A stretch of 64,000 bases of DNA from Geosiphon pyriformis uo1 (lineage: Eukaryota; Fungi; Glomeromycota): the NCBI GenBank assembly GCA_016748015.1, contig JAAOMT010000201.1:1-64000 (forward strand). Reading direction: 5' to 3'. The notes under the pieces were generated by a model. It was not told the origin of the DNA. It saw nothing but the letters and a program-made list of their open reading frames with translations, and searched no databases. Position 1 is the stretch's first letter; every line of letters starts with the position of its first letter. Made by a program: the position numbers and the translations under genes. Shown here one piece after another: positions 1 through 64,000 of the stretch.

Positions 1-1169
1 AATAAATTTATTCAATAATTCAAAAAACAATGCCAGTTTTAAGAAATATACAAAATAAAACTTGATATTAAATTCCGAATTTTATTAGATAAAACAATTA
101 TAAATAACAAATAACATTTTTGATTTACATACAAATAATGCTTTTACTATTGAAAAAAGAAAAGACTAACTCTTTATAAAAATTAAATCCATAATATAAT
201 TATCAAAATATTTGTTTACTCACAAACATAAAAAATTGGTTCACATTTGATAATTCACAATTAATAATAAAATCATGTAAAGCAGATTTATTTGTTTCAA
301 AATTTCTAATAATGTTAATATATTTATTTTAAATCCTGAAAATTTTTGTATTTTTCTTTTTTTTAAGTTTGCAATTTATTCTTTTATTTAGATAATTAAA
401 ATGTGATATTAATAAAACATATATGAATTATTTGAATAATTAGATAAAATACCACTACCAGTTTCATTTTTACTTTTTTTATGCGTATTACCGTATTTTG
501 TGTTACATCTTTACAAAGGGTATATAATTTTACGCGTGGTTTTATAATAAAAAGAATGTTAATTCATTTCTGAGAATTCTCTTCCAGGTTCAGTATTTAC
601 ATAATGAAAATATAAATCTTTTATCTTGAATCATTTATCTTAAATCAATCTGAAGTGTACAATAAATCATATAAGAAATGTTATTCCATATCGAGACTCC
701 CTAGTTAAGATTTATAACTAATGACATATTTTTCAAAGGGAAATTTGGTTTAAGAAATAATATGAATAAAAATTTACCAATTAAAAAGTATTCTTCTTTT
801 AAAGCTTGCCCCAATTAATATACAGCGTATAGCGGAAAAACTTTGCCAAAAATAACACATATAAAACTATTTCAATTTTTTAATTTGTAGCCTTGAATTT
901 ATCCTTCGAAGAACGCAACAAGCAAATGCTATTATCCCTCTGGAGCGAGGTGAACTTTAAGCGTCAAAATAAAGTAAACTGAATAAGCTATCTATCAAAA
1001 ACAGGAACAATTGTGCATAAAATATGTCTAAAAATTTTTCTTTGTCTGCGAAAAACTGCCATCAACTAGATACAGGAGTAGATATTTCACATCGCACAAT
1101 TGAATCGATAAAAAACTGTTGCTTTTCTTGGAACTATAAAGTTTTCACAGTAATTAATTCTGCTGATTC

Positions 1170-3190
1170 TGAATTATTTAAAGGTTTATCGAATAATAAG
1201 ACTATTTAGAGATAAAAATTTCTTGGATTTTTATTTTGTTATTTTTAATTTTTAATTCAACATTAGGATATTACCAAGTATGTAAATTCTAATTGAATGA
1301 TAAATTTTTAAATACATTTATGCCGTAAAAATTTGTTAGGAGTAAAAATAATAAATATCAAGTCCTTAATTTGCTAAAAATATCCCAAACAATAAACTGT
1401 GGCTCAACCCCTTTTTATAAAAATAAAATAATTTAACATTTGTTTTGAATAAGCAAGATAATAAAATATAATTTTTATTTTATGCTATATGTAATCAAAG
1501 TTTTTCTTGGGAAAATTAAATAATAAACATTTTTCTTTGACTAATATTTAAATATTTTTATTCCAAAATTACAATGTATTATTATTAACAAAAATATTCA
1601 TTTTAAACTTTGTTTCTTGACACTAAAATCTGGAATCATATATTTTTTAGCGGAGACATATGATTATTTTTTGAAATTTGGCGAAAATTACTTTTACTTC
1701 AAAGTTAAAGTTAGGATAATACTAGATCATCTTCAAAAAGAGCGATAGTAATCTAATTTTATTAGAGTAGAAAGTTCTCCCACAATGCACTAAAGAAATT
1801 TCAAGACATTATAAATTTCCCTGGTGTAAAACATGCCGTCTCCTTTAAAAGAATATTCAAAAAGAGTATCTGAACGTACTTTTGTGTCAATATTTTTAAG
1901 ATCATATTCTAGCAGAACAAAAATAGCATCTCAAAAATGAAAATCTAAATAGGGACGCAAATTCTGCTTTGCATTACAAAATAAATAAAGCTGTTATTAT
2001 TGGTGTTCAATGATCTATGAAATATGGAGGGAACTGAGGGCGCGTTTTGCTTTTTTAGAATAGAATAAACATTTAGCAATTTTTTTAAAGCTCAAATTGA
2101 TCATAAATAGAATTGTTTTTTCTTCTTTGGTAAAGATCTGCCATTTGATTAAACTTATAAAAATAGATAAAATATTCTCCTTTCGATCTTGTATTTATTG
2201 AAAAATGCTGGGTAAGTGAATTTAAGGATATAAATGATGGTTTAATATGCAAAGAAAATCCTTTATTTACTCTAATAGTTAGAGCATTGGTGATAACCGG
2301 GAACTAGATGAGAACAGTAGTTAAAATCAACAGTTGTAAATGGTTTTAACAAAAAATCTTTTCGATATAAATAAACTTCGAATTCATGGATTTCGCTGAA
2401 TGCCCATCTCTACTTTAAATCTTACAAATTCAAAGTTGTTATAATATTAAAAAACAATCTATAACTTAACGTCATACAAACGATAAATTTCAATCTTAAA
2501 GTGAAAAATACCTTTTGTGAAAATGGCAAACAGTTATTTGTTTCTTTTTTCTCCAGGCCTAATTTTATTCATATTTCTCCTGAGAAGTAGTATGGTCTTT
2601 GTTATCGCAAAAAACCAAAGGTGGTTTAATAATTTTTAATAGAAATTGGTGTTAATTCTGAGTTAACTTTATAATTTACTCAAAATTTGGGACTTTGAAC
2701 CGGTATTTAAAATAATATTTTTTAGTCTCTCATCGCGAACACTTGCAGTTTCCTCTTCTTTGATCTCTACCAAAACCACTAGTTCTACTCTGGAAGCTCC
2801 CACTGCATTGATCTTAAATAATCTCAGAAATGGTTTTAACGGTAAAAACAATGGAAATGGAAATGATAACAGCAACGGAAATGGAAATGGAAATATAAAT
2901 TATAGCCGCGATAAAAATTACAATACCTCAAGTAGAAAGGATGGAACAAAGACTGTAACTAGCACTGTATATCAAGGAGCCAATGGAAATAATAAGGGAG
3001 AATATGGGGGCCCATGGACTACATCTCGGGGACGCGTTATTTGGTAATTATTTTTTTATTACAATAAATATTTAAATTATCTTAATTTAATTGAAAATGG
3101 GTTTCTAAATTATTCTGGTTTGGAATTTATCTAACAGGGGTAGAGAAGAAAGATACTAAAGCGAGATTTAGATGTTGGGTAAGCATGAAT
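1170..3190 (+). repeat. Left arm of a ~2-kb inverted segmental duplication (partner ~10620-13056)
   Basis: Collinear reverse-complement matches through upstream DNA, exons and introns, e.g. ~2283-2360 vs ~11580-11660 and ~1190-1275 vs ~12915-12995. Similarity is lost just after the exon-3 donor (gtaagcatgaat). Confidence 0.9.
2523..3159 (+). CDS. Secreted Gly/Asn-rich small protein, copy A (truncated paralog of 10263-11407), ~145 aa; could be a pseudogene
   Basis: Hand-built model: exon1 2523-2620 (MANSYLFLFSPGLILFIFLLRSSMVFVIAKNQ, signal-peptide-like), GT..AG intron 2621-2725, exon2 2726-3043 (contains ORF 2760-3047), intron 3044-3137 (ctaac branch, cag acceptor), exon3 from 3138 reading (W)GREERY then TAA at 3157-3159. 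Exon3 is 1 nt shorter than in copy B. Confidence 0.65.
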
Positions 3191-6100
3191 ATAACCCTCT
3201 TAGTATTAGGAGGTTACGACATGAAAATTGAAAAACGATACCCTTGCTCTATAGTCGTAAAAGGTGACCTCCTAATTGTAAGATTTCAAAGAGCAAGGGA
3301 TAATTAGGTTGGTAGGTCTTTATTTTCAGTCATTAAAAAACTGCCTTCATAAAGTGGTTGAGGTAAATTTTTTTATTTTTTATTTGAAAAGATATTAATT
3401 AATCATTTTTTCAGACTGTTTATCAAAACATATGAGGATTGTTGGCACTAAAAATATTAATTTTTACTTTGACTAAACCAAGTAATTTTAAACAATGGGA
3501 TGTACAGCATTTAAACAATCTTTTTTTCGACTTTAATTGTTTCTACTTAGATTGTTGACAAAAATCCTATTTTTGACGCTTTTGTCATCTTGATTATGGT
3601 AAAATATCTTTGATTGCTATTTGCTAAAAGAATAATCTGTCATAATTAAGAAATTTAATTCTAAAAATTTTTTTAATACAATCCATAAAAAATAAAATAA
3701 AATTTTATTTTTTTAATACATTAATATAAAAGCAAACCAAAATTTTTTAATTCCTCATTTGTTTTAAAGATGTTAAAAATTATTTTTTTGCTTAGTTTAA
3801 AAAATAGTTATAATAATTATGAGTTAATTTTTTGAAAAACTATTGATTAAAGGTAAAATTTAAAATGTACATGTTAATCAAAGTTATAATAATTGTGCCT
3901 TTTTTTATAAATTTTCCTATTCAACTTTCAAATAACAGAATTTTATTTTCGTATGTCATAATAACATTGTTTTTTGAATACAACATTCTGCAAAAATTAA
4001 AGACACCATTTCTACTTAATTCTAAAAATTCTTTTCTATTAGCAGAAGTACGAATTTGGTATTAATAAAAATATTAATTAATTAGGTATTGGCCGAAATT
4101 ATCAACGCGATAAGCGATACGCGACGCGATGATATCTGTTACAATCAAAAGACGAGGAGTTTTTACGTCAAAAAGATTGTTATGCTGAATTATATAAAAA
4201 TGTTGACATGGATGAAAGATTTTGTATAACAGCTTCGGTACTTACCTGTTTTCACAATCCAAATATACAAGACTGTTGTTGTCTTTCTCACATCAAAACC
4301 CAATTTTCAAAATTCGATATTCAAAAATGTCGCGACGCTGCATAAAAGCTAATACAGGAGATGAATATCGTGATAAATGTAAGCCATCGAGAGAAGATTT
4401 TATTTTTAATGAATAATCATGATTCCTAAATAAAAATTTCTTTTGATTACGTATTCTAATAAATATTTAAATTTTGCAGGCATAACTTTTATAAGATATA
4501 CTTTAACAGGGACAAAGTCACTTAATGAGGATTATTGTAAATTAAATTAGGAATTAAATCCCTAATTCTTTTATTAATAAGACTTGAAAATGGACTAACA
4601 TAATTATCAGTAACAGAACTCGATTTATTCAGAATAACGGCCACAATCGAGTTATACGTTTTTAGAGAATGCAAAGTGACCATCACACCGGAATACTGTG
4701 AAAGCATACACCATAAAATAGTGGCACTTGTCACGACAGGCATCTATTAAATGGCCAGATCGCAGCCGTTGAATTCGTTAAAGAGATCATTAAATGCTGA
4801 AAAATTTTTGGAATTTGATAATACTAAATCAACTTTATATCTGATCATATTTAGAACTTGATATTCATTACTATAAAGGCTGAATTAAAAATATTAAAAT
4901 ACAGCAAGTATTCAATCATGTCAAATTATATTTATTAAAAATCGTCAAAAGTAAGATCTTTTAGTTCTCTTATCTCTTTCAAATATTTTTAATTTCAACT
5001 AACTCAATAAACTTTACTTCGAAATTTTTTTTCTATATAAATATTAGTAGTAATAATTATATGATTAAAATTGAATTTGCTTTTAACTTTTCAACAAAGA
5101 ACTCATTGTTTCATTAAAACTAGCAAAAAGTAAACTCAAGACAATGTGAAACATAAAGCCCGATATGATAATTAAATATATTAATTAACTCATGTTTTTT
5201 AAAAGAGAAAAAAATACTTCGAATTTTCATATTTTTCAAATAATTATTATGCAAGAAAATTAATTTCTACCTGTTTAAATTGTACACAAGCTTTTAAGAA
5301 AATTTATTATATACATCATTGTTTGTAACCACCAACCCTGTATATCTCTTGTAAATAGACTTAGTAATGTGAAATATTCGTCCCCTAATCCTAATGCTAG
5401 TCCTACCTATCCTTTTCACCAAAAAATACGTTATAAAAATCTTTATTTCTAATTTTAATTCCTAAATATACCCTATTAGCAACGACCAATACTTTCATGT
5501 GGGTTGTTTAAACGTATTAAGTGGATTTAGCTATGAATAATACAAAGAAACTCAATTAATGACAAAACTGTTAAATAAACTAATATGAATTATAGTTAAA
5601 ACGTGCACTAATTTCAGGTTTTCAGCAAGCTTGGGAGGGACACAGTAGTCATGTATGCTAACCTTAATTAATGCTTAAAAATTTGAGGTCTGTAGTATGG
5701 TATCAAAAAATGGCAATCCGATTTTGTTTGTCAAGCATGATGTTGACCAATTCATTTTTCCAAAAACTGGCATTTTAAGAAATTAAAAACTTGTCTTACA
5801 AAGAAGTTGTGCATCTCTTTTAATATTAAATCCAATAACGGGGGGGGGGTGTGTGTGAGTTTGTTTAGACTGTATATCATTTTCTTTTTATCACAAGATT
5901 ATAAGAAGGGTGACACCATTTAGCTTTTTTTATGAGTTATTCCGAAAAAATAAAACACAAAATTTCAAATTCCTACCTTATTATTTGATATTAAAGAAAA
6001 ATATTTTGTGATTGGGCAAAAAATTTCCATCTCACAATGGTTCTAAAAAAAGCCATTTTTTCATCTTAACTCGGTTTTTTTGCTCTTTTCAGAGAGGTAT

Positions 6101-6564
6101 ACAAAGATAAGGAATATCAATGTGATAAAATTTATCCTAATAACAAAGAAATCTTCACAAAGTCTTTGGAAAGATAAGCTTAATTTTGGTTTTTGAAATA
6201 GATAGAATTCTGAGTATCTCACATTATTATGCCTTTCATAGACACCTCCGGCCTAATCTTTTCAAAGGATTATACGACAAGAAAGGGGGAATATCCTTAG
6301 ATTTTAAGGAGACGATCACATTAAATTGTACGGAAAAATGGCTTTATCGGCTTGATTGAAAAACTAGAGATGGAAGATACAATTATAAATTATAGAATTT
6401 GCGTTCCAGGAATCGAAGAAACCTTTTACCCAAAATCGATTTGAAGTTATAATATTCAAATATGATTTCAATTAGTGCAATACATATTCAAGCTTTATTT
6501 TATTTTTAAAATTGATTTTCTTAGTTCTAAAATTAAATAATTTATTAATCTATACTAAGAAATT

Positions 6565-8201
6565 TTAATCATTATTGAATTTTTGCTTTTGGATTGTTCT
6601 TTGATTTTTTAAAAAATTTAACGAAGACGTTTTTCGATGATAAGGAGGTGGTGAAAGTGCGGTCGGATAAAGTTCAACTTTCTCTATATGATAATTGGAA
6701 CTTGTGGAAGGTGTTCGTTTCAGGGGTGGCTCTAATAGAGTGAATGATGTTGATTGTTCGTGCGGTGGTGTTCGGGGTTCATTACTTCTGAGAAATTAAT
6801 GGAAAAGATAATTTTCGTGAGATTTGTAATGAAACAATAGAGAACTCATGTCCTTGGGCTCAAGAAATCTCATAATTCTGTGCAATTTTTTAAAAATTCT
6901 TAATGTACCTACCCATCAGAATTCGATGAGACAAAAGTAGAGTATGAAGTTTTGTGCATCAATTGAGTATCCAAAATCTCTGAATCCATTTGCATATTAT
7001 TCCCATTCGATTGAATTATTCCTGTATGAAATTGAGATTTCTCAAAATTTTCACGTACTGGTGATAAAGGTGGTACATTCGAGGTCGACTTTTTTTTTCT
7101 CAGACTCATCTGCGCTTCAATAATATTTGCCAAATGGACATCTTCTTCTATTAGTAGATCCATTGCAGTTCCAAAAAGACACAATTTTATTTGCAATTGA
7201 TAGCTAATATTAATAAATTTTGCGGAGAAAGATGGTTGAGAACCACGTGGAATAAAGAGACAGATCGTGCTCACACATTCTCGATCATTATGATTAACCA
7301 GAACTGGTTGTAGATAACGAAGCTCGTGACGAGGAATTATCAATGATGCAATGGTTTCTTTAGAATGACGAGACTCATTAGGATTATTAGAACGAAATTC
7401 CATGAATTTCAGAAGTTGAACCTCTACTCTTTCTAGATTGAGACCGAGCTGAAGAAATCGGATTTGCAGTGGAATCGTGACGTAAGCACCAATGTTGAGT
7501 TTCTTCATTGGTGGAAAAATCATACTATATTCGATGGTACCATGAGATTTTTCTCGTAATTGATATGAAGGAACTGTTGTAGGATCAATCAATAAAGTTT
7601 TCTTTAGTGGACATTCAAATTCCGCGATATGAGGACCAGCCATAACACCATGTCGATTTACGGTAGCACGAAGTATATACTTTACAAACCCATAATCTGT
7701 TGTCATTGTTTCTGGAAGATTACGAGGAAGTTTAATTTTGAAGGGGATATCCAAGTCTTTAATCTCTCGTGCATCTTCACCCGAATAAATTCGAAACGCT
7801 TTGTCAATAATTACGTGTTCACCGCTAAAATTTGATTTTGATCTTGCTTGTGATTTACACCATGATGTTTTTTCGATCCCTCTCAGTTGTAAAATTACGC
7901 TACGGATGGGACGTGGGGTTGTATAGTTTAAGTGTAAAATACCCAAAAGATAAGTATCTGAATCGCCAAGTGGACCACGTTGAAAAGTTCCAGTTTCGTC
8001 GAAATAAGAAAATGTAATATTTTTGTGTAATTTTAGATATGAGTTTGAGGAAAGTAAATTATGTGAATTATTTTCACTAGGGAGGTCTTTAAGAGAGGAA
8101 TAACTATCCCATGAACAGTTTGATGTCGTATCATCAAAAGAAATTATCGAGGGAGTAGCAATATTGCTTTGATTAATATTTTGATTAATATCTTGATTCA
8201 T
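6565..8201 (-). CDS. Alpha-arrestin (arrestin-related trafficking adaptor) with C-terminal PPxY motif
   Basis: ORF 6909-8201 has arrestin-N signatures (GILHLNYTTPRPIRSVILQLRGIEKTSW; IPFKIKLPRNLPETMTTDYGFVKYILRATV) and an arrestin-C-like region. A phase-2 intron 6912-6788 (gg|gtaggt...ctcag|a) joins an open 3' exon 6787-6565 containing LSPPPY at ~6657-6640. Confidence 0.85.
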
Positions 8202-10262
8202 ATTAAGTGGGGTAAGTAAATTAAATTTAGAATATTTTTTTTCCGTAGGAAATAAAAGGAGAATAGAAAGACTTTGTTTTATAAATTTAAATAATGGCTG
8301 CGACTTTAGAATTAGATATAATGGAAAGGAATATATATGAATTTTTAAGAAGAAAGCAATAAAAAAACGATATCGTTAGAAAAGGTCAAGACCAATTACC
8401 AGGAAAAGAAAAGGAAAAAGATGAACCTTCTTTTGAATCACGCTATAAATATTTTTTCGCAAAGAAAAAATTTTCTTTGCGTTTTATATTGTTTATATTT
8501 GGGAATATTCCTTTTAGTTTTTTGGATTGACAAAAGATTTGTTAGAGTTTGCAAGAAAAAAATAAGACTTTTGTCTTTCCCAGGTGTTCCAGTCTCTTTA
8601 TATACCAGTCCCTTTTCTCTTAAATCGATCGGATGTTTGGAAAATTGTTTACATGATACACATTGTGGTACTTCCAAATATTTGGGGGTTCAATTACTAT
8701 CGTCTAGTTTGTATTTAGAAGAAATACAATTGTATATATATAGATTTAAAAGTAAAACGAATTTTAATTCATTATGATGTGCATCTTTTAAAACAAAAAA
8801 AACCAAAAAAAATTTTTAATTTTCTTGATTTATTGATGCATCACATAATTGCATCAGCTTTGTGGTCATTGCATGATCCGTTTACTGAAACATGGGGAAT
8901 CTTATTAAGTATATCTTCAAGAATCTGATCCTTTTAGTAGGTGATATCTGTTGCATAATCAAGGTTCAATAAATTTTTCATTCTTGATAAGAGATATTTA
9001 GTATTTTTAACATACAATTAAATTTGTGTAAAAAAATTATAAAAATCAATCTATATGTTTTGGCTAAAAATTCATCTAATTTAGTGAGTTTCAACTTCTT
9101 TATGATAATCAAGTTAGTAAGGAAATGATTTATCAATTATATTTATAATATGTTGGGTAAAAGTTTAATATGAAACATAAGTAATTAATTTTCATTGGGA
9201 AAGTATCCCTGAAAAACTGAATCATTAAAATTAAAATTGAATATGAGATCTGAGTATTTTAAAATGATGAATATAAACACCTTTCAAATATAAATTTTTT
9301 TTTCAATTCTTAAAGCCAACTCTTTTAGAATTTTTTAGTCAGCTTATTAAAAATGATAATTCTAATTGTATACTATGAGAAATTATTTTTATCAGCAAAA
9401 ATTCCTAAATAATTGGTTAAAAAATAATTTCTTATATTCTAAATTTATATTAAAACATTATCAACGGGAAGCAGAGGATATTTAAAAACAAGGAGTAATG
9501 TAGACGAATAAAGAAATCATTGCTATGAAAAGATATCGCAATTGTATAAAATTATTAATTGATATTGCCTTTTGACATTAAGGCTTTTCATTTATAAAAG
9601 AATTTTTTTTCCCAATGTTTTTAAAATTTATCAAAATTATTTTAAGACAAATAGATTTCATATCTCTCAAAATTAATTAAATTTAAATTTTCAGGTAAAG
9701 GAAATCATAAAAAGCAACATTGAGCTAATATATATTGGTATTATATAATAATAAAAAAGATATTAAAAAGATTGCAAGCTTTTTTGACTGTTAAGAAAAG
9801 GATAATCACAAAATTTTCCCCATGAATATTTTTGTTTTTTAATGAGACTAATTCAAATTTTAAACGCCAAATTTTTTTTATGATTTTTACCTAACCATTT
9901 TCGGTTATTAAATATATAAATCCGGAATAATTAATAATCTAATAAAAAGATATTTTACCAAATTAAATGTAAAAAAAGTTAGGTTACCCATTTATTTTCA
10001 TTTTAAATATATCTTTTATTCAAATTAACTCAAATCATGTGTTCCGTCATAGGTAGTGTCTATTGAAAAATATAATATGATTCACATCCACATCCCCGCT
10101 TGATAAGACTAGTTTCGCTTTTTAAAGTTTTTATCAAAACTATACTTTTGAAATCTATTATAAATAAATTATTTTGATTTTAATGTTAAAAAAATTTATT
10201 CTTTAAATTACATCCAAATAACAACCAGAATCATGATTGAATTCATTTTATATTAAAAAAAT

Positions 10263-11407
10263 TCAATCAAATAAGTGGTAATACACCCAATCGGTAATTG
10301 CAATTCCTAAATAAATAAACATTTGAAAATTAATAAGGTTGGGTTTGCTAGTTTCAGCAGAAGCTGAGACTTTATTTGTTGATTTCGGTTCCAATGAAGT
10401 TTCTGTTGTTTTTGAATTTGAATCTTGTGTTGGAATTGATTGAAGAGTTGCAGTACTCCCTATTGATTTTTGCATCGCTGGGGATGATAGTTGTTGTGAA
10501 TCAGGTGTCGGTGTTGCTTGCCTATTTCGAGGACAAATAAAAAAATAAAATGTTGCAGCGATTTATGGTTGGATTAAGTAATCAAAATTCAATACAATAT
10601 GCTTCAAAATGAAATCAATTCATGCTTACCCGACATCTAAATCTCGCTTTACTACCTTTTCTCTCTTTCCCCTGTTAGATAAATTCCAAACCAGAATAAT
10701 TTAGAAACCCATTAAGATAATTTAAATATCTATTTTAATAGAAAAATAATTACCAAATAACGCCTCCAGGAGCTGTAGTCCATGGGCCATTATATTGCCC
10801 GTTGGGTGCTCCTGCTGGAGTGTTAGTCGTAGTATCTTTTCCATCATTTCCACTTGAGGTACCGCAATTGTTATTATGGCTACAATTTAAATTTAAATTT
10901 CCATTTCCATTTCCATTTCCGTTGTTGTTACCATTGCCATTTCCTGTATTTCCATTTCCATTGTTGTTACCATTTCCATTTCCTGTATTTCCATTTCCGT
11001 TGTTGTTACCATTTCCATTTCCTGTATTTCCATTTCCGTTGTTGTTACCATTTCCATTTCCTGTATTTCCATTTCCGTTGTTGTTACCATTAGAACTACC
11101 GCTGGCTTTATTTAAGATCAATGCAGTGGGAGTTGCCAGAGTGGAAGTAGTGGTGTTGGTGGAGATCAAAGAAGAGGGAACTGCAAGTGTTCGTGATGAG
11201 AGACTAAAAAATATTATTTTAAATACCAGTTTAAAGTCCCAAATTATGAGTAAATTAGAAAATTTAACTCAGAATTAACACCATTTTCTATTGAAAATCA
11301 TTAAACCACCTTTGGTTTTCTGCGATAACAAAGACCATAGTACTTCTCAGGAGAAATATGAATAAAATTAGGCTTGGAGAGAAAAGAAATAAATAAATAT
11401 TTGCCAT
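10263..11407 (-). CDS. Secreted, probably GPI-anchored Gly/Asn-repeat cell-surface protein, copy B (4 exons, 282 aa)
   Basis: Exons 11407-11310, 11203-10754, 10671-10630 and 10521-10263 with GT-AG introns splice to 849 nt, open and in frame. Order: signal peptide, (GNNNGNGNTGNGN)n, GPWTTAPGGVIWG-KR-EKVV-KR-DLDVG, Ser/Thr/Pro-rich stalk, hydrophobic C-terminus (FQMFIYLGIAITDWVYYHLFD). Joins ORF-track pieces 10750-11169 and 10263-10475. Confidence 0.85.
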
Positions 11408-13056
11408 TTTTTACAAAAAGTTATTTTCTGTTTAAAGATTGAAATTTATCGTTTGTATGACGTTAAGTTATAGATTATTCTTTAAAATTATAACGATTTT
11501 GAATTTTATAAGATTTAAAGTAGAGATGAGCATTCAGTAAAATCCATAAATTTCAGGTCTTATTTATATCGAAAGGATTTTTTGTTAAAACCATTTACAA
11601 CTGTTGATTTTAACTATTGTTCTCATCTAGTTCCCGGTTATCACCAATACTCTAACTATTAGAGGGAATAAAAGAATTTTCTTTGCATATTAAACCATTA
11701 TCTATACCTTTGAATTCGTTTACCAAACCAATTATGCAATTCTCAATAAATATAAGATCGGAAAGACAATATTTGATTAGCTTTTTGAACCTTCCATTGG
11801 ATTTATCTATTTAGAAGTTTAATTGTATGGCAGATCTTTACCATCAAATATCGACAGAATAACTATTGAAAAGATTTAAATAACATTGCTAAATGTTTAT
11901 TCTATTCTGCAAAAGCAATTTGCGTCTCAGCTCCTTGCATTTTTCATAGAATTTTGAGCATTAATAATAATGGACATTTGACGAAGCCTCATTTAGCTAT
12001 ATTACGGAAAATCTTGCAGATTATGATTGAGAAATCTAATTCTAATAAGAGAATGTATGAGTTGTTGTAATGCAAAAGCAAAAAAATCTTTTTAAAGTGT
12101 CACTATTTATTAATTTTCTTTTTATAAACGCTATTCGTTAATTCGAGAGCATATATTTTCATTTTTAAAATACTATTTGTCATTCTGCAAGAATAAGATC
12201 TTAAAAATATTAACAGAAAAGTACGTCCAGATTGAAGAATAAATAATTAAGAAAACGAAATAAAAAGTTCAGGATGTTCTTTCTGAACATTCCTTTAAAT
12301 CAGACGACATGTTTTACACTCTGGTAATTTAAAATATCTTGGAGTTTCTTTAGCGAATTGTGGATAAGACTTTTTATTTTAATAAAATTAGATTACTATC
12401 ACTCTTTTGAAGATGATCTAGTATCATCCTTACTTTTATTCAGCGTTAACTATGAAGTAAAAGCCAAATTTCTAAAAAATAGCCATATATCTCCGTTAAA
12501 AAATTTAAGACTCTAAATATAAGTATCAAGAAACAAAATTTTAAAATGAATATTTTTGTTAATAGTAAACATTGATCAAAGAAAAAGGTTTGTTATTAAA
12601 TTTTCCTTAAAAAAATTTCGTAAATATCTGATTATATATACTATAAATAGAAATTATCTCACTTATTTATTTTAAATAAAGATTAAATTACATTACTAAT
12701 GAAAGGAATTTTTACAAAGTTGTTTAAGGAAATATTTCGTTTTATTTTTATAAAATGTGACATAAGCCAGAGTTTAACCATTTTTATTATTTTATTGATA
12801 TAGGATATTTTTAGTAAATCAATGACTTGATATTTATTATTTTTATTCGTGACAAATCTTTACGATATAAATGTATTTAATAAATAATTTTGTTCTAATT
12901 ATAATTTTTATATTAGATAATATCCTAATGCTGAATTAAAAATTAAAAATAACAAAATGAAAAATACAAGAAATTCATATCTCTAAATACTCTTATTATT
13001 CTATAAAATTTAATCAATTTATCATAGCTTTACTATTAAAAACTTTAAATAATTCA
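10620..13056 (-). repeat. Right arm of the inverted segmental duplication (partner 1170-3190)
   Basis: Reverse-complement similarity to 1170-3190, with several indels in the upstream part. Confidence 0.9.
10897..11088 (-). repeat. Coding 39-bp tandem repeat (GNNNGNGNTGNGN x4 plus a partial unit)
   Basis: Unit ccatttccatttcctgtatttccatttccgttgttgtta repeated on the + strand. It generates the spurious overlapping ORFs 10802, 10854 and 10893. Confidence 0.95.
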
Positions 13057-15488
13057 TAGCCGATTTCTAAAAGTTTAAAATTTAATATGCAACTCTTTCC
13101 CTTACTGTTTCTGCTCTCAAGCTTTTTGTCAGCCTTGGCGTGGTAATTTTGCAGGTTTTTTATATAAATCCAAGTAATTTTAAAATATATTTCTCAAATA
13201 GCACGATTAAAAATCTTTTTATCATTAAAAAATTATTGTGCTACATACTGTATAAGACTCGATCACAAAAATTAATTTAACTTATTTTTCTAGATGATAT
13301 TCTAGTGTTTTATTTGTTATATAATGTCTTATAATGTGTTATATAATATCATAATTTTTGTAAATGAACTGATTTTAAAAGATTGATAATTGATTCGATC
13401 GAATTCTCATAAGCGATCGAAAATTTGATGTTTTAATAGATCACAAAAATTTAACATTTCAAGCCATTATTTTAAAATTTTGAAATAAATAAAAGCATTA
13501 TTTAAAGATTAATTTTCGAATGACTTTTTCTCTAGGTAAGGTCATCGTATTGTTAAAATTAGCGATTATATGGATTAGATAGAGAATCAAAGATTTCTAA
13601 TTGCAAGTAATAAAAGATTCTTGACATGTTTAGATTTACTAAATATTGTTATTGTGTAATTAGCGAAAAACTAATTGGAATTTTTCGAGAAATCCTGGAA
13701 ACTTGATTGAATTTTGTGGACAAGGAATTCATGTGAAAAGCCTAAATTGTCAAAGAGATTGACATTGAAGTTGAAATGTTTATCTAAAATTTCAAATCAA
13801 ATTTCTGAAATGGAAACAAAAACTTGTTTCCATCAAGTCGAATAAAAAATAAATTTTATAGAAAATCTATATATTAGGAATTTCAAGGAACATGTTCATC
13901 GGCAGTTTGTTATGGTCTTTATTCAACGAGGATCTTCGATAATGAGTATTGTTTCCTTTATTGAATTGAAAATCTAGCTAGGAAATCAACAATAAAATTG
14001 CTTAATTTTGATATTAGACTTAAATATTTAGATGAACTCCAGGAAAATGATTACCTTATAAGAGGAATTGTATGAATTATCCCGATTTGTTGCGTAACAT
14101 GAACTTTTGGAAATGATAAACGAATTAAAGTGGTTTTTTAAGGTTAAGACGTTTGAATAATTTTTAAAGTTTAGAGTTGATTTCCATTTTGATAAATCAT
14201 TCGATGTTTTGGTAACCTTGAAAAAATAATTATATTTAATTTAATAAACTAAAAATGTAAATTGAATCGGTAAAATTTTCCCGAAGAATGGGTTCTTCCA
14301 AATGAAAAAATTTTTTCTTGATATTTTAATCAATACAAATCAGATTTAACTTTAAAAGATATTAGCAAATAACTTTCAAAGTTGTACAAAATTAAATTTC
14401 CCGCAAATTTGTTCTCAATTTACAAAAAATTGTTTTTTATATCTTAAATCACTATAGAGTTGATTTTTCGGTCCGAAATGTTTGAACAGAGTGTTTACTT
14501 TCAATTTTGATTTATTAATTGTTTTAAAAAAAAGTACAATTAATTTATACATTAAAAGAATTTAAGTATCCTAATTATATTTGATTCGTAATCAGGTTTT
14601 TGGAAATCCAAAAGAAAAGATCGAAAAAAGGCTTAGAAAGAAATGTCACTAAAAAAGGTCCAGTGTCAATATGAAAAGGGTAAGAAATTTCTAGGTTTTT
14701 AAAATTAAAGTATTATTTTAGAAATGAACATTTTTTTTGTTTATTACATATGACTTTGATATTTTTCCCACTCCCCAAATTTTTATACATAGTTGAGCGA
14801 ACTTTGTTAAATGAGGCCCGATCTAGGAGTTGTTTATACTAAGAATATTCTAACATTATTTTGTTTATGCAACTGAACAAAATTTCAATTTTAGATTGGA
14901 AAATTTTTAGTTAGTAACAAAAAAAGGAGTTATAGTTTAAAATTTCTTTCATACATAAAATTATAGTATTTGGCAACTTTTGAATTCGATTGTTAAAGAC
15001 TGCTTACTTTGTAACTATCTTATTTAAGTTATAAATCGGAAATCAATTGTCAAATACTAATTTTTCATAATAATCTACTTTTGTAAAATTATGTTTTGTA
15101 CCATTATAATGATATGAATTCTATTACTTTACTAGTATTATTATTATTATTATTATGTGAAGAAATATAATTTTTTTTTGCTCAAAGGCTTCAAGTTCCC
15201 ATCTATGCTATGAGAAATATTATAGAAACGGAGATGAGTCAAACAGGACTAATCACAAAAATCGGGTATTGACAAAATCAAATGATACTAAGCTTTGTAA
15301 TCAGCCAAATAATATTCCAATGAAAGAAAAGATCATAAAGTTAAACCCAATTAGCTGAATAGATCTTTTCATTTTTCCAGCCTCTTTATTCTATATGTGT
15401 GTATAAAACAATGAAAGATGAAAACCTTATCATCGAATGAATTCTGCTTTATAATCTTGTGCTTTGATCTTATGGTTTCTTCATTAAC

Positions 15489-15489
<1 letters not shown>

Positions 15490-15536
<47 letters not shown>
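15490..15536. repeat. (ATT)n microsatellite
   Basis: Perfect trinucleotide run. Confidence 0.95.
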
Positions 15537-15537
<1 letters not shown>

Positions 15538-16097
15538 TTAATCTTTATTATGGTGTACGAATTAAAATTCAGAGTTCATTTTCAACATCTTTCAAATTGA
15601 AATATAATCTTAATGGATAAAAATCCGGAAAATGAGCTAAACCACATGAAATATTAGGTTTGAGTACTCTTTTTTTTCAATTTTTCACTAGTGGTACATC
15701 TGGGAATTAAACGATTGTATGCACAAAAGTGACAAGTGTTTCATTTATTTTAAGAATAAACACCCCCAATATATTACAATTAAAGACTTTATTGATTATT
15801 CTTGCCTGCGGATCCGTCAAATTTAAAATCAGGCTCAATGTCCTATTATGCACAAAAAAAAATTTTAATAAATCACAACCCCGTTTTCCTTTTCTGATAC
15901 CTAAAAATAGGGAAGAGGTTTCTCAGCAAGCGCTACTTCCTCACCGAAAAATGAATAAATAAGAGCCATCGTTTCTCTTTAAAAAAATTTTCAAATTAAC
16001 CTAATTAACTGATAAAAAATATACGATTTTAATTTTTGATGAAAAAAAACCAGAACAACTTTACATACATTAATCTTTCACTCTAAAAGTCTGTATA

Positions 16098-17000
16098 ATG
16101 TCCAAATTTGTCAAACCAATTTACAAATTCGAGATTGAAAAAATGAGACCTCAATTCCCTCTTAATCTTACCGCCAACGACTTGATGGCTAATGCCAAGA
16201 GAAGACTTGAAGTGACAGGGAAAGTTACAAAAATTCCTAACAGCTTTATGGCATACCGAATGGCAGTCAAAAAAAATCTTATTTTGAGCAAAAATATTCC
16301 TGGAATGCGAGAACTTTCAACAATTTCTGCCACTCTTTGGAAAACGGAACCGGAATGGGTTAAGGCGGAATATCAATCCCTTATGCGTGATGCACAAGCT
16401 CAACTTCATCTAATTGCCAATTTTAAATTACCATTGCAAATAATTCAATTTACCAATCAAATGCAAAAAAGCTTAGAGCCATCTTCTCGAAATAAGTTTG
16501 AATCTAGAAAAGGTTTTCCTCGATCTTACGATGACCGATCAAAGACTCGGTCGAATACAACAAATTCCTCTCCTCCAACTACACCAGAATCTTGGATAAA
16601 ATCCGATGATAATAGCTTTATTTATGAAAAGAGAAACCCACAAAGCAAATTTTTACTATTAAATGAGCCCGACATGGTTGAAAATATTCTGACTACTCCT
16701 TTTGACCTCGGGGTCAATACTGTGTTAGAAAGCGACATTTCTTTTGATTTTCATGAGGGTCAGGCTCAAAGAAATAACATTTTCAGCCAATTTTCGAACT
16801 CAAGACCTTTCACAGATATGGAAACCTTTAGAAATCCAGGTTTACTCCCCAATTTAAATAGCTCCGTTAATTTATTGGATTTTTGTCCAATTACCCCAGT
16901 TTTAGAAGAAATTTGCCTTGAAGATCGAGTGAAAAACTTAGAACATTTTTTTTATCACATGAATTTGGAAAAAGCAACTTTTATGAACTTTTTTCCTTAA
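16098..17000 (+). CDS. MATA-type HMG-box transcription factor (array copy 1)
   Basis: KIPNSFMAYRM...MRELSTISATLWKTEPEWVKAEYQSL HMG box; N-terminal RPQFPLNLTANDL; C-terminal LEDRVKNLE; intronless. Confidence 0.92.
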   Translation: MSKFVKPIYKFEIEKMRPQFPLNLTANDLMANAKRRLEVTGKVTKIPNSFMAYRMAVKKNLILSKNIPGMRELSTISATLWKTEPEWVKAEYQSLMRDAQAQLHLIANFKLPLQIIQFTNQMQKSLEPSSRNKFESRKGFPRSYDDRSKTRSNTTNSSPPTTPESWIKSDDNSFIYEKRNPQSKFLLLNEPDMVENILTTPFDLGVNTVLESDISFDFHEGQAQRNNIFSQFSNSRPFTDMETFRNPGLLPNLNSSVNLLDFCPITPVLEEICLEDRVKNLEHFFYHMNLEKATFMNFFP

Positions 17001-17560
17001 TTTAATAATTTTTTAGCAATTCTTAAACAAAGCGTTGAGGCTTTACATCATTCAAAGAATATTTCTTGACAATGTTAGCCAAGGAAAATATTAAAAATTA
17101 CATTTCCCTCATAAGCAAAATCCTGGTATTTTATAATATATAGCAAATATTAATAATAATAAAAATATTATGAAACAATATGACCTAAAAAAATGTTTTT
17201 TTCAAAAAAAAAATCTATAAACATTCATTGGAACAAGCATTATTTATATTGTAGATTTTTTGTTTAGTCAACAAATTTTTTCCTGAAAAAGCAAAGCTTC
17301 ATTCACGTGCCAAATTTACTTTAAAAGTGGCTTTTATGTAGTGCTAGCCTAATATATAGTCATTACATATGTGGATTAAGTCAAACTCGGTAAGCTAAAT
17401 TTGGTTTAAATAAACAGACATTACCTTTTAAGACTCGGTCTTAATATCCGATGTGCTTTACCTCATTAAAAATTTCAAAAAAAGCTTAGATTACAATTTC
17501 GAATGTCAAACATGCATTGCCAAGTGACACCGAAACTGATTTTTCTGTATAAACCATCCA

Positions 17561-17602
<42 letters not shown>

Positions 17603-17668
17603 CATTATTATGATGGAGGAAGGAATAATAATAATAATAACAACAACAACAACAACAAAAACAACAAC

Positions 17669-17703
<35 letters not shown>
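17561..17703. repeat. Compound (TAT)n/(AAT)n/(AAC)n microsatellite
   Basis: Visible directly; source of spurious ORF 17475-17726. Confidence 0.95.
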
Positions 17704-17706
<3 letters not shown>

Positions 17707-18899
17707 TCTTGAATTATAATATTCAATGAAAATTTTGGCTCAGAATAATAAAAAATATATCCTCTTTGATTTCCATTAAAATTTTGTATATACGAATAAA
17801 AGATAAATTAAAAAAACTTTTAACGTTAAATCCAATTTTTAGATACTTACCAAAGAGTTCTTAAAATTTCTCCAAGAGTAATATACTAAATATTAATTGA
17901 AAATCAATAATTTTTTTATTTTAAACTATAATTTGATATATTTTTGCATTAAGAAAGCTTCTTTTATTTTGATAAACTAAAATTTAAATCAATTTTTTAG
18001 TTTTCTCATTTCTTTAAAACATTGAACTAGTTTGGCTGTGTATAGTTTCCTTATAAGATGTATTTTTAATTGTGTTTGCATATGACAAATCTAGGGCCCA
18101 GATTTATAATTACCAATTTTTTAATGTGTTCATCGCAGATTATCAAATCAATTAGCCCGAAAAGATTTCTTTAATATTCGGTCACCAGAATAAATATCTG
18201 TTACAAAAATAGCAAAGCACATGGTAATTTCTTACTTAAAGCTAAAAATACTATCATTGCCATCTTTAGGAATTAGTCACACTTGTGATACTTTATTTGA
18301 GCTTCCTCTTTCGCTTGAAAGTAACAATCACTTTGGATTTTCAAGTTTATATAAACAAATGTTTAATTTTTCTGTTGTTATTTTATTCATCACATATCAC
18401 ATTTATTAAATAGTTTAACTTTCTATTTTTTTAAAAGCCATTTTTTTTTTTACAAAACTGATTCTATTTCAAAAAATAATAAAACATCGTTACATATGTT
18501 AATAAAATTTTGAATAAAATATATTGTTGGTGTCTAATAATCAAATATGACATTTTTTTAAATAAAAATATTAACAAATATTAACTTAATATATTTAAAT
18601 TTATTAAATACAATCTTATTTATTTAATATTCTGGTTAGTTTGTCTAGCCTTTCTTAAATTCCTTAAATTCATAATAATATTTATGTTCATAAATTTTTG
18701 GTGAGCTAATGAAAGCAATTGAAACACTTAATATTCTTGAAAAGAATTACAAAGGATATTTTGAGTGAAATAAGATAGGAGGCTGAAATTAAAATTTCAC
18801 AATAATTAACAATTTTCATAGTAAATTGAATGAATTTAAAATTGAGTGGTTTTTTATATAAAGGCATAAATAACTTAAAACATATCTTATTTGGAGTTG

Positions 18900-19568
18900 C
18901 TAAAGGTTATGATTAAACAAGATTGCACACTTGGCTTCAAGTATCGCAATTCTTTCTTGTAGCGAATTGGTTTTATAATAAATCCTAAGTTCTGGAAACC
19001 AGGAATTAATAATACTTTCAAGCAATACAGCGCGATTTTCAAGTTCAAATTCATTGGCATCGGTAATTATGGGATGATCTGGTATAGATGAAGCTTGAGA
19101 GATAGACAGTTCAGAGATATCAGACATGTATTCTGCCTTTACCGAGTTCGAAACTAAATCGCTGCATTCTAGCCAAGTAAATTTAAAACTATCCTGAGAG
19201 GATGTTTTAGTTTTGACAGTTTTGTTTGAACCAGGATCAGCCTTAACAAACTGAAAATGATTATTGTAGCGGATGAATTCATTAAATGACGTACTTGCTT
19301 CATGACTGAGTTTCTTATATTGTTTTTTAATCGAAGGAGTTTGAGATTTCCAACTTTTAGAGACAATTCCAGAGATTTCTCGTTGTTTTTTTATCCCATG
19401 CAGGCTCCCGGATTTTTTAAGTGACATTCTATATAGAAAAAATGCGTTGGGAATTTTTTTTTTTTCGCCATGTTTCTGAAAGTGATTGACCGCGTTAGAA
19501 ATTATCTCCTCCACAGTTAGATTCAGTGGATGTTCCGGCTTTTGAAATTACTGATTATCACTAGTCAT
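18900..19568 (-). pseudogene. MATA-type HMG-box gene (copy 2) with one early nonsense codon
   Basis: ATG at 19568 is in frame with ORF 18900-19514: MTSDNQ*FQKPEHPLNLTVEEII, TAA at 19550-19548. The rest is open, with HMG box KIPNAFFLYRM...ISGIVSKSWKSQTPSIKKQYKKL and two coil motifs. The ORF-track start is a GTG. Confidence 0.8.
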
Positions 19569-20442
19569 CGTAACTTTTATCGTGAAAAGAGTTTAAATTG
19601 ATTGTTTTTAAGAAAAACTAAACAATTTCCTGTGAAGAAAAGCGAGAGAATAAATGTGAGGCTTATTCTCTAATAAAAATACAAGCATCAAGGCTTCTTT
19701 TTGTACTTTTCAAACCATTTTCGGCTGTGGAAAACGCCCAAAAATTTTCGGTTTTCTTTAATGTGTTTAGCTAATCTTTTTAATTATTCTGGAAAATCAT
19801 TAGAAAAAAATCTTGCGATTAAAAAAGTTTTGAAATTGGATCATCAAGTGATTTTGTTTATAATGAAAATGAATGGCAAAAATTATATCACCAGACAATG
19901 TCGATCTTAAAAAAGTTAAGCCTCTGTCTCATTTTGTAGATGATAAAGAGTTTTGAAATTCGTTTGAAAATCTACATTGGGATGATCGTCCTAATTGGCA
20001 CTTTTTTGAATCAAATTATGCAATCAAAATATTTCTTGCAATTCAAAATTCAAACTGAACCTCCTTTTTTAGCAATAATATCATTTAAAAATGTTGGACT
20101 TGAATGCCAATAAAGTCAATTTGAAAGAGTAAAATCTTTATTTAGAATTCTATTGATATTATAAATTCTTAATTAATTGAAAAGACTATTTAAAATTTTT
20201 CATTCTTGATGTATGCAATATCCCGATTTGAACTTTTCGGATTTTTTGTGATAAAGAGTAAATAATTCTCCTGAAAATTTTTCAAAGGACTTAAACTTTT
20301 TGAATTTAAACTATGATCAATTGTAATGTTTATTTGGAGAACTCAAAAAGTTGAGAGGCTCGGGGAAATATCTCCAAATTATTTGAAAAATTTATGCACT
20401 TCTCAATTAAAAATGACAAAATCTAAGAGCATTGGATTCTAG

Positions 20443-20483
20443 AAAGAAAGAAAGAAGGAAAGAAAGAATGAATGAATGAATGA
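20443..20483. repeat. (GAAA)n(GAAT)n microsatellite
   Basis: Visible directly. Confidence 0.85.
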
Positions 20484-21382
20484 TATTGATATCAATAGAA
20501 TCTAAAATATGCCCATTTTTATTTCTAATTTATGAATTCAAGTATAATCTTTAATATGTGATGAATAATCTTCTTTTTGAAAAAAACTTAACACAAGAAA
20601 ATTTTCGATTTCTGTCGGATCAAAACATCAAAATTATGACCCAATGCATACCGCTAAAGAATTGATTTTACATCACAATTATTCGGGCATAAAACTGCGA
20701 CATATCTATCCATAAAAAATAAAAAAAGTTGATCATTGCTAATAAGAAGAAATGATACTCTTTTAAGCACCTAAAATTGGGTGCCGCTTTTACTGTGACC
20801 CGGGTACAAAAGGATAGTAAGGTTTTAAACTTCCCAGGATTGTAAATAGTTTTAAGTAGACAAACGCCAATGTCAGCCACATCTTCAGTTTTTTGTGAAA
20901 CATTCTCGCTTTTAGAAAAACCAATTACATATATAAAATCTTTTGAAGGGAAAAATTAGGTATTCATAATTAGGTTCTACATTTTGATCTGTTTACTATC
21001 CTTTTTATTCAGGTACATATTTAGATTTTTAAAAATGTGACACATTTTTTTCATTACCATTGGACTTATGCAAATTCATTCAAGTTTACTTTATCGAGAA
21101 ACTCTCTGTTTTTTTCGAACTAAAGCAATAAAGAAACGTCATGGACGTCCCCCAGATGTCTTGTTTCCCTTACAATAGAAATTGTTATCCATACACTTAA
21201 ACAATTAATAATTATTGCTTGTTTTTTTTTTAGATGGACAAGTTCTAGAATGAAAAAAAATTTAGTCCTCTTAGGACGTGTTTTTAAAGGTTCTAGATTA
21301 TTGATAATTATTGTAACCTAGCATATTTTTTATCGGGTATTTTGGTAAACTATCTTAGAAAAAAAAAGGAAATTTTATTCAT

Positions 21383-22099
21383 TCAATTGAAAGAATGAAA
21401 ATTCACGAGTAGTCTGGAAATTGTAAGCTCGAGGAGATACACTCTTTCTTTAATAGTGATTGGAATATTTTGGTCAAATTCAAAACTTTCTTGATTCAAA
21501 ATGTTTTTCACAATTTTTTCGAGAGATTCCACGCGGCTCTCAAGATGGAACCATGAGTTTTCAGGTTCATAATGTTCATTATTATAAAAATTTTGTGAAA
21601 TAATTGAATCAGGTTCGATTGATTTGACCATAGAATTGAAATTTGAAAGAAACGGTGTAGGAGCTAAATATAGCGAAATAAGATGTATTCTTTCTTCCTC
21701 ATCAACGTTACTATTGAAATTAACTGAAGAAAGAGGATAAAATTTGAGCCGTTGTAATGTATGAAATTTTTTCCAAATTTTTTCAAAAGAATTTCTGGCT
21801 TCCTTTGAAATATTTTCGTAATAAGATTTAACATGTTCTGGTTCTTTTTTCCAATGATTTGCTGCGTTTTGAGCTAGATGGCGCATATTATTATCCATGG
21901 TTGACTCGATTAAAAAATTTCTCAAATCCATCTTGTATATAAGAAACGCATTTGGAATTTTGGTGACTCTCCCAGTTTCATTTAATTTTTTTATTGCATT
22001 CTTCATTACCTTTTCCACTGTTATTAATGAAAAGGGTGGTCTTGAATATTCTGGCAGCACATGCAAATAATTCGAGGTTTCGTTAAGTAAATTGGCCAT
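21383..22099 (-). CDS. MATA-type HMG-box transcription factor (copy 3)
   Basis: KIPNAFLIYKM...MRHLAQNAANHWKKEPEHVKSYYENI; RPPFSLITVEKV; two coil motifs LESRVESLE and IKERVYLLE. Confidence 0.92.
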   Translation of the reverse strand: MANLLNETSNYLHVLPEYSRPPFSLITVEKVMKNAIKKLNETGRVTKIPNAFLIYKMDLRNFLIESTMDNNMRHLAQNAANHWKKEPEHVKSYYENISKEARNSFEKIWKKFHTLQRLKFYPLSSVNFNSNVDEEERIHLISLYLAPTPFLSNFNSMVKSIEPDSIISQNFYNNEHYEPENSWFHLESRVESLEKIVKNILNQESFEFDQNIPITIKERVYLLELTISRLLVNFHSFN

Positions 22100-24696
22100 T
22101 TCAAATGGTTGACTTACAGTGTGGTGACAAAAAAATTCTAAAGATCAACAGTCGAAAGTTACCCACATATAAAAACTTTTTTTTTTTTTTTAGCCAATTC
22201 GAATTCCATAAAATATACTTCATTTCCACTATTTCCAAAACAGAAATAATTTGCAACTTTGTATATATAGTTTACTTTAGAAATGAATCTATTGATTAAG
22301 AAACATAGCAAGCAATAGCTAATCTATTTCTGTAGTGAGGGAAAAAATAGGAAAAATTAAGTACAGAGTCTTTAATAATTATCACAAAAAGATTATGGGA
22401 CATGTATCGAGAAAAGTAGGTAGGCTGAAATATATTCATAAAAAAAAATTCCTTTTTGTCCCTATAAAAAATTGCTTCTAAACTAAATAAATGAGGTATA
22501 GAAATTTCATATCACACAATTGTTTGACATTCAAGATTATTTGAATATATGAAAAACCTACTAATTAATAATACGTCAAATGTTGACAATATTTTAAAAA
22601 AGAAACGTGTTAAATGGTCCAAATTTCGTCTTAATAAAAACTTATTTTCTGATTAAAGAGCATTTTAACTGTTTAAAAACACTGTTAAACATTACAAGGT
22701 ATCTTGCAAAACCAAAAGATCGTACAAAAATATTTGTGTGGGATGGTTTTTTATGAGGAGAAAAACTAGCTTATTTTTTTTATGCGTATTATGAATGCTA
22801 AGGGGAAGTTAATGGGATAATTGGCCGTTATTTAGTCCGGCTCTAAATCCCTTTATATAAGATTCCTCTTGGTGATAAAATTTCACTGATAAATTCTAAT
22901 TATAGCCGAAATGGTTGTGAATGACAAAAATGACAGACCTTTGATTGTGATCATCTCATGTAAATGAAAATGTTTGACATAAATCTCAAATTTTTAAGCG
23001 AAAAAATTCCTTTATTAGGGTAGATCTCAAGAAAAAAAACTTAAAACAAGGTGACAATATGAGTAAAGTTTTTAGTTTATTTAATTTTTGACAAAAGGGT
23101 GATAAATAAAATTTTTTACATTTATCGATGGAATTTTTAAGCCCGCTATGCATCATAGCTAAAAGTCGAATTCACAATATAAATTGAAAAAAAATTTGAA
23201 TAATTAGGTATTTGAAATCAGATTAAGGTAAAAAGTGCTATTAAAACCCTTATTTGTAACTTTAAACGAATTGGATGAGGTCACAAATATCCAATAAAAA
23301 AAAGGCTCACAAAGTTGTTCATAAAGTTATCCTTTTAAAACAAAATTAATAAATTCAAAATAATTTTCAAATCAGAAAAGAGAATAATAATAATAATAAT
23401 TGTATCTTGTTGAAAGAATTATTCTTGGGTTAAAGTATAAATAAGATGCAGGAAAATTTAAAAAGGCTTTTTTCTTGAAACCAAATCCGTCACTTGAAAA
23501 ACATGATTATTAAAATCCATAAAACGTAAGGTTCTTTTATATTCCTTTGAAAAAAAAAAAAAACTAATTTACTGAATCTTAAAAGAAAATCCGAAACAAT
23601 TGATTCACCCTAAGATTTCAACAACATTTGACAATTTTTTTTAATAGTACATTTTTCTTAATTTTAATCTAATATATAAAGAAAAATCATAATTCATAAT
23701 TTCTGAGGTTTCATATACTTCATATTTGATGTCTACGTTATAATATTAACTATTTCTAAAAATTAAAAGTTTTGCTCATAAATTTTTTTTTCAACATTAA
23801 CTGAGATTAAATTATCATAAGCATTTTTAGCATTTCAATCAGATTTCATAAAGGCTTAGAGAATACTGGATTCTAAAATTTTTATTTATCATTATCTATG
23901 GCACATTTTAAATCTTATTTTTTTTTTTTTAAAAAAAAAAAAGAATTTTGTATCTTGCTAGTGATTTCAAATAAGGGTAATTGATGTGTTTTATTTAATA
24001 AATTGAATCTTTGAGGCTGAAAAAAACGTAGTACTGTTTTGAATCTTTAGGCGAAAACTTCTTATTTTGGTTATTTTTAACAGAAAAGCGATTAGCTTAT
24101 AAATCCTCGCAAAATATAAACCTTAAGCTCACAGCCTCACCTACCATTTTTGTATGTTTTTTAATCTTGATGTTTCATTTTAACTTGACAGGTCTAACTA
24201 TTTTAACTGGATTGATCTTCTCTCTTCAAGCATCTAGTAAAATATTATTCTTGGAATTTTCACAAAGTTATTCGTGTTTAAAAAGTTTTCCTTTCAAGAT
24301 GAAATTAAAAGCTCGCGTGTCCAACTTGTTTTTGATGATCATACGGTAATTTTGAATTCTATGGCAGTGCTTTCTTAAAGCGGAAAAAATAATATACAAT
24401 CAAAAGCAAAGCCTTTTTAAGGGAAAATGACCCAAATTACTCAAACGGTAGATGTATCTGCATTTGTTTGAAAGTCATTTTCAATAATAAACATCAAGTT
24501 ATAAATTTACAGTTTATATTGACTTTTGAAAATTCCCTCACTCAATATGCGAGACTTTAATATATTTGAGTGTAAATTTTTGGAAATTTGTAAGCGAGAA
24601 AGGGGGCACTAATTCATTTTTTCTTCTTTTAATCTGTTTTTGAATTTATTATTAAGGTTTTAGTTTTCTATCTCTTAAAATATAGGTTTTGACTAT

Positions 24697-25725
24697 TTAC
24701 ATTTGATCAATAATTTTGTTGCAGCCTTCAGTAATTAAACTTGCTACAAGGCATTCTAATACTTTGATTCTTTGCTCTAAATTTGAATTTTGTTTGACCG
24801 TGTTTTTCATATTTGGTATACGGTCAGACTTTAGGTTATTTGCCAACACAGCAAGTAATTGGGTAATCGAAGATTTAGAGACTGAAGGATTGATTATTGG
24901 TGTGGTAACAGGTGAAGGTAGAGTATTTGAGGAAGTCGTCTGCCTTGGGAATTCTGCAAAATCGAGATCAGGAGAAACCGTCAAATATGAATGACTAAAT
25001 GAGGGTGTAGTTGAAGTTGATGATGGGCCTTGTGAAACTTGTTCGTTGAAAGCTGGGATGAAATCCCATGTTTCTTGCAATGTGGAATTAGAAGGATTGA
25101 TTTCCCACACTTCCGGCAACGGATTGTCAAAAGATTCAATTGTAAAATTTTGGATAATATGGGTCGTCGTAGGTGATTCGATAGGGCTTGATGGCAATTC
25201 TTTATTTGAAAAAGTTTCTAATAATCCAGGATTGTCGTTCCACGGTTGTTGTTGTAATGGACTTACAGTTACATCATTTATATATTCAGGAGAAAGGGAT
25301 GAATCATCAAGTGATTGAGGTTTTTCAAAAGAATTTGATGGTAGCGAAGTTTCGTAGTTGTTGTATCCCACTATTGTTGACTGTGTAGGAACACTTGAAG
25401 TAAAAAATGGTAAGATATTATACTGATTTGGGATTTGATGAAAGAAGTTTTGAGCCTCGAGCGCAATTTCATTATATTTTGCTTTAACTAATTGCGATTC
25501 ACGAGCCCAATACTTTTGTGCTAACGTACTAAAATTTCGAACATAGGGGTTTTCCTTTTGAATTGCCATTTGATAGGCACTAAAAGCAGTAAGAATTTGA
25601 CCGGTTTCCAACGCTTTGGATGCAATCTCTTGAGAAGTGATAATAGGAGGGAATTTTGGTTTCAATGAATCAGAATGAGCCGCGCTCAAATTTCTGAGAG
25701 TAGGTTTAGCAGGATTTTTTAGCAT
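24697..25725 (-). CDS. Degenerate MATA-type HMG-box protein (copy 4)
   Basis: KPKFPPIITSQEI motif; shortened box ILTAFSAYQMAIQKENPYVRNFSTLAQKYWARESQLVKAKYNEI; long S/P/T-rich tail; LEQRIKVLE. Probable start is ATG 25725; the ORF extends to 25794 through an A-rich tract. Confidence 0.85.
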   Translation of the reverse strand: MLKNPAKPTLRNLSAAHSDSLKPKFPPIITSQEIASKALETGQILTAFSAYQMAIQKENPYVRNFSTLAQKYWARESQLVKAKYNEIALEAQNFFHQIPNQYNILPFFTSSVPTQSTIVGYNNYETSLPSNSFEKPQSLDDSSLSPEYINDVTVSPLQQQPWNDNPGLLETFSNKELPSSPIESPTTTHIIQNFTIESFDNPLPEVWEINPSNSTLQETWDFIPAFNEQVSQGPSSTSTTPSFSHSYLTVSPDLDFAEFPRQTTSSNTLPSPVTTPIINPSVSKSSITQLLAVLANNLKSDRIPNMKNTVKQNSNLEQRIKVLECLVASLITEGCNKIIDQM

Positions 25726-28700
25726 TGTAGTTTTTTTTTTGGTTTTTTTTTTTTCAAGATTTAAACGAATCCAATTTATAAGATAATGAACCATCGTGAT
25801 GATTTATAATCATTCGCCAACTGATGCCAGATTGGCTAAATGATCTTACTCGATTTAGGCAATCTCTTCGCAAGCGGTTGGATTTTACGCCTCATCTTGA
25901 CTTTTAGGGAAACGTTGAATGATGTCATCCAGTTTCGTTGCACGATTTTACTAACGATAGCGGTTGTAAGACATCTTGAGGCTTCTAATTTCCGAAAATC
26001 TTTGGCTATATTAAAATTAACACAGGACTTGCATCGCAGTTTCTAGAATAAGCAAAAAGAATGGAAGTCTTAATTTCACATTACGTGCATTACAATGTAA
26101 ATTAATTTGCAATGAAAAACAGGGACTATATAAAAATTTTTGTCAAAACACTATTATTTCAACCCTCAAAAAGGAGCAAAAACTTTTTATTTTTTATTTT
26201 CATTTACAGAAAATTGTAAACCAAATTTTCGATTTCAAGGAAAAATAATCCTCATGTGTAACCTATCTAATGTAACTGAGAAATCAAAACCCTTGCTTTT
26301 GTTTAACTTTTTAGGAAATTTTCGCATTGTAATTTTATTGTGCGTGGAGAAAATTTCCGAAAAATGATCTTCAATACTCATTTATTGATAACGCAACAAA
26401 AAAGATTCTCCGACTGGTTTTGTCAAGCATTGCAGGGTTGGATTTTCTAAGCCCACACATGGCAACAACTTCTTAAATTTTTTGCTTATCAACTTTTCTC
26501 AATGAGCCTTATAATGACTAATTTTTGCAGTTTCTACAAGCTATCTTATCTATATTTAATATATAATAACTATTTTAAAACCAGTGGGTCAAAATCCAAA
26601 CTACAAATTCTTTATTATTGAAGATTGCCGTAAAATAAATATTTTCTAGTAAGTAGTTGAAGATAAAATTCAGAGAAACTTGCATTAAAAATTTAGAAAA
26701 TTGAATTAAAGATTTTTTGAACGTAGATATCGAGTATCTCATTCGATAATAATATCATAATTTTCAAATTGAATATGATTTAGGGCTCAAGCTAATGATT
26801 ATTCGATATTTCAAAAAATCAACATTAGTATTGAAGTGTCAAAGAATAATGATTTGACAACAAGATCCAGAAAAAGCGAAAGAAAGAATGGGAAGAAGCA
26901 TTAAAGAAACTATATTTTTAATAGTCAATTTCACGCTATTTCTATAATAAGTTTGCTGAATGAGCCCGTGTTTCCAAACTAGAATTGATTTTGTGTAAAC
27001 TCATTAAATTAAATTAGAATTAAATCTTGAATAATGCATATATCAGTATAAAATCGAGGGACACATACTTTGAGACGAAACCGTCAAAATTACACACCAA
27101 TATCATCTTGGATTTCAATATTTTCAAAATTTCCCTTCATAACTACGACATATTCTCGAAATGACACTTTCCATCCTGAAAAAAATTCATTAGGCTTTTA
27201 AATTCTTGCTGTATCCAATTCCGTAACATCATAAAAACTAAAAGTCATTCGACGCAAGGATATAGTGCTCTCGCCTGAACTCAAAGCTTCCAGAATTTGC
27301 CCAAGGACCTTCCAGAATGATGAAATCTTAAATTCTCGCAGGTAAGGATTGTGTTGTTGTGCTTTAATAATAGTTACTATTTGCGTTGTCTCGATAATTG
27401 CCTCTGCTATTGGTCTTAAGTTGAAATCAATTAAATAATATTCCAACGTTAAAAGATTATTCAAAGTAGCGGTTTTTATAGTGTTCCTATCAGGATTTTT
27501 TATTTGATTTCTGAGAAAATTTATAATGAATTAAGCATGAATGTGTCGGAAATAAAAAGGCTTTTCCTATTTTGCATAAATTAATTATGAATAATAAACT
27601 TTAAAACTAAAAAGTTAAGATCGTTTTTAATACTAAATTTAAATGAAGTGGCTTATTAAACATTATAAAATCAGAGACTGGTTTGTAAATCTCTTTGAAA
27701 AAAGGGGCGAAAGTGTCTGGAAACTAAAAATAGAATAAATATAATCAAACGGCGAGATAAAATGAAATTTTCAATAGGCTATTTTCCAAAATTTCAGCTA
27801 TTAATACAAAAACCAATAAATAAACTTGGGCTTGGTTCATTTATCTATTCAAGGCGGCAAAAGTTTCAATCTGTGATCGTAGTTTGAAAAAAATATTTAA
27901 TACAAAACTTTTCATAAAATTCCAAATCAAAGCAAAAAATTGTTGATCTTCTCAAAGATTTCTTTATGGAGAATTCGCAAAAACAATGTTTCAAAAACTT
28001 AAGATGCACAGTTATTTTAATGCAACCCATTATTTTTTGGATCCTTGGACTTTAAAGAATAATTTTAAAGTTTCTAATACGATTAATCTCTTGGGCTAAT
28101 TTAGCACACCAATTTGGTATAATCGAAGTTCATAAAACTATTAATTACACATATAAGAAAAAATTATACCAGTACAGCAGCTAAGCTCAATTTTAATTCG
28201 GCACATTAAATTTGTCCGAATTCGAACAAAATAATATATAGTGTCATACCATATAATATAATAAATTCGAAATTCATATTGCCTTTTATTGGAAAAGTCT
28301 GTAATTGTCAATTTGAAACTTTAAAAAAGCAATAATTAATATTGAAAATAGGTTTAAAGTTTGGTGAATTGGGAATAAAGTTTTCGGCCATCGCTCCCTG
28401 ACAAAAAATTTAGATTCAGTACTCTTTATTTGTGACGCAAATATTTTATTATTAACATTAGAAGCTAAACTTTCTAGCTTTGATTGTTTCTTTTTAAAGT
28501 GAAAACTGATGATAGACTTAAAAATGAATTAAGTTCTAAAGATTATTATATCATTCAAAAATTAGACCAAATTGATTGTTTTCGATCTTAGAATAACATA
28601 TTTTTAATATTAAACACACCTGATACAAAGTTTCTTGCACATCTTATTCAAAAATTTGTGTTTATACTCTGGTAATTATAGATTTTTCAAAGCATTATCT

Positions 28701-31335
28701 TATTTAATTATCAAAGTATTTCTCCATCTTTTAATTGATATTATTTTTGAATTGCATAATAATTTCGACTTTTTTATTTCGATTTTTCATTTTATCAATA
28801 TATCACATATTAAACCAATAGTGAAAATATAAAGTAATGAAAAAATTGGGTTATATTATTTTTAGATAAAATATGACAATAAATAAAGCTCAAGATTATT
28901 TTGGTGTAGTCATATTATTCTATTGGCTCAAAGACCAAAATTCTCAAGCTTATTTTGTAAATTATACTTAGAATTTCTTAGTATTTGTGAAATTTTGGTA
29001 TTTATCTATTATAAAATTTATAAAGAAGTTACAATATTTGATTTAATAATTAAATTTACAAAACTTTTTATAAAAAAGTGAAGAAAATATTAAAAAGGTT
29101 AAAAAGTCAAAATTTTAATTACAACATTCAAAAACAAAGTAAAAATATATTCAAAATATATTTGAAATTTCAAAGATTTTTAGCACAAGAATTTGTACTT
29201 TAAATTATTAATTTTTAAGTCGATCCCTAAAAGTTTTTATACAAGTTGAAAGTTTTTAACTTGTAATTTGACAAATTCTGAATTTTTATGGGTCTATAGA
29301 GTTACAACAATAAACTAATAGAAAAAGCAATTAATTCTATAAAGGCAAGAATTTTGTTGATTTTAAGAATTCTCCATTTATTTTAAGGTTGAAAATGAAT
29401 GTCTTTCATTGTACAACGTAAGCGATAAATATTGCTTTAATCAGTTTTTCTTAACCATAGGTAGATATAAACTAAGCTAAGATTCGTTATATTTAAAAAT
29501 TTTAAAAAGTACAAACTTTTTTCCATATATTAGAAACTTAAAAATATATTTTAGGCCAAAAAACCAATCTTTTGAAAAGAGTTCAACTTTGTGACCAAAT
29601 ATATTGCAAAATTACTAAATTAACAATTGCTGAAAGATTAAAATTCTTAAGTAAATTTCGCTTAGATTTTTAAATGAAATAATTTATTTAGGAAATTCAA
29701 GATTTTTCAAGATTTCATTAATTCAATCCAGACCAAAATCTTTTGGTTTTCATTTAAATTCTTCGAATTTGATATTAAAGAAAATAATCCTTCAAATCGA
29801 ACCCAGTATTCAACAAAACGTGCACCATTTTCAATTTTTATTAATAATAGAAGACACTTTCTCTTGAAATAAACATAAAAAAAAATTAAACAGGGTATCA
29901 ATCTGAATTGCTAAGCATTCAGACTTAACGTTTTGCCCCATTTTAAAAATTCTAATACTTTAAATCTGTTTCAAAGAACGAAAAATTGGATTTTTTTAGG
30001 AAAGTGGATTTGGAAAAATATTCAAACACTTGAAAAAATTATATATGTTCACAAAAACTAAATAATATTTTTAAAAATCAAGAGATCATTTTTTTATTTT
30101 CAAAATATATAACTTACCACACAATATTAATTTAATTTTTTGTGGAGAATTTTGGCACACTAGTAGTCATAAATAAATAAAATTATGACTGCCTTTCAAT
30201 AGGGAATTTCATAATTCAGCAGCTCCTAAAAGGAGTTTTGCACCTGATCTATTTTGGAATGGATCTTCAATAAATTTCAAGTTAATTTTCTTTATACAAG
30301 TTTCTAAAATTTAAAATCATTAATCAAAATTAAGGCTCAAAGAACCTCTTATAAGAAAATCTATAATTTATTTGTGTCTTGTTTGAGATTAGCGCAAAGC
30401 GTAATAATTTTCATTTTCATTTTCCAGTGTCAAATCTGGAAAGGTTCATTGAGGACAACTAAAAATACGTGCACCGAAATTCCTAAAAAAGTTACAGATT
30501 TTCAATATCTAACAAACTAAAATGAATTTTTAAATTAATATTAATAAGAAATGGTCGTCGGACACAAAGGTTTCAAGTTCAGCTTTTTTAAAATAATAAT
30601 AATAAATTTTTTGACCTACTCAGGCCTGATAAATAGCTTGACATTTCTAAACCTACCTTTTTTAGCTAACAATCTTTTTCAATTTAATCAAGGACGATTT
30701 TTGTGTTACTATTGATATCTGTATTTTTGATTAGGTATTCCATCTATAATTAGTATTTCTTATTTAGATAATAATGATTCTATTCTCTTTAAGTATGTTA
30801 TTAGTAATCCAAGATTAAAATATTCATACCATCGATTCTTTATGAGGATTATTAAATACCCAGTTTATATTTCAATATTTTAATTAAATTGTTTTAGATT
30901 GGAAAACGGTAGGACGAGTGCTTTTGCCCCTCAAAATGAGGTTTAATATCAAAAAGAGGCATAAATCGTTACTTAATATAATCTTAATTTCAAATTCTTA
31001 ATATGTCTAGAATTCATAGGAAAGTCAAGTTTATTTATTCTTAGATCTTTTGAAAAAAATTTACACTTATATTTAATATTTTAGTAAAAACATAAAATAA
31101 TATATATATCAATAGTTATTTTCGATAAATCTTAATATTTTCTTAAAAACCTATAATCTATAAAAAAATAATTTTTAAATATTTTATGATCCATAAAAAT
31201 ATTTTCTAAATTTAAGATTTTGAGATATTTTGTTTTTACGACCTCAAATTTTTTCTGAAAATATTGCTTTGTTTTTTTCAGCTGGTTTGGGAAAAGAGAT
31301 GAAATGATGATATCAAGTCATAGGAAATGTGCCTT

Positions 31336-32253
31336 TCACGCCCGATTGTGCCCTAAAATTAATGCAGCAACTAATTGCTCAAGGGCCACAATACGATTCT
31401 CAAGATTTTCTTTGACAATGTTGCTTAACCGCTGAGCAATTAAAATTTCATTCATATTCAGACTGTTTACGTTTGAAGAAGTTGTCAAAGTGTGACATTC
31501 TGGAAGATAGTTTTCAATGTTCATGTCAGAGGGGGAACAACTTGTTTCCGTTAGAATTGGAAAAAAATTTGTATTATTCTCGGAGATTGGAGAAAAAGGA
31601 TTATTGCAGGAGTCGTCTTCGAAAAAGGGGATAAAGTTTTCTGATAAATCGGGTTGGGGAAAGTAAAAGGTGTCCTTGGGTAGAGAAATTTGTGATTGAG
31701 CAGGGCTTGGTAATTCTAATTCCGAAGAATCATCTTGGTTGAAAACAGGTGATAAGTTTAAAAATTCTTCATTTCCTGGTATTGACTCATTGTGTAATGA
31801 GCTGGGGATTTCAAATTCTTGACTCTCAAATGATGAAATCGATAAGGAGCTTGGTGAATGCTCGTTTGGATTCTGTTCCGAGGGCGTTTGCTGTTGTTTA
31901 TTATTAATCTCTGTTGAAATAACTCTCTGACAATATTTGTCGAACAAGATCTTGGCATCATGTATAAGTCGTCGATACTTTGCTTTGACATTCTCGGGCT
32001 CTTGTATCCATAAATTACCAGCAATAGTCGATAAATCACGCATATTTGGGTAATAATCACTGACTGCCAATTCCTTTTGAAGAGCCATTCGATAGGCTAA
32101 GAATGCATTTGGTGTTTTCGAAAGTTTTCCAGTTTGGCGAAATTTTTCCACAGCATTGGCCATCAATTCTTCGGAAGTAAGGGTTGGAGGAAATTTTGGT
32201 TTGATCATCGTGAACGTTAAATTATCATTAATATTGAAAAAATTTTCAACCAT
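31336..32253 (-). CDS. MATA-type HMG-box transcription factor (copy 5)
   Basis: KPKFPPTLTSEEL; KTPNAFLAYRM...MRDLSTIAGNLWIQEPENVKAKYRRL; acidic S/P/F-rich tail; LENRIVALE. Confidence 0.93.
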   Translation of the reverse strand: MVENFFNINDNLTFTMIKPKFPPTLTSEELMANAVEKFRQTGKLSKTPNAFLAYRMALQKELAVSDYYPNMRDLSTIAGNLWIQEPENVKAKYRRLIHDAKILFDKYCQRVISTEINNKQQQTPSEQNPNEHSPSSLSISSFESQEFEIPSSLHNESIPGNEEFLNLSPVFNQDDSSELELPSPAQSQISLPKDTFYFPQPDLSENFIPFFEDDSCNNPFSPISENNTNFFPILTETSCSPSDMNIENYLPECHTLTTSSNVNSLNMNEILIAQRLSNIVKENLENRIVALEQLVAALILGHNRA

Positions 32254-35200
32254 TCATAAATATCGGCTGCGAATTGGAGAATCCAGTCAAAATTATTTTC
32301 CTGATTATCAAACAGATAACGAAAAAAAAAACGGGTGATTTTCAAGAAACTTACCAGCCTTGAAAAATATCTCAAAAAGCGATCTATTTTCAATGAGCAA
32401 TCTTGGACTGACTGCCTTTCTTACTATTAAAACGAGTAATATTTTTGAAAAAGATTCTTGGGAAAACATCTCTTTATATATAATTTGTAAATTTAGTAGA
32501 TCTAGTAATTAAAGCGTTTGAAAGATATAAGAACGGTAAAAGCGATCCATTATCAGGGTGTTTCATTGTGTTGCACAAACCTTTACCATTATGTTCTAGT
32601 CGCGCATCTAATAATGCAAGCATCTTCTTTGCAAATCTATAGACCGGAAACTCATATTGTCTTGACCTAGATAAAACGTTTTCTTTTTCGTTGGATTATG
32701 AATCTGAATTCGAACCATATATAAATGTAAGCTAAGGTCATTTCTTTTTTGGATGGAGCAGTTTTTAGTCAAAGACCTAATTAATTCACTTTGCTAAAAT
32801 AAATAGTTAAGCTTAGAATTTACCATTGTCCCATTGTTGATTGTTTTTCAAAGCACAACATAGGTGAGATAAAACCGGTAAAAGATCGCCCAGAAGCTCT
32901 ACATTCTGGCGTTGACTCAGAACTCTTGAAATTGAGCACAGCATGTCTCGGGGCAAATTTTTATTTATTGTTATCATGAAAATGGTGAATATGAAGGCGA
33001 TCGATAAAATTTTTTATGAGGTTAAAATCATCAATTTTTTGATATTTTTTTAATATCAATTGAAATGCCAAGAATAAGATGAAAACAAAAAAATTCTCAT
33101 TTCAAGAAAATTTCCATCATGAAAACATATAATCCGGAATACAGGGTCCTAGATTCCCCTTTTTTTTATAAATTTAGGAAAGAATTTTTTTTTTTTCTAA
33201 AATTTTGTTGATCATAGCTATTAAATGTTCGTTATTTAACGCTCCATAATTGTCCATGATATGCAAATTGTAAAAATAGTATTTCCAGAAAAGCGTTGAA
33301 GATCATGAGATCTTGATTATGAACCCTGCAGCCTATTTATATTGTCGAAAAAGGCTATGGATTAATATTAAAATGTTTCCAGTCCCTTTTTTTCTTGATT
33401 TTAATACTTTGCATAGAATGACTAAAATTCTTCTATAATTCGTTTAGGTGGTGACATTTTAGTAATATCTTTGAGTATTATATTGGTGTGCTCAAATTTA
33501 ATTAAAAGTAGGCGTTAATTCGAATAGAAGGTTCTTTGAAATCCATTATTTTTTTGTGAAACAAACATAAGTAATATCGACCATATATAGGTATCATAAT
33601 AAGAATATATCTAATGCACAATTGTTTACATCATCTACTGTAATTGACGAAAACCAGGACCAAAAAAATTGTTCTGCTAAGCAGCACTCGATTGATAATT
33701 TTTGAACTCCATGATAAGAATGAGTCACAATAATTCATATGCATTAACTTTCCATTGAACTTTCATTACGCATTACACGTGATTTTTGATAAAAAACGCG
33801 TTCTTGATCAAGGAAGTCTCTAATTTTAGAAAGCCAATGAAGTATTCGAACTCTTATCAATATTTTTTTAAAAAAAATGAGTAAATGATCTTTGAGTTTT
33901 TATATATAACATGATATTACAAAGGAAAAACAATTTAAACGTTGAAAATTTTAAGAAAAAGTGTTTGCTGATTTTTATATTTCTATAAATTCTAAATTCT
34001 CAATGTGAACTGTTTTCTTCAACCTATTATTGTGAATTTTACATTTTGGACTATTAAAAATTTTTAGTTCATTTGTTTAGATTTCTTGCATGTATGGCAA
34101 ATTTTATTATTATTGTCAAGAGCATAGCTAACACCCTATTTTACTCAAGTAATCAGCTTTCTTTGACAAATTTTTTTTTTGTTTAATTTTCACAAATCTT
34201 ATCAACTAAAATCAAAAAAAATCAAAAGAGGGTAATAAAAAATTTGAATTCAAAAGTTCAGGGGAATCTTTATATATATTATTTCGGTGATCTTAAAAGA
34301 GGATATTGAGAAGCCACATGTTTCTTGTGATCGGTGATACCTGAGAATTTATGGGATTCAATGATAAATTGAAAAGGAATTGTTTAAGGAATTAAGTTTG
34401 GGTATTTTCTAAAAATAGGATGCTTATCTTCTCGGAAATTTGACAAATATAATTTTTAATAAAGTAAGAATTGCAATATTATAGCTATTTTAACACCTTG
34501 TCCACTTAAAGTCTTCAATTTTTTTTTTAATTCATAAAAAATCTTTTTTTATATGGGAAATCTTTTTTTTATATTTGTGCTGACTAAAAATAATGATAAT
34601 GGTTCAACAGCAGGTCTGTATTTGTTAGGTTCATTATTTTCCCAAAGAAATGTACTTTCTAAAACAAGTGAAATCGACATTGATTTTAACGCGATATCAA
34701 ATAATTTATCCTTGGTATACACAGGAAAACCGATAAACAACCTCGCATGGATTTGTAATCTGTACATGTGGCTATTGAAGTATACCTGGTTTGAGTGGTT
34801 GATAGAGCTGGTCGCGGTAAATACCGTTCTGCATGATCAAATCTAAAATAATGATCTGTGTATTACATTTCTATTACTCTTAAATTGGTTTCTACAATGA
34901 AAATAAACCAATAAAACCTTTTGCACTTTTTCTCTAGTTTTTTTAATGGTTTTCAGGGAAATCTATGTGGTTCTATTTATAAAGATACAAAAATTTAGTT
35001 TAGCTGACCTCAAGTTCAATATTTGAATTATTAACACCCTATAAGAAAAAATGTCAAAAAAGTAAAATTTAAAATGATCGATCTTCATATTGTCACACCA
35101 TGAAGCGATCGATCTTATAGTCCTTGAGCAAATTATTAAATGAGGATTCAGAAGATCCAAAAACTGATTATGCAAAGAACATTTCTGAGGACCAAAAATT

Positions 35201-37116
35201 ACTTCTTATCATTTTGGATCAAACCTAGATAGCTAATCAATATCGATCTATGAAAAAATATCCGAAAACTAACTTATCAGTTTTTGCTATTTAGGTATGC
35301 AAGGATGTGCTTTTATAAGGCAGTGTAAATTATTTTATAATTGAATATTTGTAACATGGTAAATAAAACTTTATTTTAAATTCTTTAAATGCTGCAAAAA
35401 ATAAAACAATCTTATTGAACGATGGTAAATTAGCAAAAACTTTTAAAGCAAATAAACTTTATCAAGAGCAGATACACTTTATCAAAAGCAAAAATACAAT
35501 TATCATCATGAGCCGAAATATATCTTATTAAATTTTAAGCTTTGCATTATTTTTTTCACATTATGAATTATCGAAATATTGACTTTTCATAAGCAGCAGA
35601 ACGTCAGTATTAAAAAAAATTTCATTTATAATTTTCTATCTTTAATTTCTTAATGCTTCATTTAAACAAGTAAATGCATATTTTCATCATTTTGAACATG
35701 ATCCCCTTAATCAATTGATGTTAGGCTTTGAATTATAAGAATATAAATGTATACAAGATTGTGAAAGATTTTGGCAAAATTAATATTCTCAGGTATCATA
35801 ACAAAAAAGAACTTGGGGGGGGGGGTTTTTTACATGATGAAAGATATAAATGTATATGCTATTTATGATATTGAATATTTACATTTTTGAATTTTGTTAA
35901 TTGATTGAATTCATTTTATTCAAGAGCTTAAGAAAAATTAAAAGGGAAAAAAGTTAATTTTGGAATTTTATTTTAAACTCAAAATATTTTATCATCAGAA
36001 CCCATTATTATTTGACAGATTTTATGAGGTAGATATTATAAAAACGGAAATATATAACCATTCTAAAAATAAATTCAAATCAATAAATCTTGTTATTTCA
36101 AGAGATTAATTAGTACTTGACTTTTTTGTTTTATTCAATTTATCACATATTTCTTGAATAATCTTGTCAACATTAAAACAATGAAAAGTGTTACTTTTGA
36201 AGTATACCTGACTTTTTGAGTTTTTCCCTCATGAAAGTTAACATTGCCATCAAGGGAAATCTCTTATTTGATTCCATATAGACTCGACACCAATAAACGA
36301 TACGTTATATGATTTAAGTTTGTAAAACTCGGAAATTAATTTTATGCATGTGAATTGTTGTTTCTTTAAGTAATCTGTTTTTAGCATTTCCAAAATATAG
36401 CGTCCCATTAGGAGATATCTTATTGTCATGATCAATTTATAGAAAAACGGTTACATTGTTTACTTGGAAAAAAATGCCTCATATGGCCAAACGAAAAGCA
36501 TTTTTAATAAAATTGAAAATTCTTAAAGTCTTTATCCAAAATTTATTACAAACTTATTGAGCTTTTTAAGATTCTGTGTAATTTATACGCTATTCTAAGA
36601 TAACCTTTTTTTTGTTTTAAATATAATTTTTATTATTCAACAAGAAAATTGATTCATCATCCCATCAACTCCGTAGCAATCACTTGTTCATTTGCTAAAG
36701 TAAAAACAGCGATTTCGGTTATTTAATAAATGACCAAAACTGAAGATGTGGCTACTTCCTTTTTGGTAGATGTCAACAAGATAACCTTACTAAGATTGGT
36801 ACACAAATTAAAATGATGATGATCTCTATTATGTTCAGGAAAGGGGCAGAAGGGAGATGACTTTCAAAAATGTTTGAAAGCGAAACCAAAAAATTTTCTA
36901 TTAAAACAATAAATTTTTCCATTAAAACAATAAATTTTTCCTTCCTACTTCTTTATTGCTTGATGAAGACCTTCTATCATTAAAAGTTAAACTTTTTGGT
37001 TTCGGATTCTACAAAGAACCTGACTCTCCACGACCCGAATTTATTTTATCAATAATTTTAAACACATCGTCAAATCTTTTCCCCAAATATTATCTCAATT
37101 GACACGTTAATAATTG

Positions 37117-37923
37117 ATGAATGACCAAAGGTTTCAACGGTTTCTGAAGGTTGCACGCCCCAAATTCCCACCTAATTTTTCAATTGAAGAATTATTAGAA
37201 AAGTCTTTCAATGTTTTGGAACGCTTTGAAAAAGTTACAAAAGTTCCGAACAGTTGGTTTGTATATCGAATGGTCATCTTGAAAGAATTAAAAACCGCTG
37301 GCTATTCCAAACGGAGAAATATGCGAGAATTTTCAAAAGTTGTTTCACAACTTTGGAAAACTGAGCCAAACCATGTGAAAAAGCATTACAAAAATTTATA
37401 TGACGAAGCGAAAAAGACTTATGCCGAAAAATGTCAAATATTACATCCCTACGTTTTATTTGTAGACGAAAGAACAACTAAACCTCAACAAGAAGTTAAT
37501 CCACAATCAGCTCTTAAAAAAAATGAGGATGATTTAATCGTTATTTTACCAGAACCTGATCAAACTGTCTTCTTTGATTTGAATGATTCCGAAGGAAATT
37601 TTTCGCACGCAGGAGACCCTGAAAATTATTCAACCGCCTTTGCTGAAAATTCTCAAGTTAAATTTAATCAAAATTTTGAGAAACTAAATCCTTCACTCAG
37701 CATTTTGAATCTTCAACAGGAAATTCAAATAATAGAAACATCAATAGTTCAATTTTCAAATTCAATAACTCTTGAAGAGCCTCCTCATTATATAATCGAA
37801 AATAATGACTTAATAATGTCCCATTTACAAAATCTTCCAATTGCCCCATTTGAAAAAATAGTGAATCATGAATTAATAATGGCGCATCTCATCAGAAATG
37901 AACAATACAAAATTTATTTTTAA
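37117..37923 (+). CDS. MATA-type HMG-box transcription factor (copy 6)
   Basis: RPKFPPNFSIEEL; KVPNSWFVYRM...MREFSKVVSQLWKTEPNHVKKHYKNL; ATG at 37117. Confidence 0.92.
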   Translation: MNDQRFQRFLKVARPKFPPNFSIEELLEKSFNVLERFEKVTKVPNSWFVYRMVILKELKTAGYSKRRNMREFSKVVSQLWKTEPNHVKKHYKNLYDEAKKTYAEKCQILHPYVLFVDERTTKPQQEVNPQSALKKNEDDLIVILPEPDQTVFFDLNDSEGNFSHAGDPENYSTAFAENSQVKFNQNFEKLNPSLSILNLQQEIQIIETSIVQFSNSITLEEPPHYIIENNDLIMSHLQNLPIAPFEKIVNHELIMAHLIRNEQYKIYF

Positions 37924-38192
37924 ATAATAGTCAAACATTAAAGTCTAAACTTTGAAATTATAGTATGGCAAATTCACAAATGTATTATGAAGTAGATAGC
38001 GTTTCCAAAACTCTATAACTAAAACTCCTTTTAAGATATATAATTTTATGCTTAGATGAATAAAAATTATTTTTAGATATTTGAGAAGAAACGAAAAAAT
38101 TGCTTGTTAAAAATGAGGCTTAATTATAACATAGCTTATTAAAGAAAAAGTTTGTTAGATGTTGCCTAATAATTAAACCAGCATACTTGAAA

Positions 38193-38970
38193 TCAGATGT
38201 CAAGATAGGAAATTCTTAAAAGTTGGCCGGAAATTAATTTATACATGTAGTTTAGAAATCTCTGTTTATCATTAAAGATTTCCAACAAAAAAATACCTTG
38301 TTCAAGCAACAACTTTCTTTGACAATTTGCTTTTGAGATTAACGAATTTCTTCTAATTAATTCTTCATTTGGAATTTCCCGAGAAAATTCTTCCAGAGCT
38401 TGGGGCTTCGATTGGAAGACTTGATGATAATTTTTATTAGGAAAGCTAGGTGATAGCAAATTAGAATCGGCTGGAAACCTTCGCATGAATCTAATAGATT
38501 TTATACTTTTAAGATTGATTACTTGCTTGACTTTTAGATTATGAAAGTCATTTTTTTTAGATTGAATATTTTGGTCTCTTTGTTATGATTTGCTGCCATA
38601 TAGATTGCGTTCTGGTTTGAAGATGAAGATGGACGACATGTAAAGGGTGAAATTTTTGCCAAATGCTTTCATAAAAATTATTTGCCTCAAGTGATAATGA
38701 TTTATATTTATTTTTTACAAATTCTGGCTCTATTTTCCAAAGAGCTGAAGCGGTGGCAGAAAGCACAGGCATATCCAATTTTTTATGATTTTCTTACAAT
38801 TTTTTCTGAATTGTCATTCGATAAATCATAAAGGCGTTTGGAATCTTTATGATTTTTCCGTTTTTCTCCAGTTTTGTGATAGTATTTGAACTTATTTCTT
38901 CCTTTGTAATGATTGTAGGAAATGGGGGTCTAAAATTAAATTTCTCAGGTTCAGGAGGACCTCAAGACAT
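38193..38970 (-). pseudogene. MATA-type HMG-box pseudogene (copy 7)
   Basis: From ATG 38970: MS*GPPEPEKFNFRPPFPTIITKEEI...KIPNAFMIYRMTIQKKL*ENHKKLDMPVLSATASALWKIEPEFVKNKYKSL. Stops at 38964-62 and 38796-94. The tail (ORF 38193-38486, with LEQGIFLLE) is in another frame. Confidence 0.9.
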
Positions 38971-39425
38971 AATGCAAGATTCCAAATTCGAGAATGATCT
39001 TTATGTTCGGTCAAATGATTATTGAAAAAGAGATACTTAAACTTGGAATCTATATTAGAGGAAAGCACGTATCTTTATTTCGGTGATTAAAAAGAGTCTC
39101 ACGTTAAGAACTAATACGCAGTTAAAAAGGCTTGTTCCTTGAAGTTGGCCTGTGAGCAATTTTTATGAGAGCCTTCCACAATGTAAGACAAATCTCTGCT
39201 TTTATAAACTCTGGAGGCCTCATAAATCTATTGAAATAGATGTTTTCAGAATTACCTCAATAATTTACGAGCAATTTTGGCAGCTTTGAATCAGAAAGAA
39301 GTTCAAACAGATTTTCAAAAAGCCAATTCCACTTTTGACAGGATCAATACGTCATGGTCGGTGAATGAAAATCTTTGTCAAATTCATATGCTTTTTTTGG
39401 CTCTCATGTGTCTTTTCTAGGCATA

Positions 39426-40129
39426 CACTCGGCGGAAAAAAGTCATGGGACACTTTACAATTAAAGAATGGAATGAAGTTATTTGGAGTGATGAATCAAA
39501 ATTTTGTCTTTTTTCTGATGGACCTCAAAAAGTTGGGAGCTAGAAAGGAACAAGATTTAACAAAGAAAATTTATCACCAACTGTAAATCATGCTGGAGGA
39601 AAAATTATGGTTTGGGAATGTTTTTGTAGAACTGGATTAGGTCTTTTAGTTTTAGTAGAAGGCATATTAAATAGGTTTGGATATATTGATCTTTTACCAA
39701 AACATTTATTACCATGGATTAATTATAAATTTTATCATAAACATTATTTATTTTAACAAGATAATGCCCCAATTCATACAACTAAAGATGTTAAGACTTG
39801 GATGGCTCAAAAACATCTCAATTTACTTTCTAAATGGCCAGCACAATCACCCGATTTGAATCCAATAGAGCATTTATGGGATTATTTACAAAAACAACTC
39901 AAAAAACGAAATCCGCGTCCCGAAAATAATCACAAATTACTCCTCGCGTTACAAGAAGAATGGCAAGCAATACCACGAAATATCTATATAAATTTAGTTA
40001 CTAGTGTATCTAGACGTATTGAAGAATGTATTAGAAAAGAGGGTGGACCAACTAGTTATTAAGTATTAAATAAAATAAAAAGTTTTTAAAGAAATAATAA
40101 AGTGTCCCATGACTTTTTTCCGCCGAGTG
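39426..40129 (+). mobile_element. Non-autonomous, internally deleted Tc1/IS630-mariner DNA transposon (704 bp)
   Basis: Perfect 32-bp TIRs (CACTCGGCGGAAAAAAGTCATGGGACACTTTA at 39426-39457; reverse complement at 40098-40129) and TA target duplications (39424-25, 40130-31). One reading frame carries WSDESKF, IMVWECF, QDNAPIH and WPAQSPDLNPIEHLW, with stops at 39541 and 39754. Confidence 0.97.
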
Positions 40130-40946
40130 TATGTTTTATCATATTTTAAATTTTTTTTGTTTGGGACTTGTGAATAAACAACTATCTCTCGATTTTAATA
40201 TATATTTTCCTAATATAATCTAGTACAAATTGCTAGCTGCATCTATTTACCATTTGATCAGTTGATTTATTACATTGTCCAATTATTTTAATTCCTCGAT
40301 TCCCCATCATTGTGCTCTCAACCAAACTTTTCCGTTATCAAAACTGACTAAAAGTTTTTAATAAATATTTCTTTTTTTGTCGCAGCTATAAAACGACAAA
40401 GTGATACATTGCAAAAATTGGGAAAAAGAATTTGTTTATCATACAAACAATTCATTATACTTTTGACGAAGCAAAATTCACTATCAGTAATAAAAGATTG
40501 TGAAAGCCTGAATCCAATTTAAGAAAATAGGCAGTGACCCCGACCATTCCAATTCTGATCAGAGTTTTATTTAAAATTCCAAATTTGGTATCATATTTTC
40601 GTTAATAGGAGCTAAGCCTTAGTTTTCATGGCTAATATTGATATGTGCCCTTTCATTAAGTTTCCTTTATTCAGGATTTTAGATGCTTAAATCTTCATTT
40701 TGTGCCGTATATGAAAACAAAAAAATACAGGAAAATTTTATTAACGAGGCTATTTCGGATCAAATATGGTGAAATTGGCAAAACTGGTTCCTCCACACTA
40801 TACAGAAATTCACGTATGTGGCGTTGCTTATATCATCACTATTCTTATCGTCCGAATTTTCTAAAAAAAAAGCGCCATGTAGAAGTCATTTATATGCCAC
40901 TTCAAGCCCGTTTCTAAAAATTCTGAAAAATTAGAAACAGCAGAAA

Positions 40947-43900
40947 ATGATTCACTCTATGAAAACTCCAGATTTATTGAGACTACTTTTATTTATCACT
41001 TTACTTTCGATTTTTAACGAAAACACATTAGCATACCGCAATTTCTCATACACTGAGAAGGAAACATTGGAAATTGGGATCTATCCAGGGGATACTGGTT
41101 CTTTTGATGATGGGACCATAATGTTCTGACTTGCTAAAACGGGAAAAAATGAAACTGTACAGATCCAAAACTAAGAATTCGCTTGATACGACCAAATGGA
41201 AAAGTTGTTACAATTACAGTACAATCTCATATCCCAGAATTTAATTTCTGCCAAAACATTCTTCCACCTGAAATGACTATTAATATTCTTCCAATGATAA
41301 GCGACTTAAAAATTCTAGTTACTTATTTTGAGAGCAAAGATATGAAACTGTTTCAGTGCAAAGGATTAATCCTGAACTTTTAAGGAACGATACAAGGGTA
41401 AGAAACTGACAAGATTCATCACGAATGAAAACCGAATTTTCGAATCAGATATAAAATTGAATTGCTGATAAATTTTTAGGGATTCAAAAGATCTATCGCC
41501 TTTATTGCCTCCGGCTAAAACTGAATTTTTATATACTATTCATCCTATCAAATCTTTTGGCTGGATTTTTGTTAATAGTTATAGTGAAATGAAACAGGTG
41601 ATGTGGACTCAATTTAATAATCCGTAAGTTTAGACTGGTTTAAAATAAAAATGTAAATATATCTTTTTGAAAGTAATTTCACTTGTATTTTGTATAGTGA
41701 TCCTGATGGAAAAGTAAAAGTTCTTCGAAATCAGACATTGAATTTAACCTATTCAGGCGCTAATATATTTTGCACGCTTGATGGTTCATATGCATTAGCT
41801 TATACAAGGAATAATACCCACAATATCACAAACCTTTCAGAAAAGTTAGATACACAATTATCATATCATGTCACATTTCTACGACCTGATTTAAAGAATT
41901 TTGGGGGAGAATTCACTCTCTGGCAAACCTCTGTACCGCTGGATTCCTTTCAGATAACTTCTTGTTTGTTTGATCACTTCGAACCAGGCGCTTTTTACAT
42001 TATAAAAATTCAAATGAAGGCAGAAAATAAGAATTCTAAAGGGCCTTTAATTTTCCTTAAAATTTCCTTTCTCTCGACTGGGGCGACATATGGAGTCATG
42101 AATTTAAGCCAAATGGTAAAGGAGAATCTGGAGACATATTATGTATTGCCTCTCCAGGAGGGTGGATATTTATATATTATGGGAATAACCAAAACTAGTT
42201 TTAAAAGTTTTAATGTCTATGATCAAGACATCAAGCTTAATGCAACCGCTCAGGACATTTTTCAAAATCAAAATTTCACTGTGGCTGGAAGTTATTTACA
42301 AATCAATAACAGTAATTGGTTCCTTACTATAAAAAATCATACTTGGAATGTTGTTTCAGCTGCTCTTCCAAAGTTCGTTCCAGGTATGTTTTAACTATTA
42401 TTGGTCTAAGCATTCTTTGAAATCAAAGATTCTAACTTTTGTCCTTAATCGTAAAAAGATAATCCATATCAAAACCAGCAAATTAGCACAAGCATACCTA
42501 AAATAAATGGGACAGTCATAAAAGGAGAGTAAAAATTATCCATTACTTTTAATAAAGCAGTTTTTCTCTCAACGAGAAACGCATCCATATTTCAGTACGA
42601 CGATGATAAGGAAACGTTCCGTCAAGCTATACTTCCTATTTCTGATTACGCTAACGTTAATAAAAATACGGTTTCCATGACCGTTCTCAGTAGCATCTTT
42701 AATAAACAAGGAGGAAAATATTATGTTTCTTTTGACCCTAATTTTGTAAAAGATGAGATTGGTGAACCGATTCTTGGAATTGATTCAAAGATTTGGGAAT
42801 TTAGTGCTATGTTATATTAAATGGGATGTCTTAAAGGATTAATGATTTTATCTCATCGAGAAAAAATACATCTCCACATCTTATTATTTTAAAGTAAATC
42901 AGGCGGAATCAGAAATACACGCAGGTAAGTAACAGTTATGATATATGTTTTAACAGAAAAGTACTAAATCGTAGTAAAATTTCAGATTCCGTTACTGGGC
43001 TGCTTCGTCTCACTACCAAATGCACAAATAAATATGAAGGCCTGAATAAGACAGAAAAGCACAAATTTTATTACAATTTAAAATCAAATTTATCCACCAT
43101 TATCCTATCGATAATTCACGTTTAATACCAAGTTATAAACAAAAATATCAATCCGCCTCCTCAACAAGAATTATTCTATCATTTAAGATTTTACCAGACG
43201 AGTCTTCGGAGAGCTCAGTGAAAAATATTGGACACACTTGTGACTAACAAATTCATCACTGCTATCTCTAAAACATATCCCTCTAATTGTTTAGATAAAA
43301 CTTTTGGATTTCACCTTAATCGTAAGTAAATTTAACTGATGGTTAGCAATGAACTTTATATTTTTACTGCTAATATCCTAAAATCATTAATAATTTTAAT
43401 TCCTAATGTTTTCAGCGAATATATGAGAAATTTATAAAATTTCAAATAATCTCAACAATTTTTGGGTTAATAGTAGCAGTTTTGATTGTTATACTTGCGA
43501 ATCGTATCTATCCCGAGGTAATTCGATCCTAATATATATCAAATTATATTTTCAGGCCATTTCATTCTTTAACCCCTCATAAATTTTATTTTAGGGAGCT
43601 AATACAGCAATATTAAGACTTTTCCTTATCATATTGCATTTTGTTTTTGAGGTTTTGTTTATTTTTAAGAATGGAATGGATGTAAAATGGCTTTATATTC
43701 CAAGGTATTTTGTTGATATTACTCGAATGATTATCATTCATTTTATTAAATGATTTTTCTCGTCATCTAAATCTTTAGCGTGGCAATCCTTGCATCAACG
43801 CTAGGTATAAATTTTGGACTAGCCTTTTTCATCACAACATGGGAATCTCATTTTAATATAGGTCAGAAAGACATTAGGTTCTCAACTNNNNNNNNNNNNN

Positions 43901-44554
43901 NNNNNNNNNNNNNNNNNNNNNNNNNNNNNNNNNNNNNNNNNNNNNNNNNNNNNNNNNNNNNNNNNNNNNNNNNNNNNNNNNNNNNNNNNNNNNNNNNNNN
44001 NNNNNNNNNNNNNNNNNNNNNNNNNNNNNNNNNNNNNNNNNNNNNNNNNNNNNNNNNNNNNNNNNNNNNNNNNNNNNNNNNNNNNNNNNNNNNNNNNNNN
44101 NNNNNNNNNNNNNNNNNNNNNNNNNNNNNNNNNNNNNNNNNNNNNNNNNNNNNNNNNNNNNNNNNNNNNNNNNNNNNNNNNNNNNNNNNNNNNNNNNNNN
44201 NNNNNNNNNNNNNNNNNNNNNNNNNNNNTAATATTTTTTTCGATTTGAAATCGAAATTTAATTGGTTTTATTTTCTTTCAGGTCTTGTATTGGAAAAAAG
44301 TTGTAACGTGGGATATCATTCCTCTAATGACTCTAATTCTCAGCGCCGTTCTCCTTCTCAGCAATATATTGCACAAAATATTTTTCTTAATCCAACAGCT
44401 GAAAAAACCAAAACACCAGAAAGTCCCAAATTTTCTTAAGGACGAAGAGGAGTTCAACAATTTAAAAAATAAAAAACTTAATGCGAATGCCTTTGATCTT
44501 GAGCCTTCGGATTCCTCCACAGTTATTGCAGATCACAAATCTGGCTCGTTATGA
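40947..44554 (+). pseudogene. Decayed multi-exon gene for a signal-peptide + SbsA/Big_5 Ig-like + multi-TM membrane protein
   Basis: Signal peptide (LLRLLLFITLLSIF); LIRPNGKV..IPEFNFC; exon at ~42460-42810 with ITFNKAV...YYVSFDPNFVKD..GEP..WEF (Big_5-like by eye); hydrophobic exons at 43.4-44.4 kb; GT-AG introns. Stops at 41127, 41381 and 42530, plus frameshifts. Spans an N gap. Confidence 0.7.
43888..44228. other. Assembly gap (N run)
   Basis: Run of N. Confidence 1.
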
Positions 44555-45849
44555 AAACCTTGAGCCCTAAAAAACATTGATCGTATGATATTTTTATAGT
44601 ACCTTTGGATAGTCTTGCTGCCAAGTTAGATTGGCTGGAAACCTCACTGTCATTGTCGTTTTGCAGCACGGAGAAGGTATTTTTGGAATCTTGGGTCGAT
44701 GACAAATTCGTAGAGAGGCTAACATGCAAATTAAAACCGTAATGTATAAAAGGGTTAAAAATTAATTACGATATTAATCATAAGTAGCATTTCATTTAGT
44801 ACTGTATCCTCAAAAATCTATTTCAAGATTTTGACGTATGGCGTCTCTTTGCCCTAAATCAGATGTTTTGCATCTAGATCCTGTTTTTCTTAATTTAAAG
44901 ACCTTTTAAAATTACCTCTCTGAGCTCATATTTTGCAATTGAGTTATTATTAACTTCTAATCTTAGCAATTCTTTTCATTTTAGTATTGACATTAAACAT
45001 CAAAGAGTTTCTAAATTTATTATCCTAATATCAAAATGAACTTGATATTAAATGTTTTTTATTCCATTAGCTAAATTCGTGATTTTACACCTAGCCTTTT
45101 ACTATTTCGAAGAAGTTAAAAAAACCCAAAACAGTGACGGTATCTGAACGAAAACATTATAAAAAAGGAAAAAAGATGCTTCGCTAACTTGCTGTTAGAA
45201 CTTGTGATATCTATTCACTAGCCTTTCGAAATAGTTTTTTTTGAATTTTCTTATGAACAAGTTCATCATAAGCTTTTAGTCGATTTAAAATTAGTAAAGA
45301 TTATAAAGAAATTTTTAGATTTAAACTTAATAAAGCGAAGTTCATTTAATCAAGGGTAGAAATTGTGTTTATTTTTCCATATCTACCTTGAACGGATGAA
45401 AAGTTTGTTATATTATTTCCTTATTGTTCGTTTAATTTCGAAAATTCATTGCGTATGGAGTCAGGATTATTAAAAAGTTTAGCATAGTATTTAATGCTTG
45501 ATTATTCAATTTGCTTTAATTGGCCACTAAAATGAGACATTAATCAAAGCTACTCTTAACAAAAGTTTAGTGTAGATAATTTTCTGCTTTTCTGCTTAGA
45601 AAAATGAAATAGGATGCCAAATTTTATTATTAAAGTCTGAAATAGATTATATTTTGTGAGAACTCTATATCTCTGATCATGATTTAAATAGGTACATTTT
45701 GCAAAAAAATGTTTTTTTATGGAGAGCATGAATCATCGATAAAAGTCGCTTTTCAAAATCACCTGCCTATTAATAAAGCCACTCTGGAATGCTTTTTCAA
45801 AATCACAATTTTCTAATGACCTGACCTGATGATGAATAGCAATATTGCA

Positions 45850-46830
45850 AGGATACCCTCTTTGACGTGGTTTGGCGAATTTCCTCATTGTAGTATACTC
45901 CTTCCAGTCTTACCAGAAAGCGCTATGTCAAGCCAGTTATATTTGTATCTTTTGTCCTCTTTTTTTTCGAAATTTGTCAACATATTTATCGCTTTTATCA
46001 CAGACACGCATATTTTTTCTATATTATGCTTCAAATATTTTCAATGGGTTAAGTACTGCCCTATATGATGAATACGGCAGAATATGACATGGAAGACTTG
46101 CTTGGAAGTCATCAGGCACATCATTAGAGCTGTTTTATTCTGCTTAAATACCCACTGATGCCCACATTTCTTAGTTGCAATTGTGATAAAGGTGGTTGTT
46201 TAGTATCTCAAGATAGATATGAGAGTTCAAATTATAAATATATGAAAACCAATCTTGTCATGTTCAACGATCGTCACACAAATATGCAGATTGAAGGGCT
46301 CCTTTACCATTGATCCTATGGGTTGTTCATTTCTAATAGGAGTTTCGAAACATCTCCAAAGTTGTTTACTTGGAGAATAAAGTCTTACGAGAGTTGTAAT
46401 AGCGATGGTCACGCGTCCAACGTAAGCAGTTCTCGTTAAAATTTTCAGTTAGAAGAGGAACACACTAGGGTAGAACGACAATGTGGCCAAGCCTTGTTTG
46501 CCAACTTCAAAGCCCCTATACGTTTCTTCGAGTCATGCTTTGATCTCGGCTGCTGTGGCAGAATAATTTCCTTACGTGATTTTGCAGATCTGGCGATGTT
46601 TACGAGGCGGTCAGAACGATGAATTTCCGAAATCTGGCCTTCTTGCGAAGGAAGGTAATGTAATGTTCACACGAGGGAAGTGAGGCATCATTTAGTTTTG
46701 TGAATTCGGTTGCATTGTGCCAAAAGTACTTGACGACTTGCAGCGACATCAGGTAAACAATGTATCGATCTTCTTTGAAGGAGGTCGATAACACGACGAA
46801 TTTTGGTAAAAGTCTTAACGCCATTATTTT
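45850..46830 (-). mobile_element. Highly degenerate Tc1-like transposase relic
   Basis: Ordered motifs across shifting frames: SATAAEIKA*LEE; VPLLTENFNENCLRWTRDHRYYNSRKTLFSK*TTLEMFRN (cf. PLLT..RL.WA..H..W.K..FSDE); NLNSHIYLEILK; QWVFKQNK (cf. FQQDN); SSYRAVLNP/IENI*SII (cf. SPDLNPIENIW). Locally raised GC. No TIRs found. Confidence 0.7.
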
Positions 46831-49800
46831 TCTCCGGTACTGACTTCTTCAAGCGAAAACATCATTTTAAATTTTTGGAAATTTGCAAGGTTTAATAAAT
46901 AAGAGGAAGGCCATGGCCAATGAATATACTATAGCTGAGACTAAAGCTACCATAATTTGATATATTTATTATGGATTCAGGAAATCCTTAAATATTGGTT
47001 TTTTATGAAATTTAATTCTTTTTTGTAAGTTTTCCAATAGTAAAAATAAGATCTTTTAAAAAATAGATAAATAAAAGTCAAAAAAATTTAGTATTCACAT
47101 TCGTAGTACTCAGTTTGCTATTTATTTAATTAAAACGACCAAAAAAAAGAATTTTGTGCGTAAAGGCCCAAAATTTTATTTAGAAAAATATATGGTTTTG
47201 TTTTAAATTTGCCCATTTTAATTGCTATAAATTTTTGGCATGGAAATTTCTTGACCCAAATATTTAAAATAGCTGGCTTTCATCATAATAAAAATGCTTA
47301 AATTTTGTGATTTTTTATCACTTGTAAAATTTTTAATTATTGTTTTGAAAATGGAAAGCAAAAATAATTTTTACTATATATCAGATGAATTCATTTTAAA
47401 TTTCTTATTATCTCAAAAAATTCCTTCATTTAGTTACGATTTTTTACCTCATCGTAAAATATTATTTAATCATTTAAGAGACTCGCTTTTTGGACTAAAA
47501 TTTTGGCAAGAGTATATAAAAATAATTTTTTTTTATTTTTTAGCAAAATTTGAAATTCAACTAATTGATGAAAAAGTTTATATATTTAAAGAATATTTTT
47601 GGACTTGATTAAAATTTATTGATGAAATTTATTACCTTTAATTTCCAGACATTTTTCATACACAAATAAGATATTGTCCACTTTTGATTGAATGATAAAA
47701 TTCTTTTTGTCCTCAACTTTAAGTTCTTACTTAATCAATGAAAACTAATTTTTTCAGTCAACTTGGTAAATGTTTTCACTGAAAATATTAATGACACTCA
47801 GGAGTGAACTAAAAATGCTTTTGAAAAATAATGAATTTATATTTTGGAGTGAAAGCGCGCACAATGTAAAGAAAGTCAGAATTGTAAATTTCGTTAAGAA
47901 GGATTGTCAAAAATGAATTTTTCTGGTTAACTTTTGCTGGAAATATAAACTAGATAGGTACCTTTTAATTTTACTGATTTGTAAAAAAAAAACCTCGTTT
48001 ACTATCAAAAAATTATAATCCAAAACAAAAAACGTTAACACTAACAATTCACAAGAATGAAATTTTCACACATAAAGTTAGCCAAGATGAGGTACTTGAC
48101 CAAGAGCCCAAGCAAGAGACTATTTGAATGGGTAAAAATACAAATTATAATTTTTAAAACAGGATAAGTATTTTACAAAAAAGTCAAGTTAAAACATGTT
48201 TCTTAACAAGATCTATTTAACTTTGAGTAAATATTTAAAAAGTAACTTTATTTTTAAATGTAGAAATCAAGTTCTTTTTTCAATGATTCTTTCGAATCAA
48301 ATGTAGCCATTTTTTAATATCTATTTTAATCAATAGAAATTCTCAGTAATATTATTATTGAGGAGGGAATTCAACCTTAAAAATTTACATGTATTTGGAA
48401 TGCTCTAAAATACATAAAAGGATAAAATTATCCTAAAATGATGCCAATTTAAGTAGGTCTTATGATAATTGATGTTGCCTGCAGTCACAGGTAGCATAAC
48501 ATCATTCCGAATTAAGTTCATATGAAAATTACCGGAAGATCATCAGCTGACCTTTGCATTCAAAATGAGCCATAATTCCTAAATCGGTATTAAAATTTCA
48601 GAAAAGTTTATTTGATAAAGCTTTTTCTAGAATTTTCTATTGTACTTTTCCATATGAATAAATATTGGTAATTGACCCTTAAAGATTTTATGTTTTTGGT
48701 AATAAAAGTTTTTTCCATTTATCATAATAAAAACATTCAAACAAAATTTCAAATGGTAATTGAAAAGAATTTAATATAAAAAATAATATTCTGATCAACC
48801 TTTTGCTTGATCACAAAATTAACAATATCCTTAACTTACAACTATGAAAGTTTCCAGAATTTCTTGTCCATAAAAAGGAATCAATAAAATTATAAATGCA
48901 ATTTTTTTTCTAATAAAATTTAAAGGCATATAAAGTAACTAATTAAAGATTCAGTAAGTTCAGAGCACGTCTTCCATCCTTGAATATTGAACTTTAAAAA
49001 TAAACAAATTTTTTTTTAAAAATACGTTCTTTCCAAGAAATCTTTCATCTATATTTAGCTAGGAGAGCAATTATTCGGTATGTGATTCGGGTCAAGATTT
49101 CCAAATAGACTTTTGAAAAAATGAATATTATATTTGGTAATAAAAATTACTTTGTTCTTTATCCTTTGTCATATTATGAAACCTCATGTTCTCACAATTA
49201 CAAACTTTGACTCTAAGCCCATAGAAACCAAAGGGAAAATTTTTTATAACTTTTAAGCATTAAAATGTAGCAAAATGCAAGATCCAAATATAAATAGAGA
49301 TAAAGAGAATTTTCTTTTTTTGATTTGGTACATTAAGATACCACCACAAGTAGGATTTATAGATGTATAAAGTCAGTAACTAGCCCTATTCTGGGGCATA
49401 GAAGCAAGTCGTTTGAATAACAACTATGATCATTGTTTAAAATGAGAAACAATGTGGAATAGGCCACGTCGATCCTGAAATTTGGTAATCTAAAGAATTA
49501 AAGCTTATTTTTGTGCTGTATTTAGTGGCTAATAATTTGAAATTGAGACCCTGTTGAGCAAAAGCTCATGCACAAAACTGAATTAAAAAGTTTTGCATGA
49601 AAATGGTATCATGCTAAATCCTCCTATTTTTAAGATATCTATTTTTAAAGAAGCTGACAATTATATCCAAAGAGAAAAAATGCTAGATAATATAACTGAG
49701 AAAGCTAAATTCGAAAACTTGATTTTCCTGACGCATAATGCGTCATGCCTCCTTGGGTCAAATTAAAAGCTTGCCAGAAATTGGCATTAGGTTAATTTTA

Positions 49801-50095
49801 GCATATACTTGAATAACCACTTAAATTCAAAAGTTTTATCGTATTAACACCAAAGACAATAATTACTTGAGAACTTCCTCTTTCTCATGATTCAATTTAT
49901 ATATTTGCAAGTCAAAAGTTTTCTTAACTTATTACTCTTAAAACCAATCATTTTAAATTTTTATACTCTCATAAATACATATATTATATATACTACATAT
50001 TACATTGAAACTTCTAGATTGCTTATATTTTTTTCAAATTCTTAAAATTGTTCATTGTTCGGTGAAAATAATTTATCTAAAGAAAATAAAGGATG

Positions 50096-50962
50096 CTATT
50101 CATATAAATAAATAAAATTGTTGGAGAAATTGATAAAATCAGTTATTTCTCCAGTATCTATATTTGTTGAAGCAAAATTATTTACATATGCAGGTGTTGG
50201 AGTAAACTCTGGAAGATTATGGGACAAACTGATATACTCATAATTTCCATCATTGAAGTTTTCTTCATAATTAAATCCCAAATTTGCGTCATCTTGGAAC
50301 AAAAATGTATTCCCTGGATACAGTTCTTGTTGAATGTAATCACAATTGCTTTCGAGGTAGAAGAATATGTCTTGATTATGATGTCCTTCCAGGTTATCAG
50401 TATATGTGTCAATCGAAGTGTTCGAGACTTGATCTTCAAAGTGGGAAAAAGGAATATTGTCTTCTGTATTGATGTTGAAAACGTTTGGTTGGTTTTTAAA
50501 GTCTACATGTAACGAAGGATTTTCCATCTCCTCTTTAGATGTGTCACTTAAAGTCTCGAAAATCTCCAATTCCAAATTAGCTTTTTCATCCTTACTTTTA
50601 TGTAAGTTTCGACGATTCTTTTTTGATGCTTGATCGCGAGGAATTGAATCCCAAAGAAAATTTTGGTACCATCGATTGAAAGACTCTTTAGCATCGCGAG
50701 CCCTTTGCTCAAAAGATTTTTTAACTTCATCACTCTCTTTCTTCCATGAATCTCTGGATAACCGAGATTTGTCTGACAAAGAAATCTTTGGTTGGTGTTT
50801 AGATATTGACTTACAAAAAGCCATACGATATATTATATAAGCATTCGGAATATTACTAAACTTTCCAGTTTTCTTGGCCCTTGCAATTGCTCGAGCAATT
50901 ATTTCATCAATAATAGGAGGTGAAAGAATTTGATATGACTTTTGTAAAATAAATTCTGACAT
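50096..50962 (-). CDS. MATA-type HMG-box transcription factor (copy 8)
   Basis: NIPNAYIIYRMAF...LSDKSRLSRDSWKKESDEVKKSFEQRA; acidic/aromatic tail; no coil motif. Confidence 0.9.
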   Translation of the reverse strand: MSEFILQKSYQILSPPIIDEIIARAIARAKKTGKFSNIPNAYIIYRMAFCKSISKHQPKISLSDKSRLSRDSWKKESDEVKKSFEQRARDAKESFNRWYQNFLWDSIPRDQASKKNRRNLHKSKDEKANLELEIFETLSDTSKEEMENPSLHVDFKNQPNVFNINTEDNIPFSHFEDQVSNTSIDTYTDNLEGHHNQDIFFYLESNCDYIQQELYPGNTFLFQDDANLGFNYEENFNDGNYEYISLSHNLPEFTPTPAYVNNFASTNIDTGEITDFINFSNNFIYLYE

Positions 50963-52709
50963 TTTTAAACTTTTTTTGACAATTCAAAAACTCTGAGTAA
51001 ATTTTTCGACCTCTTTTTATGTTGAATTTTAAAGCCAAATAAATCTCTTCTCAATTACGCAACCAAGTTTTTCTCATGCTCAAAAAACTTGAAACACACT
51101 TTAGAATTTGTAATTCGAGAATGAAAGAAATTCTTAGGTGAGAAGAAAGACACCTCATTAAATCTAAGCCTCATTGAATTGCCAAGTTTTGAAAAATATC
51201 CTCTTTGACTTTTTACCTAGTCATGGAATTCTAGATTAAAATATCTGACATGTTACACCATTCGAATAAAAGCTAAAAATTGAAATAGGTATGGTTTCCT
51301 GATTTTAGATTTACTTTTTTATTAAATTTTTTTTTGTTCTTAAAAGACTATTCGAGGCATCAGTGACACCATTAGAGTAAAAATATCTATTACCAAGGTA
51401 AAGGGATATAATAAATAATGGGCTGACAATGACAAAAACGAGAAAAAAATTTTGATAATATAGTGTACGAAGTAATAATAATATAAAAATTGATAATAAT
51501 CTTCATCTATTTAGATAACAATATTTAAAGCTAAATTTGATAATTCAATAAATTTTTTATTTTAATTCAAGATTAACCGGAAAATTAATTAACCGTTAAA
51601 TAAATCCGTATTTGTTAAGTCAAATAATGGGGAAGTGTTTCAATAAATTCCGATTGGGCATTAGGATAATTCCAAAATCAATAAGGTTATCTTAAGAAAA
51701 ATAAATATTGTTATAAATCTTTAATATTGTACTTTTTTATATTTAAGCATTATATTAAAATTTCATAAATTTTCATTTAAAACTTTCATGAATTTATTTT
51801 AGAGAACTTTTTTCACCATAATTAAATCTTTATTACATGTTTTTAATTTAAAAATCTATTAAAAGTCAATTCAATGAATAAATTCAGAGAAATAATTTTT
51901 TCATTCTCGATCCTTCTAAATTATTATTATTAAAGTTTGCTTACTAACTCATTGTTAAAATATCCAAATTCTCCTATTGACTTCGCCCGAGCAATTTTTT
52001 TCAAAAAGTAGTAGCTTCTCGTTGCTTATTCAGCTTTGCCACCATTTGTAATTCAATTCAAAATGATTATTTACTTTTCGAATAATTCTTCAAAAGTCTA
52101 TTAGCTTCAACATTTCGAAAGATTAGAGAAACATTTCACCAAATATTCTTTGTTAGCTTCACTAGATTGAAACGTATGTTGTCAAACAATATTTTTTGAA
52201 CATTAAACAACCGAATTTTTCTAAAGATTGAACAAACACGTCACATCTTTCACATCATTTGAATTCATTTAAGATTATGTCTAGGGTTATAATTATTTAT
52301 AAAATTGGTTGATGTCGTCTCACTAAATAATTTTTTGGTAGTTTCATGCTCACTTCGGCCTTACTGCAGGTTCATATTGTACTTATTTACGTAAGTTCTT
52401 GAGAAAATAAAAAAAGATTGCTGCCAACTTGGATGTGACTCAACACCAATGTAAATGCTTATTTTCTGTACTACCTCACCGTATTAGGTCAAAAGAAAAG
52501 TATAATAGTAAATATTCCCTTAAAAAGCATTCTAATATGAAACAGGAGTTGATTTAGACAAATATATTTACGGGTAAATTTTAAAGTATTCTCAAGATCT
52601 GTACTAGGTTTATATGAAAATAGAACTATAATAAATCAGAAATTACCCTGAATAAAGGGTATTTTTTTTGTAACAAATCATCTGTCTGAAAATTTACTTT
52701 TAAAACAGG

Positions 52710-52746
52710 TATTATTACTATTATTATAATTATTATAATTATTATA

Positions 52747-52793
<47 letters not shown>
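52710..52793. repeat. (ATT)n-type microsatellite
   Basis: Visible directly. Confidence 0.9.
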
Positions 52794-52795
<2 letters not shown>

Positions 52796-55720
52796 TTTAT
52801 AATATATTTCGGGATTCATAACTTTCTTAAATTTTTTATTTATTAAATAAACACTTGAGGACAGACTCGCATCCACGTGCATTTGTGAACAAATAAATAC
52901 AGACCAGCTTAATGAATTAATACGAGTTTCTATATTTATAATAAAATCTTTGTCAAAATCTCAATTATTCCATTTGCAATCTAGAACATTTGAAAAATAA
53001 TTCGAACCACGAGAGAACCGGAAAAGATTTTGTGAGCGCCGAGATTGTTTAAAATTTATAAGCAAAAATTCCTAAATATAATTTCGAGCCTGAATAGGCA
53101 GTATGATATCATTTCTAAAAAGTATATTCCTTTAGCTTGGATGAATTCGTAACCATAAAGACGAGCTTCCGTTGTTTTTAAAAAAGGATAAAACTTTTGT
53201 TATTATTTAGATCATCATCTTACATTTAATCAAACAAATTTTGCACTCAGAGCAACATATTGCATTGCTTCTTATCAAAATTTTGGAAGGAAAGCTTGTG
53301 AAAAATTTTTCATCATGTTATTAATTAAGCAGACTCCGAAAGAAGAAAACCCAGTGTAAATATCGTTAATCAAAGATTTAAGAGACACAAAGTTAGTCTT
53401 TTCTTTGGAAATTTATCTCAATCAATAGAACAACCACGTGTCTCAATAACAAAGAATAATGAAACAAGGGTCCAAGTAATTCTCAATATTGAAGTGAAGA
53501 ACATAGAAGGTAAGAATTTCTTTCATCATTCTCGGAATCTCAGATTCAAATAATTTAAAAATTTACGCTTTTTACCTTTTTAGAACTTCAATCTGATAGT
53601 AAAAGAAATAGCAATCTTTACAAAGGACCTCAATTACAAATGCCCTTATACTTTCCATTTTTGTCTTAAAACTCCGTCTCGTACTCCTCTGAATAAAAAT
53701 ATTATGGCATACACTATAATGAATTATCGAAAGCTAATTTTACTGATAAACAATTTTTATTATTATCCAAACCTCAGTATCAGGCAGGCATTTCCTGAAT
53801 CGTAATATGAACTATCATGAAGTTACAGCTTTTTAGACGAGCATTTGTACGATCATGTTTACTTGTTTGAATTAAAAATTTAATTTCTCTTCATATCTCG
53901 GTACAAGTTTCTTTCTAAACTTTCGGGCTCGATGAAACTTATTATAGTGATTGATTTAATTTTCAAATGTCTTCAAATCGCCAAACAAGCCTTTGGTATG
54001 AGGGAAATTTATTTTGTTTGTTTGGAAAAAATTTTATTTGGTGCTTTATGCAAAGACTAGATATTAATTTTTACAACTGAACTATAATTTTTTGACCATA
54101 TAAGAATGATAGAGTACGTTGCTCAAAGATTTTTCGCCGAGACATTCCCAGTAGTATGAACTTAATACTCGCAGCATTTGTTATTTTAATTCTGATTCTT
54201 GGAGACACTGGGTGATCATTGTTTGCTCAAGTAAAATTCCAATTCAGGTAAAGTACGTTACGAATTTGGGTGAAATTAGGGTGATAGATGATTTAGACCC
54301 TGCGTAAGCAAAAGGTACTAGTCTAATTTTGGTAAAAGTGGACTCTTGGGAGGCCCTCTATGCTAACTGTCGATCGCAGTTATTATTTATTTATATCTAA
54401 TTAATTTTGTTTGCGTTTATAGCAATATCAAAATAAGGAATTCCCACGCGAGATTGCACAATTTTATGGAGAAATCTTCCATTGTGGTAATTAAATGATT
54501 TATTTTGTTAACTACAGATTTCAGGGTTGTAGGTCAATTTTCAAAAAAAAATTGAAAGAGTGAAGTTTGATAAGGAGTTCCTTTATATGGCTAGACTCGA
54601 TAGCACACACATTTAAACCGCTACTAACTATAAATAACTTTTTCAATCCGATATAATCCTTCGTGTAATAACGAGCTCACACTTAATAACTTGTGATTGT
54701 TTGGAATCTATTCTAATTGCATAAAAGATTGAGACATAAAAGCAAAGAACCACATAATATAAAGATCACGATTTTTGAGGATCTTTTTCAATTGGCTAAT
54801 GTTTCTCTTTGAAAATAGCCCATAACTTAAAAAAATAAAAAAATTTTATAATTCGGTAGAATCACCTGGTGCCTTATCTTTTAATTCGATTAAAAAAGGT
54901 AAAAATTAATATTATCAGCTCTCAAGCAGTCAATTAATCACTGCCAGATATGAGTATGAATGATTTTAACAGTCAGGGAAGGGAGTCGGAATTGGAGGAA
55001 AATCATCTACTTTATAAGAGAACCGTATGATGAAAAAAAACGTTTTCAATTGATTAGCAATCATATGAATATCTTATCTCTATCATGGAATTTTCCTGCT
55101 AGCTGGAATGATTAATTAAAATTTTTGTCATCTCTCAATGCTTCTGATAAAAATTAATTTTTGAAAGAATCTTTAGATCCAATTTTTTATTAATCTGAAG
55201 AGTGAAATAATAATCTTTTAGATTTTCAAAAGAATTTTTTGAATATACCCTTTTCAGGAGTAATAAAAGTTTAGAAAAATACTTTTAATTTGAAATGTAT
55301 TGTTAGAATATCTAAAATTAAAAGAATACACAAAAGTGTTTTTATGCAAATCCAAGCAGAAATGAATAAAATTTTTGAATTGAATTTTTTTCAAGATAAG
55401 CATAGAACATGAAAAAGCTTATCGAACATTAAGTTAAGATCTTTAAACACACTTACCTAAAATCCGGAATTGGTTCAAGATACTGACTTTTATCTAAATT
55501 GTGGTAAAGAAATTCTACAGAAAGTTACGGGACTCGTATGGTGTTTGATTGCGTTCTTTTAGACAAATTAAGAATGGATGATTAATTAATAAAAGATAAT
55601 TTTATTTAAAAGTTTTATAACATCAAATTTGGATTCATTGCAGTCATCCGATGAATTTCTTCTTTAATAAAATTTTTTTTGTAAAGATATCATTTTAAAT
55701 AATTATAATTAATATAATAT

Positions 55721-55739
55721 CTGTCTCTTATACACATCT
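55721..55739 (+). other. Tn5 mosaic end / Nextera adapter sequence (library artefact)
   Basis: Exact 19-mer CTGTCTCTTATACACATCT, ~210 bp from an N gap. Confidence 0.95.
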
Positions 55740-55951
55740 ATTCTTTAAGTAGTCAAAAAACCAAATAAAATTAAAAATAATTTAAAATTTTGCCCACATA
55801 ATTTAGAGATAGTAGATAATCTTGGAAATGAGTTAATTATTAAAGTATCAGAGAACACAGATTTCAAAGTAAAACCTCTTTAAGCGTCTTAAAAAAAACA
55901 CAATAAACTTAAATTAGGGGTAATAATAAGAATTTTTTTTTCATCTTTAGA

Positions 55952-56083
55952 NNNNNNNNNNNNNNNNNNNNNNNNNNNNNNNNNNNNNNNNNNNNNNNNN
56001 NNNNNNNNNNNNNNNNNNNNNNNNNNNNNNNNNNNNNNNNNNNNNNNNNNNNNNNNNNNNNNNNNNNNNNNNNNNNNNNNNNN
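55952..56083. other. Assembly gap (N run)
   Basis: Run of N. Confidence 1.
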
Positions 56084-56965
56084 TTTTAATTAAATTATAT
56101 CAAATCTTGAAAGTTAAAATATGATAATCAGGAATTCATCCAAACTATATATCACATGATTTTGTTTCCCAATACATTTTTCTTTTATCTAGATTAAAAA
56201 TTAAAATGGATAAAGGTAAAAGAATGAAATTTCATTAAGATAACATTATAATTATTATTCCTTTAGTTTATTAATTCCGGAATATTGGAATTTTTCAAAA
56301 GATCATGTTATCTGCTGATATAATGTAAAAGCTATTAAGCGAATTTTCTTCTTTTCTTTACTTATTTTATTTAAAGAAAATTTCTTAATCGTAGCAATGA
56401 CAAATCATTGAGCTACAATATTTTTTACTAAATATTTTTTTCATGACTTAAAATTAAACAAAGATTATGAGACAGGAATATACACTATGTTCATTTTCAA
56501 CAAATATTTATTATTTTTTTCAATAACTTTCCTAAATTTACAAAGTACGCTCTTGCTAAATGACTATTTTACATTTTCTGATTGAGTAACAAAGTTTTGA
56601 TTAGAATGTGCCTGCACATTTTATCTATCTATATATAGTATATATATATATATATGAATTTAAATACAAATGGAGTCTAAAAGGTTAAAGTCAAACTAAC
56701 TCTTTTAGTACTAAAAACATCCGGACATTTACACCACAAATCCAAGAAAAATTCGGAAAAAATGATTTTCTAGTTACATTAAAAAAAAAACGGGTGGTTA
56801 TTTACAGGAGTTGAAACTTATTTACAAAAAAGTCAAAGGCAATAATGTGAAAAAAATAGAAAATAGAAAAATCTTGTTTAATTTTTTCAACCTCCTTTCA
56901 TGAAAATCCCATCCTTGTTGACCAGTTTTTGAACTAGTAATTCTGTAGGAGAATTTTTTCAAAAC

Positions 56966-57751
56966 TTAAGATGGGTACACATTGCATGAGATTGTAGTTT
57001 TTTCGAAAGAATCCATGTTTTTGAGGTCATTAGGTGAGGTCAAGAACCAACATAGATTTTCAGCTGCCAATGCTTGTTGATTTTCTACAAATGAATTGTC
57101 ATTGATAAAATTAAATGACAAGTAATCATCAATCGGAGGAGAGAGAAAAAATGTATGTGAATAGTTGGGTAAATGACATTTTAAAAAAGGAATATCCATC
57201 GAACAAGAAGGAGAGATGAGTGGTGAAAAAGTTAAGTCCTCAACATCTTTATTTTTTTCGAGTTCGTATACTGGAATAGATATGGCAGTTGGAACAATAC
57301 ATTGATTATTTCCAGGGATGTCGTTAAATATTTGTTCCTTTTCTGTGTTTATAATGGGATTGACTTGAGTTGGCTCGTTTTTTAAATTCGGTTTCTGTTC
57401 ATCATGTAATTTAGGCAAATTTTCGCGTCGAAGATTTTTATAAAGCTGCCTTGCGTCAGCTGCAATTTGTTTATATTCATTTCGTATATTAATTGGCTCC
57501 CTGGACCAACTTTCTTTCGCCATTGTAGACAATTGCGGTTGTGTGATAACTGAATGTTTCATGGAACGCAATTCTTTGAAGAAAGCAATACGATAAGCAA
57601 TAAAGGCGTTTGGTATTCTGGAAGGCTGCCTTGATGTTTTCAATTTAGACATTGCCCTTTTGATGAGATCAAAGGGGGTAATAACAGGAGGAAACCTTGG
57701 ACTTATATGCTGAGTAAAACTTGTAGTTTTGCCCTCAGATTCTATTTTCAT
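56966..57751 (-). CDS. MATA-type HMG-box transcription factor (copy 9)
   Basis: SPRFPPVITPFDL; RIPNAFIAYRIAF...QPQLSTMAKESWSREPINIRNEYKQIA; no coil motif. Confidence 0.93.
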   Translation of the reverse strand: MKIESEGKTTSFTQHISPRFPPVITPFDLIKRAMSKLKTSRQPSRIPNAFIAYRIAFFKELRSMKHSVITQPQLSTMAKESWSREPINIRNEYKQIAADARQLYKNLRRENLPKLHDEQKPNLKNEPTQVNPIINTEKEQIFNDIPGNNQCIVPTAISIPVYELEKNKDVEDLTFSPLISPSCSMDIPFLKCHLPNYSHTFFLSPPIDDYLSFNFINDNSFVENQQALAAENLCWFLTSPNDLKNMDSFEKTTISCNVYPS

Positions 57752-58286
57752 TTTGTTTTGATTTTAAAATTCTTCTTTTTTTTTTTTAATGAGGTGTTTC
57801 AAAAGAATTTTATAGCTTTGAGAAAAATTTTCACTTTTGAAATTATTATTTTTTAAAAAGTCAACAAGAGTTTTATAGTTTCTCAAGACTAGTAAAGTTC
57901 TAATATTTATATTAATTTTTATTTATTTAATGAATTTATAATCTGACACCATTGCTCACGGGAAACTACGGATTTTATGAAAACCCTTTGCCAATTGTTA
58001 CCCATAGCTTTTGATAGCGACCATTCTTTGTTAACCTTTTAAGGTTTACTTTGGCCTTAAATGAAACAACAAAAGCCCCGCGCGTTTAGTGTTTCAGAAT
58101 AGGAATCAGGTACCTATTTACCTCGCATATATTTTTACAAGTTATTTGAAAGGTTAAGCCAAGAATTGGTTGTAATACAAAAACCCTAATATCAGCCACG
58201 ACTCGGAGTGACTTCCCCACGAGAAAATTGATAATCTTTGAGAATAAAAGTTCAATTCTATACATTTTAGGTGATGGATATCTATC

Positions 58287-58357
<71 letters not shown>

Positions 58358-58410
58358 AAACAACAGTAGCAGCAGCAAAACAACAACAACAAAAATAATA
58401 ATAACAACAA
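58287..58410. repeat. Compound (AAT)n/(AAC)n/(AGC)n microsatellite
   Basis: Visible directly; source of spurious ORFs 58086 and 58154. Confidence 0.95.
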
Positions 58411-59913
58411 GTTAAAACTTGTAACATAAATTTTGATTAGTTCAATTGTTCACCCGAAAATAAAATTAATAGATTAGACTTTTATTAAATCTGAAGCTTT
58501 TTTATTTAAAATAGAAGTTCAATTTGTAAGCATTCAATAAAAGGTAGTATTAAGTGTCATTTAATTTGCTTTTGGGTTTAATCGAACGCGAGAAACTTTT
58601 AAGAGTAAAAATGGGTATTTCTTTTTCCTTTTTACTTTTTTTGCATCTTGTTAAAGTATAATGAAATTTTAATTTTCTATTGGCAAATAATATGTTGGGT
58701 TTCATTTGCATAAAACTTTTTTTTTTTCAACGATAAAATGAAAAGGTTGAGGTGAGTCATCAAATTTTATCATATTAGAGCCTTTAATAATAATAAATTT
58801 TGAAAAGTAATAAAGGCGCACAGCAGCCTGCATGATTATTTTAGGATAGATGAACAGTTTCATATATTAGTAAACACAAAATATAAAACGGTTAGCCAAA
58901 CCCCGAATTCTTTTCAATATAAAAATCGCTAATACCTGGTGAGACTTGCATGTTTTATTTTGCTGCTGCTGAGTACAAATCTTCCCCCTTTTTAAATGAA
59001 AACCATAATGGATCTTTGTTAAGAGGTTAAGCAAAACATTTATAGTCTCAATTATTAGTAAAATGGGAATTTTTTTTTGATATATGGAAAAATTGTTAAG
59101 GGGTATTATGTTTCAAATACAAAGACTAACAAGTTCACGTGATTATTATTATTATTATTATTATCAAATACTCGGAAAATTTTTCATCAGGAACTGCATC
59201 CTTTTAGAGCAAGAAATGATTTTCTTTTTTAGCTTGTGAAGATACTTTTTTTTTTTTTTTTCTTTTCCTTTAGTTTTGAATGGAAGATTGTATATAGTGT
59301 TATTCCTTTTTGAATAATGATAATTGTCTTCCCGCGGATTTTTATTGTTTTACAAATGGTTTGCATGGTTTTGATTCAAAAATCTTTTGTATTGCCATTT
59401 TTATTTTTTTGTAAGAGACCATTGTTTTTTCATGAAAAAAAAAACTCTTTAGTGAGATCGACTTTATTAGCCATTGAGCATTGTTGAAATTTAAATTTTT
59501 CCAATTGTATTCCTCGTCCTACATTTATTTATATAATATATGTTCTTGGCAAAATACTGTATCCGTTTTTTGTAAGTTTGCAGTAAGAAAAAAAAAATGT
59601 ATACAAAGAGCCAAGAGTTTTAAAATTTTTACTCAAAAATTGTTTGAATAAATCATTTTTTCAATGCATTTAAACAAATTAACAATTTCATTTGTATGAA
59701 AAAAAAATTGTATTACATACATGAAAACTCATAAAGTTTTTGGCTCAAAAGCGTTCTCCCTATAAGTAAATTAATGCTTGTGATTCGGTCCCAAAAAATT
59801 TATAATTTTCAGGAAAATTCACATATTCAATTTTTATGTTAATTAAATTGAAATTGAAGCGATAATTTTTTTCGTCTATTTTTATCAAAACCTTTTTTTT
59901 TATTCGTTTTATA

Positions 59914-59952
59914 GAAGGAAGGAAGGAAGGAAGGATGGATGGATGGATGGAA
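59914..59952. repeat. (GGAA)n(GGAT)n microsatellite
   Basis: Visible directly. Confidence 0.9.
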
Positions 59953-62274
59953 AGATTCTTTACTGAATTTTTTCGTATCGTTTATGCGTATCATTTTTGT
60001 CTCGTTCAAAAAAGTCAAACATTATTATTAATAAACGATACCGTAAAAAAATCTTGGCTTTATTTGAAAGATCTTGACTTAATTTCTCCGAATTACGATC
60101 TCATCTAAGAAAAATATATATATATATATATATATATATTCATTAAAGATTATGATATTTATAGTTTCGGTAAAAATGAAAATATTTGTTTAAGCTAAAT
60201 TAAAAACTTCTAATTTAAATCATTAATATCTGTTGTTAAATAATCCGAAAATGATTGGGAATTTCATTTTCATTGGCTCCCGAAATTATGTTTTGGTCTC
60301 ACTTAATTTTTAGTAAATCTATGTAACATTTTACCGATCATGACATCAAACTATAATAAATGTGAGACAACATTCATGTATGGTAAATTAAACGAATAAT
60401 TATTTTTAATAAATTTATTATCCAATTGACACAATGCCCTGAAATTTTCATTATGATATACGCCATCGAGTGGTAACACGTTCGTATAAGATAATGTTCT
60501 CAAAATTTTTTCATCATAGACAAAACTATATTTGATGAAAATGATGCCTAAATTTTTTGTGAAAAGTTGAAATTGTATTTTTTAAGGGAAAAAAAATATA
60601 TCATTTAGAAAATATGAAACGAAGGATTTAACATAATATAGAAAATTGAATTAAGTATTAACTAATGTAATTTAAAAAATGAAAATTTTTTTACTGATAA
60701 TATAATTCATATCATTGTCTTAATATCCTTAAAAATATTAAAAAAAAATTTTTACTCGTTGATATCATTTTTTGAATCAGGAATTGAATGAACAAAAAGA
60801 ATTATATATTGATTATTTTATTATCTTATTGATTGAAACTGTTCCAAATTGCAAACTGAGATAAACTTTAAAATATTGTATTGTTATATTATGTTTTATC
60901 TTTTAACTTTCATTGTTAAAATTTCCCTGATGGCTATCATTAAATTAAAAAAAAAAATTTTTTTTTGTAACATAACAGTTATGTTGCAATTTTTTTCAAC
61001 CACTTTAAAAACTTTTTCACTTTAGTTGAAAGTTTCATGACATTGTCTCTTTTACGACATTTATAATTTTTATATTCCTGTTTCCAATTTTTTTGATCGC
61101 TTGTAAACTTTTTTGGTATTTCAAGTTATCAATTTTTTTATTATCTTTTTATGATCTATAATTGTTCCTAACCTTTGTTGTAAAAACTGTTCAATGTTTG
61201 ATAATATGTATTTAAATTTATTATTAATAAATAAATTTAATTGTCTTGTTTCTCTTATTACAATCTTTGGCCAGCAATTATACTTGTAACATGTACGCAA
61301 AGAATATGGTTTCTGATAAATTATAGCGTTTTTTAGTTTTTTTTTGTGAGCTTCAATTTTTGAATATATGACAATTATTATTTTATTTTATTTTCAAATG
61401 GAATCTTCTAACTTAGTTTATAAAACTTTATTTTGTGAATTTAATAACTTGAGTGTTTTTCTTAGCTATTAACTCTATTACTTTTGATGAATTTCACTAT
61501 TATTATTACTATAATATTTCAAAAGCAAAATTTTTAAAGATTCACCTAACAATTATTAATAACTGGTTATTCTAAAAACTTTTCAGGATAATTGAATAAA
61601 ACTCCATTCTCAAACATTTTTTTACTATTATTATGAAAATTTTTATTTAATATTTATTTGAACTATCTTACCGTATTATTTTTTTCATTGTTCAACCAAA
61701 TTGTGGTAACTTTCTGTTATCCAATTACTTGTACGACTATTTTGGACGAAACCATAGAGTGTATTTTATTATGTTACAAATTTAAAAATTTTCATGTTTG
61801 AAAATCGCAATTTTTTTTTATTTAAATATTAAATTATAAGTTCATTATATTATCATGATATATGGTATCTAGACGTTTTGTTTTGATTGAGAAAATTTTA
61901 TAAACATTTTTCTTTTTCTTTTTTTCTCTATTTCGGTCTTTATTAAAATATTTCAAGCAGTGTTTTAAGCTGCGTTTTTTTTCTTTTTAATAGTTTCATT
62001 GTATGATATAATTAATTCTACTAAAAAAAATTTCTCCCATTTCTGTTGTGTCAATTACCTTTTAAACCACTTCAACAATGGATTGTGAACATAAATATAC
62101 TTATTTTTTGTCATCCAAAAGTTTCTCAATTTCCTTTGCTAATAAAACAGAAAGGAAAAGATTTTTTTTGAATCTTTGTTTTTCTTTTTCGGTGCAATTT
62201 ATCGCGTTCTTTTAAAAAAAAAAGCAGTTGGTTTTAATAAGAACGGAAACCCCGAGCCTTTCACATTAAAGTAG

Positions 62275-62336
<62 letters not shown>
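62275..62336 (+). repeat. Poly(A) tract (~60 nt)
   Basis: Visible directly. Confidence 0.9.
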
Positions 62337-62338
<2 letters not shown>

Positions 62339-64000
62339 AAAGATTTAAGCAAAATTACTAAAAATAAATAAAAGTTTTCTATATCAAGTTAATGGTGTTT
62401 AACAATTTACCTATTTTTGGACTTATATTTGAGGATCCCAATGTAAAAATTATTGTACAATTCACATGATTGACAAAGAAGGGTAAACAATAATCATAGA
62501 AAATGCAATTAATTTTATGTTTGATTAATTTAAGCCTTTAAAAGAAAAATAAAATCTAATTTAATATCATATTTTATACCAGATATAATAAAATTTCCAA
62601 TTGATATTTGTTCATCAAAAAAATTGAATCTGATGCCGATATTAATTATCTAAGGAAACCATAATTTCTCGATATTTAGTATTTCATGCTGAAGTAATTC
62701 TTGACTTTTTCATTTTTTTTAAAGAGTTTTAAAGTATAAAATGACATTCAAACCTCAAGCTCTTGTTCTTCTTCTTATTCTTTATCTTGCTTTTTAGAAC
62801 AGTTTTTTAATGATAATTTACATAATTTTGTCAATTAAAAATTGACATGGTAGCTAGGGATAAAAAAAATTTAAATTTGATTGAATTGATCAAAGAGAGG
62901 TTGCCACATCATGTTATGATCTATTAAAATTAAGATATTTTTATTATATTTTTAAATGGATTCGATTGAAAAAATACGTTTAATAAAATTCATTACAAAA
63001 AATTATTTGTAAATACCCTATTTAATTATTAATATTATTATTATTATTATTATTATTATTTTGCTATTTAGCCAATCACCTAATCATTTAGAATTGTTCT
63101 AGATGTTTCGTTTTGGTCGAATTCAATTTTTTAAAAGTTTTAAAATTACGCATCATTAAATGGTGCTCGATCGATTCGCAAAAATTAGCTACCTGCCTTA
63201 CTTAATGATTCTATGCTTATTATGAAAAAAAAACTAGTCATAATAGCATTAAATTTCAAAATTACTTTAAAAATAAGGCTTTTTAAATTTATTTTACTTC
63301 CATATATAGTTTAGTGTGTATTGCTAAAATATATCGAGAATATATTTAAAGACTTTCAATAAGATCAAATAAAGGAGATTAAAGTTTTTATTAAAATTTT
63401 ATTCTTCATTTACCGGTTTCGAAAAAGATGAATGTTCGAGTGTGGGAAAATAAGAATTTTAATCATATAAACTGAATCGATAAACAATTTATCTTTTTAA
63501 CTTTGTATATAATAAAATTTTAATTGCTTTTAGTGCCTTGTTTAAAGATAATATCTAAAAAGTATTTATCTTGGATCATTCTAGAATATTGACGTTATTG
63601 GTTTTCTATATATAATAATTTGATTAAAAAACAAAATTATCCTAAACTTTTGAATAATCTCGATTGATCTTTATGATTAGAGATTATGTCTATAAATAGG
63701 TCTGTGATGGTGATAGCGTATAAGGTTTTAGAAGCAAGAATAATTTATTTCAATTGTTAATCATTTAATTTCGCAACATAAATATACCTTTGGGAAAACA
63801 AACATTGTTAATTTTTCATTTTTAAATAAATTTTAGAGAAAAAATAAATAAAGATCTATAAAAAAATCTTTTAGGCTTTATACTCTTAGCTCTCAGATAA
63901 TCGAAAAAGAAACCACCCCCCCCCATTATTTACAAATCGCTTTTGAATTTCCTTTTCCTATATTCACATAATCAAAGTAACCCTTCATTGAAATAGTACT

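Follow-up and report, generated by a model that had tools for sequence, protein, structure and literature searches.

Several DNA-binding factors are already known to pair through a coiled coil. Animal SoxD (Sox5/6/13) and HMG20A/HMG20B combine an HMG box with a coiled coil that gives homo- and heterodimers of paralogs, the SoxD coil being long and N-terminal to the box, and SoxE proteins also dimerize; the statement in the initial annotation of the present locus that classical MATA/SOX boxes act as monomers is therefore incomplete. Gal4 carries, after its zinc cluster, a string similar to the motif described below, and there it forms a short coiled-coil dimer. In arbuscular mycorrhizal fungi, mating-type-like HMG-box genes have undergone very large expansions, and to our knowledge sex has never been observed in these organisms. 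By the Harbury a/d rules, Val/Ile at a combined with Leu at d favours dimers or dimer-trimer mixtures. A trimerization motif has been published in which Arg(g)-h(a)-x-x-h(d)-Glu(e) forms an interhelical salt bridge, the same Arg also reaching across to a Glu that lies two positions earlier in the adjacent chain, and this motif occurs in some dimers as well (PMC3653964).

The window analysed here, a stretch of 64,000 nucleotides from Geosiphon pyriformis (contig JAAOMT010000201.1), contains nine HMG-box ORFs and one pseudogene (Table 1), presumably of the MATA_HMG type (CDD cd01389), a label that we take from the literature on Glomeromycotina HMG expansions. Eight of the nine ORFs match Pfam HMG_box (PF00505; E 1.7e-8 to 2.6e-4), copies 2, 3, 6 and 8 reaching the gathering score and copies 1, 5 and 9 falling just under it. 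No Pfam match was obtained for copy 4, which has a long branch in the box tree (2.3). For copy 3, AlphaFold2 gives a model with the L-shaped three-helix HMG fold (mean pLDDT 76; pLDDT 83-97 within the box): Foldseek aligned it to SOX, SRY, LEF1 and HMGB boxes with target-normalized TM values of 0.6-0.79 and rmsd of 1.5-2.6 Å, at E-values above 0.1 because the query was the whole protein. Copy 2 is interrupted behind its codon 6 by an in-frame TAA that lies just upstream of the tabulated ORF, and the gene may be a recent pseudogene or may have its true start further downstream.

Table 1. HMG-box copies of the window and their C-terminal motif helices.
Feature	Positions	Strand	Motif nine-mer	Evidence
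HMG-box copy 1, 300 aa, one C-terminal helix	16098..17000	+		Pfam HMG_box E 1.3e-4
Copy 1 motif helix	16908..16970	+	LEDRVKNLE 16917-16943	motif HMM 28.1 bits, top in window
HMG-box copy 2, two helices	18903..19547	-		Pfam HMG_box E 7.4e-6
Copy 2 helix 1	18990..19055	-	LENRAVLLE 19017-19043	motif HMM 23.6 bits
Copy 2 helix 2	18909..18974	-	LQERIAILE 18936-18962	motif HMM 25.3 bits
HMG-box copy 3, 238 aa, two helices	21386..22099	-		Pfam HMG_box E 1.1e-5
Copy 3 helix 1, residues 182-203	21491..21556	-	LESRVESLE 21518-21544	motif HMM 24.4 bits; AlphaFold2 helix
Copy 3 helix 2, residues 216-237	21389..21454	-	IKERVYLLE 21428-21454	regex match; AlphaFold2 helix
Copy 4, 365 aa, degenerate HMG box, motif helix intact	24700..25794	-		aligns to family with box deletions
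Copy 4 motif helix	24727..24792	-	LEQRIKVLE 24754-24780	motif HMM 27.0 bits
HMG-box copy 5, 305 aa, one helix	31339..32253	-		Pfam HMG_box E 4.2e-5
Copy 5 motif helix	31354..31413	-	LENRIVALE 31378-31404	motif HMM 22.7 bits
HMG-box copy 6, without motif	37114..37923	+		Pfam HMG_box match
Pseudogene 7, HMG box with stops and frameshift, decayed motif	38196..38934	-		
HMG-box copy 8, without motif	50099..50983	-		Pfam HMG_box match; motif-HMM scan
HMG-box copy 9, without motif	56969..57763	-		Pfam HMG_box match; motif-HMM scan

The tails between box and motif fail to align between the window copies, as had been claimed, and the conserved part is a helix motif of 16-18 residues, N-L-E-x-R-V-x-x-L-E-x-L-[IV]-x-x-L-[LFI]. 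All nine-mers quoted in the initial annotation are present, and at the positions given there, LEQRIKVLE and LENRIVALE on the minus strand together with the rest of copies 2-5 and pseudogene 7, whose remnant (LEQGIFLLE, 38280-38306, minus strand) has lost the invariant Arg. A six-frame scan of the window with the motif HMM placed its best six matches (22.7-28.1 bits) at the ends of HMG ORFs, the top background match scoring 7.0 bits. The motif had been described as common to the HMG proteins of the array; its place at the 3' end of HMG ORFs was confirmed, but only five of the nine ORFs carry it. The tree sister of copy 6, a gene outside the window (L021), has two helices, and copy 1 groups with Ambispora leptoticha protein P0031. 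Loss of the motif from four of the nine ORFs and from about one third of the clade shows that some members can do without it, a point that weighs against an oligomerization role.

Among the tails of 56 Geosiphon paralogs there are 32 instances of the motif, compared with 0.85 expected from 2000 shuffles of the same tails, in which the highest count was 6. Every instance lies within 59 residues of the C-terminus, and 13 of the paralogs have two copies, at a nearly constant spacing of 22-39 residues (mostly 30). In other species, 31 carriers were found against 0.76 expected. HMG proteins with the motif occur in Ambispora, Funneliformis, Glomus cerebriforme, Diversispora and Paraglomus, and so in four orders (Archaeosporales, Glomerales, Diversisporales and Paraglomerales). 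Both between Ambispora species and across the four orders, the motif is kept although the surrounding tails no longer align. Conservation in orthologs was the point on which the initial annotation had agreed to be refuted, and that refutation fails because the motif is conserved in orthologs and across these orders. The genome is AT-rich (about 28% G+C) and the tails are of low complexity, so that the strings could be imagined as a functionless by-product of a composition rich in Leu, Glu, Asn and Ile, or of recent duplication. We regard this as extremely improbable, given the excess over shuffled tails and in other species, the fixed C-terminal position, the retention across orders and the age of the paralogs, whose box branch lengths amount to 0.4-2 changes per site; the shuffling, the HMM scan of the window and the box tree refute it.

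In the box tree, 47 of the 51 motif carriers fall into one group, and the motif is ancestral to a single subfamily of HMG-box regulators in Glomeromycotina. Three forms of the element exist: a pair of short helices separated by about 30 residues, a single short helix, which is the form of all Glomerales members seen, and a CxxC followed by a 3.5-heptad zipper. The last belongs to a sister group, in which the two cysteines occupy a and d of the heptad preceding the zipper; the window's own copies have no CxxC. The CxxC form and its zipper are canonical coiled coils, and placing cysteines at a and d is meaningful only when the helices come together in register. In a literature search, we found no paper describing this C-terminal element in these HMG proteins.

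The residues of the motif fall into a clean heptad register, in which L occupies d, V/I a, Arg g and Glu e. At positions 1(d), 5(a), 8(d), 12(a) and 15(d), 84-100% of the 32 instances have L, I, V, M or F, and the core is uniformly aliphatic, without Asn or Lys at a. Position 4 is R in 29 and K in 3, position 5 is V/I/L/M, position 8 is L in 31 and position 9 is E in all 32; R/K at position 4 and E at position 9 were imposed by the search pattern, and the HMM scan gives the same residues. Glu is the most frequent residue at position 2 (15/32; D/E 53%). An N-cap residue (N/S/T/D) stands at -1 in 22 instances, Pro/Gly are absent from positions 1-10 bar one at position 6, and they appear after about position 17, at position 19, where the helix ends. 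The initial annotation had called R-h-x-x-h-E a trimer-specifying motif: the tails do match its published definition, but as the motif occurs in some dimers too, the tails may form either dimers or trimers, and their core of Val/Ile at a and Leu at d would favour dimers or dimer-trimer mixtures.

Profile searches against the PDB returned parallel coiled coils only. The profile of the two-helix module matched best the start of the CREB bZIP zipper (LENRVAVLEN, E 0.0017), a GCN4 variant and the reovirus sigma-1 trimer, with E-values of only 1e-3 in a class of profiles that attract each other by composition. The CxxC profile matched designed parallel three-stranded coiled coils (E 2e-6), HY5 and GCN4, and the whole-family profile matched a GCN4 fusion through its tail. 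Together with the clean register and the confidently predicted helices, these matches argue for the coiled-coil oligomerization element that had been proposed.

A single LExR helix, of about 2.3 heptads, is nevertheless short for a stable isolated coiled coil, and linear docking motifs usually have this format, in which a short amphipathic helix closes a disordered tail. The helix might thus dock another conserved partner (a co-activator, co-repressor or transcription factor), or be recognized by an exportin: with hydrophobics at 5, 8, 12 and 15, the a/d pattern conforms, like that of most zippers, to the consensus for class-3 nuclear export signals, Phi-xx-Phi-xxx-Phi-xx-Phi. We consider such a role in place of self-association unlikely. 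The invariant Arg(g)/Glu(e) pair, at i to i+5, is what interhelical bridges need, and no export-signal rule explains it. Docking helices tend to conserve the entire surface that touches the partner, whereas the outer face here (b, c, f) is poorly conserved (35% identity against 54% at interface positions, p 0.02). The canonical coiled coils of the sister group and the homomeric nature of all PDB matches of the two-helix and CxxC profiles speak against docking too.

AlphaFold2 places helices at both motifs of copy 3 (H182-203, pLDDT 76-91; H216-237, pLDDT 82-90), and the tail modelled alone as a monomer has a mean pLDDT of 81 and a pTM of 0.63, with both helices confident. This monomer model fits a helical hairpin within one chain equally well, and the near-constant spacing of paired helices would suit one; such a cap could regulate the HMG box in cis or stabilize the protein, with no oligomer formed. 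We judge it quite unlikely. Single-helix members (copies 1, 4 and 5, and all Glomerales seen) keep the motif without a partner helix, antiparallel packing would bring Glu(e) against Glu(e') and Arg(g) against Arg(g'), AlphaFold2 in monomer mode is prone to pack any pair of amphipathic helices onto each other, and a structure search with the two-helix hairpin gave no match.

We therefore favour, with moderate confidence, the reading that the short C-terminal helix packs against its counterpart in another chain as a parallel, in-register coiled coil. Oligomerization of the motif carriers is well supported at the level of sequence by the motif, its conservation, the parallel coiled-coil matches and the fit to the published Arg(g)-Glu(e) motif; from these we infer self-association, its parallel orientation and an effect on DNA binding. 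The better conservation of the interface positions and the loss of the invariant Arg in pseudogene 7 point the same way. The motif is the core of a short amphipathic helix, capped by Asn/Ser/Thr before L1 and ended by Pro/Gly after about position 17. L1, V5, L8, I/V12 and L15 would build the a/d core, widened by L11 and L/F16, and Arg4 (g) would form bridges with Glu9 and Glu2 (e) on the adjacent helix. Long flexible linkers would thereby hold two or three HMG boxes together, which would bind clustered sites cooperatively. The bZIP-like combinatorial code put forward in the initial annotation is not supported: the partner-facing charges E2, R4 and E9, taken here as invariant (E2 being only the commonest residue), and the aliphatic core do not vary between members, which leaves no sequence feature for telling partners apart in the way that e/g charges serve in bZIPs. 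Paralogs could mix, but they would do so promiscuously.

The regulators of this subfamily probably act as pairs or triplets rather than as monomers, the state commonly supposed for regulators of this type. If they bind DNA as dimers or trimers, as is probable, their targets should be paired or clustered sites. The element is a conserved and previously unannotated candidate for self-association across a whole subfamily and four orders, and it divides the family into putative functional classes (two helices, one helix, CxxC zipper, none). The tails offer a simple experimental handle, as peptides or as Arg/Glu or Leu-to-Pro mutants, and may show in natural proteins how very short R-hxxhE coiled coils, and Cys in a coiled-coil core, are used. 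A bolder and improbable proposal is that, within one fungus, the more than 20 paralogs with such helices assemble into a web of mixed oligomers, combining different HMG boxes on clustered AACAATG-type sites and controlling a cryptic mating or nuclear-recognition programme in arbuscular mycorrhizal fungi; a two-helix member could give two strands of a three-stranded coil and a single-helix member the third, CxxC members could be locked by a metal site that they share, and box-defective members such as copy 4 could act as Id-like poisons.

Compared with known systems, the tails are closest in residue pattern and register to the short coiled coils of coronin-1, ccbeta and GCN4p-M3 (Kammerer 2005, as described in PMC3653964), with which they are identical, including the Glu two before the Arg. 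Coronins likewise carry a short C-terminal coiled coil behind a flexible region; unlike them, the host here is a DNA-binding factor, and dimers such as CREB/ATF1 carry the same motif. The bZIP zippers (CREB/ATF1, HY5, GCN4) are the best PDB sequence matches and join two DNA-binding units by a parallel in-register coil. They differ in that the DNA-binding domain of the fungal proteins is an HMG box 100-200 residues upstream of the helix, with no basic region before it (basic residues at most 9% at positions -7 to -1), and in that the tails have no variable e/g charge pattern to set partner choice. A bZIP zipper has at least 4 heptads; the LExR form spans 16-18 residues, and the CxxC form alone reaches 3.5 plus the Cys heptad. 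The Pfam scan of window ORFs gave no match to bZIP or to PF00172 (Zn2Cys6). A Gal4-type dimerization helix follows a zinc cluster, which the HMG-tail proteins do not have, and no Gal4-family chain was among the PDB profile matches of the two-helix module at E up to 10. The CxxC form has among its best PDB matches CoilSer/GRAND-CoilSer and AQ-C16C19, designed metal-binding three-stranded coils with Cys at a/d, and like these it has Cys at a and d, in its case directly before a canonical zipper; the natural CxxC proteins might conceivably bind metal as well. With SoxD and HMG20A/B the fungal proteins share architecture without an evident sequence relationship, and they differ from these animal proteins in being a fungal lineage-specific expansion whose element is very short, often doubled and C-terminal.

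A short C-terminal motif of the LE-x-R-h-x-x-LE type, present in one or two copies per protein, is a real, conserved and unannotated feature of Geosiphon HMG-box proteins, and judging by its sequence it very probably serves as a helix for coiled-coil oligomerisation. Every nine-residue string that the initial annotation quoted from the window was found in its place, those of copies 2-5 and of the pseudogene on the minus strand, which had been left unstated. Scored with a motif HMM in all six frames, the window gave its top six matches (22.7-28.1 bits) at the 3' ends of HMG ORFs, and the best score elsewhere was 7.0 bits. The motif is absent from copies 6, 8 and 9, for which no nearby exon able to supply one was found, and its invariant Arg has decayed in the pseudogene.

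The array lies in AT-rich DNA (G+C 21-34%) of a 128.3 Mb assembly in 792 contigs, and the window's proteins are on record under G9A89_ locus tags (Geosiphon pyriformis). Its HMG-box content amounts to nine ORFs and one broken copy, all apparently free of introns. Common to the copies are the box and a segment ahead of it, K/R-P-x-F-P-P-x-L-T-x-E-E-L; past the box they are unalignable. Copy 4 has no Pfam HMG match: its box carries deletions and the changes K-I-P-N-A-F to Q-I-L-T-A-F and Y-R to Y-Q. The ORF nevertheless remains open over 365 aa, and the tail motif has the second-best score in the window (27.0 bits). Copy 4 may thus act in an Id-like manner, joining oligomers but not contacting DNA. 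Next to copy 2, at 19548-19568 (minus strand), an in-frame TAA lies six codons after an ATG, and the HMG ORF goes on beyond it; either copy 2 has recently become a pseudogene or the assembly is in error here. The publicly annotated protein (P0009, 175 aa) begins at an internal Met inside the box. The motif-less tail of copy 6 contains two similar amphipathic segments, …DLIMSHLQNL… and …ELIMAHLIRN…, which may be decayed remnants of two helices still present in its sister gene L021. Upstream of the array, a 488-codon ORF matches the arrestin N (Pfam E 7.8e-8) and arrestin C (2e-9) domains. The window also holds a fragment adjoining the pseudogene that by eye resembles the C-terminal part of a Tc1/mariner-type DDE transposase and a run of N, masked or a gap, within an ORF-rich stretch.

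Coordinates of the window's features and of Geosiphon loci (L), contigs (C) and database proteins (P) outside it
Feature	Sequence	Position	Strand	Description
copy 1	window	16098-17000	+	HMG-box ORF
copy 2	window	18903-19547	-	HMG-box ORF
copy 3	window	21386-22099	-	HMG-box ORF
copy 4	window	24700-25794	-	ORF, counted among HMG-box set
copy 5	window	31339-32253	-	HMG-box ORF
copy 6	window	37114-37920	+	HMG-box ORF
pseudogene 7	window	38196-38934	-	broken HMG copy
copy 8	window	50099-50983	-	HMG-box ORF
copy 9	window	56969-57763	-	HMG-box ORF
arrestin-domain ORF	window	6912-8375	-	
transposase-like fragment	window	39757-40059	+	
run of N	window	about 43880-44230		
split HMG gene	L020	1426-2437	+	box 1426-1821, two-helix tail 1838-2437
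C404 copies	L033	1962-2621	+	
C404 copies	L037	1935-2621	+	
C404 copies	L038	1935-2621	+	
CxxC tail	L025	1117-1236	-	
CxxC tail	L028	2329-2448	+	
CxxC tail	L017	1168-1287	-	
CxxC tails	P0027-P0055			
AACAATG pair	C26	1860-1887		
AACAATG pair	C340	206405-206431		
AACAATG pair	C546	121726-121754		

A profile built from the window's copies gave at least 107 family matches in the Geosiphon genome, and our census covers about half of this family: 50 loci with 55 distinct ORFs and one gene split over two ORFs by either an intron or a frameshift. Among these loci is a triplet on contig C348 (L020, L023 and L009). Twenty census proteins together have 32 instances of the pattern h-x-x-[RK]-h-x-x-h-E in their post-box tails, compared with a mean of 0.85 and a maximum of 6 instances in 2000 shuffles of the same tails; chance occurrence of the strings is excluded. 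All 32 instances lie within 59 residues of the C-terminus, where they cluster at 18-31 and at 40-59 residues from it, and thus thirteen paralogs carry two helices, which in the alignment start 22-39 residues apart, mostly about 30. The consensus, N(-1)-L1-E2-[E/N/D]3-R4-V5-x-x-L8-E9-x-L11-[I/V]12-x-x-L15-[L/F/I]16, gives a d-a-d-a-d register from hydrophobic positions 1, 5, 8, 12 and 15, with Arg4 at g and Glu2 and Glu9 at e; positions 11 (g) and 16 (e) are hydrophobic as well, which widens the seam in the second half. Because an N-cap residue (N/S/T/D) stands at -1 and Pro and Gly increase past position 17, the helix has a defined length of about 16-18 residues. Under the classical rules, Val or Ile at a with Leu at d and no buried Asn does not discriminate a dimer from a trimer. 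Scanning the whole genome with the module profiles yielded HMG family members only (17 and 26 candidates past the first-look filter), namely the training genes and, for the two-helix profile, two single-helix genes, which weakly suggests that the module is confined to HMG genes.

The element extends well beyond Geosiphon. An exhaustive HMMER search with the family profile (E up to 0.001) gave 1335 relatives. Of the 150 top-ranking ones, 121 did not come from census loci, and 31 of these 121 have the motif in their last 75 residues where 0.76 would be expected. Named carriers are Ambispora gerdemannii, A. leptoticha, Funneliformis mosseae, F. caledonium, F. geosporum, Glomus cerebriforme, Diversispora epigaea and Paraglomus brasilianum, covering Archaeosporales, Glomerales, Diversisporales and Paraglomerales. 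A word search limited to the tail of protein P0018 recovered the query and nothing else, and is uninformative on other carriers. A box-only tree unites all Geosiphon carriers in a single clade (32 rows, support 96/92), in which the element is kept in about 21 of 30 inner members and lost in at least six lineages; the box branches are 0.4-2 changes per site long, so these are old paralogs. A tree of 139 boxes places 47 of 51 carriers within one 66-row group (SH-aLRT 82) made up of a Glomerales group with LEQRIQILEQQMALFYQ-like ends in all seven rows, the two-helix group (96*) and a third group (96*). A comparison of the two Ambispora species shows boxes with about 80% identity, a middle part rich in indels, and terminal helices that are retained. 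Among orthologs and close paralogs, with motif-defining positions left out and pairs partly non-independent, identity was 54% at the interface (a, d, e, g) versus 35% on the outer face (b, c, f; p 0.02).

The third group, which includes Geosiphon L017, L018, L025 and L028 and many Ambispora proteins, ends in C-x-x-C-x3-[IV]-x2-L-x2-[RK]-[VI]-x2-L-E-x-K-L-x2-L-T. Here a zipper of 3.5 heptads directly follows the CxxC, whose Cys residues, counting back, occupy a and d of the preceding heptad; some members have more Cys. A profile of this form matched designed parallel three-stranded coiled coils in the PDB with E down to 2e-6 (Coil-VaLd, CoilSer and their Cys-substituted metal-binding versions), as well as HY5 and GCN4. 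The CxxC tails thus resemble the designed Cys-containing CoilSer peptides, their best matches, and by analogy the thiolates of two or three chains could jointly bind a metal. Contig C404 has three near-identical copies from a more distant, separate HMG clade. They lack the LExR motif and end in another coiled-coil-like sequence with abundant Leu, Lys and Glu, which points to more than one origin or remodelling of C-terminal helices within the family.

For the two-helix profile, the best PDB matches were the CREB leucine zipper at its start (LENRVAVLEN, E 0.0017), a variant of GCN4 (LENRVARLEKLV) and, from reovirus sigma-1, a trimeric coiled coil (LESRVSALE, FESRISTLE). The full-length family profile matched a GCN4 fusion only, through the tail. 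A likeness to Gal4 was not recovered among these profile matches. As published, the trimerisation motif reads Arg(g)-h(a)-x-x-h(d)-Glu(e), and its Arg bridges to Glu(e') of the neighbouring chain five residues on, with an extra bridge in GCN4p-M3 to the Glu two residues before it (PMC3653964). The E2-x-R4-...-E9 of the HMG tails matches this pattern exactly, including the extra Glu of GCN4p-M3. The initial reading of R-h-x-x-h-E as trimer-specifying agrees with the published definition. The motif, a strong trimer determinant in short coiled coils, occurs mostly in parallel trimers but is shared by some dimers (PMC3653964).

AlphaFold2 predicted for copy 3 (23-sequence family alignment) a high-confidence HMG box and, beyond a linker modelled as disordered (pLDDT 43-60), helices at 182-203 and 216-237 (pLDDT 76-91), and for the 65-residue tail alone two helices (mean pLDDT 81, pTM 0.63); as these were monomer runs, the models show helicity and not association. 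Foldseek recovered the HMG box alone for the whole model and meaningless rows for the tail against the PDB (E above 3), and an ESM Atlas look-up with the tail gave no usable match. The two helices might fold back on each other as an intramolecular hairpin, as the constant spacing and the monomer model of the tail would allow, but this is at odds with the single-helix members and we regard it as quite improbable. That the helix is a docking site for another protein or an export signal also seems unlikely, as it accounts poorly for the Arg/Glu pair and the sister zipper. Most likely, the tail is a parallel coiled-coil self-association element, because the heptad register is exact, the conserved g-to-e' charge pair has no role inside a single helix, similarity is exclusively to solved parallel coiled coils, the interface is better conserved than the outer face, the sister group has a canonical zipper with core Cys, and the pseudogene's invariant Arg has decayed. 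The helix of one chain would pair in parallel with the same helix of other chains, and flexible linkers would tether two or three HMG boxes; oligomeric state, orientation and effects on DNA binding are what we infer from these features.

Direct AACAATG pairs within 30 bp, counted to look for dimer sites, are five times commoner in the Geosiphon genome than the reversed control (698 versus 132), with a recurrent form in which the words are 20-21 bp apart, about two DNA turns. Dispersed repeat families dominate the list and confound the count, so we draw no conclusion from it on site spacing. The window itself shows no enrichment of AACAATG (25 versus 17.4 +/- 3.7).

Literature searches, mostly without subscription papers, returned no description of the element, which is not proof of novelty. 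The proposed bZIP-like combinatorial code is not supported, as the e/g and a/d residues of the motif are invariant: E2, R4 and E9 do not change and the core is aliphatic throughout. All helices would therefore be self-complementary and mutually compatible; mixed oligomers among paralogs are possible, with no basis for selectivity seen in the sequences. bZIP proteins choose partners through variable e/g charges and polar a residues, whereas the HMG tails have neither. HMG factors bearing coiled coils are already a known kind, as in SoxD and HMG20, and the Geosiphon proteins are thus not a new category but a variant form.
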